Origin: Eledone cirrhosa
Taxonomy: Eukaryota
Assembly: GCA_964016885.1 (NCBI GenBank)
Contig: OZ024740.1
Coordinates: forward strand, 168,206,001 to 168,270,000
Reading direction: 5' to 3'
DNA: 64,000 nt
Under the pieces are notes generated by a model. That model worked only from the letters and a program-made list of their open reading frames with translations. It was not told the DNA's origin and made no database searches. Shown here in pieces: positions 1 to 64,000 of the stretch. The position numbers were made by a program, and so were the translations under genes. The number at the start of each line of letters is the position of its first letter. Position 1 is the stretch's first letter.

Positions 1-192
1 AGAGATGAAGACTTCTTTCGAGCAATTTCACATCAATAACAAAAATAACAACATCGTCAACAATACGAACAACAATAACAGTCACAACAACAACAATACC
101 AACGAAACACACGTCAGAAAAATAAGTTTTGAAAAGTTTCGTTGCTGGTTGCCTTCGTTAACTAATCGAAAACGTGTGAATAAATTGACAAG
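1..192 (+). CDS. Internal coding exon (5' end outside window) of a SAM-domain protein gene; Asn-rich low-complexity segment
   Basis: Open frame ...RKRVNKLT-ag ends at consensus donor AG|GTGAGT (192/193), phase 2. It joins in frame with the exon at 1645. Confidence 0.75.
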
Positions 193-230
193 GTGAGTTT
201 TAAATCGAAAACAATGATCGAACTTATTTT

Positions 231-272
231 CTATATATATATATATATATATGTGTGTGTGGGGGGGGGGGG

Positions 273-343
<71 letters not shown>
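231..343. repeat. Compound (TA)n/(TG)n/G-run microsatellite
   Basis: Directly visible. Confidence 0.95.
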
Positions 344-348
<5 letters not shown>

Positions 349-715
349 GTATATACATATAAATATGTACGTATGGGTTATATCGAACATCAGTAATACT
401 GTTCGATTCGTTTATAAACAAACTGACCGATTTGAAGCTGTGCCTTACCGGTGATCGATCATCACCTGTTTGTTCAACACTGGCTTTGAGGAACAACCAA
501 CATGTTTCTGGGTCATTATCCTTCATCAGGACTGTATACCTCTGTCAGTCTGTTGAACAGTTGAAAATATATAGTGTTTTCGTAAGTACACTTCGGCTGA
601 GTAGCCTCATTTGCATACCAAGCGACTTACGGTTGGCCTTGCTGAATATTAAAAATAAAATTAGAATTTTATTTCTTGCCCTAGCACAGCTGATACAAAC
701 ATTTAAGTATGCACA

Positions 716-719
<4 letters not shown>

Positions 720-751
<32 letters not shown>
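720..751. repeat. (CA)n microsatellite
   Basis: Directly visible. Confidence 0.95.
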
Positions 752-755
<4 letters not shown>

Positions 756-1644
756 AATGTACGTATTTTGTTCGATGTTCTAACAAGATTTGCCAATCCA
801 TCCTATTTTTGAGGGCAAAATACGAACTTTGACCTTGAAGTTGGTTGACCAGTTAATTATGAATTCAGTTTAGATATAACTGACTTTATTCGTGTCAATA
901 ATGTCCTTTGCAAAGAAGAGGAAGTGCTTCTTAGATAAACACGGAGTACAGATAATATATCGATATGTCGGTCCAAGTCTCGACAATAAATCTCGTCCTG
1001 TTATCGTAGTAGGTATTGTGATATGGTGATACGAAATAGTCGACTGGATATGATATTGGACTATCTGCTCAGCATTTGGCAATTCAAGTCGACAGAAAAC
1101 ATTTCGGTACTTCTCTGGACAGGATATTGCAATTTTATAGTCAGTCTCAGTTTGCGTATATTGTAATAGCCTGTTGACTATCTTATCGGGAACAGCAAAA
1201 ATTTGTCATTCATCTATTTAACGCTTCAGTTAGAACATCGAATTAAATACTTAGTGATATTTGTTCTGGCCCTTTCTTTATGAAGTTTATATGAAGCCAT
1301 GGTCAACTTTGTCTTTTCTCCTTACCGAGTCAATAAATAAAGTACCAGTCTAGGGCAGCAGATAGGCGGAACTTTTAGAGCATCGGATAAGATACCTTGT
1401 TGTATCAGTTCTGACACTGTGCCTTTCTATGTGGTGATATGGTAGGACTGGACCCCTATCATTAAAACACCCAAGATACCTTTTATAAGTACAACCTCTT
1501 GAAAGGCTGCTTAAATCTATGGATAACTTCCCACTAATTATAATATGCAAAGCACAATGACAATGTATAATCATAAGAAACGTACTTAAATTGATTTAGT
1601 TCCTTCCATATATGTTTATTTCAAAATGAGTTTCTAAATTACAG

Positions 1645-1702
1645 ATTCTTTGGGGAAGAGCCACCGCTTCTGGAAATATTTTTACAGAAATTAGGTTATG
1701 AA
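1645..1702 (+). CDS. 58-bp coding exon of SAM-domain gene (R-FFGEEPPLLEIFLQKLGYE)
   Basis: Acceptor ttacag|A and donor GAA|GTAAGT. 1+57 nt restores phase 0. FLQKLGYE resembles SAM helix 1. Not in the ORF track. Confidence 0.85.
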
Positions 1703-2148
1703 GTAAGTAATATTTGTGAATTTATACATAAATAAAATTTAGTGAGACTTTGAACGCTACTAAATATTATTGCTGGTTGTATCTGCTATTGTCAAACATT
1801 TCACTTATCTTAAACATACATTTTTATCTTGATTAATCGCAAACTCTTTATAATTTGAAGAGAGGAAAAATTCTAGGACGTGATGCCCATATCCACCCCG
1901 AGGTAAGCGAGATAAGTGAACTGAAATGTCTTCAGCCAGAGGTTGAAACGTTACTTGGTCACTGACTTACCAGGAACATATATTTTACTCAAGGGCGCTA
2001 CTAATTTTTTTAAATAAAAGACAAAAAGAAAGCGACGTGATGATAATGCCTTACATACCTTTGATCATAAGTCTTTTTCTTCGGGGGCGTTTGGTATTTC
2101 ATTCAACCTCGACATCTTAATATAAAGCAGCTAAGAAAAATTAGCATC

Positions 2149-2205
<57 letters not shown>
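2149..2205. repeat. (TAG)n microsatellite
   Basis: Directly visible. Confidence 0.95.
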
Positions 2206-2890
2206 CACACAAATAATGCTTCTTCTTGCTCCCTTAACATAATGGCGAGTAAAAGGCAGAATCGGTAAAGTGTCTGTGAAAATATGTGCTATTTGGTTAC
2301 ATTTTTAATGTTCAGATCCACTTTTCTTTGACGCCTGTAACATGAATACTAGTTGATGTAATTAATATGTCATGGAGATTTGTCATTCTAACATTTCCAC
2401 AATCCAAATAACGAAAGCAATAAAAGAATAAATACGTGATGGCATCTGCAATTCCAGATCAATTTTTTGATTCAAGTGAACACTGATCAATCAGATCTAT
2501 GATCACAATACTTTCTGTTCTTACTATCCCATCATCTTAGGTATATATAAGAGTACATTGCCTAATATGTCCCTTTCTTAAGTATGGAGCTATATTGAAG
2601 GAGACTTGATTATAATTTAGCAAGTTGTCTGCCCAGTTGTATCAATATTGCTCTAAAACTTTAATTAGATTGTAGTTTAGCATATCTTTTCCTTCCGTGG
2701 TGGAAAGATTGTAAATAAAATAACTATAAAACGCTAAAGGGAATAAAGAAGAATCTTTAAAGTTATCACCGAGATTTGATCTCAATTTAACTTTCATATG
2801 AAGAACTCTCGACCGTTCTTCTAATAACATGATATATCAATGAGTGATACATCCTTCAATTACAAAATTTCTCTTTCTTTTCATCTTCAG

Positions 2891-3058
2891 CGCTACGTTA
2901 CCAATTTCTCACACGAGCACATAGGAATGCTCGAACTGCCTTACATGACAGAAGAACGTCTGAAGAGTATTGGAATACCAATGGGTCCTAGACTACGAAT
3001 ACTCCAAGAAGCTCAGCTTTGTTTTCGACAAGAAAACTTCGATATTTATATTGTCTGA
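2891..3058 (+). CDS. Terminal coding exon, C-terminal SAM (sterile alpha motif) domain
   Basis: Pyrimidine tract + cag| acceptor. RYVTNFSHEHIGMLELPYMTEERLKSIGIPMGPRLRILQEAQ matches the SAM pattern (Y..F..E.I....L..M.EE.L..IGI..GPR.RIL). Stop TGA. Confidence 0.88.
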   Translation, partial: RYVTNFSHEHIGMLELPYMTEERLKSIGIPMGPRLRILQEAQLCFRQENFDIYIV

Positions 3059-3229
3059 TGAATTAACTTTTTTTTAATTACACGCACACATACTCTCTTT
3101 CCTTCTTTCTCTCCGCCTCTTCCCCGTTTCAAACTCTTTATTTCTCTTTCAGACACAAAACAATCACACAGGTGTATGCATATTACACATGCACACATAT
3201 CTATATATATAAAGACAATTAATTGGTAC

Positions 3230-3469
<240 letters not shown>

Positions 3470-4101
3470 TGATATTCCTAGCTTTCGGTCTAGGTAAAAA
3501 CACATTAGTACTAATTAATACTAAAGGACACAGGGCTATGCAATATTAAAAATGAGTTCCGAATCGAATCATTCTTGTCTATTTGTTGTGGTTCTTGATC
3601 CTACATATGTTGTTGTTGTTTTGTGTTTTTGTTATAGGGGAGATCATTTTCCGTGTCTTGATGTTGGTAGTGGTGGTGATGATGGTATTTGTTAGCCCAA
3701 AATTAGACCTGGATCTAAACCACAACGACATATTAGGAGGTTTCTCCTGTATTTCTTGTCATCTATGTAAAGAGTACGACGAACTATATAAAAAAAAATA
3801 TTCAAACTTTATATGTTTATATTATTTACAATTTTTCCACAGCAGCGTTGAAAGAAATGCGGGATCACAATAGATGAAATCTGAGTTATATTGGAGTATC
3901 CAACATACTAGATATGGCAGCCAGCTCTCTCTCAAAACAGCAAACTCTAGTTCAGAAAATGCCGTTCAAAAGATTTAGGATGTATTGTGATTGTGATGTG
4001 GCGTTACAGCTATGTAACATTACATTTCGTTCAGTTCCTGAATCGACATGCAGTATTATATGAAGATTTAAAGAAAGAAAAAACTAATAAAGAAACTTTT
4101 A

Positions 4102-4166
4102 AGGTTTCGCCGAAACTTAAACTCGGTTAGCTGGATTCAGAGTGTTAACCATTACACCATACAACT
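4102..4166 (-). pseudogene. tRNA-Gln(CUG) pseudogene with 7-bp anticodon-arm deletion
   Basis: aggtttcgccgaaacttaaactcgg..ggattcagagtgttaaccattacacc. Confidence 0.8.
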
Positions 4167-4545
4167 ACCTTGGCATCTTATCATGCAAAAAAATTAATTT
4201 ATTGAAATGGGTTTAACTTTATCTCTTTCACCAACTCTCCAACGTGGCTCCACCGATCTCATATTGAAGTATTTTTATCTTTCAAATTCTCTCGTTTAAT
4301 TCTTCTTTTTATAGTTTCTCATTCGAATTCCAGCGACAATTTTATACGGTCCCTCTGCCTGTTTGAAATAGCAGCCAAATTTCTAACACTTTATACAATA
4401 TCGCCTTAAAAATTAAGGTCACGTGAGATCGGTGGACTCACGTTTGTGAGTGGGTGAAAGAGATAAATTTAAACACTTGCAATCCATTGTAATAAATTAA
4501 TTTTATGTAGTAATATATACATTTTGCACAATAAAATGCCTCAAA

Positions 4546-4617
4546 AGTTGCATGGTGTAATGGTTAGCATTCAGGACCCTGCATCCAGCTATCCGAGTTG
4601 AAGACTCTGTGAAACCT
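4546..4617 (+). pseudogene. Degenerate tRNA-Gln
   Basis: catggtgtaatggttagcattcaggaccctgcatccagctatccgagttgaag; B box and anticodon loop mutated. Confidence 0.8.
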
Positions 4618-4656
4618 TAGAGTAAGCAAATAGTATTTATATGAACGTTAAAAAAA

Positions 4657-4728
4657 AGGTTTCACCGAGACTTGAACTTGGATCACTGGATTCAAAGTCC
4701 AGAGTGCTAACCTTTGCACCACGAAACC
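4657..4728 (-). pseudogene. tRNA-Gln(UUG) pseudogene, several substitutions
   Basis: Full length but A box, T stem and acceptor altered; convergent with the 4546 copy. Confidence 0.75.
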
Positions 4729-5152
4729 CGCCTGGAATAGCTGCTCAGCACCAAATTGAGAACTAATCCGGGAACCAGCGAGGTAGAAATAGCGCCCATC
4801 TCACACCTTACCTTTTATAAGTAACGTCATATTACTGTAGATAATATAGTCTTATATAACACTAAAAACACGGAATAGTCACCACAGCAATACATCCTAA
4901 ACTATTAGAACAATATTGATAAGGAATCAACGAGCTAACATGTTAATATACTGTTATACACAATTGAAAATTTGAGCTGGTAACGACAGAAATAAGTTTG
5001 ATCCTATGTTTATTGTATCTTGGATTTGTTATCCATTTGGTTCTAAAATTTTAAGAATTTGTCGTGATCGCGATGTAGGATTTCATCTCCTTCGACTCTG
5101 GAACGATTAATTAGGTAGTAGTTATGTGGAGGTTTAAAATAATTGCATTTTA

Positions 5153-5224
5153 AGGTTTCGCCGAGACTTGAAATCAGATAACTAGATTCAAAGCTCAGAA
5201 TGCTAGCTATTACACCACGAAACC
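5153..5224 (-). pseudogene. Degenerate tRNA-Gln(UUG)
   Basis: aggtttcgccgagacttgaaatcagataactagattcaaagctcagaatgctagctattacaccacgaaacc. Confidence 0.75.
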
Positions 5225-5469
5225 CCCCTAGAACAACTGGTTCATAGGTCTGGTGTACATGGTGTACATGAGTATTATCTACATCACGAACAATAGACAG
5301 ATATGCACTTTTACAAGTGTTTAAATATATGTCGTATACTCACCTACCTGTTGCCACATCACATATGCACATTTTTAACTCCTTATTTTTTATTTTAAGT
5401 CTAATCGTTCCATCATTGAAGGAAAAGAAATATTACATCCAGAATAAATCTTTATCAATTGTAACACAC

Positions 5470-5660
5470 CTTACCGTTACAGGAGAAAGTCGATTAAATC
5501 GACTCCACTGTTATACTGGTGATTTGTTTTATCGATCACGTGAAGATAAAAGTCAAATCTTAACTCGGCGGCAATTGCGCTCAGAACGAAATGGGACTTA
5601 ACTATATGCCACAAAGCAATATGTCCGACTCTCTCCAGATACTGCTGATTCACCGCCCTA
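5470..5660 (-). mobile_element. Old tRNA-derived SINE, head-to-head with the tRNA-Gln at 5713
   Basis: Reverse complement of head agggcggtgaatcagcagtatctggagagagtcggaca..ctgagcgcaattgccgccgag..gacttttatctt..cgataaaaca; same family as the 13067 copy. Confidence 0.7.
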
Positions 5661-5712
5661 TCTGCAATGCAAAAAATAAATATAATGAAAGATGCTCCCG
5701 TTGTACCAGACG

Positions 5713-5784
5713 GGTTTCATGGTGTAATGGTTAGCACTCTGGACTTTGAATCCAGCGATCCGAGTTCAAGTCTCGGTGAAACCT
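5713..5784 (+). tRNA. trnQ-UUG: tRNA-Gln (UUG)
   Basis: GGTTTCATGGTGTAATGGTTAGCACTCTGGACTTTGAATCCAGCGATCCGAGTTCAAGTCTCGGTGAAACCT; complete cloverleaf, A/B boxes, downstream T-run. Confidence 0.96.
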
Positions 5785-6838
5785 TTAAATCCAAATTTTT
5801 TCGTTTTAACGTTAATATAAATATTACCTGATCAATCATTCTGGAAGTGAAGGAAATATAATCCTACCCTACATCCCAATCAAAATAAATCCTAAATTTT
5901 AGAACCAAATTGAAAAATAATCCGGTAACCAAAGTGTTAGTAACAGCGCTCGTCTCTCATTGAAATCTCACCCTACCGTTGATAGCGAGTTAACGAGCTA
6001 ACGTGTTAATATACTGTTATACACAATTAAAGATTTGAGCTGGTCACGAGAGAAATACGTTTGGTTTATTGTATCCTGAATTTATTATCAATTTGGTTCT
6101 AAAAGTTTAAGTTTTGTTGTGATTGCGATGTAGGTTTACATCTCCTTCAATTCTGGAACGATTAATCAGATTGTATTTATATGAACGTTAAAAACAATGA
6201 TTTTTAAAGTTGCGCGCAGATTCCGATCGCGAGATTCAAAGGCCAGAATAAATACTCTGCAAAATGTTTCTCTTGTTTTCTTGTTTAAATATATGTCACA
6301 ATCTCTCCTACTTTTTGCCATCTCACTCACATTGAAATCTTTCTAACTTTCAATTTCTGTCGTTTTATTCTGCCTTTTATACTTTATCCTTCAATATCGC
6401 TTTATAAATTAAAGACACATTGGCCATCATAATCCCTGATGTACAAAAGTACGGGATGGTCAAAACTGGAGGGCCGTTATTTATAGGTCTGCTGTACATG
6501 AGTATTATCTACATCACGAACAACAGACAGATTTGTACTTTTACATTGAGGCTCACTCTTTGGGTCAAATTTGCGATAAGGCATCCCAGCTTGTTGCAGC
6601 TAGTATATGTTCTTTAATAAATGTTTATTGTGTTATTTTCTGACGTGGAATGAGTAGGATATGGTGGTGTTGTGTCAGAGTATGCTGGTTTACACACTTT
6701 TTCTCACTACTGTGAAAAGTGCTTAAAATTTAATTTTGTTCATTTCAAGTACGGTTTAGTGAAACTAATAAATAAAAAAAAACATATGAATGCACATCAA
6801 ATATTTCTATGAGATTTGAAATTGGATTGATGGATTCA

Positions 6839-7030
6839 AGACCTGTCAACTAACCCCGTCTGACGGGGTGATCTAACCCCACTTTATGGTAGGTGAAAGA
6901 TGTTTGCTATTGTAAAAATGGGTATAGCTTTCATTATGTAAAATCTCCTTATTTTGCCTCATTTATTCCCGTTTAGGTGCACTTTTATTCATGGTACTCC
7001 CAGTTTGGTATTTCAGAGGTTGGCAGATCT
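6839..7030. mobile_element. 192-bp hAT-like MITE inserted in the anticodon arm of a tRNA-Gln pseudogene (copies in every array-A unit and near 53.8 kb)
   Basis: TIRs AGACCTGTCAAC / GTTGGCAGATCT; 8-bp TSD TGGATTCA (6831-6838) / GGGATTCA (7031-7038). Confidence 0.65.
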
Positions 7031-7453
7031 GGGATTCACAGTCAAGAACGATAACCATTACACCATGAAACTAGTTCCTAAGAAACTTTAATTATATTTA
7101 TTTTTTACATTGTATAACAAAGTTAAAATATATCTGTCGCGTGATCAACGACATATATCCATCGTTCTGATGGTAAAGTGTGATTATGCTACAATTTCTC
7201 TCGTCTTTTACGTACATACAACAGGAAACCAGTAAAAGAATAAATATTAGAACAATATTGATAACGACTCCACGAGCTAATTTGTTATTATGCCTCACAC
7301 ACCAATAAATCATTTGAGCTGGTCATAACAGAAATACGTTTAATCATAGCTTTATTGTATCAAGGTTTAGCAATAAAAATCTCGATGTTGTTAGACAATT
7401 GAAACAAGATAAATGAAAGATACAGACATTTAGCTGAGCAAATATCGCAGGCA

Positions 7454-7525
7454 GGTTTCATGGTGTAATGGTTAGCACTCTGGACTTTGAATCCAGCGAT
7501 CCGAGTTCAAGTCTCGGTGAAACCT
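7454..7525 (+). tRNA. trnQ-UUG: tRNA-Gln (UUG)
   Basis: Identical to 5713 copy; long T-run terminator downstream. Confidence 0.96.
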
Positions 7526-10500
7526 TAAAAGTCTATTTTTTTTTTTTAACGTTCCTATCAATGCTACCTGATTAATCGTTCCAGGATTCAAAGAGATGTA
7601 AGACAATCACAATGAATGCTAATCTTTTAGAACCATATTGATAACTTATCCGGTAGTCAAATGGTAGAAATATATTTTACCTCTCCTTCATATGATACCC
7701 TACTGTTAAAAATAATGTCACATCAGTTTACATAATATTGTCTTTTATACCACTAAAACAAACGGAGTAGTTACAACAGCAATACATCCTAAACTATTAG
7801 AACGTTATTCATAACGTATCCACGAGCTAACATGTTAATACATACTTACACATCACTGGATGTTTGAGCTGGTTACAACAGAAATACGTTTGATTGTGTA
7901 AATGTTTAGCCTGGTATTATCACTAGCAAAATCTCCCAGCTGTTAGACAACTGAAGTTGACACCATTTATTCTTTTACCAGTTTCCTCGTGTATACATAT
8001 AAAAGATAGGAGTAATGTGAAATATATATTTTAGATTGGTTGTGCAGTGTAAGAAATACATATGATTAAGGTTTCTTTGGAAATGGTTTCCTATTACACC
8101 AACGTGACTCCAGCGATCTCATGTTAAAGTGTTTTTATCTTTCAATTTCTCTCGTTTGATTCTTCCTCTTTTCTAGTTTCTCGTTTGTATTCCAACGACA
8201 ATTTTGTACGGTCATTCTGACTGTTAGAAATAGCTGCCAAAGTTTCAACATACGATAAATATTACCTCATAAATTAAAGACACCTTAGATATCATAGACC
8301 CTGATATACAAAAGACCGGAATGATCAAATCTGGAATGCCGTTGATCATAGATCTGCTCTACATGAGTATTATTTAGAATATCAACAACAGACATATGTT
8401 CAACACACCTGAATATTTAGGCTCACTCCTTGGGTCTACTTTACGGTATGTCATCTCACCTGGGGTAACAGGAATATGATTTTCAGGTGTGTTTTTTAAC
8501 CTTTATTAATGTTATCAAAATATTCTTCATTAGAATTGTATACTTCTCTGTCCCACAAAGAAGTCTTCCTATTGCTCCATTAACATAATGGCGTGTGGTT
8601 GACAGAATTAATAGTGGATCGTATAAAATTACGTAATGTTACGTTTATAACATTAGCACTGGAGTCGATGGAATTGATTATGTCATGGAAGTCAATGTTC
8701 CATCATCACACAGTCGAAATAACGAAAGCAGTATAAGAATGATCTCTAATCTAGACGCAAGGAATGAGAAAGTCGATCATATCGATTCCAGTATTTGATT
8801 TTTACTTTATTTTATTGGCCCCAGAGGTATGAAAGGCAAAGGTGATGTCAGAGTGTAACGAACCGAAAAATACCGCAATGCATTTCACCTAGCACTCTGA
8901 CGATTCTGTTAATCCACCGTCCTCAAAGCAGTAAAATAATAAAAGCAATTGGGTGTTGTATGTTATTTCTTAGTAAGGTGACTAGCCAATGTGTAATAAA
9001 TACTACTCTAAAGCTATAAGAATTGGTGGAGTTTGGAAACAGTATTTCTTTTCCTTCTGTTCTGAAAAGATTGGAAATAAAATCATTATAGTCGGTTTAA
9101 AAGAATACGTTTTCATGGTATCATTAAGATTCGAACTCAGATGGATGGTGTGATAAACACTACAACATGGGACCCTGCAATGGATTGATGTCTTGACCAG
9201 GGAAAGTCTTTACTTGCAGTCGCTTAACACTGATGAGATCAGGATAAGCAGCGACCTGATGATCCGGCGGACTAGAGAATAATACATTAAATTCATTTAT
9301 TGCATTGCATAACAAATCTTTAAATCTATGTGTCACACTCTCTTACATGGCTTTTCACCACTCTTATCATAGAGAGGATTATTTCTCATTTTCTCACCTT
9401 ATTCATTAATAGAGGTACATTCTACGCATTCTCTCTATCTCTTAGAAACAGAAACCATATATACCACTTCAAGAAAAACAAGGGCGCATTAAATAGTGTA
9501 ATTCCTGATATACAAAAAGACTGGATTATTAAGTCGTGCATGCTTTTGATACCACGTTGGCTCCCGGATCAGTTATCGATTTGGTTCTAAACATTTAGGA
9601 TTTATTGTGATTGTGATTTAGGATTATGTTTCCTTCAATTGTGGAACGATTGATCGGGAATTATTTATATGAAGGTTGAAACGAAAAAATATAGAAAAAA
9701 TTTAAAGCTTTCACCGTAACTTGATCTCGGATCGCTGGAATCAGAGTCCTACCCATTACACCATGAAATCTTCTTAGTTTAAGTGTATTTCTCGTGTCTT
9801 TTACATACATAAAAAAGTAAACAAGTAAAAGATTAGGATTCATTGTGACTGCGATGTAGCCTTACTTCTCTTTCAATCCTGGATCAATTGATCAGGTAGT
9901 ACTTATATGAACGTCAAAACGAAAAAGTATAGATTTAAAGGTTTAACCATTACACCATGAAACCCGTCTCTGACAGCTGCTCAGTTGATATTCATATTGC
10001 TAGTTTAATTTCCTTTATTGTATGTTTATCTTGCAATTACTCTTGTCCTTTATTTAGATACACGAGGAAACCTGTAAAACACTAAATGGTGTCAACTCCA
10101 GTTGTCTAACAGCTCCGAGATTTTTGTTGATGTATAATACCAGGCGAAACCTATGTCGCTGATCACGTGACAGATATATTTTAACTTTGTTATACAATGT
10201 AAGAAATAAATATAATTAAAGTTTCTTAGGCACAAGTTTCATGGTGTAATGGTTATCGTTCTGGACTCTGAAACCCAAACCTTCCAACCTCCAAAACCCA
10301 AACGGGAAGTACCATGAATATAAGTGCCCCAGAACGGAGAGGAATGCGGCAACATGGGGAGCTTTTACATAATGAAAGCTATACTCATTTTCACAATAGA
10401 AGACATCTCTCCCCCACCATAAAGCGGATGGTAGATATCCCTGGCGGAGGGGGGTAGTTGACATGTCTTGAATACATTCATCCATTTTCAAATCTCATTG

Positions 10501-11073
10501 AATATTTTGTGTATTTTTTTTATTTATTAGTTTCGCGAAATCGTTTTAGAAATGAACAAAATGAAATCTTCGGCACAGTAGTGAGAAAAAGTGCGTAAAC
10601 CAACATGCTCTGATACAGCACCACATTATCCTACTAATTCCACGTCAGATAAGAACACATTAAACATTTTTTTAAAGAACGTATTCCTTCTACTACATGT
10701 GGAATACCTTAGCAGAAAGCTGACCCAAAGAGTGAGCCTCAATGTAAAAGTACATATCTGTCTGTTGTTCGTGATGTAGATAATACTCATGGACAGCAGA
10801 CCTATAAATAACGGCCCTCCAGTTTTGACCATCCCGTACTTTTGTATATCAGGGATTACGATGTCCAATGTTTCTTTAATTTATAAAGTGATATTGAACG
10901 ATAAAGTAGGAAAGGAAGAGTAAAACGACAGACATTGAAAGTTAGAAAGACTTCAATGTGAGATGGCAACAGGTAGGAGACATTCTGAAATATATTTAAA
11001 CACTTACTATGTAAAAGAATCAAGGGAATTAAGAAAACAAGTTAAACATTTTACTGAGTGCTTATGGCAGACG

Positions 11074-11145
11074 GGTTTCGTGATGAAATGGTTAGCATTA
11101 TTGTCTTTGAATCTAGCGATCCTTGTTCAAGTCTCGACGAAACCT
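11074..11145 (+). pseudogene. tRNA-Gln(UUG) pseudogene of array A (one per unit)
   Basis: ggtttcgtgatgaaatggttagcattattgtctttgaatctagcgatccttgttcaagtctcgacgaaacct; D, anticodon and T stems broken. Confidence 0.8.
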
Positions 11146-11378
11146 AAGAAATAACATTTATTTAACGTTCATATAAATACCTTATTCATTGTTCTCGAAA
11201 TGAAAGAGATGTTAGATATTTCTACTAGTTTGACTACCAGATTAGTTATCAATTTGGTTCTAATGGTTCAGGATATATTTTGATTGTGGTGGAGGGGAGG
11301 ATTATACTTCTTTCATTTCTAGAACTCTTGATCAGCTAGTACTTATATGAACGTCAAAACGAAAAAGTATAGATTTAA

Positions 11379-11450
11379 AGGTTTCACCGAGACTTGAACT
11401 CGGATCGCTGGATTTAGAGATCAGAGTGCTAACCATTACACCATGAATCT
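11379..11450 (-). pseudogene. tRNA-Gln-derived sequence with CUA (amber) anticodon, copy 1
   Basis: AGATTCA TGGTGTAATGGTTAGCACT CTGAT CT CTA AA TCCAG CGAT CCGAG TTCAAGT CTCGG TGAAACC T; A/B boxes intact, 2 acceptor and 2 anticodon-stem mismatches. Confidence 0.85.
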
Positions 11451-11846
11451 GCTTAATTCCAGCGTATTTCTCTTGTCTTTTACATACATAAGAGAGTAAA
11501 CCAGTAAAAGAATAAAAAGTGATGTATAAGTATGTATTAACAGTTCGTGGATACGTTATCAATAACCTTCTAATAGATTAGGATGTATTTCTGTCGTAAC
11601 TACTCCGTTTGTTCTAGTGGTATAAAAGACTACATTATCTAAAGTGATATGATGTAATTTTTAACAGTAGGGTGTCATATGAAGGAGAGGTAAAAGCTAT
11701 TTCTACCACGTTGACTACAGGATAAGTTATCAATTTGGTTCTACAAGATTACGATTCCTTGTGACTGCGATGTAGCCTTACATCTCTTTCAATCGTGGAT
11801 CGATTGATCAGGTAGCTTTGATAGGAACGTTAAAATAAGGTTTTGT

Positions 11847-11918
11847 AGGTTTCACCGAGACTTGAACTCGGATCGCTGGATTCAAAGTCCAGAGTGCTAA
11901 CCATTACACCATGAAACC
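11847..11918 (-). tRNA. trnQ-UUG: tRNA-Gln (UUG)
   Basis: Exact reverse complement of canonical copy. Confidence 0.95.
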
Positions 11919-13066
11919 CGTCTCTGAGAGCTGCTCAGTTGATATTCATATTGCTAGTTTAATTTCCTTTATTGTATGTTTATCTTGCAATTACTCTTGT
12001 CCTTTATTTAGATACACGAGGAAACCTGTAAAACACTAAATGGTGTCAACTCCAGTTGTCTAACAGCTCCGAGATTTTTGTTGATGTATCATACCAGGCG
12101 AAACCTATGTCGCTGATCACGTGACAGATATATTTTAACTTTGTTATACAATGTAAGAAATAAATATAATTAAAGTTTCTTAGGCACAAGTTTCATGGTG
12201 TAATGGTTATCGTTCTGGACTCTGAAACCCAAACCTTCCAACCTCCAAAACCCAAACGGGAAGTACCATGAATATAAGTGCCCCAGAACGGAGAGGAATG
12301 CAGCAACATGGGGAGCTTTTACATAATGAAAGCTATACTCATTTTCACAATAGAAGACATCTCTCCCCCACCATAAAGCGGATGGTAGATATCCCTGGCG
12401 GAGGGGGGTAGTTGACATGTCTTGAATACATTCATCCATTTTCAAATCTCATTGAATATTTTGTGTATTTTTTTTATTTATTAGTTTCGCGAAATCGTTT
12501 TAGAAATGAACAAAATGAAATCTTCGGCACAGTAGTGAGAAAAAGTGCGTAAACCAACATGCTCTGATACAGCACCACATTATCCTACTAATTCCACGTC
12601 AGATAAGAACACATTAAACATTTTTTTAAAGAACGTATTCCTTCTACTACATGTGGAATACTTAGCAGAAAGCTGACCCAAAGAGTGAGCCTCAATGTAA
12701 AAGTACATATCTGTCTGTTGTTCGTGATGTAGATAATACTCATGGACAGCAGACCTATAAATAACGGCCCTCCAGTTTTGACCATCCCGTACTTTTGTAT
12801 ATCAGGGATTACGATGCCCAATGTTTCTTTAATTTATAAAGTGATATTGAACGATAAAGTAGGAAAGGAAGAGTAAAACGACAGACATTGAAAGTTAGAA
12901 AGACTTCAATGTGAGATGGCAACAGGTAGGAGACATTCTGAAATATATTTAAACACTTACTATGTAAAAGAATCAAGGGAATTAAGAAAACAAGTTAAAC
13001 ATTTTACTGAGTGCTTATGGCAGACGGGTTTCGTGATGAAATGGTTAGCATTATTGTCTTTGAATC

Positions 13067-13252
13067 AGGGCGGTGGATTGGCAGTATCAGTAGAGGGTCG
13101 GAGGCCATGCTTTCCAGCATAGTTACGTCCCTTTACGATCTGAGTTCAAATCCCGCCGAGGTTGACTTTGCCTTTCATCCTTACAGGGTCGATAAAATAA
13201 AGTACCAGTAATGCACTGGATAATTGCTGGCCTTGTGCCTAAAATAGAAACA
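13067..13252 (+). mobile_element. Full-length tRNA-derived SINE, recent insertion in a single array-A unit
   Basis: B box GAGTTCAAATCCC; central GTTGACTTTGCCTTTCATCC..GGTCGATAAAATAAAGTACCAG domain; perfect 17-bp TSD ATTATTGTCTTTGAATC (13050-13066 and 13253-13269); absent from other units. Confidence 0.92.
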
Positions 13253-13534
13253 ATTATTGTCTTTGAATCTAGCGATCCTTGTTCAAGTCTCGACGAAACC
13301 TAAGAAATAACATTTATTTAACGTTCATATAAATACCTTATTCATTGTTCTCGAAATGAAAGAGATGTTAGATATTTCTACTAGTTTGACTACCAGATTA
13401 GTTATCAATTTGGTTCTAATGGTTCAGGATATATTTTGATTGTGGTGTAGGGTAGGATTATACTTCTTTCATTTCTAGAACTCTTGATCAGCTAGTACTT
13501 ATATGAACGTCAAAACGAAAAAGTATAGATTTAA

Positions 13535-13606
13535 AGGTTTCACCGAGACTTGAACTCGGATCGCTGGATTTAGAGATCAGAGTGCTAACCATTACACCAT
13601 GAATCT
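13535..13606 (-). pseudogene. CUA-anticodon tRNA-Gln derivative, copy 2
   Basis: Identical to 11379 copy. Confidence 0.85.
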
Positions 13607-14002
13607 GCTTAATTCCAGCGTATTTCTCTTGTCTTTTACATACATAAGAGAGTAAACCAGTAAAAGAATAAAAAGTGATGTATAAGTATGTATTAACAGT
13701 TCGTGGATACGTTATCAATAACCTTCTAATAGATTAGGATGTATTTCTGTCGTAACTACTCCGTTTGTTCTAGTGGTATAAAAGACTACATTATCTAAAG
13801 TGATATGATGTAATTTTTAACAGTAGGGTGTCATGTGAAGGAGAGGTAAAAGCTATTTCTACCACGTTGACTACAGGATAAGTTATCAATTTGGTTCTAC
13901 AAGATTACGATTCCTTGTGACTGCGATGTAGCCTTACATCTCTTTCAATCGTGGATCGATTGATCAGGTAGCTTTGATAGGAACGTTAAAAAAAGGTTTT
14001 GT

Positions 14003-14074
14003 AGGTTTCACCGAGACTTGAACTCGGATCGCTGGATTCAAAGTCCAGAGTGCTAACCATTACACCATGAAACC
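14003..14074 (-). tRNA. trnQ-UUG: tRNA-Gln (UUG)
   Basis: Canonical sequence. Confidence 0.95.
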
Positions 14075-15488
14075 CGTCTCTGAGAGCTGCTCAGTTGATA
14101 TTCATATTGCTAGTTTAATTTCCTTTATTGTATGTTTATCTTGCAATTACTCTTGTCCTTTATTTAGATACACGAGGAAACCTGTAAAACACTAAATGGT
14201 GTCAACTCCAGTTGTCTAACAGCTCCGAGATTTTTGTTGATGTATAACACCAGGCGAAACCTATGTCGCTGATCACGTGACAGATATATTTTAACTTTGT
14301 TATACAATGTAAGAAATAAATATAATTAAAGTTTCTTAGGCACAAGTTTCATGGTGTAATGGTTATCGTTCTGGACTCTGAAACCCAAACCTTCCAACCT
14401 CCAAAACCCAAACGGGAAGTACCATGAATATAAGTGCCCCAGAACGGAGAGGAATGCAGCAACATGGGGAGCTTTTACATAATGAAAGCTATACTCATTT
14501 TCACAATAGAAGACATCTCTCCCCCACCATAAAGCGGATGGTAGATATCCCTGGCGGAGGGGGGTAGTTGACATGTCTTGAATACATTCATCCATTTTCA
14601 AATCTCATTGAATATTTTGTGTATTTTTTTTATTTATTAGTTTCGCGAAATCGTTTTAGAAATGAACAAAATGAAATCTTCGGCACGGTAGTGAGAAAAA
14701 GTGCGTAAACCAACATGCTCTGATACAGCACCACATTATCCTACTAATTCCACGTCAGATAAGAACACATTAAATATTTTTTTAAAGAACGTATTCCTTC
14801 TACTACATGTGGAATACCTTAGCAGAAAGCTGACCCAAAGTGTGAGCCTCAATGTAAAAGTACATATCTGTCTGTTGTTCGTGATGTAGATAATACTCAT
14901 GGACAGCAGACCTATAAATAACGGCCCTCCAGTTTTGACCATCCCGTACTTTTGTATATCAGGGATTACGATGTCCAATGTTTCTTTAATTTATAAAGTG
15001 ATATTGAACGATAAAGTAGGAAAGGAAGAGTAAAACGACAGACATTGAAAGTTAGAAAGACTTCAATGTGAGATGGCAACAGGTAGGAGACATTCTGAAA
15101 TATATTTAAACACTTACTATGTAAAAGAATCAAGGGAATTAAGAAAACAAGTTAAACATTTTACTGAGTGCTTATGGCAGACGGGTTTCGTGATGAAATC
15201 GTTAGCATTATTGTCTTTGAATCTAGCGATCCTTGTTCAAGTCTCGACGAAACCTAAGAAATAACATTTATTTAACGTTCATATAAATACCTTATTCATT
15301 GTTCTCGAAATGAAAGAGATGTTAGATATTTCTACTAGTTTGACTACCAGATTAGTTATCAATTTGGTTCTAATGGTTCAGGATATATTTTGATTGTGGT
15401 GTAGGGTAGGATTATACTTCTTTCATTTCTAGAAGTCTTGATCAGCTAGTACTTATATGAACGTCAAAACGAAAAAGTATAGATTTAA

Positions 15489-15560
15489 AGGTTTCACCGA
15501 GACTTGAACTCGGATCGCTGGATTTAGAGATCAGAGTGCTACCCATTACACCATGAATCT
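15489..15560 (-). pseudogene. CUA-anticodon tRNA-Gln derivative, copy 3
   Basis: As copy 1 plus a D-loop T>G change. Confidence 0.85.
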
Positions 15561-15956
15561 GCTTAATTCCAGCGTATTTCTCTTGTCTTTTACATACATA
15601 AGAGAGTAAACCAGTAAAAGAATAAAAAGTGATGTATAAGTATGTATTAACAGTTCGTGGATACGTTATCAATAACCTTCTAATAGATTAGGATGTATTT
15701 CTGTCGTAACTACTCCGTTTGTTCTAGTGGTATAAAAGACTACATTATCTAAAGTGATATGATGTAATTTTTAACAGTAGGGTGTCATATGAAGGAGAGG
15801 TAAAAGCTATTTCTACCACGTTGACTACAGGATAAGTTATCAATTTGGTTCTACAAGATTACGATTCCTTGTGACTGCCATGTAGCCTTACATCTCTTTC
15901 AATCGTGGATCGATTGATCAGGTAGCTTTGATAGGAACGTTAAAAAAAGGTTTTGT

Positions 15957-16028
15957 AGGTTTCACCGAGACTTGAACTCGGATCGCTGGATTCAAAGTCC
16001 AGAGTGCTAACCATTACACCATGAAACC
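15957..16028 (-). tRNA. trnQ-UUG: tRNA-Gln (UUG)
   Basis: Canonical sequence. Confidence 0.95.
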
Positions 16029-17442
16029 CGTCTCTGAGAGCTGCTCAGTTGATATTCATATTGCTAGTTTAATTTCCTTTATTGTATGTTTATCTTGCAA
16101 TTACTCTTGTCCTTTATTTAGATACACGAGGAAACCTGTAAAACACTAAATGGTGTCAACTCCAGTTGTCTAACAGCTCCGAGATTTTTGTTGATGTATC
16201 ATACCAGGCGAAACCTATGTCGCTGATCACGTGACAGATATATTTTAACTTTGTTATACAATGTAAGAAATAAATATAATTAAAGTTTCTTAGGCACAAG
16301 TTTCATGGTGTAATGGTTATCGTTCTGGACTCTGAAACCCAAACCTTCCAACCTCCAAAACCCAAACGGGAAGTACCATGAATATAAGTGCCCCAGAACG
16401 GAGAGGAATGCGGCAACATGGGGAGCTTTTACATAATGAAAGCTATACTCATTTTCACAATAGAAGACATCTCTCCCCCACCATAAAGCGGATGGTAGAT
16501 ATCCCTGGCGGAGGGGGGTAGTTGACATGTCTTGAATACATTCATCCATTTTCAAATCTCATTGAATATTTTGTGTATTTTTTTTATTTATTAGTTTCGC
16601 GAAATCGTTTTAGAAATGAACAAAATGAAATCTTCGGCACGGTAGTGAGAAAAAGTGCGTAAACCAACATGCTCTGATACAGCACCACATTATCCTACTA
16701 ATTCCACGTCAGATAAGAACACATTAAACATTTTTTTAAAGAACGTATTCCTTCTACTACATGTGGAATACCTTAGCAGAAAGCTGACCCAAAGAGTGAG
16801 CCTCAATGTAAAAGTACATATCTGTCTGTTGTTCGTGATGTAGATAATACTCATGGACAGCAGACCTATAAATAACGGCCCTCCAGTTTTGACCATCCCG
16901 TACTTTTGTATATCAGGGATTACGATGTCCAATGTTTCTTTAATTTATAAAGTGATATTGAACGATAAAGTAGGAAAGGAAGAGTAAAACGACAGACATT
17001 GAAAGTTAGAAAGACTTCAATGTGAGATGGCAACAGGTAGGAGACATTCTGAAATATATTTAAACACTTACTATGTAAAAGAATCAAGGGAATTAAGAAA
17101 ACAAGTTAAACATTTTACTGAGTGCTTATGGCAGGCGGGTTTCGTGATGAAATCGTTAGCATTATTGTCTTTGAATCTAGCGATCCTTGTTCAAGTCTCG
17201 ACGAAACCTAAGAAATAACATTTATTTAACGTTCATATAAATACCTTATTCATTGTTCTCGAAATGAAAGAGATGTTAGATATTTCTACTAGTTTGACTA
17301 CCAGATTAGTTATCAATTTGGTTCTAATGGTTCAGGATATATTTTGATTGTGGTGTAGGGTAGGATTATACTTCTTTCATTTCTAGAACTCTTGATCAGC
17401 TAGTACTTATATGAACGTCAAAACGAAAAAGTATAGATTTAA

Positions 17443-17514
17443 AGGTTTCACCGAGACTTGAACTCGGATCGCTGGATTTAGAGATCAGAGTGCTACCCAT
17501 TACACCATGAATCT
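17443..17514 (-). pseudogene. CUA-anticodon tRNA-Gln derivative, copy 4
   Basis: As copy 3. Confidence 0.85.
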
Positions 17515-17910
17515 GCTTAATTCCAGCGTATTTCTCTTGTCTTTTACATACATAAGAGAGTAAACCAGTAAAAGAATAAAAAGTGATGTATAAGTATGTA
17601 TTAACAGTTCGTGGATACGTTATCAATAACCTTCTAATAGATTAGGATGTATTTCTGTCGTAACTACTCCGTTTGTTCTAGTGGTATAAAAGACTACATT
17701 ATCTAAAGTGATATGATGTAATTTTTAACAGTAGGGTGTCATATGAAGGAGAGGTAAAAGCTATTTCTACCACGTTGACTACAGGATAAGTTATCAATTT
17801 GGTTCTACAAGATTACGATTCCTTGTGACTGCCATGTAGCCTTACATCTCTTTCAATCGTGGATCGATTGATCAGGTAGCTTTGATAGGAACGTTAAAAA
17901 AAGGTTTTGT

Positions 17911-17982
17911 AGGTTTCACCGAGACTTGAACTCGGATCGCTGGATTCAAAGTCCAGAGTGCTAACCATTACACCATGAAACC
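17911..17982 (-). tRNA. trnQ-UUG: tRNA-Gln (UUG)
   Basis: Canonical sequence. Confidence 0.95.
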
Positions 17983-19396
17983 CGTCTCTGAGAGCTGCTC
18001 AGTTGATATTCATATTGCTAGTTTAATTTCCTTTATTGTATGTTTATCTTGCAATTACTCTTGTCCTTTATTTAGATACACGAGGAAACCTGTAAAACAC
18101 TAAATGGTGTCAACTCCAGTTGTCTAACAGCTCCGAGATTTTTGTTGATGTATAACACCAGGCGAAACCTATGTCGCTGATCACGTGACAGATATATTTT
18201 AACTTTGTTATACAATGTAAGAAATAAATATAATTAAAGTTTCTTAGGCACAAGTTTCATGGTGTAATGGTTATCGTTCTGGACTCTGAAACCCAAACCT
18301 TCCAACCTCCAAAACCCAAACGGGAAGTACCATGAATATAAGTGCCCCAGAACGGAGAGGAATGCAGCAACATGGGGAGCTTTTACATAATGAAAGCTAT
18401 ACTCATTTTCACAATAGAAGACATCTCTCCCCCACCATAAAGCGGATGGTAGATATCCCTGGCGGAGGGGGGTAGTTGACATGTCTTGAATACATTCATC
18501 CATTTTCAAATCTCATTGAATATTTTGTGTATTTTTTTTATTTATTAGTTTCGCGAAATCGTTTTAGAAATGAACAAAATGAAATCTTCGGCACGGTAGT
18601 GAGAAAAAGTGCGTAAACCAACATGCTCTGATACAGCACCACATTATCCTACTAATTCCACGTCAGATAAGAACACATTAAACATTTTTTTAAAGAACGT
18701 ATTCCTTCTACTACATGTGGAATACCTTAGCAGAAAGCTGACCCAAAGAGTGAGCCTCAATGTAAAAGTACATATCTGTCTGTTGTTCGTGATGTAGATA
18801 ATACTCATGGACAGCAGACCTATAAATAACGGCCCTCCAGTTTTGACCATCCCGTACTTTTGTATATCAGGGATTACGATGTCCAATGTTTCTTTAATTT
18901 ATAAAGTGATATTGAACGATAAAGTAGGAAAGGAAGAGTAAAACGACAGACATTGAAAGTTAGAAAGACTTCAATGTGAGATGGCAACAGGTAGGAGACA
19001 TTCTGAAATATATTTAAACACTTACTATGTAAAAGAATCAAGGGAATTAAGAAAACAAGTTAAACATTTTACTGAGTGCTTATGGCAGACGGGTTTCGTG
19101 ATGAAATGGTTAGCATTATTGTCTTTGAATCTAGCGATCCTTGTTCAAGTCTCGACGAAACCTAAGAAATAACATTTATTTAACGTTCATATAAATACCT
19201 TATTCATTGTTCTCGAAATGAAAGAGATGTTAGATATTTCTACTAGTTTGACTACCAGATTAGTTATCAATTTGGTTCTAATGGTTCAGGATATATTTTG
19301 ATTGTGGTGTAGGGTAGGATTATACTTCTTTCATTTCTAGAAGTCTTGATCAGCTAGTACTTATATGAACGTCAAAACGAAAAAGTATAGATTTAA

Positions 19397-19468
19397 AGGT
19401 TTCACCGAGACTTGAACTCGGATCGCTGGATTTAGAGATCAGAGTGCTACCCATTACACCATGAATCT
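19397..19468 (-). pseudogene. CUA-anticodon tRNA-Gln derivative, copy 5
   Basis: As copy 3. Confidence 0.85.
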
Positions 19469-19864
19469 GCTTAATTCCAGCGTATTTCTCTTGTCTTTTA
19501 CATACATAAGAGAGTAAACCAGTAAAAGAATAAAAAGTGATGTATAAGTATGTATTAACAGTTCGTGGATACGTTATCAATAACCTTCTAATAGATTAGG
19601 ATGTATTTCTGTCGTAACTACTCCGTTTGTTCTAGTGGTATAAAAGACTACATTATCTAAAGTGATATGATGTAATTTTTAACAGTAGGGTGTCATATGA
19701 AGGAGAGGTAAAAGCTATTTCTACCACGTTGACTACAGGATAAGTTATCAATTTGGTTCTACAAGATTACGATTCCTTGTGACTGCCATGTAGCCTTACA
19801 TCTCTTTCAATCGTGGATCGATTGATCAGGTAGCTTTGATAGGAACGTTAAAAAAAGGTTTTGT

Positions 19865-19936
19865 AGGTTTCACCGAGACTTGAACTCGGATCGCTGGATT
19901 CAAAGTCCAGAGTGCTAACCATTACACCATGAAACC
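19865..19936 (-). tRNA. trnQ-UUG: tRNA-Gln (UUG)
   Basis: Canonical sequence. Confidence 0.95.
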
Positions 19937-21325
19937 CTTCTCTGACAGCTGCTCAGTTGATATTCATATTGCTAGTTTAATTTCCTTTATTGTATGTTTA
20001 TCTTGCAATTACTCTTGTCCTTTATTTAGATACACGAGGAAACCTGTAAAACACTAAATGGTGTCAACTCCAGTTGTCTAACAGCTCCGAGATTTTTGTT
20101 GATGTATAATACCAGGCGAAACCTATGTCGTTGATCACGTGACAGATATATTTTAACTTTGTTATACAATGTAAGAAATAAATATAATTAAAGTTTCTTA
20201 GGCACAAGTTTCATGGTGTAATGGTTATCGTTCTGGACTCTGAAACCCAAACCTTCCAACCTCCAAAACCCAAACGGGAAGTACCATCAATATAAATGCC
20301 CCAAAACGGAGAGGAATGAGGCAAAATGGGGAGCTTTTACATAATGAAAGCTATACCCATTTTCACAATAGAAGACTTCTCTCACCCACCATAAAGCGGA
20401 TGGTAGATATCCCTGGCTGAGGGGATAGTTGACATGTCTTGAATACACTCATCCATTTTCAAATCTCATTGAAATATTTTATGTGTATTTTTTTTATTTA
20501 TTAGTTTCGCTAAATCGTTCTAGAAATGAACAAAATGAAATCTTCGGCACAGTAGTGAGAAAAAGTGCGTAAACCAACATGCTCTGATACAGCACCACAT
20601 TATCCTACTAATTCCACGTCAGATAAGAACACATTAAACATTTTTTTAAAGAACGTATTCCTTCTACTACATGTGGAATACTTAGCAGAAAGCTGACCCA
20701 AAGAGTGAGCCTCAATGTAAAAGTACATATCTGTCTGTTGTTCGTGATGTAGATAATACTCGTGATAATACTCAGCAGACCTAGAAATAACGGACCTCCA
20801 GTTTTGACCATCCCGTACTTTTGTATATCAGAGATTATGATGTCCTATGTGTCTTTAATTTATAAAGCGATAATGAAGGATAAAGTAGAAAAGGAAGATA
20901 TACGACAGTAATTGAAAGTTAGAAAGACTTTAATGTGAGTGAGATAGCAGCAGGTAGGAGAGACTGTGACATATATTTAAATGCTTACTATGTAAAACAA
21001 TCAAGGGAATTGAGAAAACAAGAGAAGCCTTTTACTGAGTACTTATGGCAGGGGGGTTTTGTGATGTAATGGTTAGCATTATTGTCTTTGATTCTAGCGA
21101 TCCGAGTGAAGTCACGGTGAAACCTTAAAAATCATTGTTTTCAACGTTTCTATAAATAAATACAACCTGATTAATGGTTCAAGAATTGAAGGAGATGTAA
21201 GTCTATATCGCAATCACAATAAATCCAAAACGTTTAGAACTAAAATGATGATAAATTCAGGATACAATAAACATATGACCAAACGTATTTCTCTCGTGAA
21301 CAGCTCAAATTTTTAGTTGTGTATA

Positions 21326-21955
21326 CCAGACCACCCGTTACCCTCCGGGTCACGTTCACTTCAAAGTATTTTTTTTAAATCATGTTTGCTTTAAAATAAT
21401 TTTTTAAATAATTAAAATATACACAGACATGTATATAATGGGAAATAAAAGGGGAAGGCCCATATATATATATATATACGTAAGTGTATGTATATAAATA
21501 TAAATGTGTGTTTATACATATACATATATATGTATATGTGTGTATATATATATATGTGTCTGTGATCTATATGTACTGGTCATAGACATATACAGACATA
21601 TACACACACACATATATATATCTATACAACAACACCACCACCTCTGTCTCTCTCTTCCATTCTCCTCTCTTTCTCGTTTCCCTCTCTCTGTCTCTCTTTC
21701 AATCTACTCTCACACAACCACTATCTCTTCCTCTCTATCTTTCTCTCTCTTTGTTTATGAAGGTACCCAGAAAACTCCATATCTCGGGAACCCGTTCTCC
21801 GATTTACGCGAAACTTGTTTTATTCCATTTGTATTTCCATTTCAGTGTGAACTTCCTTTCAAAGTATTTTCCCATTATGCGCCCTAATGGCTGTATTACA
21901 TTACAGACAAGCAAGCAAGCAATCACAGAATTTTAGTAGTATATAGATAGATAGA
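21326..21955 (-). mobile_element. Non-autonomous Helitron-like element (about 630 bp, microsatellite-rich)
   Basis: Minus strand starts a|TC(tatc..) and ends with hairpin ACCCG-gagggtaa-CGGGT then CTGG|t. No TSD. It interrupts a module that is contiguous at about 54520-54545. Confidence 0.7.
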
Positions 21956-22179
21956 TTAACGTGTTAGCTCGTTGATTCATTATCAATGGTAGGGTGCGAT
22001 TTCAATGAGAGACGAGCGTTATTTCTACCGCTTTGGCTACCGAATTAGTTATCAATTGGATTCTGACATTTAAGATATATTTTACTTGTGGTTTAGGGTA
22101 GGATATATTGCCTTTATTTCTAGAACGATTGACTTGGTAGTACATATATGAACGTTAAAAGGAAAATATATAGATTTAA

Positions 22180-22251
22180 AGGTTTCACCAAGATTTGAAC
22201 TCGGATCGCTGGATTCAGTGTCCAGAGTACTAACCATTACACCATCAAACC
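22180..22251 (-). pseudogene. Degenerate tRNA-Gln(CUG)
   Basis: aggtttcaccaagatttgaactcggatcgctggattcagtgtccagagtactaaccattacaccatcaaacc. Confidence 0.75.
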
Positions 22252-22686
22252 TGAGCATCTTTAATTATATCTATTTTTTGCATTGCAGATAGGGCAGTGA
22301 ATCAGCAGTATATGGAGAGCGTCGGACAGAATGCATTGTGGAATATAGTTAAGTCCCATTACATTCTGAATTCAAATGCTACCGAGGTTAGCTTTGCCTT
22401 CCATGCTTACAGGATCGATGAAACAATGCACCAATGGCACACTGGGGTCGATTATTGGGCTTTCCCGAAGTTATGTTACAAATGATAAAAAAAGATAAAA
22501 ATGTATTCTGGGTGAGATTTAATATTTCTTTTACTTTCAGTGATACAACGATTAGACTTAAAATAGAAAAGGGATCAAAATACATATCTAAATTATCAGT
22601 GAGCTTTGAATGCGGATCACTGAAATCTGAGTCCAGGGTTCTAACTAACACACCATGAAAGCACTACCCAAGCCACACTAATAATA

Positions 22687-24006
22687 CGAGAGTGGGGGGG
22701 GATCAAAAAGTTCGCGGAATTTTATCGTAGCAAGAAAAAAATCAGCTTAAAACAATATTAAACATGTCAGAACATTGTCACTGGGTGTTTACCTTGCTAT
22801 TAGTCACTTGCAATCAGTTATGCGCGGACTATTGTACAGTACTGACACTCTTTAAAAAACCTCTTTTTGGAACAATGGAAAATAGTTATTTTGAGATAAG
22901 ATCCAATATCAAGTTTCTGGTGAAACTCAAATGGAAAGGGACACAGATTATGGAGGCTTTAGTTAAAGTTTACGGTACTACTGCTCCAAAGAAAACTGCT
23001 GTCTACAAGTGGATTCAGCGAGTCAAAGAAGGGAAAGATGACCTTGAAGACGACCATCGCAGTGGAAGACCAGGAACATCAAAAAATGACCAAAACGTTG
23101 AGGCTACTCAGACTTTAATTGCAGAAGATCGAAGAATAACAGTTAATCAGTTAGCTAAGTCCCTAGACATTTCATATGGTTCGGCAAATTCAATTCTGCA
23201 CGAAAATTTGGGACTAAGCAAGCTTTCAGCGCGATGGGTCCCAAAAGCGTTCCGCCCTGATCAGCTGATTCTTCAAAGTGATCTGTCTTTGGCGATATTA
23301 AACAAAATTGAAGTTGATAAAGAGCATTTCCTGACCAGAATCATCACCGGAGATGAAACCTGGATCTACCAGTATGATCCTGAATCCAAACAGCAGTCAA
23401 AACAGTGGCTTCCACGTGGATCATCCGGGCCAATCAAGTTCAAATCTCAAAAGTCGGATCAAAAAGTGATAGCTACCATTTTCTGGGATTCAGATGGGGT
23501 GATACTAATAGATTATCTTGAAGGTCAAAGAACTGTGACAGGAGCTTACTATGCAAATGTTTTAAGGAAGCTGAAATAGGCATTAGTCAAGAAACAAAAA
23601 GGGAAACTTCATGGTGGGATCTTGTTTCACCATGACAATGCACCAGCGCATTCTGCGCGGGTTGCAAAAGAAGTTCTTCGAGAATTTCGATGGGGAGTGC
23701 TTCCTCACCCGCCTTATAGTCCAGATTTAGCCCCATCAGACTTTTTCCTCTTTCCAAAACTCAAAGAAATTCTAAAAGGGACTCGTTTTAGTGGTGTTGA
23801 AGAAGCTAAAAACACTACCAACACATGGCTTCGAACAAGGCCTTCAACTTTCTTTAGAGAGGGCTTACGAAGCTGGAAGCATCGCCTTGTGAAGTGTATT
23901 GACCTGCATGACAACTATGTAGAAAAATAAATTGAAGGTAAATCATATTTTTTGAAAAATAGATTATTTACTGAAAAATTCCGCGAACCTTTTGATCCCC
24001 CCTATG
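22687..24006 (+). mobile_element. Mariner (DD34D) DNA transposon, full length about 1.32 kb, irritans/Hsmar2-like
   Basis: TIRs (cgag..ggggatcaaaaagttcgcggaatttt / aaaattccgcgaaccttttgatcccccctatg); TA TSD at 22685-86 and 24007-08. Confidence 0.93.
22875..23930 (+). pseudogene. Mariner transposase (about 351 codons) interrupted by one in-frame TAG at 23577-23579
   Basis: HTH region, WVPK, TGDETW, HHDNAPAH and YSPDLAPSDF motifs; the two track ORFs share one frame. Confidence 0.92.
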
Positions 24007-24584
24007 TATTTCTTACCATGCACAACAAAGCTGAAATATATCTGTCACATACTCAACGATATGATCCAATCTTTCTAACGTTGAAGTATATTTATCTATC
24101 AATTTCTCTTGTCTTTTGAGTGCATAAGAGAGAAGGCCAGTAAAAGAATGAATTGTGTCAACTTCAGATGCCTAACAGCTTGGATATTTTTATTGACGAT
24201 AACACCAGTCTAAACAATGATACAATAAACTTATAATCAAACGTATTTCTGAGTGTGGTATAAGTATATATTAACATGTTAGCTCATGGATACGTTGTCA
24301 ATAACCTGCTAATAGTTTAGGATGTATTGCTTTCGTAACTACTCCTTTTTTTAGTGGTATAAACAAGTATATTATCTAAAGTGATATGACGTTATCTATA
24401 ACGGTAGAATATGATTTGAGGGATAAGTGAAAGTTATTTCTATCACGTTGACTACCGGATAAGTTATCAATATGGTTCTAAAAGATTAGGATTCATTGTG
24501 ATTGCGATGTAGCCTTACATCTCTTTCAATTCTGGATTGATTGCTTAGGTACCATTGATAGGAACGTTAAAAAATTTGATTTTA

Positions 24585-24656
24585 AGGTTTCACCGAGACT
24601 TGAACTCGAATTACTGGATTCAAAGCCCAGAGTGCTAACCATTACACCATGAAACC
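24585..24656 (-). pseudogene. tRNA-Gln(UUG) variant, probably pseudogene
   Basis: Four substitutions in T stem, variable loop and anticodon stem. Confidence 0.6.
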
Positions 24657-25709
24657 TGCCTGTCACATCTTCTCAGCTAAATGTTTGTATTGTTAGTATA
24701 ATTTCCTTTATTGTATTACATAAGGTGTTTAAATATATGTCAAACATTCCCCTAGATGTTGCCATTTCATTCACAATGAAGTTTATCTTTCATGTTCTTT
24801 CGTTTGTATTCTTCCTGTTCTACTTTCTCATTCATTTTACACCTTATTCAATAACTGACGACGATTCTACGTGATCTCACTGTCTTTAAGAAATAGCAGC
24901 CAAATCTCGTGACACAATATTGCCTTATAAATTAAGTATATATTGGACATCATAGTACCTGATATACAAAATAGTGAGATGGCCATAGCTGGAAGGCCTT
25001 ACGTTGATAGGTCTGTTGTATATGAGGCAACCCACCTGTAGTAGCTGGAATACGATATTTAGAAAGTGTTTATTGAATACCTTTCTGACGTGTGGTTTGA
25101 AGGGGGATATTGCGCTATTTTAGAGCATGTTGTCTTTCACGGACTCGTTCGCAGTACTATTATAAATGCTAAAGATTTATTCTGGCTTCGATCTAACATT
25201 TCTTTTCCCTCATGTCTGGAAATATACAATTAAGTACACAACAAAAACATATTGTCATCTAAGGTTTCAATGAGATTAGAAATTGGATTAATGTATTTAG
25301 AGTCCAGAACGATAACTATTATACCATGAAACCATTTCCCAAGAAACCTTAATTATATGTATTTCTTACATTGTACAACAAATCTAAAATATATCTCTCA
25401 CGTGATCAACATATCCCCAGCTTTCTCAAGTTGAAGTATATTTATCTGTCTATTTCTCTTGTTCTTTTATATATATACACGAGGAAACCAGTAACAAAAC
25501 AAATGGTCTCAACTTCAGATGCGTAACAGTAGGGTATGATTTGAAGGAGACGTGAAAACTATTTCTAACACGTTGGCTACTGCATGAATTATCAGTTTGG
25601 TTCTAAATTATTAGGTCAATGTGATTGCGATGTGGCCTTACATCACTTTCAATTCTAGAAAGATTGAACAGGTAACATTTATATGAATGTTAAAAAAATG
25701 TTACTTTTA

Positions 25710-25781
25710 AGGTTTCACCGAGACTTGAACTCGGATTGCTGGATTCAAAGCCCAGAGTACTAACCATTACACCATGAAACC
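25710..25781 (-). tRNA. trnQ-UUG: tRNA-Gln (UUG) variant, possibly functional
   Basis: Three substitutions: two give G:U wobbles (D stem, anticodon stem), one is in the variable loop. Confidence 0.55.
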
Positions 25782-27124
25782 TGCCGTCGCATCTTCTCAG
25801 CTAAATGTTTGCATTATTAGCATACTTTCCTTTATTGTATTACATAACAAGTGTTTAAATATATGTCACGCATTCCCCTAGATGTTGCCATTTCACAAAC
25901 AATGAAGTTTATCTTTCAATATCTTTCGTTTTATTCTTCCTTTTCTACTTTCTCATTCATTTTCCACCTTACTCATTAACCGAGGACGATTCTACGTGAT
26001 CTCTCTGTTTCATAGAAATAGCAGCCAAATCTCTTGACACAATATTGCCTTATAAATTAAGGACATATTGGACATTATAGTACCTGATATTCAAAAGAGC
26101 GTGATAGCCATAGCTGGAAGACCTTGTGTTAATAAGTCAACTGCATATGAGTATTATCTACAATACCAACAACACATATTTACGCATCTTTACATTGAGG
26201 CTCACTCTTGGGGTCAACATTGTAATATGGTCTTTAGAAGGTGTTTATTGATTACTTTTCTGAAGTGTGGTGCTATTTTAGAGCATGTTGTGTTTCACAG
26301 ACTCGTTCTCAATATTGTTGTAAGTGCTTAAGATTTATTGGCTTTGATCTATCATTTTTTTCTCGTCATTCCTGAAAAGATACAATTAAAAGTATACAAC
26401 AAAAACATATAGTCATCTAAGGTTTCAATTAGATTCGAAATTGGATTGAGTTCAAATGCCGCCGCTTTGGCTTCCATGCTTACTGGATTGTGAAACGCAG
26501 TACCAATGGCACACTGGTGTGGATTACTCGGTTTTCCCCTATAATGGTAAATTGTGTAACAAATGATAAAAATTTATTCTGGATAAGATGTAATACTTCT
26601 TTTACTTTCAGTGATGAAACGATTAGTCTTAAAATAAAAGAAAAATGGTCAAAAATACATATCTAAAGTATCAGCGGGTCGCTGAAATCTGAGTCCAGAG
26701 TTCTAACTAACATACCATTAAAGCACTACCAAAGCAGCAAAATCTCGTGACACAAAATTGCCTTATGAATTAAGGACATATTGGACATCATAGTACCTGA
26801 TATACAAAATAGTGAGATGGCCATAATGGAAGACCATAAGTTGTTAGGTCTGTTGTATATGAGTATTATCTACATTACCAACAATACATATTTACGTAAC
26901 TTTATATTGAGGCTCAACTTGAGGTCAACTTTGCAATCGGGCATCCCACCTGTAGTAACTGGAATACAATATTTAGAAGGTATTTCTTGAGTACTTTTCT
27001 AATGTGTGGTTTGAAGGCGGGTATGGCACTATTTTAGAGCATGTTTTATTTCACGGACTCGTTCTCAGTACTGTAAGCCTACATCGAATCACAACAATAC
27101 CTAAAATTCTAGAACCAAATTAAT

Positions 27125-27278
27125 AATAAATCCAGGATACAATAAACATATGACCAAACGAATTTCTCTCGTCACCAGCTCAAATGTTTAGTTGTGTATT
27201 GTTATACACAACTAAAAATTTGAGCTGGTGACGAGAGAAATACGTTTGGTCATATGTTTATTGTATCCTGGATTTATT
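27125..27278. repeat. Fold-back palindrome: 75-bp arms, 4-nt spacer, 2 mismatches
   Basis: aataaatccaggatac...gttgtgtat-tgtt-atacacaac...gtatcctggatttatt. Confidence 0.9.
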
Positions 27279-27500
27279 TTAACATGTTGGCTCGTTAATT
27301 CATTACCAACGGTAGGGTGTGAATGAGAGACGAGGGCTATTTCTACCACTTTGGTTACCGGATTAGTAATCAATTTGGTTCTAAAGACTTAGGATTTATT
27401 TTGACTGTGGTGCAGGGTAAGATTATGTTTTCTTTACTTCTAGAACGATTGACTAGGTAGAACTTATATAAACGTTAAGACGAAAAAATAAAAGGTTTAA

Positions 27501-27566
27501 AGGTTTCACCGAGACTCGAACCGCTGGATTCAGAGTCCAGAGTGGTAACCATTACACCATGAAACC
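27501..27566 (-). pseudogene. tRNA-Gln(CUG) pseudogene with T-arm deletion
   Basis: gagactcgaaccgctggattcagagtcc lacks 6 nt of the T stem/variable region. Confidence 0.8.
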
Positions 27567-27643
27567 TGCTTGTCTACCTGCTCAGCTAAATGTTTGTATT
27601 TTTGGTATAACGTAAGCCTCTTTCATTATATTTATTTTTTGCA

Positions 27644-27832
27644 AAGGGTGGCGGATTGTCAGTATCGGTAGAGGGTCGGACGCAGTGCTTCGACGCAATG
27701 AGTTACGGCCCTTGCCATTCTGAGTTCAAATCCCGTCGAGGTTAACTTTGCCTTTCATCCTTACCAGGTCGTTAAAATAAAGTACCAGTAATGCACTGGA
27801 TATGTGCTGGCCTTGTGCCAAATGTAGAAACA
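27644..27832 (+). mobile_element. Full-length tRNA-derived SINE, same subfamily as 13067
   Basis: Same head, B box, core and tail (..tagaaaca); degenerate TSD attatatttattttttgca / attatatttaattttttaca. Confidence 0.85.
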
Positions 27833-28356
27833 ATTATATTTAATTTTTTACATTGCAGTTAGTACGGTGAATCAGCAGTATCTGGAGAGAGTCGGACAGA
27901 TTGCTTTGTGGCATATAGTTCAGTCCCATTTCTTTCTGAGTTCAATTGCCGCCGAGTTAAGATTTTACTTTTATCTTCACGTGATCGATAAAACAAATCA
28001 CAAGTAGAACAGTGGGGTCAATTTAATCGACTTTCTCATATAACGGTAAGGTGTGTTACAATTGATAAAGATTTATTCTACATGTAATATTTCTTTTCCT
28101 TCAATAATGGAACGATTAGAATTAAAATAAAATACGTTTATTTTATCTAAAGTGATATGATGTTATTTTTAACAGCAGGGTATGATTTGAAGTAGAGGTG
28201 AAAGATATGTGTACCACGTTGACTACTGGATTAGTTATCAATATGGTTCTAAAGATTAGGATTCATTGTGATTGCGATGTAGCTTGACATCTCTTTCAAT
28301 CCTGGAACGATTGATCGAGTAGCATTGTTAGGAACGATAAAAAAAGATGATTTGTG

Positions 28357-28428
28357 AGGTTTCACCGAGACTTGAACTCGGATCGCTGGATTCAAAATCC
28401 AGAGTGCTAACCATTACACCATGAAACC
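28357..28428 (-). tRNA. trnQ-UUG: tRNA-Gln (UUG), C32U variant
   Basis: Anticodon loop TT-TTG-AA; otherwise canonical. Confidence 0.8.
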
Positions 28429-28479
28429 CATCTGGTATAACGTAAGCCTCTTTCATTATAATTATTTTTTGCATTTCAG

Positions 28480-28690
28480 TTAGTACGGTGAATCAACAGT
28501 ATCTGGGGAGAGTCGGACAGATTGCTTTGTGGCAGAAAGTTCAGTCCCATTTCTTTCTGATATCAATTGCCGCCGAGTTAAGATTTGACTTTTATCTTCA
28601 CGTCATCAATAAGACTGATCACCAGTAGAACAGTGGGGTCGATTTAATCGACTTTCTCCTATAGCGGTAAGGTGTGTTACAATTGATAAA
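28480..28690 (+). mobile_element. Old SINE amplified within every array-B unit, divergent from the UUG tRNA
   Basis: cggtgaatcaacagtatctggggagagtcggacag..gccgccgag..gacttttatctt..ggggtcgatt. Confidence 0.7.
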
Positions 28691-29736
28691 GTTTTATTCT
28701 ACATGTAATATTTCTTTTCCTTCAATAATGGAACGATTAGAATTAAAATAAAAAATAAGGAGTTAAAAATGTAAAAGTGCATATATGATGTGGCAACAGA
28801 TAGGTGAGTGTGTGACATATATTTAAACACTTGTAAAAGTGCAGATCTGTCTATTATACGTAATGTAGATATTACTCATGTACACCAGACCTATGTACAA
28901 CGGACTTCATGCTTTGACCATCCCGTACTTTTGTATATCAAGGCTTATGATACCCATTATGTCTTTAATTTATACAGTGATATTATGTAATGTGTGAGAG
29001 AGATATGGTTACGTCTGAATAAGACAGACAGCGGTCACGTCGTCAGTTAATGAGTAATGAGGAAATTGAAGGAGACATTTAAACAAGAAAGAATAATACG
29101 TAAGAGGTTGAAAGTTAAACAAACTTCAATATGAGTAAGATGGCAACAGGTGGGCGAGCATGTGACATATATTTAAACACTTGCTATGTAATACAATCAA
29201 GGGAATTAATCAAGGAATATAAGGAGTTTGTTGAGCAGTTGTTCTAGGTGGGTTTCGTGGTCTAATGGCTAGCATTCTGAGCTTTGAAACCAGCAAAATC
29301 TTTTAAATATTTTTTTTTCTTTAACCTCCATATAACTACTACCTGACTAATCGTTCCAGAATTAAAGGAGTTGTAATACCACATCGCAATCATAACAAAT
29401 CCAAAAATCTCAGAACCAAATTAATAGCAAATCCAAGATACAATAAACATATGATCAAACATATTGCTGTAGTGACCAGCTCAAACTTTTAGTATTGTAT
29501 AACACTATATTAACTTGTTACCTCATTGATTCGTTATCAATATTGATCTAATAGTTTATGATGTATTGCTGTGGTGACTTTCCCGTCTTTTAGTGTTATA
29601 TAAGACATATATTATCTAAAGTAATACGACGTTATTATAACGGTAAGGTGTGATTTGAATGAAAGATGAGTGCTGTTGCTACCACGTTGGCTCCCGGATG
29701 AGTTATCAATCTGATACAGAACAGCTATTCTAAGTG

Positions 29737-29937
29737 GGCTTCGTGGTGTAATGGTTAGCACTCGGGAGTTTGAATCCAGCGATTCGAGGTCAAGTCTCGG
29801 CGGAACCGTTTTTTTTTTTTATTTTAACGTTCCTATAAATACTATTTGCTTAATCATGGATTTAAAGGTTTCACCTAGACTTCAACTCGGATAGCTGGAT
29901 GCAGGCTCCAGAATGCTAACCATTATACGATCAAACG
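29737..29937. pseudogene. Convergent pair of tRNA-Gln pseudogenes (one pair per array-B unit)
   Basis: + copy ggcttcgtggtgtaatggttagcactcgggagtttgaatccagc..; - copy aggtttcacctagacttcaactcgg..; inverted homolog of the 4546/4657 pair. Confidence 0.8.
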
Positions 29938-30848
29938 TTTGTGGCATTGTGTTATACAAAATGTTTATATTACTACATAAAATTAATTTATTGCAATGGG
30001 TTGCTAGTGTTTAAATTTAACTCCTTCACCCATTCACCAACGTGACTCCACCGACCTCATGTTAAAGTGTTTTTATCTTTGAATTTCTCTCGTTTCATTC
30101 TTCCTCTTTTCTAGTTTCTCGTTTGTATTCCAACGACAATTTGATACGGTTCCTCTGCCTGTTAGAAATAGCAGCCAAAATTTTCAATACTATTATAAAT
30201 GCTTAAGATTTGTTCTGGCTGACATCTGACAGTTCTTTCCCGTCATTTCTGGAAAGATACGATTAAAATAATACAATAAAAACATATAGTCATCTAAAGT
30301 TTCAGTGAGATTTGAATTTGGATTGATAGATTCAGAGTCCAGAACGATAACCTCTATACCATGAAACCATTTCCAAAGAAGCCTTAAGTATATGAATTTC
30401 TTACATTGTATAACAAAGCAGAAATATATGTCACATGATCAACGACATGTGCCCAGCTTTCTGACGTTGAAGCGTATTTATCTGTCAATTTCTCTTGCCT
30501 TTTACTATATAAGAGAGGAAACCAGTAAAGGAATAAACGGTGCCTACGTCAGCTCGTGGATACGTTATTAATAACCTTCTAATAGTTTAAGATGTATTGC
30601 TGTTGTAACTACTCCGTTTGTTTTAGTGGTATAAAAGACAATATTATGTAAAGTGATATGACGTTATTTTTAACAGTAGGGTGTGATTTGAAGGAGAGGT
30701 GAAAGCCAGTTGGCTTCCTGATTAGTTATCAATATGGTTCTAAAAGATTAGGATTCCTTAGATTGCGATATAGCCTTACATCCCTTTCCTTCCTTAAACG
30801 ATTGATCGTGCAATTTTGATAGGAACTTTTTTAAAAAAATGATTTTTA

Positions 30849-30920
30849 AGGTTTCACCGAGACTTGAACTCGGATCGCTGGATTCAGAGTCCAGAGTGCT
30901 AACCATTACACCATGAAACC
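30849..30920 (-). tRNA. trnQ-CUG: tRNA-Gln (CUG)
   Basis: Canonical body, anticodon loop CT-CTG-AA, T-run terminator. Confidence 0.95.
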
Positions 30921-32268
30921 TGCCTGTTACACCTGCTCAGCTAAATGTTTGTATTGTTAGTATAATTTCATTTATTGTATTACATAACAAGTGTTTAAAT
31001 ATATGTCACACACTCACCAACATGATACCGTCTCACCCACAATGAAGTTTACCTTTCAATTTCTTTCCTTTTAATCTTCCTTTTCTACTTTTTCATTCGT
31101 TTTACACCTTACTCATTAACTGACGACGATTAGACATGAACTCTACGTCTCATAGAAATAGCTGTCAAATCTCGTGACACAAAATTGTCTAACAAATTAA
31201 GGACATATTGGACATCATACAACGTAATATAAAAAGAGAATGGGACGGCCTTAGCTGGAAGGCCTATATTCATACGCCTGCTGTATATGAGTATTACCTA
31301 CATTGCCAACAACATATTTACGCAGCTGTACAATGAGGCTCAGTCTTGGGGTCAGCTTTGCAATAAGGATTCTCACCTGTCGTAGCTGGAATACGGTCTT
31401 TAGAAAGTGTTTATTGAATACTTTTCTGACGTGTCGTTTGTAGGAGGGTATGGTGCTATTTTAGAGTATGTTTTGTTTCACGGGATTGTTCTCAATACTA
31501 TTAAAATGCTTAAGATTTATTCTGGCTAAGATCTAACCTTTCGTTTCCGTCATTTCTGGAAAGATACAATTCAAATAATAAATCAAATATAGCCATCTTA
31601 AGCTTGAATGAGATTTGAGATTAGATTGATGGATTCAGAATCCAGAACGATAACCATTACACCATGTAAGCATTTTCAAAGACACCTTAATTATGTGTAT
31701 TTCTTACATTGCACAACAAAGCTAAAATATATATCTGTCACATGATCAACGACATGTGCCCAGCTTTCTAATGTTAAAGTGTATTTATCTTTCAATTTAT
31801 CTTGCCTTTTATGAGGAAACCAGTCAAAGAATAAATAGTGTCTACTTCAGTTGTATAACAGCTTGGAGATTGTGTTGATAACAACACAAAGCTAAATGTT
31901 GATACAATAAACTTATGATCAAACGTATTTATGTTGTGACCAGCTCAAATCTACAGTGATGTATAACTATGAATTAACATATTAGCTCGTGGATACATCA
32001 TTAATAATCTTCTAAAAGTTTAGGAAGTATTGCTTTCGTAACTACTCCGTTTATTTTATGTAAAGTGATATGATGTTATTTTTAACAGTAGGGTATGATT
32101 TGAAGTAGAGGTGAAAGATATGTGTACCACGTTGACTACTGGATGAGTTATCAATATGGTTCTAAAGATTAGGATTCATTGTGATTGCGATGTAGCTTGA
32201 CATCTCTTTCAATCCTGGAACGATTGATCGAGTAGCATTGTTAGGAACGATAAAAAAGATGATTTTTG

Positions 32269-32340
32269 AGGTTTCACCGAGACTTGAACTCGGATCGCTG
32301 GATTCAAAGTCCAGAGTGCTAACCATTACACCATGAAACC
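32269..32340 (-). tRNA. trnQ-UUG: tRNA-Gln (UUG)
   Basis: Canonical sequence. Confidence 0.95.
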
Positions 32341-34760
32341 CATCTGGTATAACGTAAGCCTCTTTCATTATAATTATTTTTTGCATTTCAGTTAGTACGG
32401 TGAATCAACAGTATCTGGGGAGAGTCGGACAGATTGCTTTGTGGCAGAAAGTTCAGTCCCATTTCTTTCTGATATCAATTGCCGCCGAGTTAAGATTTGA
32501 CTTTTATCTTCACGTCATCAATAAGACTGATCACCAGTAGAACAGTGGGGTCGATTAAATCGACTTTCTCCTATAACGGTAAGGTGTGTTACAATTGATA
32601 AAGTTTTATTCTACATGTAATATTTCTTTTCCTTCAATAATGGAACGATTAGAATTAAAATAAAAAATAAGGAGTTAAAAATGTAAAAGTGCATATATGA
32701 TGTGGCAACAGATAGGTGAGTGTGTGACATATATTTAAACACTTGTAAAAGTGCAGATCTGTCTATTATTCGTAATGTAGATATTACTCATGTACACCAG
32801 ACCTATGTACAACGGACTTCATGCTTTGACCATCCCGTACTTTTGTATATCAAGGCTTATGATACCCATTATGTCTTTAATTTATACAGTGATATTATGT
32901 AATGTGTGAGAGAGATATGGTTACGTCTGAATAAGACAGACAGCGGTCACGTCGTCAGTTAATGAGTAATGAGGAAATTGAAGGAGACATTTAAACAAGA
33001 AAGAATAACACGTAAGAGGTTGAAAGTTAAACAAACTTCAATATGAGTAAGATGGCAACAGGTGGGCGAGCATGTGACATATATTTAAACACTTGCTATG
33101 TAATACAATCAAGGGAATTAATCAAGGAATATAAGGAGTTTATTGAGCAGTTGTTCTAGGTGGGTTTCGTGGTCTAATGGCTAGCATTCTGAGCTTTGAA
33201 ACCAGCAAAATCTTTAAAATATTTTTTTTTCTTTAACCTCCATATAACTACTACCTGACTAATCGTTCCAGAATTAAAGGAGTTGTAATACCACATCGCA
33301 ATCATAACAAATCCAAAAATCTCAGAACCAAATTAATAGCAAATCCAAGATACAATAAACATATGATCAAACATATTGCTGTAGTGACCAGCTCAAACTT
33401 TTAGTATTGTATAACACTATATTAACTTGTTACCTCATTGATTCGTTATCAATATTGATCTAATAGTTTATGATGTATTGCTGTGGTGACTTTCCCGTCT
33501 TTTAGTGTTATATAAGACATATATTATCTAAAGTAATACGACGTTATTATAACGGTAAGGTGTGATTTGAATGAAAGATGAGTGCTGTTGCTACCACGTT
33601 GGCTCCCGGATGAGTTATCAATCTGATACAGAACAGCTATTCCAAGTGGGCTTCGTGGTGTAATGGTTAGCACTCGGGAGTTTGAATCCAGCGATTCGAG
33701 GTCAAGTCTCGGCGGAACCGTTTTTTTTTTTTATTTTAACGTTCCTATAAATACTATTTGCTTAATCATGGATTTAAAGGTTTCACCTAGACTTCAACTC
33801 GGATAGCTGGATGCAGGCTCCAGAATGCTAACCATTATACGATCAAACGTTTGTGGCATTGTGTTATACAAAATGTTTATATTACTACATAAAATTAATT
33901 TATTGCAATGGGTTGCTAGTGTTTAAATTTAACTCCTTCACCCATTCACCAACGTGACTCCACCGACCTCATGTTAAAGTGTTTTTATCTTTGAATTTCT
34001 CTCGTTTCATGCTTCCTCTTTTCTAGTTTCTCGTTTGTATTCCAACGACAATTTGATACGGTTCCTCTGCCTGTTAGAAATAGCAGCCAAAATTTTCAAT
34101 ACTATTATAAATGCTTAAGATTTGTTCTGGCTGACATCTGACAGTTCTTTCCCGTCATTTCTGGAAAGATACGATTAAAATAATACAATAAAAACATATA
34201 GTCATCTAAAGTTTCAGTGAGATTTGAATTTGGATTGATAGATTCAGAGTCCAGAACGATAACCTCTATACCATGAAACCATTTCCAAAGAAGCCTTAAG
34301 TATATGAATTTCTTACATTGTATAACAAAGCAGAAATATATGTCACATGATCAACGACATGTGCCCAGCTTTCTGACGTTGAAGCGTATTTATCTGTCAA
34401 TTTCTCTTGCCTTTTACTACATAAGAGAGGAAACCAGTAAAGGAATAAACGGTGCCTACGTCAGCTCGTGGATACGTTATTAATAACCTTCTAATAGTTT
34501 AAGATGTATTGCTGTTGTAACTACTCCGTTTGTTTTAGTGGTATAAAAGACAATATTATGTAAAGTGATATGACGTTATTTTTAACAGTAGGGTGTGATT
34601 TGAAGGAGAGGTGAAAGCCAGTTGGCTTTCTGATTAGTTATCAATATGGTTCTAAAAGATTAGGATTCCTTAGATTGCGATATAGCCTTACATCCCTTTC
34701 CTTCCTTAAACGATTGATCGTGCAATTTTGATAGGAACTTTTTTTAAAAAATGATTTTTA

Positions 34761-34832
34761 AGGTTTCACCGAGACTTGAACTCGGATCGCTGGATTCAGA
34801 GTCCAGAGTGCTAACCATTACACCATGAAACC
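34761..34832 (-). tRNA. trnQ-CUG: tRNA-Gln (CUG)
   Basis: Canonical sequence. Confidence 0.95.
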
Positions 34833-36181
34833 TGCCTGTTACACCTGCTCAGCTAAATGTTTGTATTGTTAGTATAATTTCATTTATTGTATTACATAAC
34901 AAGTGTTTAAATATATGTCACACACTCACCAACATGATACCGTCTCACCCACAATGAAGTTTATCTTTCAATTTCTTTCCTTTTAATCTTCCTTTTCTAC
35001 TTTTTTCATTCGTTTTACACCTTACTCATTAACTGACGACGATTAGACATGAACTCTATGTCTCATAGAAATAGCTGTCAAATCTCGTGACACAAAATTG
35101 TCTAACAAATTAAGGACATATTGGACATCATACAACGTAATATAAAAAGAGAATGGGACGGCCTTAGCTGGAAGGCCTATATTCATACGCCTGCTGTATA
35201 TGAGTATTACCTACATTGCCAACAACATATTTACGCAGCTGTACAATGAGGCTCAGTCTTGGGGTCAGCTTTGCAATAAGGATTCTCACCTGTCGTAGCT
35301 GGAATACGGTCTTTAGAAAGTGTTTATTGAATACTTTTCTGACGTGTCGTTTGTAGGAGGGTATGGTGCTATTTTAGAGTATGTTTTGTTTCACGGGATT
35401 GTTCTCAATACTATTAAAATGCTTAAGATTTATTCTGGCTAAGATCTAACCTTTCGTTTCCGTCATTTCTGGAAAGATACAATTCAAATAATAAATCAAA
35501 TATAGCCATCTTAAGCTTGAATGAGATTTGAGATTAGATTGATGGATTCAGAATCCAGAACGATAACCATTACACCATGTAAGCATTTTCAAAGACACCT
35601 TAATTATGTGTATTTCTTACATTGCACAACAAAGCTAAAATATATATCTGTCACATGATCAACGACATGTGCCCAGCTTTCTAATGTTAAAGTGTATTTA
35701 TCTTTCAATTTATCTTGCCTTTTATGAGGAAACCAGTCAAAGAATAAATAGTGTCTACTTCAGTTGTATAACAGCTTGGAGATTGTGTTGATGACAACAC
35801 AAAGCTAAATGTTGATACAATAAACTTATGATCAAACGTATTTATGTTGTGACCAGCTCAAATCTACAGTGATGTATAACTATGAATTAACATATTAGCT
35901 CGTGGATACATCATTAATAATCTTCTAAAAGTTTAGGAAGTATTGCTTTCGTAACTACTCCGTTTATTTTATGTAAAGTGATATGATGTTATTTTTAACA
36001 GTAGGGTATGATTTGAAGTAGAGGTGAAAGATATGTGTACCACGTTGACTACTGGATGAGTTATCAATATGGTTCTAGAGATTAGGATTCATTGTGATTG
36101 CGATGTAGCTTGACATCTCTTTCAATCCTGGAACGATTGATCGAGTAGCATTGTTAGGAACGATAAAAAAGATGATTTTTG

Positions 36182-36253
36182 AGGTTTCACCGAGACTTGA
36201 ACTCGGATCGCTGGATTCAAAGTCCAGAGTGCTAACCATTACACCATGAAACC
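36182..36253 (-). tRNA. trnQ-UUG: tRNA-Gln (UUG)
   Basis: Canonical sequence. Confidence 0.95.
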
Positions 36254-38672
36254 CATCTGGTATAACGTAAGCATATTTCATTATAATTATTTTTTGCATT
36301 TCAGTTAGTACGGTGAATCAACAGTATCTGGGGAGAGTCGGACAGATTGCTTTGTGGCAGAAAGTTCAGTCCCATTTCTTTCTGATATCAATTGCCGCCG
36401 AGTTAAGATTTGACTTTTATCTTCACGTCATCAATAAGACTGATCACCAGTAGAACAGTGGGGTCGATTAAATCGACTTTCTCCTATAACGGTAAGGTGT
36501 GTTACAATTGATAAAGTTTTATTCTACATGTAATATTTCTTTTCCTTCAATAATGGAACGATTAGAATTAAAATAAAAAATAAGGAGTTAAAAATGTAAA
36601 AGTGCATATATGATGTGGCAACAGATAGATGAGTGTGTGACATATATTTAAACACTTGTAAAAGTGCAGATCTGTCTATTATTCGTAATGTAGATATTAC
36701 TCATGTACACCAGACCTATGTACAACGGACTTCATGCTTTGACCATCCCGTACTTTTGTATATCAAGGCTTATGATACCCATTATGTCTTTAATTTATAC
36801 AGTGATATTATGTAATGTGTGAGAGAGATATGGTTACGTCTGAATAAGACAGACAGCGATCACGTCGTCAGTTAATGAGTAATGAGGAAATTGAAGGAGA
36901 CATTTAAACAAGAAAGAATAACACGTAAGAGGTTGAAAGTTAAACAAACTTCAATATGAGTAAGATGGCAACAGGTGGGCGAGCATGTGACATATATTTA
37001 AACACTTGCTATGTAATACAATCAAGGGAATTAATCAAGGAATATAAGGAGTTTGTTGAGCAGTTGTTCTAGGTGGGTTTCGTGGTCTAATGGCTAGCAT
37101 TCTGAGCTTTGAAAACAGCAAAATCTTTAAAATATTTTTTTTTCTTTAACCTCCATATAACTACTACCTGACTAATCGTTCCAGAATTAAAGGAGTTGTA
37201 ATACCACATCGCAATCATAGCAAATCCAAAAATCTCAGAACCAAATTGATAGCAAATCCAAGATACAATAAACATATGATCAAACATATTGCTGTAGTGA
37301 CCAGCTCAAACTTTTAGTATTGTATAACGGTATATTAACTTGTTACCTCATTGATTCGTTATCAATATTGATCTAATAGTTTATGATGTATTGCTGTGGT
37401 GACTTTCCCGTCTTTTAGTGTTATATAAGACATATATTATCTAAAGTAATACGACGTTATTATAACGGTAAGGTGTGATTTGAATGAAAGATGAGTGCTG
37501 TTGCTACCACGTTGGCTCCCGGATGAGTTATCAATCTGATACAGAACAGCTATTCTAAGTGGGCTTCGTGGTGTAATGGTTAGCACTCGGGAGTTTGAAT
37601 CCAGCGATTCGAGGTCAAGTCTTGGTCGGAACCGTTTTCTATTTTTATTTTAACGTTCCTATAAATACTATTTGTTTATCATGGATTTAAAGGTTTCACC
37701 TAGACTTCAACTCGGATAGCTGGATGCAGGCCCCAGAATGCTAACCATTATACGATCAAACGTTTGTGCCATTGTGTTATACAAACTGTTAATATTACTA
37801 CATAAAATTAGTTTATTGCAATGGGTTGCTAGTGTTTAAATTGATCTCCTTCACCCACTCACCAACGTGACTCCACCAACATCATGTTAAAGTGTTTTTA
37901 TCTTTTAATTTCTCTCGTTTCATTCTTCCTCTTTTCTAGTTTCTCGTTTGTATTCCAACGACAATTTGATACGGTTCCTCTGCCTGTTAGAAATAGCAGC
38001 CAAAGTTTTCAATACTATTTAAATGCTTAAGATTTGTTCTGGCTGAGATCTGACAGTTCTTTCCCGTCATTTCTGGAAAGATACGATTAAAATAATACAA
38101 TAAACACATATTGTCATCTAAAGTTTCAGTGAGATTTGAATTTGGATTGATAGATTCAGAGTCCAGAACGATAACCTCTATACCATGAAACCATTTCCAA
38201 AGAAGCCTTAAGTATATGAATTTCTTACATTGTATAACAAAGCAGAAATATATGTCACATGATCAACGACATGTGCCCAGCTTTCTGACGTTGAAGCGTA
38301 TTTATCTGTCAATTTCTCTTGCCTTTTACTACATAAGAGAGGAAACCAGTAAAGGAATAAACGGTGCCTACGTCAGCTCGTGGATACGTTATTAATAACC
38401 TTCTAATAGTTTAAGATGTATTGCTGTTGTAACTACTCCGTTTGTTTTAGTGGTATAAAAGACAATATTATGTAAAGTGATATGACGTTATTTTTAACAG
38501 TAGGGTGTGATTTGAAGGAGAGGTGAAAGCCAGTTGGCTTCCTGATTAGTTATCAATATGGTTCTAAAAGATTAGGATTCCTTAGATTGCGATATAGCCT
38601 TACATCCCTTTCCTTCCTTAAACGATTGATCGTGTAATTTTGATTGGAACTTTTTTAAAAAAATGATTTTTA

Positions 38673-38744
38673 AGGTTTCACCGCGACTTGAACTCGGATC
38701 GCTGGATTCAGAGTCCAGAGTGCTAACCATTACACCATGAAACC
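38673..38744 (-). tRNA. trnQ-CUG: tRNA-Gln (CUG) with one T-stem mismatch
   Basis: ccgcgacttg instead of ccgagacttg creates an A:G mismatch in the T stem. Confidence 0.6.
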
Positions 38745-40092
38745 TGCCTGTTATACCTGCTCAGCTAAATGTTTGTATTGTTAGTATAATTTCATTTATT
38801 GTATTACATAACAAGTGTTTAAATATATGTCACACACTCACCAACATGATACCGTCTCACCCACAATGAAGTTTATCTTTCAATTTCTTTCCTTTTATTC
38901 TTCCTTTTCTACTTTTTCATTCGTTTTACACCTTACTCATTAACTGACTACGATTAGACATGAACTCTATGTCTCATAGAAATAGCAGTCAAATCTCGTG
39001 ACACAAAATTGTCTAACGAATTAAGGACATATTGGACATCATACAACGTAATATAAAAAGAGAATGGGACGGCCTTAGCTGGAAGGCCTATATTCATACG
39101 CCTGCTGTATATGAGTATTACCTACATTGCCAACAACATATTTACGCAGCTGTACAATGAGGCTCAGTCTTGGGGTTAGCTTTGCAATAAGGATTCTCAC
39201 CTGTCGTAGCTGGAATACGGTCTTTAGAAAGTGTTTATTGAATACTTTTCTGACGTGTCGTTTGTAGGAGGGTATGGTGCTATTTTAGAGTATCTTTTGT
39301 TTCACGGGATTGTTCTCAATACTATTAAAATGCTTAAGATTTATTCTGGCTAAGATCTAACCTTTCGTTTCCGTCATTTCTGGAAAGATACAATTCAAAT
39401 AATAAATCAAATATAGCCATCTTAAGCTTGAATGAGATTTGAGATTAGATTGATGGATTCAGAATCCAGAACGATAACCATTACACCATGTAAGCATTTT
39501 CAAAGACACCTTAATTATGTGTTTTTCTTACATTGCACAACAAAGCTAAAATATATATCTGTCACATGATCAACGACATGTGCCCAGCTTTCTAATGTTA
39601 AAGTGTATTTATCTTTCAATTTATCTTGCCTTTTATGAGGAAACCAGTCAAAGAATAAATAGTGTCTACTTCAGTTGTATAACAGCTTGGAGATTGTGTT
39701 GATGACAACACAAAGCTAAATGTTGATACAATAAACTTATGATCAAACGTATTTATGTTGTGACCAGCTCAAATCTACAGTGATGTATAACTATGAATTA
39801 ACATATTAGCTCGTGGATACATCATTAATAATCTTCTAAAAGTTTAGGAAGTATTGCTTTCGTAACTACTCCGTTTATTTTATGTAAAGTGATATGATGT
39901 TATTTTTAACAGTAGGGTATGATTTGAAGTAGAGGTGAAAGATATGTGTACCACGTTGACTACTGGATGAGTTATCAATATGGTTCTAAAGATTAGGATT
40001 CATTGTGATTGCGATGTAGCTTGACATCTCTTTTAATCCTGGAACGATTGATCGAGTAGCATTGTTAGGAACGATAAAAAAGATGATTTTTG

Positions 40093-40164
40093 AGGTTTCA
40101 CCGAGACTTGAACTCGGATCGCTGGATTCAAAGTCCAGAGTGCTAACCATTACACCATGAAACC
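40093..40164 (-). tRNA. trnQ-UUG: tRNA-Gln (UUG)
   Basis: Canonical sequence. Confidence 0.95.
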
Positions 40165-42576
40165 CATCTGGTATAACGTAAGAATATTTCATTATAATTA
40201 TTTTTTGCATTTCAGTTAGTACGGTGAATCAACAGTATCTGGGGAGAGTCGGACAGATTGCTTTGTGGCAGAAAGTTCAGTCCCATTTCTTTCTGATATC
40301 AATTGCCGCCGAGTTAAGATTTGACTTTTATCTTCACGTCATCAATAAGACTGATCACCAGTAGAACAGTGGGGTCGATTAAATCGACTTTCTCCTATAA
40401 CGGTAAGGTGTGTTACAATTGATAAAGTTTTATTCTACATGTAATATTTCTTTTCCTTCAATAATGGAACGATTAGAATTAAAATAAAAAATAAGGAGTT
40501 AAAAATGTAAAAGTGCATATATGATGTGGCAACAGATAGGTGAGTGTGTGACATATATTTAAACACTTGTAAAAGTGCAGATCTGTCTATTATTCGTAAT
40601 GTAGATATTACTCATGTACACCAGACCTATGTACAACGGACTTCATGCTTTGACCATCCCGTACTTTTGTATATCAAGGCTTATGATACCCATTATGTCT
40701 TTAATTTATACAGTGATATTATGTAATGTGTGAGAGAGATATGGTTACGTCTGAATAAGACAGACAGCGGTCACGTCGTCAGTTAATGAGTAATGAGGAA
40801 ATTGAAGGAGACATTTAAACAAGAAAGAATAACACGTAAGAGGTTGAAAGTTAAACAAACTTCAATATGAGTAAGATGGCAACAGGTGGGCGAGCATGTG
40901 ACATATATTTAAACACTTGCTATGTAATACAATCAAGGGAATTAATCAAGGAATATAAGGAGTTTGTTGAGCAGTTGTTCTAGGTGGGTTTCGTGGTCTA
41001 ATGGCTAGCATTCTGAGCTTTGAAACCAGCAAAATCTTTAAAATATTTTTTTTTCTTTAACCTCCATATAACTACTACCTGACTAATCGTTCCAGAATTA
41101 AAGGAGTTGTAATACCACATCGCAATCATAGCAAATCCAAAAATCTCAGAACCAAATTAATAGCAAATCCAAGATACAATAAACATATGATCAAACATAT
41201 TGCTGTAGTGACCAGCTCAAACTTTTAGTATTGTATAACACTATATTAACTTGTTACCTCATTGATTCGTTATCAATATTGATCTAATAGTTTATGATGT
41301 ATTGCTGTGGTGACTTTCCCGTCTTTTAGTGTTATATAAGACATATATTATCTAAAGTAATATGATGTTATTATAACGGTAAGGTGTGATTTGACTGAAA
41401 GATGAGTGCTGTTGTAACCACGTTGGCTCCCGGATGAGTTATCAATCTGATACAGAACAGCTATTCAAAGTGGGCTTCATGGTGTAATGGTTAGCACTCG
41501 GGAGTTTGAATCCAGCGATTCAAGTCTCGGCGAAACCTTTTTTTTTTAATTTTAATGTTCCTATAAATACTATTTGCTTAATCGTGGATTTAAAAGTTTC
41601 ACCGAGACTTCAACTCGGATGGCTGGATGCAGGCTCCAGAATGCTAACCATTATACGATCAAACGTTAGTGGCATTGTGTTATACAAAATGTTTATATTA
41701 CTACATAAAATTAATTTATTGCAATGGGTTGCTAGTGTTTAAATTTAACTCCTTCACCCATTCACCAACGTGACTCCACCGACCTCATGTAAAAGTGTTT
41801 TTATCTTTGAATTTCTCTCGTTTCATTCTTCCTCTTTTCTAGTTTCTCGTTTGTATTCCAACGACAATTTGATACGGTTCCTCTGCCTGTTAGAAATAGC
41901 AGCCAAAATTTTCAATACTATTATAAATGCTTAAGATTTGTTCTGGCTGACATCTGACAGTTCTTTCCCGTCATTTCTGGAAAGATACGATTAAAATAAT
42001 ACAATAAAAACATATAGTCATCTAAAGTTTCAGTGAGATTTGAATTTGGATTGATAGATTCAGAGTCCAGAACGATAACCTCTATACCATGAAACCATTT
42101 CCAAAGAAGCCTTAAGTATATGAATTTCTTACGTTGTATAACAAAGCAGAAATATATGTCACATGATCAACGACATGTGCCCAGCTTTCTGACGTTGAAG
42201 CGTATTTATCTGTCAATTTCTCTTGCCTTTTACTACATAAGAGAGGAAACCAGTAAAGGAATAAACGGTGCCTACGTCAGCTCGTGGATACGTTATTAAT
42301 AACCTTCTAATAGTTTAAGATGTATTGCTGTTGTAACTACTCCGTTTGTTTTAGTGGTATAAAAGACAATATTATGTAAAGTGATATGACGTTATTTTTA
42401 ACAGTAGGGTGTGATTTGAAGGAGAGGTGAAAGCCAGTTGGCTTCCTGATTAGTTATCAATATGGTTCTAAAAGATTAGGTTTCCTTAGATTGCGATATA
42501 GCCTTACATCCCTTTCCTTCCTTAAACGACTGATCGTGCAATTTTGATAGGAACTTTTTTAAAAAAATGATTTTTA

Positions 42577-42648
42577 AGGTTTCACCGAGACTTGAACTCG
42601 GATCGCTGGATTCAGAGTCCAGAGTGCTAACCATTACACCATGAAACC
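42577..42648 (-). tRNA. trnQ-CUG: tRNA-Gln (CUG)
   Basis: Canonical sequence. Confidence 0.95.
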
Positions 42649-44002
42649 TGCCTGTTACACCTGCTCAGCTAAATGTTTGTATTGTTAGTATAATTTCATT
42701 TATTGTATTACATAACAAGTGTTTAAATATATGTCACACACTCACCAACATGATACCGTCTCACCCACAATGAAGTTTATCTTTCAATTTCTTTCCTTTT
42801 ATTCTTCCTTTTCTACTTTTTCATTCGTTTTACACCTTACTCATTAACTGACGACGATTAGGCATGAACTCTATGTCTCATAGAAATAGCTGTCAAATCT
42901 CGTGACACAAAATTGTCTAACAAATTAAGGACATATTGGACATCATACTAAGTAATATAAAAAGAGAATGGGATGGCCTTAGCTGGAAGGCCTATGTTCA
43001 TACGCCTGCTGTATATGAGTATTACCTACATTGCCAACAACATATTTACGCAGCTGTACACTGAGGCTCATTCTTGGGGTCAGCTTTGCAATAATGATTA
43101 TCACCTGTCGTAGCTGGAATACGGTCTTTAGAAAGTGTTTATTGAATACTTTTCTAACGTGTCGTTTGTAGGAGGGTATGGTGCTATTTTAGAGTATGTT
43201 TTGTTTCACAGGATTGTTCTCAATACTATTATAAATGCTTAAGATTTATTCTGGCTAAGATCTAACCTTTCGTTTCCGTCATTTCTGGAAAGATACAATT
43301 CAAATAATAAATCAAATACATATAGCCATCTTAAGCTTGAATGAGATTTGAGATTAGATTGATGGATTCAGAATCCATAACGATAACCATTACACCATGT
43401 AAGCATTTCCAAAGACACCTTAATTATGTGTATTTCTTACATTGCACAACAAAGCTAAAATATATATCTGTCACATGATCAACGACATGTGCACAGCTTT
43501 CTAATGTTAAAGTGTACTTATCTTTCAATTTCTCTGGCCTTTTATGAGGAAACCAGTCAAAGAATAAATAGTGTCTACTTCAGTTGCATAACAGCTTGGA
43601 GATTGTGTTGATGACAACACAAAGCTAAATTTTGATACAATAAACTTATGATCAAACATATTTATGTTGTTACCAGCTCAAATCTACTGTGATGTATAAC
43701 TATGAATTAACATATTAGCTCGTGGATACATCATTAATAATCTTCTAAAAGTTTAGGATGTATTGCTTTCGTAACTACTCCGTTTATTTTATCTAAAGTG
43801 ATATGATGTTATTTTTAACAGTAGGGTATGATTTGAAGTAGAGGTGAAAGATATGTGTACCACGTTGACTACTGGATTAGTTATCAATATGGTTCTAAAG
43901 ATTAGGATTCATTGTGATTGCGATGTAGCTTGACATCTCTTTCAATCCTGGAACGATTGATCGAGTAGCATTGTTAGGAACGATAAAAAAAGATGATTTT
44001 TG

Positions 44003-44074
44003 AGGTTTCACCGAGACTTGAACTCGGATCGCTGGATTCAAAATCCAGAGTGCTAACCATTACACCATGAAACC
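44003..44074 (-). tRNA. trnQ-UUG: tRNA-Gln (UUG), C32U variant
   Basis: Same variant as 28357. Confidence 0.8.
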
Positions 44075-46481
44075 CATCTGGTATATCGTAAGCCTCTTTC
44101 ATTATAATTATTTTTTGCATTTCAGTTAGTACGGTGAATCAACAGTATCTGGGGAGAGTCGGACAGATTGCTTTGTGGCAGAAAGTTCAGTCCCATTTCT
44201 TTCTGATATCAATTGCCGCCGAGTTAAGATTTGACTTTTATCTTCACGTCATCAATAAGACTGATCACCAGTAGAACAGTGGGGTCGATTTAATCGACTT
44301 TCTCCTATAACGGTAAGGTGTGTTACAATTGATAAAGTTTTATTCTACATGTAATATTTCTTTTCCTTCAATAATGGAACGATTAGAATTAAAATAAAAA
44401 ATAAGGAGTTAAAAATGTAAAAGTGCATATATGATGTGGCAACAGATAGGTGAGTGTTTGACATATATTTAAACACTTGTAAAAGTGCAGATCTGTCTAT
44501 TATTCGTAATGTAGATATTACTCATGTACACCAGACCTATGTACAACGGACTTCATGCTTTGACCATCCTGTACTTTTGTATATCAAGGCTTATGATACC
44601 CATTATGTCTTTAATTTATACAGTGATATTATGTAATGTGTGAGAGAGATATGGTTACGTCTGAATAAGACAGACAGCGGTCACGTCGTCAGTTAATGAG
44701 TAATGAGGAAATTGAAGGAGACATTTAAACAAGAAAGAATAATACGTAAGAGGTTGAAAGTTAAACAAACTTCAATATGAGTAAGATGGCAACAGGTGGG
44801 CGAGCATGTGACATATATTTAAACACTTGCTATGTAATACAATCAAGGGAATTAATCAAGGAATATAAGGAGTTTGTTGAGCAGTTGTTCTAGGTGGGTT
44901 TCGTGATCAAATGGCAAGCATTCTGAGCTTTGAATCCAGCAAAATCTTTAAAATATTTTTTTTCTTTAACCACCATATAACTACTACCTGACTAATCGTT
45001 CCAGAATTAAAGGAGTTGTAATCCTACATGGCAATCATAACAAATCCTAAAATCTCAGAACCAAATTGATAGCAAATCCAAGATACAATAAACATATGAT
45101 CAAACATATTGCTGTAGTGACCAGCTCAAACTTTTAGTATTGTATAACACTATATTAACTTGTTACCTCATTGATTCGTTATCAATATTGATCTAATAGT
45201 TTATGATGTATTGCGGTGGTGACTTTCCCGTGTTTTAGTGTTATATAAGACATTTATTATCTAAAGTAATATGACGTTATTATAACGGTAAGGTGTGATT
45301 TGAATGAAAGATGAGTGCTGTTGCTACCACGTTGGCTCCCGGATGAGTTATCAATCTGATACAGAACACCTATTCTAAGTGGGCTTCGTGGTGTAATGGT
45401 TAGCACTCGGGAGTTTGAATCCAGCGATTCAAGTCTCGGCGAAACCTTTTTTTTTTATTTTAACGTTCCTATAAATACTATTTGTTTATCATGGATTTAA
45501 AGGTTTCACCTAGACTTCAACTCGGATAGCTGGATGCAGGCCCCAGAATGCTAACCATTATACGATCAAACGTTTGTGCCATTGTGTTATGCAAAATGTT
45601 TATATTACTACATAAAATAAATTTATAGCAATGGGTTGCTAGTGTTTAAATTGATCTCCTTCACCCACTCACCAACGTGACTCCACCGACCTCATGTTAA
45701 AGTGTTTTTATCTTTTAATTTCTCTCGTTTCATTCTTCCTCTTTTCTAGTCTCTCGTTTGTATTCCAACGACAATTTGATACGGTTCCTCTGCCTGTTAG
45801 AAATAGCAGCCAAAGTTTTCAATACTATTATAAATGCTTAAGATTTGTTCTGGCTGAGATCTGACAGTTCTTTCCCGTCATTTCTGGAAAGATACGATTA
45901 AAATAATACAATAAAAACATATAGTCATCTAAATTTTCAGTGAGATTTGAATTTGGATTGATAGATTCAGAGTCCAGAACGATAACCTCTATACCATGAA
46001 ACCATTTGCAAAGATGCCTTAAGTATATGAATTTCTTACATTGTATAACAAAGCAGAAATATATGTCACATGATCAACGACATGTGCCCAGCTTTCTGAC
46101 GTTGAAGAGTATTTATCTGTCAATTTCTCTTGCCTTTTACTACATAAGAGAGGAAACCAGTAAAAGAATAAACGGTGCCTACGTCAGCTCGTGGATACGT
46201 TATCAATAACCTTCTAATAGTTTAGGATGTATTGCTGTTGTAACTACTCCGTTTGTTTTAGTGGTATAAAAGATAATATTATGTAAAGTGATATGACGTT
46301 ATTTTTAACAGTAGGTTGTGATTTGAAGGAGAGGTGAAAGCCAGTTGGCTTCCTGATTAGTTATCAATATGGTTTTAAAAGATTAGGATTCCTTATGATT
46401 GCGAATAGCCTTACATCCCTTTCCTTCCTTAAACGATTGATCGTGTAGTTTTGATAGGAACGTTTAAAAAAATGATTTTTA

Positions 46482-46553
46482 AGGTTTTACCGAGACTTGA
46501 TCTCGGATCACTGGATTCAGAGTCCAGAGTGCTAACCATTACACCATCAAAAC
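46482..46553 (-). pseudogene. tRNA-Gln(CUG) pseudogene
   Basis: B box (GTTC>GATC) and acceptor stem mutated. Confidence 0.8.
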
Positions 46554-47903
46554 TTTCCTGTTATACCTGCTCAGCTAAATGTTTGTATTGTTAGTATAAT
46601 TTCATTTATTGTATTACATAACAAGTGTTTAAATATATGTCACACACTCACCAACATGATACCGTCTCACCCACGATGAAGTTTATCTTTCAATTTATTT
46701 CCTTTTATTCTTCCTTTTCTACATTTTCATTCGTTTTACACCTTACTCATTAACTGACGACGATTAGACATGAACTCTATGTCTCATAGAAATAGCTGTC
46801 AAATCTCATGACACAAAATTGTCTAACAAATTAAGGACATATTGGACATCATACTACGTAATATAAAAAGAGAATGGGACGGCCTTAGCTGGAAGGCCTA
46901 TGTTCATACGCCTGCTGTATATGAGTATTACCTACATTGCCAACAACATATTTACGCAGCTGTACACTGAGGCTCATTCTTGGGGTCAGCTTTGCAATAA
47001 GGATTCTTACCTGTCGTAGTTGGAATACGGTCTTTGGAAAGTGTTTATTGAATACTTTTCTGACGTGTCGTTTGGAGGAGGGTATGGTGCTATTTTAGAA
47101 TATGTTTTGTTTCACAGGATTGTTCTCAATACTATTATAAATGCTTAAGATTTATTCTGGCTAAGATCTAACCTTTCGTTTCCGTCATTTCTGGAAAGAT
47201 ACAATTCAAATAATAAATCAAATACAGCCATCTTAAGCTTGAATGAGATTTGAGATTAGATTGATGGATTCAGAATCCAGAACGATAACCATTACACCAT
47301 GTAAGCATTTCCAAAAACACCTTAATTATGTGTATTTCTTACATTGCACAACAAAGCTAAAATATATATCTGTCACATGATCAACGACATGTGCCCAGCT
47401 CTCTAATGTTAAAGTGTATTTATCTTTCAATTTCTCTTGCCTTTTATGAGGAAACCAGTCAAAGAATAAATAGTGTCTACTTCAGTTGCATAACAGCTTG
47501 GAGATTGTGTTGATGACAACACAAAGCTAAATTTTGATACAATAAACTTATGATCAAACATATTTATGTTGTTACCAGCTCAAATCTACTGTGATGTATA
47601 ACTATGAATTAACATATTAGCTCGTGGATACATCATTAATAATCTTCTGAAAGTTTAGGATGTATTGCTTTCGTAACTACTCCGTTTATTTTATCTAAAG
47701 TGATATGATGTTATTTTTAACAGTAGGGTATGATTTGAAGTAGAGGTGAAAGATATGTGTACCACGTTGACTACTGGATTAGTTATCAATATGGTTCTAA
47801 AGAGTAGGATTCATTGTGATTGCGATGTAGCTTGACATCTCTTTCAAACCTGGAACGATTGATCGAGTAGCATTGTTAGGAACGATAAAAAAGATGATTT
47901 TTG

Positions 47904-47975
47904 AGGTTTCACCGAGACTTGAACTCGGATCGCTGGATTCAAAGTCCAGAGTGCTAACCATTACACCATGAAACC
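47904..47975 (-). tRNA. trnQ-UUG: tRNA-Gln (UUG)
   Basis: Canonical sequence. Confidence 0.95.
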
Positions 47976-50605
47976 CATCTGGTATAACGTAAGCATCTTT
48001 CATTATAATTATTTTTTGCATTTCAGTTAGTACGGTGAATCAGCAGTATCTGGAGAGAGTCGGACATATTGCTTTGTGGGATAGAGTTCAGTCCCATTTC
48101 GTTCTGAGTTCAATTGCCGCCGAGGTAAGAATTGACTTTTATCTTCACGTCATCAATAAGACTGAACAGTGGGCTCGATTAAATCGACTTTCTCCTATAA
48201 CGGTAAGGTGTGTTACAATTGATAAAGATTTATTCTACATGTAATATTTCTTTTCCTTCAATAATGGAACGATTAGAATTAAAATAAAAAATAAGGGGTT
48301 AAAAATGTAAAAGTGCATATATGATGTGGCAACAGATAGGTGAGTGTGTGACATGTATTTAAACACCTGTAAAAGTGCAGATCTGTCTATTATTCGTAAT
48401 GTAGATATTACCCATGTACACCAGACCTATGTACAACGGACTTCATGCTTTGACCATCCCGTACTTTTGTATATCAAGGCTTATGATACCCATTATGTCT
48501 TTAATTTATACAGTGATATTATGTAATGTGTGAGAGAGATATGGTTACGTCTGAATAAGACAGACAGCGGTCACGTCGTCAGTTAATGAGTAATGAGGAA
48601 ATTGAAGTAGACGTTTAAACAAGAAAGAATAACACGTAAGAGTTTGAAAGTTAAACAAACTTCAATGTCAGTGAGATGGCAACAAGTGTGCGATCATGTG
48701 ACATGTATTTAAACACTTGCTATGTAATACAATCAAGGGAATTAATCAAGGGATATAAGGAGTTTGTTGAGCAGTTGTTCTAGATGGGTTTCGTGGTCTA
48801 ATGGCTAGCATTCTGAGCTTTGAATCCAGCAAAATCATTAAAATATTTTTTTTCTTTAACCTCCATATAACTACTACCTGACTAATCGTTCCAGAATTAA
48901 AGGAGTTGTAATCCTACATGGCAATCATAACAAATCCTAAAATCTCAGAACCAAATTAATAGCAAATCCAAGATACAATAAACATATGATCAAACATATT
49001 GCTTTAGTGACCAGCTCAAACTTTTAGTATTGTATAACAGTATATTAACTTGTTACCTCATTGATTCGTTCTCAATATTGATCTAATGGTTTATGATATA
49101 TTGCTGTGGTGACTTTCCCGTCTTTTAGTGTTATATAAGACATATATTATCTAAAGTAATATGACGTTATTATAACGGTAAGGTGTGATTTGAATGAAAG
49201 ATGAGCGCTGTTGCTACCACGTTGACTCCCGGATGAGTTATCAATCTGATACAGAACAGCTATTCTAAGTGGGCTTCGTGGTGTATTGGTTAGCACTCGG
49301 GACTTTGAATCAAGCGATTTGAGTTCAAATTTTGGCGAAACTTTTTTTTTTTTATTTTAACGTTCCTATAAATACTATTTGCTTAATCGTGGATTTAAAG
49401 GTTTCACCGAGACTTCAACTCGGATGGCTGGATGCAGGCTCCAGAATGCTAACCTTTATACGATCAAACGTTCGTGGCATTGTGTTATACACAATGTTTA
49501 TATTACTACATAAAATTAATTTATTGCAATGGGTTGCTAGTGTTTAAATTTATCTCCTTCACCCACTCACCAACATGACTCCACCGACCTCATGTTAAAG
49601 TGTTTTTATCTTTTACTTTCTCTCGTTTCATTCTTCCTCTTTTCTAGTTTCTCTTTTGTATTCCAACGACAATTTGATACGGTTCCTCTGCCTGTTAGAA
49701 ATAGCAGCCAAAGTTTTCAATACTATTATAAATGCTTAAGATTTGTTCTTGCTGAGATCTGACAGTTCTTTCCCGTCATTTCTAGAAAGATACGATTAAA
49801 ATAATACAATAAAAACATATAGTCATCTAAAGTTTCAGTGAGATTTGAATTTGGATTGATAGATTTAGAGTCCAGAACGATAACCTCTATACCATGAAAC
49901 CATTTCCAAAGAAGCCTAATGTATATGAATTTCTTACATTGTATAACAAATCAGAAATATATGTCACATGATCAACGACATGTGCCCAGCTTTCTGACGT
50001 TGAAGTGTATTTATCTGTCAATTTCTCTTGCCTTTTACTACATAAGAGAGGAAACCAGTAAAAGAATAAACGGTGCCTACGTCAGATCATGGATAACGTA
50101 TCAATAAGCTTCTAATAGTTTAGGATGGATTGCTCTCGTAAACCATTAAGAAATTAAATGGTGTCAACATCAGATGCCTTACAGCTTGGAGATTTTTGTT
50201 GGTGATAACAAAAGGCTAAACATTGAGAGAATAAACTTATGATCAAATGCATTTCTGTTGTGACCAGCTCAAAACTCCAGTGATGTATAAGTATATATGA
50301 ACATGTTAGCTCGTGGATACGTTATCAATAACCTTCTAATAGTTTAGGATGTATTGCTGTTGTAACTACTCCGTTTGTTTTAGTTGTATAAAAGACAATA
50401 TTATGTAAAGTGATATGACGTTATTTTTAACAGTAGGGTGTGATTTGAAGGAGAGGTGAAAGCCAGTTGGCTTCCTGATTAGTTATCAATATGGTTCTAA
50501 AAGATTAGGATTACTTATGATTGCGATATAGCCTTACATTCCTTTCCTTCCTTAAATGATTGATCGTGTAGTTTTGATAGGAACGTTAAAAAAATATTAT
50601 TTTTA

Positions 50606-50677
50606 AGGTTTCAGCGAGACTTGATCTCGGATCGCTGGATTCAGAGTCCAGAGTGCTAACCATTACACCATGAAACC
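50606..50677 (-). pseudogene. tRNA-Gln(CUG) pseudogene
   Basis: B box GTTC>GATC and T-stem change. Confidence 0.75.
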
Positions 50678-52031
50678 TGCCTGTCATACCTGCTCAGCTA
50701 AATGTTTGTATTGTTAGTATAATTTCCTCTATTGTATTACATAACAAGTGTTTAAATATATGTCACACACTCACCAACATGATACCGTCTCACCCACAAT
50801 GAAGTTTATCTTTCAATTTATTTCCTTTTATTCTTCCTTTTCTACTTTTTCATTCCTTTTACACCTTACTCATTAACTGACGACGATTAGACATGAACTC
50901 TATGTCTCATAGAAATAGCAGTCAAATCTCGTGACACAAAATTGTCTAACAAATTAAGGAGATATTGGACATCATACTACGTAATATAAAAAGAGAATGG
51001 GATGGCCTTAGCTGGAAGGCCTATGTTCATACGCCTGCTGTATATGAGTATTACCTACATTGCCAACAACATATTTACGCAGCTGTACACTGAGGCTCAT
51101 TCTTGGGGTCAGCCTTGCAATATGGATTCTTACCTGTCGTAGCTGGAATACGGTCTTTAGAAAGTGTTTATTGAATACTTTTCTGACGTGTCGTTTGTAG
51201 GAGGGTATGGTGCTATTTTAGAGTATGTTTTGTTTCACGCGATTGTTCTCAATACTATTATAAATGCTTAAGATTTATTCTGGCTAAGATCTAACCTTTC
51301 GTTTCCGTCATTTCTCGAAAGATACAATTCAAATAATAAATCAAATACATATAGCCATCTTAAGCTTGAATGAGATTTGAGATTAGATTTAATGGATTCA
51401 GAATTCAAAACGATAACCATTACACCATGTAAGCATTTCCAAAGACACCTTAATTATGTTTATTTCTTACATTGCACAACAAAGCTAAAATATATATCTG
51501 TCACATGATCAACGACATGTGCCCAGCTTTCTAATGTTAAAGTGTATTTATCTTTCAATTTCTCTTGCCTTTTATGAGGAAACCAGTCAAAGAATAAATA
51601 GTGTCTACTTCAGTTTCATAACAGCTTGGAGATTGTGTTGATGACAACACAAAGCTAAACTTTGATACAATAAACTTATGATCAAACGTATTTATGTTGT
51701 GACCAGCTCAAATCTACAGTGATGTATAACTATGAATTAACATATTAGCTCGTGGATACATCATTAATAATCTTCTAAAAGTTTAGGATGTATTGCTTTC
51801 GTAACTACTCCGTTTATTTTATCTAAAGTGATATGATGTTATTTTTAACAGCAGGGTATGATTTGAAGTAGAGGTGAAAGATATGTGTACTACGTTGACT
51901 ACTGGATTAGTTATCAATATGGTTCTAAAGATTAGGATTCATTGTGATTGCGATGTAGCTTGACATCTCTTTCAATCCTGGAACGATTGATCGAGTAGCA
52001 TTGTTAGGAACGATAAAAAAGATGATTTTTG

Positions 52032-52103
52032 AAGTTTCACCGAGACTTGAACTCGGATCGCTGGATTCAAAGTCCAGAGTGCTAACAATTACACAATGAA
52101 ACC
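52032..52103 (-). pseudogene. tRNA-Gln(UUG) pseudogene at the array-B edge
   Basis: A-box G residues and acceptor end mutated. Confidence 0.75.
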
Positions 52104-52985
52104 TGTCGGGATCACCGACTCAACTAAATGTTTATATTGCTAGTTAAATTTCCCTTATTTCTATTACATAACAAGTGTTTAAATATACGTCACACACTCA
52201 CCTACGTGTTGCCACCTCACTCCCATTGAGGTCTGTTTATCTTTCAATTGTTCTTGTCTTTTAAGTACATACAACAGGAAAACATTTAAAAGATAAATGT
52301 TATCACCTTCAGTTGTCTAACAGCATGAAGATATGTGTTGATGTATAATACCAGGTGAAATCTTGATACAACAAACCCGTTATCCAAGGCGGGAGTTGTA
52401 GTGTAATGGCTAACACTCTGGACTTTGAATCGAGCGATCTGAGTTCAATTCTCGGCGAAACCATAAAAATTACATTTATTTAACGTTCATATAAACACTA
52501 TCTGATTTATCGTTCCAGAATTGAAGGAGATGTAAGCCTACATCTCAAACACAATAAATCTTAAAATTTTAGAACCAAATTGATAATAACTCCAAGATAC
52601 AATAAACATATGATCAAACGTATTTCTGTTGTGACCAGCTGAAACTTTTAGTTGTAATTAACAGTATATTAACATGTTAGCTCGTTGTTTCCTTATCAAT
52701 ATTGTTCTAGTAGTTTAGGATGTATTGCTGTGGTGACTATTCTGTGTTTTTAGTGTTATATAAAACTATATTATCTAAAGTAATATGACGTTACTTATAA
52801 AGATAAGGTGCGATACGAACGAGAGCGGTATTTCTACCTCGTTGGTTCCCGGATTAATTACCAATTTGGTTCCAAAAGTTTAGGATGTATTTTGATTGTG
52901 ATATAGGATTATATTTCCTTCAATTCTGGAACAATTAATCAGGTAATATTTATATGAACTTTAAAATGAAAAAAAAAGATTTCGA

Positions 52986-53057
52986 AGGTTTCACCGAGAC
53001 GTGAACTCGACTCGCTGGATTCAGAGTCCAGAATGCTAACCATTACACCATGAAACC
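52986..53057 (-). pseudogene. tRNA-Gln(CUG) pseudogene
   Basis: T-loop, T-stem and D-stem substitutions. Confidence 0.75.
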
Positions 53058-54759
53058 TCGTCTACGATGTCTACTCAGCGCAAATGTTTGTATTGTTAGT
53101 ATAATTTCCTTTATTGTATTACATAACAAGTGTTTAAATATGTGTCACACATTCACCTACATGTTGCCATCTCATTCACAATGAAGTTTATCTTTTATTT
53201 TCTTTCGTTTTATTCTTCCTTTTCATTAACTGACGACGATTAGGCGTGATCCTTCCGTGTCATAGAAATAGCAGGCAAATCTCGTGACACAATATCTTAT
53301 AAATTAAGGACATATTCGACATCATAATACCTGATATACAAAATAATGTGATGGCCATAACTGGAAGGCCTTACGTTGATAGGTCTGTTGTATATGAGTA
53401 TTATCTACATAACCAACAATACATATTTACGCAGCTGTACATTAAGGCTCACTCTTGAGGTCAAAGTCCAGAGTGCTAACTATTACACCATGAAACCCGT
53501 CTCTGACAGCTGCTCAATTGATATCTATATTGCTAGTTTAATTTCCTTTATTGTATGTTTATCTTTCAATTACTCTTGTCTTTTATGTACATACACGAGG
53601 AAACCTGTAAAACACTAAATTGTGTCAACTCCAGTTGTCTAACAGCTCCGAGATTTTTGTTGATGTATAATACCAGGCTAAACCTATGTCGTGACAGATA
53701 TATTTTAACTTTGTTATATAATGTAAGAAATAAATATAATTAAAATTTCTTAGGCACAAGTTTCATGGTGCAAAACGGGAAGTGCCCCCAAACGGAGTGA
53801 TGGGGGGCAAAATGGGGAGATTTTACATAATAAAAGCTATACCCATTTTCACAATAGAAGACATCTCTCACCCACCATAAAGTGGATGCTAGATATCCAT
53901 GTCGGAAGGGATAGTTGACAGGTCTTGAATCCATCAATCCAATTTCAAATTTCATTGAAATATTTGATGTGTATTCATGTTTTTTTTTATTTATTATAAA
54001 TCGTACTAGAATTGAAGAAAATTAAGTCTTAAACATTTTTCACAGTAGTGAGAAAAAGTGTGTAAACCAACATGCTCTGATACAACACCACCATATCCTA
54101 CTAATTCCACGTCAGAATAGATCGCAATAAACATTTATTAAAGAAGATATTCCTTCTACTACATGTGGAATACCTTAGCAGAAAGCTGACCCAAAGAGTG
54201 AGCCTCAATGTAAAAGAACAAATCTGTCTGTTGTTCGTGATGTAGATAATACTCATGTACAGCAGAACTATAAATAACGGCCCTCCAGTTTTGACCATCC
54301 CGTACCTTTTTACATCAGGGATTATGATGTCATTAATTTATAAAGCGATATTGAAGGAGAAAGTAGAAAAGGAAGAATAAAACGACAGAATTGAAAATGT
54401 AAACCTATATCGCAATCACAACAAATCTTAAAATTTTAGAACCAAATCGATAATTATTTCAGGATACAATAAACATATGACCAGCCGTATTCCTCTCGTG
54501 AACAGCTCGGATTTTTAGTTGTATATAACAGTATATTAATATGTCAGTTCGTTAATTCATTATCAACGGTAGGGTGCAATTTCAATGAGAGACGAGCGTT
54601 ATTTCTACCACTTAGGTTACCGGATTATTTATCAATTTGGTTCTGAAATTTAGGATTTATTTTGACTGTGGTGTAGGGTAGGATTATATTTCCTTCACTT
54701 CTAGAACGTTTGATCAGGTAGTACTTGTATGAACGTCAAAACGAAAAGATATAGAATTA

Positions 54760-55225
54760 AGGGCTTCACGGAGACTTGAACTCGGATCGGTGGATTCAAA
54801 GTCCAGACTCCTAACAATTACACCACGAAACCCGGCTGATATGTCTTAAGCATCTTTAATCATATTTATTTTTTGCATTGCAGATAGGGCGGTGAATTAG
54901 TAGTATCTGGAGAGAGTCGGACAAAATGCTTTGTGGCATATAGTTAAGTCCCATTACGTTCTGAGTTCAAATGCCGCCGAGGTAAGCTTTGCCTTTTATC
55001 CTTACGCGATCGATAAAACAAATCATCAGTAGTTACCAATTTTTGTTCTAACAGTTTAGGATTTATTTTGATTGTGATATAGGATTATATTTCTTTCAAT
55101 TCTGGAACAATTGATCAGGTAATATTTATATGAACGTTAAAAAGAAAAAATATAGATTTAAAGGTTTCACGGAGACTTGAACTCGGATCGCTGGATTCAG
55201 AGTCCTAACCATTACACCATGAAAA
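54760..55225 (-). pseudogene. Two degenerate tRNA-Gln copies (about 54761-54832 UUG; about 55162-55225 CUG with 7-bp deletion) separated by a SINE fragment
   Basis: Recognisable T arm, anticodon arm and A box remnants. Confidence 0.7.
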
Positions 55226-55270
55226 ACTTTTTAAGAATCCCTAATTATATTTATTATTTGCATTGCAGAT

Positions 55271-55494
55271 AGGGCGGTGAATTAACAGTATCTGAAGAGT
55301 GTCAGACAGAATGCTTTGTGGAATATAGTTATGTCCCTTTACGTTCTGAGTTTAAATGCCGCCGAGGTTAAGCTTTGACTTTCATCCTTACGGCATCAAT
55401 AAAACAAAGTACCAGTAGCACGCTGGGGTCGATTTGATCGACTTTCCCCTCTCTAAAATGTGTTGGTCTGGTGCCTAAATCAGAAACTATTATT
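55271..55494 (+). mobile_element. tRNA-derived SINE
   Basis: agggcggtgaatt..gagtttaaatgccgccgagg..ctttcatcctt..aaagtaccag..ggggtcgat..gtgcctaaatcagaaactattatt. Confidence 0.75.
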
Positions 55495-56964
55495 TGCATT
55501 GCATAACAAAGCTAAAATATATCTATCTTTTGCTGAACTACATATTTCCATAATTTTAGTTTCTCTTTTATGTATCCCCACCGGGAAATTAGTAAAAGTA
55601 TAAGTTATTCATCAGCTTGTAGTATTTTTGTTGAAGTAATCGAAACCGGTACTGTACTGTTAAATTTTCTTATCAACATCGGAAAGATGGAAGGTATAGT
55701 TGAGCTCCGAAGTATTTGAACTCAGAACGCAGGAAGCCGCAACGATTACTGGAAAGCATTCTGTCCGAAGTTGTATCAACTCTGCCAATTCCCTGTCTTC
55801 AGTATTTGTATGAAGGTTAAAAAAGAAAGAAATTTTTCATAGAGCGTTGGATTCAGAACCCAGAATGCTGACCGTTACACATTGTTTCAGAACTTACAGT
55901 TTTTACATCAACAGAATGTCAAGTGGATAGGTAACTGGAATTAATACCACATTATTTTACTACTGATTTATGTATGTTGGGATGTCTTGAGCAATTAAAT
56001 AACATCCCTCTCCTTGTCTGAACACAGCCAATATCTCAAGGGAAAGAAAGAGAGAGGGGGGGGGGTGAGAACGAGATATAGAGATACAAAAGAAGAATCA
56101 ACCCTAGTATTAGAGATATTATAGAAACACTTTAATTGTTAAGGGGATCTCATGCTGTAATATTCACCACTCTGATCTCCGAATCTAGTGATCCGAGATT
56201 CCTTTGTATTCTTATAAAATTATTTCCAGTCTTTCTACAACAAAAAGGAATGTTTAATGTGTATTTGTACTAATGTTGTCGTTGTTGTTACTGTTGTTGT
56301 TGTTGTTGTTCGCGATGTTATGGTATGGGTTAATACTTTTTGAACAGACCTATTATCCAATACTTTGCTCTATACATCCTTTTTTGTTTAAGATTGTAGT
56401 GTGTGATTTTTAGGAAAGTTTTGTTGCTACTTCTAATATGTAGAGCGATAATGTAGATGGTTGACTCATGTGTACGATACGATCTGTGTGCTTGTACCCA
56501 TTTTATTTCCCATATGAAATATGAAGTTTTGAGAAACATTGATTAACTGACGTTGCAATAAGAAAACAATACCTCCGATTAAAGATGTATAAAATTTCAA
56601 AAAAAAACAAGCAATTGAAATAACTTGAATGATATCAGCTAATCCCAATGTTTATGGAAAATGAAGACAATGTATTTAGAGACAAAAGATCTCTTAATAC
56701 CAAGCACTAAATGACCATTTTATGGAAGTCACCAGTGAGAACTCCGATGTCCTTTGTTTCTAGTCTGACATTTTCTTTCACCAAATAGTGACGAGGGAAT
56801 TACCTGAAAAGGAGTGCCTGATGAAGTGTAGCTTGCTAGCTGTTCATCTTACCCGCGGGACGCAGATGAAATATACCGTCCAGTAAATGGTGTGGAATTT
56901 ATCCCAGCAATGTTTACACCATTTTTTTCTTTTTTGTCTGTTTCTTCCATTTTATTTTTCACTT

Positions 56965-57042
56965 TTCTTCTTCTTCTTCTTCTTCTTCTTCTTCTTCTTC
57001 TTCTTCTTCTTCTTCTTCTTCTTCTTCTTCTTCTTCTTCTTC
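56965..57042. repeat. (CTT)n microsatellite, likely the (AAG)n 3' tail of the adjacent LINE
   Basis: Abuts the 3' end of the minus-strand RTE fragment. Confidence 0.85.
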
Positions 57043-57980
57043 CTGAGAAGGTCGTGAGGACAGAGTCCTCAAACACTCTTTAAAGCGGGTCCTGTCAGAA
57101 GCAACTATCTCCAACTGGATCCCCAAGCGAGACCAGCCACCAGTCTACCCCTGGGTTTCCTGCCACTTGGTTTTGCTTGTAAAATCTGTCCAGTGATTCT
57201 GTCCTGAGACATTCTAACCACATACCCATAGTATCGGAGCTGTGATTTATCAATTCGGAGAAGTAGCGTTTTTTAACCGGGAGTGACTCTCTGATCTCTG
57301 AGCTACGCACTCTATCGAGTAACGTTACTCCAAAAACCCTTCGGAGGAACACCATTTTGGGCGTCTGTATTCGCGATCGTATTCTTTCGGCCATTACCCA
57401 AGATTCAGGACCATAAGTAAAGGTTGGCACGAATACCGAATTGAATACAGTGAGTTTGACTTTTACACCTACTTCTGATTACCGAATGCTGAAGTTGTCA
57501 TATTACTGCACCAGCTCCTACAATTCTTGCACTTAATTCAGCCTCCTGCCTTCCATCACTCATGAACATGGTCCTGAGATAATTGTACTTTTCTGCTTGA
57601 TTCAGTGGAACTCCATTCACATCTAGAGTGCACAGCGCATACTTCCTTGAGAGAACGAATGTCTCAGTTTTTGCAGCATTGATTTTCATTCCAGCCATGC
57701 AGCACTCGGCATTTAACCTATCGAGTGCAAGTCGGAGATCACCTTCTGTCGAGTTAAGTAGCATCATGTCGTCTGCAAATTCCAGCCGACTGATTTTACA
57801 CACGCCAGTCATGACACCATTTCCAATCTGGCTGTGCATGTCAATTCTGCTCATGAAAATAATGAACAGATGTGACAGTATGCACCCTGGATGGGGTCCG
57901 ACTCTTATACTCCTACAGAACTTTCCATAGCAGGCCCCGAGGAACACGGTCATATGCCTTTTCAAGGTCTACAAAACAAG
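57043..57980 (-). mobile_element. 5'-truncated, decayed RTE-clade non-LTR retrotransposon (RT and C-terminal region)
   Basis: Minus strand CFVDLEKAYDRVPR, then (after deletion/frameshift) GCILS, FADD, GMKINAAKT, TYGPESW; no CCHC C-terminus; short-repeat tail. Confidence 0.85.
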
Positions 57981-58615
57981 ATTATACCTCTTGGCAATAC
58001 TCCCTCGATTTCTCGAAAACACCTGCCGCATATATAATTAAAATATTCTGAATATTTGAATAAATATTTCTTGACGTCTGGAAAAACTAAAACTTGGGTT
58101 TTCAGGCGCAGGAAGTGATCTTTTATTTTATTTACTTCAAACACAGTTTTGCCTTTCCCCGCCGATAACCTTCACATCTGTCCCCATCGCCTTACCCCTT
58201 ATTTAAATTGACCATCCCCAACCACTATTACCACCAATACTACATCTTAATATTGTTTCCGAACACAAGTAAAATTTGAGCCATTAGAACATTTTCTCAA
58301 ATTCCTATCATTACTATTTCACAACCATGTTTTTTATACACTGTATTTCAATAATTTAATGAAGAATTTGGAGAGATTTACTAAAATTGTTAATTATTTC
58401 ATTATTAAGAGATTTTTTGTGACAAAACCTAAAGGTTGCGATACAAAATTATTTTGAAGAATTCTCTGATGAATCTCTAGGCTTGAGAAAGACTTCGGCT
58501 TTAACTACTTTTCACTTTCAGCCTCTTGCTTTTTCTCATCGATTTCTCTTTCTTTTCTTCCTTCCCATCTCACTTCATTCTTTCCACTACTCCTCTTCTC
58601 CTAGCGTTCCCCTTT

Positions 58616-58616
<1 letters not shown>

Positions 58617-58648
<32 letters not shown>

Positions 58649-58958
58649 TTATGCTCTAAACAGTATACATAGACTGGCATCACAACACTTAGGATACTTC
58701 ATTGATAAAGGTTAGAGAATACACGCTTTCCTGATATACCAAGAAGGTGTTTTCAGAAGATGAATAATTCCATACACATATGTATATACACGGAGAAATA
58801 GACAGAGAGAGGAGGAAACAGACTCTGGGACATACACATGCAGATAGTAAGCAGAAATGTTCAAAGGAAAAGAGAAAATAACTTTTTAGCAATGTCAGAA
58901 TACCTTATAACAATGAAATAGACACAGAATGAGATAAAAGTTTAAATAACTATATGTA

Positions 58959-59044
<86 letters not shown>

Positions 59045-59478
59045 AATGAAGTAATTCCATCGGAAAAGTCCAGGAAAAAAGAGTGCTCTATGTATGCAAC
59101 AGAGCTTAATTATTATTATTATGTAATAAACAACATAAGGCAATTATTCCATTTACCAGTGGTTTCTTAAAAGCAAAAGGTTTTGCTTTCAATCCTCAGA
59201 ATGAAAAATCCTGGTTTGTTTATTGAATATGGATTCTAAAAACAAAAATGCAATCTATATGAAAGTGAGGCTGGAAAAGGGAGAAGGAAAGGAAAAATAA
59301 AATAAAACTACACATGCAGACACACACAAAAAAGCACAAAAGCATACTTACACACACATACATATATACATATATATAAATGTACGCATACACATATACA
59401 CATATATATATATATAAAGCGTACACCTACACACACATACACATATATATACACACATATACACATACATACATTCAT

Positions 59479-59531
<53 letters not shown>

Positions 59532-59558
59532 TACACACACACATATATATACATGTAC

Positions 59559-59589
<31 letters not shown>

Positions 59590-59700
59590 CACATACACAC
59601 ATGTGTGTGTACAAGCATACACATACACACACACATATATATACACATACATACATTCACACAAACATACAACGTACATACATACACATACATGAATGCA
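58617..59700. repeat. Microsatellite field: (CAT)n, (TA)n(TG)n and degenerate (CA/TA)n
   Basis: Directly visible; source of many spurious ORFs. Confidence 0.9.
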
Positions 59701-59760
59701 CTCCACTACATATTCACACACGCAAATAAGTATAAGAAAAAAATATATAAATATATATTA

Positions 59761-60041
59761 ATGGAAAGTTATATTTAAATTGTTGGGTTACAACGAGTAA
59801 ATATTTATAACTGATATAAAAGCACTCAACAAGTATTTGGAGTATATTTACGATATTAAATATATGGAAACTATATTTATAAAACCATATTTATTTCATT
59901 ATATATATTTCAGGGATATCATATTAACAATATGTTATGCCTTCTTCAGACAAAATACAATATAGACAGTTTTATAAATAAATAGATTTGACATACCTTT
60001 CAACATCGACTTGCATTTGAAAAGTTGATTTGGCAGTGAAA
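59761..60041 (-). repeat. 3' pseudo-LTR of PLE
   Basis: Direct repeat of 63506-63786, offset 3745, two mismatches seen. Confidence 0.92.
59885..59965 (-). ncRNA. Type I hammerhead ribozyme motif (3' pLTR)
   Basis: Stem I ctatattgtattttgt / atgaaataaatatgg; core CUGAAGA; stem II AGGcATAaCATATT-gtt-AATATGaTATcCCT; GAAA; palindromic stem III TATATA; AUA cleavage triplet. Confidence 0.8.
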
Positions 60042-60261
60042 ATTGTAAACAGAAAGAAAGAAAGAAGGAAAGAAAGAAAGAAAACGAAGAAAAATAAGAA
60101 ATGCATGCAACTAAATAGAGAGATGGAAAGATAGATAAAGAGAAGAACTTCATGTAAAGAAACAGAGAGAGATATATAGAGAGAGGAAATAGATAGAGAT
60201 AGATATATATAGAGAAAAGTAGGTAGTTGAACATCCGTTGAATGACGTATCAATGATACAT

Positions 60262-60292
<31 letters not shown>

Positions 60293-61254
60293 GCTCTAGT
60301 ATTAATGTAAGGGAGATATATGTGGTTAGGAGAGAAACCAGCCGTTATATATAGAGAAAAAAAATGAAAAGTAACCAGACATAGGCGAGGCAGAATTTAA
60401 AAACCCTATGTTTCAATGTAGAAATATTAGTTCGTATAAAAACAGGCACTATAATGTAAATATCAGTATTCATGAATGAGACACGTATCTATAATGTGTG
60501 AAAAGTAATGATCTTATGTCTAGTTTTAAAAAATTCATATGTTTATATCATAACTACAAACATCGATGTGAATTTACGTGATCAACTCTGCAAACTCCTA
60601 TTTCACACGGAGAACATTCTCATTGTGCTATAAAAATTTAAGTATACATATATATAGAGTCTATATTAATTTTAACAATACTATTCGTCTTTACTCTACA
60701 TGATTATCTATCAAACAGAAATAGAGAACAGATTTCAATATATTAATAAAAATATCAGAAACAAAAACAAAAAATAATAATAAATAAATAAAACAGAAAA
60801 CTAAAAATATTAAATATTAAAAATAAAAATAAAAATATTAAAAATATTAAAAAATATTAAAATAATAAAAATAAAAACATAGTATGCCACGCAAATCGAC
60901 CACAAAGATCAACCCTTCAAAGTTAATTGACAATATATTGCCAAGTTCATTATAAGCATCAGAGTCGAAAACAGATAAAACCAAAAATTATTTACCAAAT
61001 CCTGTCTAGCAGAAATCATTTCAAAAGTTTAGGATACCCATTTGGTCTACATATGTTCTTATATTTAATATAGAAGTTTATCTAGTGTAACATTTATTCG
61101 ATATATTTGGATCATCAACTTTTAGGGTAGTTTAATTTTTCATGAAGAATGTTTAAAATAAAAATTAAAATAAAAATAAAAAGAAGAATAAAAAGAAGAA
61201 ATCGAAAGATTTATCGGCTAGTTTCATAAATAATTACAAATCAAACTAAATATA

Positions 61255-63457
61255 CTACATTTTAAATTTAAATTTATATTTAAAAGTTGAGTTCAATCTA
61301 TGTTTGCAGCAACTGAATAAATTTGTCCCTAGATTAAGGGAATTTTTAGATTTTAGTATAAAGAATATCTCCTCCGCGCAGAGGTCACATGTCTCAGAGG
61401 ATGAATTAAAAGGAATCCCTCTTGAGACTATATTCCAAGCCGTCGAATATCTAACGTTATCATGCCTAAGTTGCCAGAGTACGCCTGATAGTGCTGTTGA
61501 AGATTTTTTGCTTGGATCTGTGAAAGAATTCTTGTGGTTATTATAGCGAAGTTTAAATTCCGTCGATGTGGAACCAACGTAGTTAAAAGAATTAAAGTCC
61601 GTTTTAACATTACAGTTGTATATTATATTTTTAACTAAGCAGTTGTTATTTAACGGACATTTAGATCTATCTCTACAGTTACATTTGTTAACTTGTATAT
61701 TATTTATGCTATTATCGCTAGGTTTTAAGTTCCTATTATTTATTCTATTAATATTTTGTGCTAAATTTTTGGTGGATGAGTAGGTTAATTTTATAGTATG
61801 TCTATTGAAAATTGAGTGATACCTATGTGTTCTAGGGAAGCGATTATCAAGAGCTTTAAAAAATAGTTTAGCGATGTGGGTTTTAATGTTTAGTGAGAAA
61901 GGGGGGGCAAACCATATTATGTTCCTAGTTCTATTTCTTTTTTGGCTTTTGGAATTATTGTAATGCTTTCTATTATAGTTGTTAAGGTTGTGGCCGTAAT
62001 TAAAATAGTTGTTATTTTGTTTAGTTTGTCTATCATTATCTATGTACATAATTTTATCACTATATCCTGCTCTAGCTAACGATTCATTGTAGTACTGGGC
62101 TTTTTCGTCGAAAATCTTTCTATTAGACGAGATTCTAGAGATACGTTTTTGAACAGAGTTTACTATAGTATTTTTGACAGATCTGGGGTGGTTAGAGTTA
62201 AAGCTGACATAGTTTAAGTTTTCATTCAACTTGTGAAATGGATAGTGAAGACATGTGTTGAGATTTAATGTTATATTTAGGAAATTGACTATTCTATGGT
62301 TATTCTCAATTTCTATTTTTAGATTAAAGTAATTAAAAAATTGTGTAATTTGTTTTCTTTTTCTATTTAGTTCAGAGTTATTATTATCAATAAGTAAAAG
62401 CATGTCATCTCTATATAAACCTCCGGTAGTACCAGGTATTTTCCTATGCAGCGAATTGATTAAAAATAAGCCCACAAGGTCAGTTACCTGAGCTGAGTCG
62501 GATGATCCCATAGTAATGTCAAAATTGCTATCTCTATCTGCTCTGGTCCATAGTTGGTCATTAAATTCTATCAATGTTTTCCTAGCCGATAATATAATGT
62601 GCATTTCATTGCTAGTTAGGTCTGTATGTTTGAATGCGTAATTTAGTGCCTTATTTAGTAGATTAGGGGTAATAGAAGAATAATAGTTAGCAATATCAAG
62701 TTGAATAAACTTATTATTATTGTTATATTTAATTTGCTTAAACCACTCAACAACCTCTCCAGTTCCCTTCCACAAGCTCAGGTTAGGTAAACAATCCAAG
62801 TTTTTAATTTGCTGTATCACCCTGTCAAGAATGTTTTTGCTTAATTTACCCAGGTCCGATTTTGATGGTGCGATCAATCTGACTGGCAAGTCATTTTCAA
62901 AATTCCTTTTGTGATCTTTCATATTGATCTTCGGTTTCCTGGGCACGAAAGGTTGTGTTCTGTTCTCAATTTCCAACTCGTGCATTATACAAGATGCTTC
63001 AACATTCATTTTCTCAAGCTCGGCCTTATCTGCTACCTTGTACTTTTTCCTCAGTTCTTTCATTATACATGTCTTTCTGCACTCCATAGAGGTTGTTGGT
63101 CTTGTCAGATTTCACCAAGATCTTCTCAGTTTTCTCTAAGCTCTCAATATTTTCCTTAATGCCTTTCAGATATTCCTGGCCTTTGAAGTTTCTCTTGAAT
63201 TTGACTCCTTGTATGATAGAAATTATATCGTTTTCAAAGTCAGATAAAAGTTTGTTAGGGGGTGGATTTCTTTTAGATTTGAAAACTTTGTTTAAGTCCG
63301 AGACATTTTCATTTATATTAGATTTATCAAAGTGAAATGCTCGCCACCTGATTCTCCTTATAAAAGAGTCAGATTTATCTATTAATTGTTTTATAAAGAC
63401 TTTGTTTCTAGGTAGAGGTATGTCTTTTAAAGAGGAAGTAATCTTAAAGAATTCCAT
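61255..63457 (-). pseudogene. PLE polyprotein (N-terminal domain, reverse transcriptase, GIY-YIG endonuclease) with one frameshift near 63055-63070
   Basis: SLKDIPLP..FIRRIRWRAFHF..KSDKTNNLY; LDIANYYSSI; MGSSDSAQVTDLVG; GLYRDD; CNCR..CPL..CL; IIY..YVG..FKLRY..H; CDLC..E..LN..CCKH. Confidence 0.9.
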
Positions 63458-63505
63458 TTTTTTCAGTTATAATATAAAGCGCTCAACAGTATTGGAGCAA
63501 GATAC

Positions 63506-63786
63506 ATGGAAAGTTATATTTAAATTGTTGGGTTACAACGAGTAAATATTTATAACTGATATAAAAGCACTCAACAAGTATTTGGAGTATATTTACGATA
63601 TTAAATAAATGGAAACTATATTTATAAAACCATATTTATTTCATTATATATATTTCAGGGATATCATATTAACAATATGTTATGCCTTCTTCAGACAAAA
63701 TACAATATAGACAGTTTTATAAATAAATAGATTTGACATACCTTTCAACATCGACTTGCATTTGAATAGTTGATTTGGCAGTGAAA
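63506..63786 (-). repeat. 5' pseudo-LTR of PLE
   Basis: Direct repeat of 59761-60041, immediately upstream of the ORF start at 63457. Confidence 0.92.
63630..63710 (-). ncRNA. Type I hammerhead ribozyme motif (5' pLTR)
   Basis: Identical to the 59885-59965 motif. Confidence 0.8.
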
Positions 63787-64000
63787 TTTTTATTAATATT
63801 TTTATTTAATTTTTATTAATATTTTTATTTAATTTTTATTTAATATATATTATTGATATTTTTATTAATATATTGAAATCTGTTCTCTATTTCTGCTTGA
63901 TAGATAATCATGTAGAGTAAAGACGAATAGTATTGTTAAAATTAATATAGACTCTATATATATGTGTATATATACACATATATGTATACTTAAATTTTTA

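What the first reader, a model, noticed from the sequence alone, without database searches (positions are those of the whole stretch)
4000..56205. 52-kb single-isotype tRNA-Gln cluster organised as two higher-order tandem arrays
Seen: every tRNA-like sequence I found here derives from tRNA-Gln. There are 14 canonical genes, 4 near-canonical variants and dozens of pseudogenes. Old tRNA+flank modules were shuffled into two different units (1954 bp and about 3.9 kb), each then amplified 5-6 times with near identity. In each unit the intact tRNA stays perfect while paralogous flanks and sibling copies have decayed. Inference: a copy-number-variable tRNA-Gln dosage locus under birth-and-death plus concerted evolution. 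It may also act as a TFIIIC insulator hub next to the SAM gene.
Basis: partly seen in the sequence, partly recalled or inferred. Interest (0 to 1): 0.75.

Follow-up and report, generated by a model that had tools for sequence, protein, structure and literature searches.

The report
Octopod glutamine tRNA gene cluster
This is a real 52-kb cluster of about 18 intact and 70 decayed glutamine tRNA gene copies that share a sequence variant found nowhere else in this octopus-type genome, and it likely grew by ordinary local duplication, like the larger alanine, valine and aspartate tRNA arrays in the same genome, rather than to boost glutamine supply.

Summary
The window has 92 tRNA-Gln-like copies (14 perfect, 18 with an intact cloverleaf) and two arrays (1,954-bp unit x5.65; ~3.91-kb unit x6) built from older cluster pieces. 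Unit mosaics, a SINE in one unit and ~10-fold contig depth show the arrays are real and recombining.

New here: all intact genes share an acceptor stem (U4:A69, U5:A68, C6:G67) found only in this window (19 of 19 and 21 of 21 genome matches). They make up 18 of the 39 intact tRNA-Gln genes I found. Five independent lineages are perfect while their flanks diverged 19%, so selection (or conversion) acted.

Not supported: inside the arrays intact genes are no better conserved than spacer (5.6% vs 5.5% variable), and 3 of 6 CTG copies are decaying. Gln is not singled out: 38 core matches against 130 for Asp and 202 for Ala, which sit in larger arrays. The five amber-anticodon copies are structurally broken. 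The insulator role is untested.

This scan already found Val, Pro and Met arrays elsewhere in this genome; I confirmed Val. Verdict: a new member of a known kind (tandem tRNA cluster under birth-and-death turnover), with a cluster-private isodecoder worth one tRNA-seq test.

The parts
4102..56217 (.). tRNA-Gln-only cluster: 92 copies, both orientations
   Evidence: no Gln-like hit in 30 kb upstream, two genes of another body type 12.7 kb past the end
5713..5784 (+). perfect tRNA-Gln(TTG), single copy
7454..7525 (+). perfect tRNA-Gln(TTG), single copy
9944..21198 (.). Array A: 1,954-bp unit x5.65; each full unit has one perfect TTG gene (11847, 14003, 15957, 17911, 19865; minus), one amber-anticodon dead copy and two more dead copies
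11379..11450 (-). first of five CTA-anticodon Gln-derived copies, one per A unit; 4 of 21 stem pairs broken, A/B boxes intact
13050..13269 (+). SINE-like insertion with 17-bp target-site duplication, in unit A2 only, inside a dead tRNA-Gln copy
24585..24656 (-). near-canonical TTG gene (4 changes, cloverleaf kept with two new G-U pairs)
25710..25781 (-). near-canonical TTG gene (3 changes, two new G-U pairs)
28135..52103 (.). Array B: ~3,911-bp unit x6 plus start of a seventh; each unit has one TTG gene (28357, 32269, 36182, 40093, 44003, 47904, 52032), one CTG gene (30849, 34761, 38673, 42577, 46482, 50606), five dead copies and one old SINE
2893..3058 (+). last exon of a SAM-domain gene (neighbour, not part of the cluster); stop codon about 1 kb before the first copy

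Best explanation
This is a single-amino-acid tRNA gene cluster with a private tRNA-Gln variant, which likely arose from one founder gene and grew by repeated local duplication, with selection likely keeping a few copies perfect while the rest died. Shown: all intact copies carry one acceptor stem (U4:A69, U5:A68, C6:G67) found only here; dead copies carry it too; the units are mosaics of older modules; array B has recombined in tracts. Inferred sequence: (1) a founder acquired the stem by a compensatory pair swap; (2) 0.3-0.9-kb gene-plus-flank modules were copied and inverted nearby about 30 times, one lineage switching base 34 to give CTG; (3) most copies were lost from selection at different times; (4) two blocks were then multiplied by unequal crossing-over, carrying dead copies along. 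The intact genes are likely Pol III-transcribed and add to the ordinary Gln pool; the array sizes likely drift.
For: Private stem: 19 of 19 and 21 of 21 exact pattern matches in the 3.0-Gb genome lie in the window; 0 of 35 outside copies have it on both strands. Among 27 full-length lineages, positions 4, 66, 67 and 68 of the gene each differ in only 1. Selection: 5 of 27 lineages have 0 changes in 355 body sites against 114 of 611 in their downstream flanks (Fisher p=4e-25); Poisson expectation of perfect lineages is 0.016. The other 22 lineages have 13% body against 29% flank divergence, as expected if they died at different times. Recombination: 775 of 1,485 informative site pairs in B are incompatible; adjacent incompatibility is 9 against 28 in permutations, 0 of 10,000 as low. 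Real DNA: array-A contigs at depth 78-93 against 7-9 for the unique flank. Transcription, indirect: all 18 intact genes have a T4+ run 9-12 nt downstream; columns at -1 to -20 vary in 21 of 59 against 48 of 326 at -41 to -150 in families with a live gene (p=3.5e-4), with no such rise in 7 dead-dead pairs (26/140 vs 137/735). Genome-wide habit: Ala-only, Val-only and Asp+Glu arrays.
Against: No RNA or Pol III data. Gene conversion confined to the tRNA body could give the same perfect lineages without each being selected. Flank divergence is inflated where modules recombined. The upstream signal depends on the pairs chosen (independent sets: p=0.19, 0.08, 1e-5), and in array B it also appears beside dead copies (12% vs 15%). 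Depth suggests up to twice the assembled units of A, so the assembly may under-count. No related species could be compared.
Confidence: 0.78

Rival explanations
1. The cluster is a separately regulated tRNA-Gln supply: the private isodecoder is switched on in one tissue, sex or stage, and the arrays were favoured to raise its dose.
For: One locus, one private body type, both anticodons, 18 of 39 intact genes and 15 of 26 TTG genes found; the variant was kept through ~19% flank divergence; -21 to -40 is the best conserved upstream part (8/120). Young lineage-restricted isodecoders show sex-biased expression in Drosophila (PMC12704002, abstract seen).
Against: Other Gln clusters are also uniform in their own body type (C6, C2), as local descent predicts. 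The stem swap is near-neutral in fold energy (-21.2 vs -21.6 and -23.9 kcal/mol). Copies inside the arrays are decaying at the spacer rate.
Confidence: 0.13
2. The arrays are silent passengers: the perfect copies in A and B are perfect only because amplification is recent or conversion repairs them, and at most the two single genes are used.
For: Array A has no power (P of 0 variable sites in 72 = 0.53); in B intact bodies vary at 8 of 144 columns against 158 of 2,860 background; 3 of 6 CTG copies are damaged.
Against: The founders of A and B were perfect while their flanks had diverged 19-27% from consensus, so they were maintained until amplification; B TTG copies vary at 1 of 72 columns (p=0.09).
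Confidence: 0.2
3. The locus is kept as a TFIIIC boundary beside the SAM gene, B boxes mattering more than tRNA output.
For: It starts about 1 kb after the SAM stop codon; many dead copies keep box-like sequence; the human 1q23.3 tRNA repeat is proposed as a boundary (PMC4041453, abstract seen).
Against: Conservation covers the whole cloverleaf in live lineages, not boxes alone; in dead lineages B-box positions 52 and 55 of the gene are mutated in 5 and 4 of 27. Nothing here measures chromatin.
Confidence: 0.06
4. The arrays are assembly artefacts.
For: Units are up to 99.85% alike.
Against: Each unit has its own variants, one has a private SINE with target duplication, B shows tract mosaics; contig depth on A is about 10 times the flank. 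Array B depth was not measured.
Confidence: 0.02

Closest known systems
Arabidopsis Ser-Tyr-Tyr array, 27 triplet units (PMC2886086; abstract and section 17 read)
   Same: Multi-gene unit amplified by unequal crossing-over, concerted evolution, a mix of working and non-working genes; dosage selection was tested there and judged unlikely.
   Different: Here one amino acid, two different units, most genes per unit dead before amplification, inverted modules, and a private acceptor stem.
tRNA homoclusters such as Arabidopsis Pro (PMC13578239; passages seen, which also say Gln genes may cluster in some plant taxa)
   Same: One isotype family repeated locally.
   Different: Lower density of intact genes (at most 3 per 5 kb); animal genome.
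Human 1q23.3 tRNA VNTR (PMC4041453; abstract and outline seen)
   Same: Kilobase-scale unit with tRNA genes in tandem.
   Different: That unit is 7.3 kb and GC-rich, with shown copy-number variation and CTCF binding; none of that is shown here.
tRNA turnover and isoacceptor remolding in primates and flies (PMC4981973; passages seen)
   Same: Tandem duplication, rapid pseudogenisation, lasting switches within one amino acid (TTG/CTG here), other anticodon changes mostly in pseudogenes (CTA here).
   Different: Here the whole life cycle lies in one 52-kb locus with about 33 lineages.

Membership tests
Functional eukaryotic tRNA-Gln gene | Complete cloverleaf, invariant bases, TTG/CTG anticodon | tested here: met
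   18 of 33 window copies within 10 changes of the reference; Rfam 66.9-68.4 bits for the perfect ones
Functional eukaryotic tRNA-Gln gene | Pol III terminator downstream | tested here: met
   T4+ run 9-12 nt downstream in 18 of 18
Functional eukaryotic tRNA-Gln gene | Conserved above flanks | tested here: met
   Between lineages 0/355 vs 114/611; not detectable within arrays
Functional eukaryotic tRNA-Gln gene | Transcribed and charged | not testable with these tools
   Only an indirect flank-mutation signal
tRNA homocluster (PMC13578239) | Single isotype family | tested here: met
   All ARAGORN calls are Gln or Gln-derived
tRNA homocluster (PMC13578239) | 5 or more genes within 5 kb | tested here: inconclusive
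   6 Rfam hits in 11379-16028, but at most 3 intact genes per 5 kb
Concertedly evolving tandem array | Head-to-tail near-identical units | tested here: met
Concertedly evolving tandem array | Exchange between units | tested here: met
   Array B mosaic; A has too few sites
tRNA VNTR | Unit number differs between alleles or individuals | tested here: inconclusive
   Depth ratio about 10 against 5 near-identical assembled units; RAD runs uninformative
Amber suppressor tRNA | CUA anticodon in an intact cloverleaf | tested here: not met
   Pairs 1:72, 3:70 and two anticodon-stem pairs broken; -8.5 vs -21.2 kcal/mol
tDNA/TFIIIC insulator | TFIIIC binding and boundary activity | not testable with these tools
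   no chromatin data
tRNA-Gln-derived SINE | Dispersed copies with shared body and tail | tested here: not met
   The body type is confined to the window; apart from SINE-sized matches, only one 537-bp match to cluster DNA in 28 outside loci

The most novel reading that the evidence does not exclude
The cluster is a dedicated gene bank for an octopod-specific tRNA-Gln isodecoder, supplying about half of the UUG genes from one locus under shared control, so that it is turned on in one tissue, sex or stage and tuned by array length; units that carry several isoacceptors of one amino acid (Gln, Ala, Val here) would be amplified as balanced cassettes.
Probability: 0.13. Interest if true: 0.65.

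Novelty: new member of a known kind. Interest (0 to 1): 0.3.

Why it matters
As it stands it is a clean natural record of tRNA gene birth, anticodon switching, death and re-amplification in one locus. Because its stem variant is unique to the locus, tRNA-seq can assign reads to the whole cluster, which is rarely possible for tandem tRNA genes; this makes 'are arrayed tRNA genes used, and where?' directly testable. It does not point to a Gln-specific adaptation.

Tried and rejected
Within-array conservation test: null. Amber suppressor reading: rejected on structure. Gln-specific amplification: rejected on counts (patterns differ in length and each covers one core, so the comparison is rough). 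CpG-driven decay: weak; C>T 9/80 at CpG vs 29/316 elsewhere, G>A 13/80 vs 27/428. The stem-pair table was mis-set for the D and anticodon stems and was redone; only its terminator column and the L029 line are used. Run search: no RNA holder listed. RAD-seq runs X5-X7 covered mainly a short dispersed repeat and gave no copy number. RF00005 over the genome scored only 63 candidates and was useless for counting. Metagenome scan for the 5' part: 1 contig, with U5-G68 instead of U5:A68. The protein atlas gave nothing. Paper searches (listings only) showed no report of this cluster or of octopod nuclear tRNA arrays; subscription journals and bioRxiv supplements are not covered, and the Aplysia preprint's supplementary tRNA list (passages seen) could bear on whether the variant exists in other molluscs.
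Full report
Setting. The window lies on a 443-Mb contig of a 3.0-Gb genome. The exon at 2893-3058 encodes the end of a SAM domain that is 96% identical to uncharacterised Octopus bimaculoides and O. sinensis proteins, so the animal is an octopod.

Inventory. A profile of the two perfect genes finds 92 copies at E<=0.01 and none in the reversed window: 14 perfect, 6 with 1-3 changes, 10 with 4-6, 39 older full-length copies and 23 fragments. Of 33 copies within 10 changes, 18 keep all 21 stem pairs and 12 invariant bases (15 TTG, 3 CTG), and all 18 have a T4+ run 9-12 nt downstream. The 30 kb upstream has no Gln-like hit; 50 kb downstream has two genes of another body type and two weak relics. 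A dispersed SINE-like repeat has 17 hits in the window and matches in most outside loci. tRNA-derived SINEs are known from octopus (reference title seen in PMC4758252); I did not match this one to a named family.

Architecture. Array A is 9944-21198: five 1,954-bp units at 99.3-99.85% and a partial one at 93-94%. Array B runs from 28135: six units at 96.2-99.5% and the start of a seventh. Each unit is a patchwork of older cluster DNA in both orientations (99.7% and 98.6% covered). An A unit holds one live gene and three dead; a B unit holds TTG, CTG and five dead. Unit A2 alone has a SINE with a 17-bp target duplication inside a dead tRNA. In B, 55 informative sites fall in tracts with changing partners: 775 of 1,485 pairs are incompatible and neighbours agree far more than in 10,000 permutations. 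This is conversion or unequal crossing-over.

Is it real? In run X1, four contigs on the A unit have depth 78-93 and three on the unique flank 7-9. That fits 5 units per haplotype if the flank contigs reflect one haplotype and about 10 if both. The tool warns that this is no copy number, and X1 may be the source of the assembly. It excludes an over-expanded artefact for A and leaves collapse or allelic difference open. B was not measured.

A private isodecoder. The genome has three acceptor stems for tRNA-Gln: C4:G69 type (next door, C9, C15, C26), C5:G68/U6:A67 type (C1, C2, C6, C7, C8, C19) and the window's U4:A69, U5:A68, C6:G67. Exact patterns for the two ends of the window type match 19 and 21 times, all inside the window. 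It differs from the neighbouring type by one compensatory pair. Dead copies carry it as well, so it predates the expansion. All three types occur with both TTG and CTG, so base 34 has switched or been converted repeatedly. The window holds 16 of 38 exact core matches and 18 of 39 intact genes in the window plus 28 fetched loci; five further outside genes with one recurring T-stem mismatch were not counted and would make it 18 of 44.

Selection. Collapsing the arrays to one unit each leaves 33 lineages, 27 full-length. Five are perfect: 0 of 355 body sites against 114 of 611 flank sites; a Poisson model expects 0.016 perfect lineages. The other 22 show 13% body and 29% flank divergence. Conversion between bodies cannot be separated from selection here. 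Within the arrays there is no signal: A lacks power (0.53), and in B intact bodies vary at 8 of 144 columns against 158 of 2,860, with TTG at 1 of 72 and CTG at 7 of 72.

Transcription, indirect. Active tRNA genes show raised mutation in their immediate flanks (PMC13010820, passages seen). In three upstream families with a live gene, 21 of 59 columns at -1 to -20 vary against 48 of 326 further out, and seven dead-dead pairs show no rise. I chose these pairs by best flank match, the result varies with the choice (p 0.19 to 1e-5), and in array B the rise is also seen beside dead copies. Suggestive only.

Dosage. One Asp core pattern has 130 matches and one Ala pattern 202, mostly in arrays of 1.34-kb and 1.27-kb units among the 100 listed of each. 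Samples show Asp+Glu units, Ala AGC+TGC units and Val AAC+CAC+TAC units. A second Gln cluster on C6 has 23 Gln-like hits and a 2.26-kb repeat. Tandem tRNA arrays are thus a habit of this genome and Gln is among the smaller cases. The Arabidopsis array study reached the same verdict on dosage. Codon demand was not computed.

Amber copies. Five A-unit copies read CTA, but pairs 1:72, 3:70 and two anticodon-stem pairs are broken. An independent broken CTA copy lies on C2 (L018:5336). They are pseudogenes amplified as passengers; their boxes and terminators are intact, so transcription is not excluded.

Verdict. Observation confirmed with two corrections; turnover model supported; adaptive dosage unsupported; insulator untested. 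New member of a known kind, interest 0.3. The private isodecoder is the one feature that makes the locus more than routine.

Noticed in passing
window array A, one copy per unit from 11379; also L018:5336-5407: Gln-derived copies with an amber (CTA) anticodon, intact A/B boxes and terminator but broken stems; arose independently twice in the genome.
   Followed up: yes
L030 (G000:C3, about 277.24-277.39 Mb and beyond): Array of 1.34-kb units each with divergent tRNA-Asp(GTC) and tRNA-Glu(TTC); 95 of the 100 listed Asp matches lie here.
   Followed up: partly
L031 (G000:C1 from 426.67 Mb): Ala-only array, 1.27-kb unit with AGC and TGC genes.
   Followed up: partly
L032, L033: Val-only array with AAC, CAC and TAC in each 1.89-kb unit; several arrays here carry more than one isoacceptor of a single amino acid per unit.
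   Followed up: partly
L019-L021, L028 (G000:C6 47.25-47.31 Mb): Second tRNA-Gln cluster of another body type, with live and dead copies in a 2.26-kb repeat at 98.7%.
   Followed up: partly
L029:601-672: A metagenome contig holds a tRNA-Gln with the window's 5' stem strand and a U5-G68 wobble, a possible intermediate state in another organism.
   Followed up: no
L024:3795-3909: Intron-containing tRNA that ARAGORN calls Met; by eye it resembles Leu(CAA) (recalled, not tested).
   Followed up: no
window 1627-1687: By eye, a further exon of the SAM gene with AG/GT ends.
   Followed up: no
window 59760-60050 and 63510-63790: By eye, a direct repeat of about 280 bp near what looks like a decayed reverse-transcriptase stretch on the minus strand; not translated or searched.
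   Followed up: no
window 50084-50307: 224-bp insert in unit B6 made of cluster flank DNA at about 83-86% identity to other modules, a late local duplication.
   Followed up: partly
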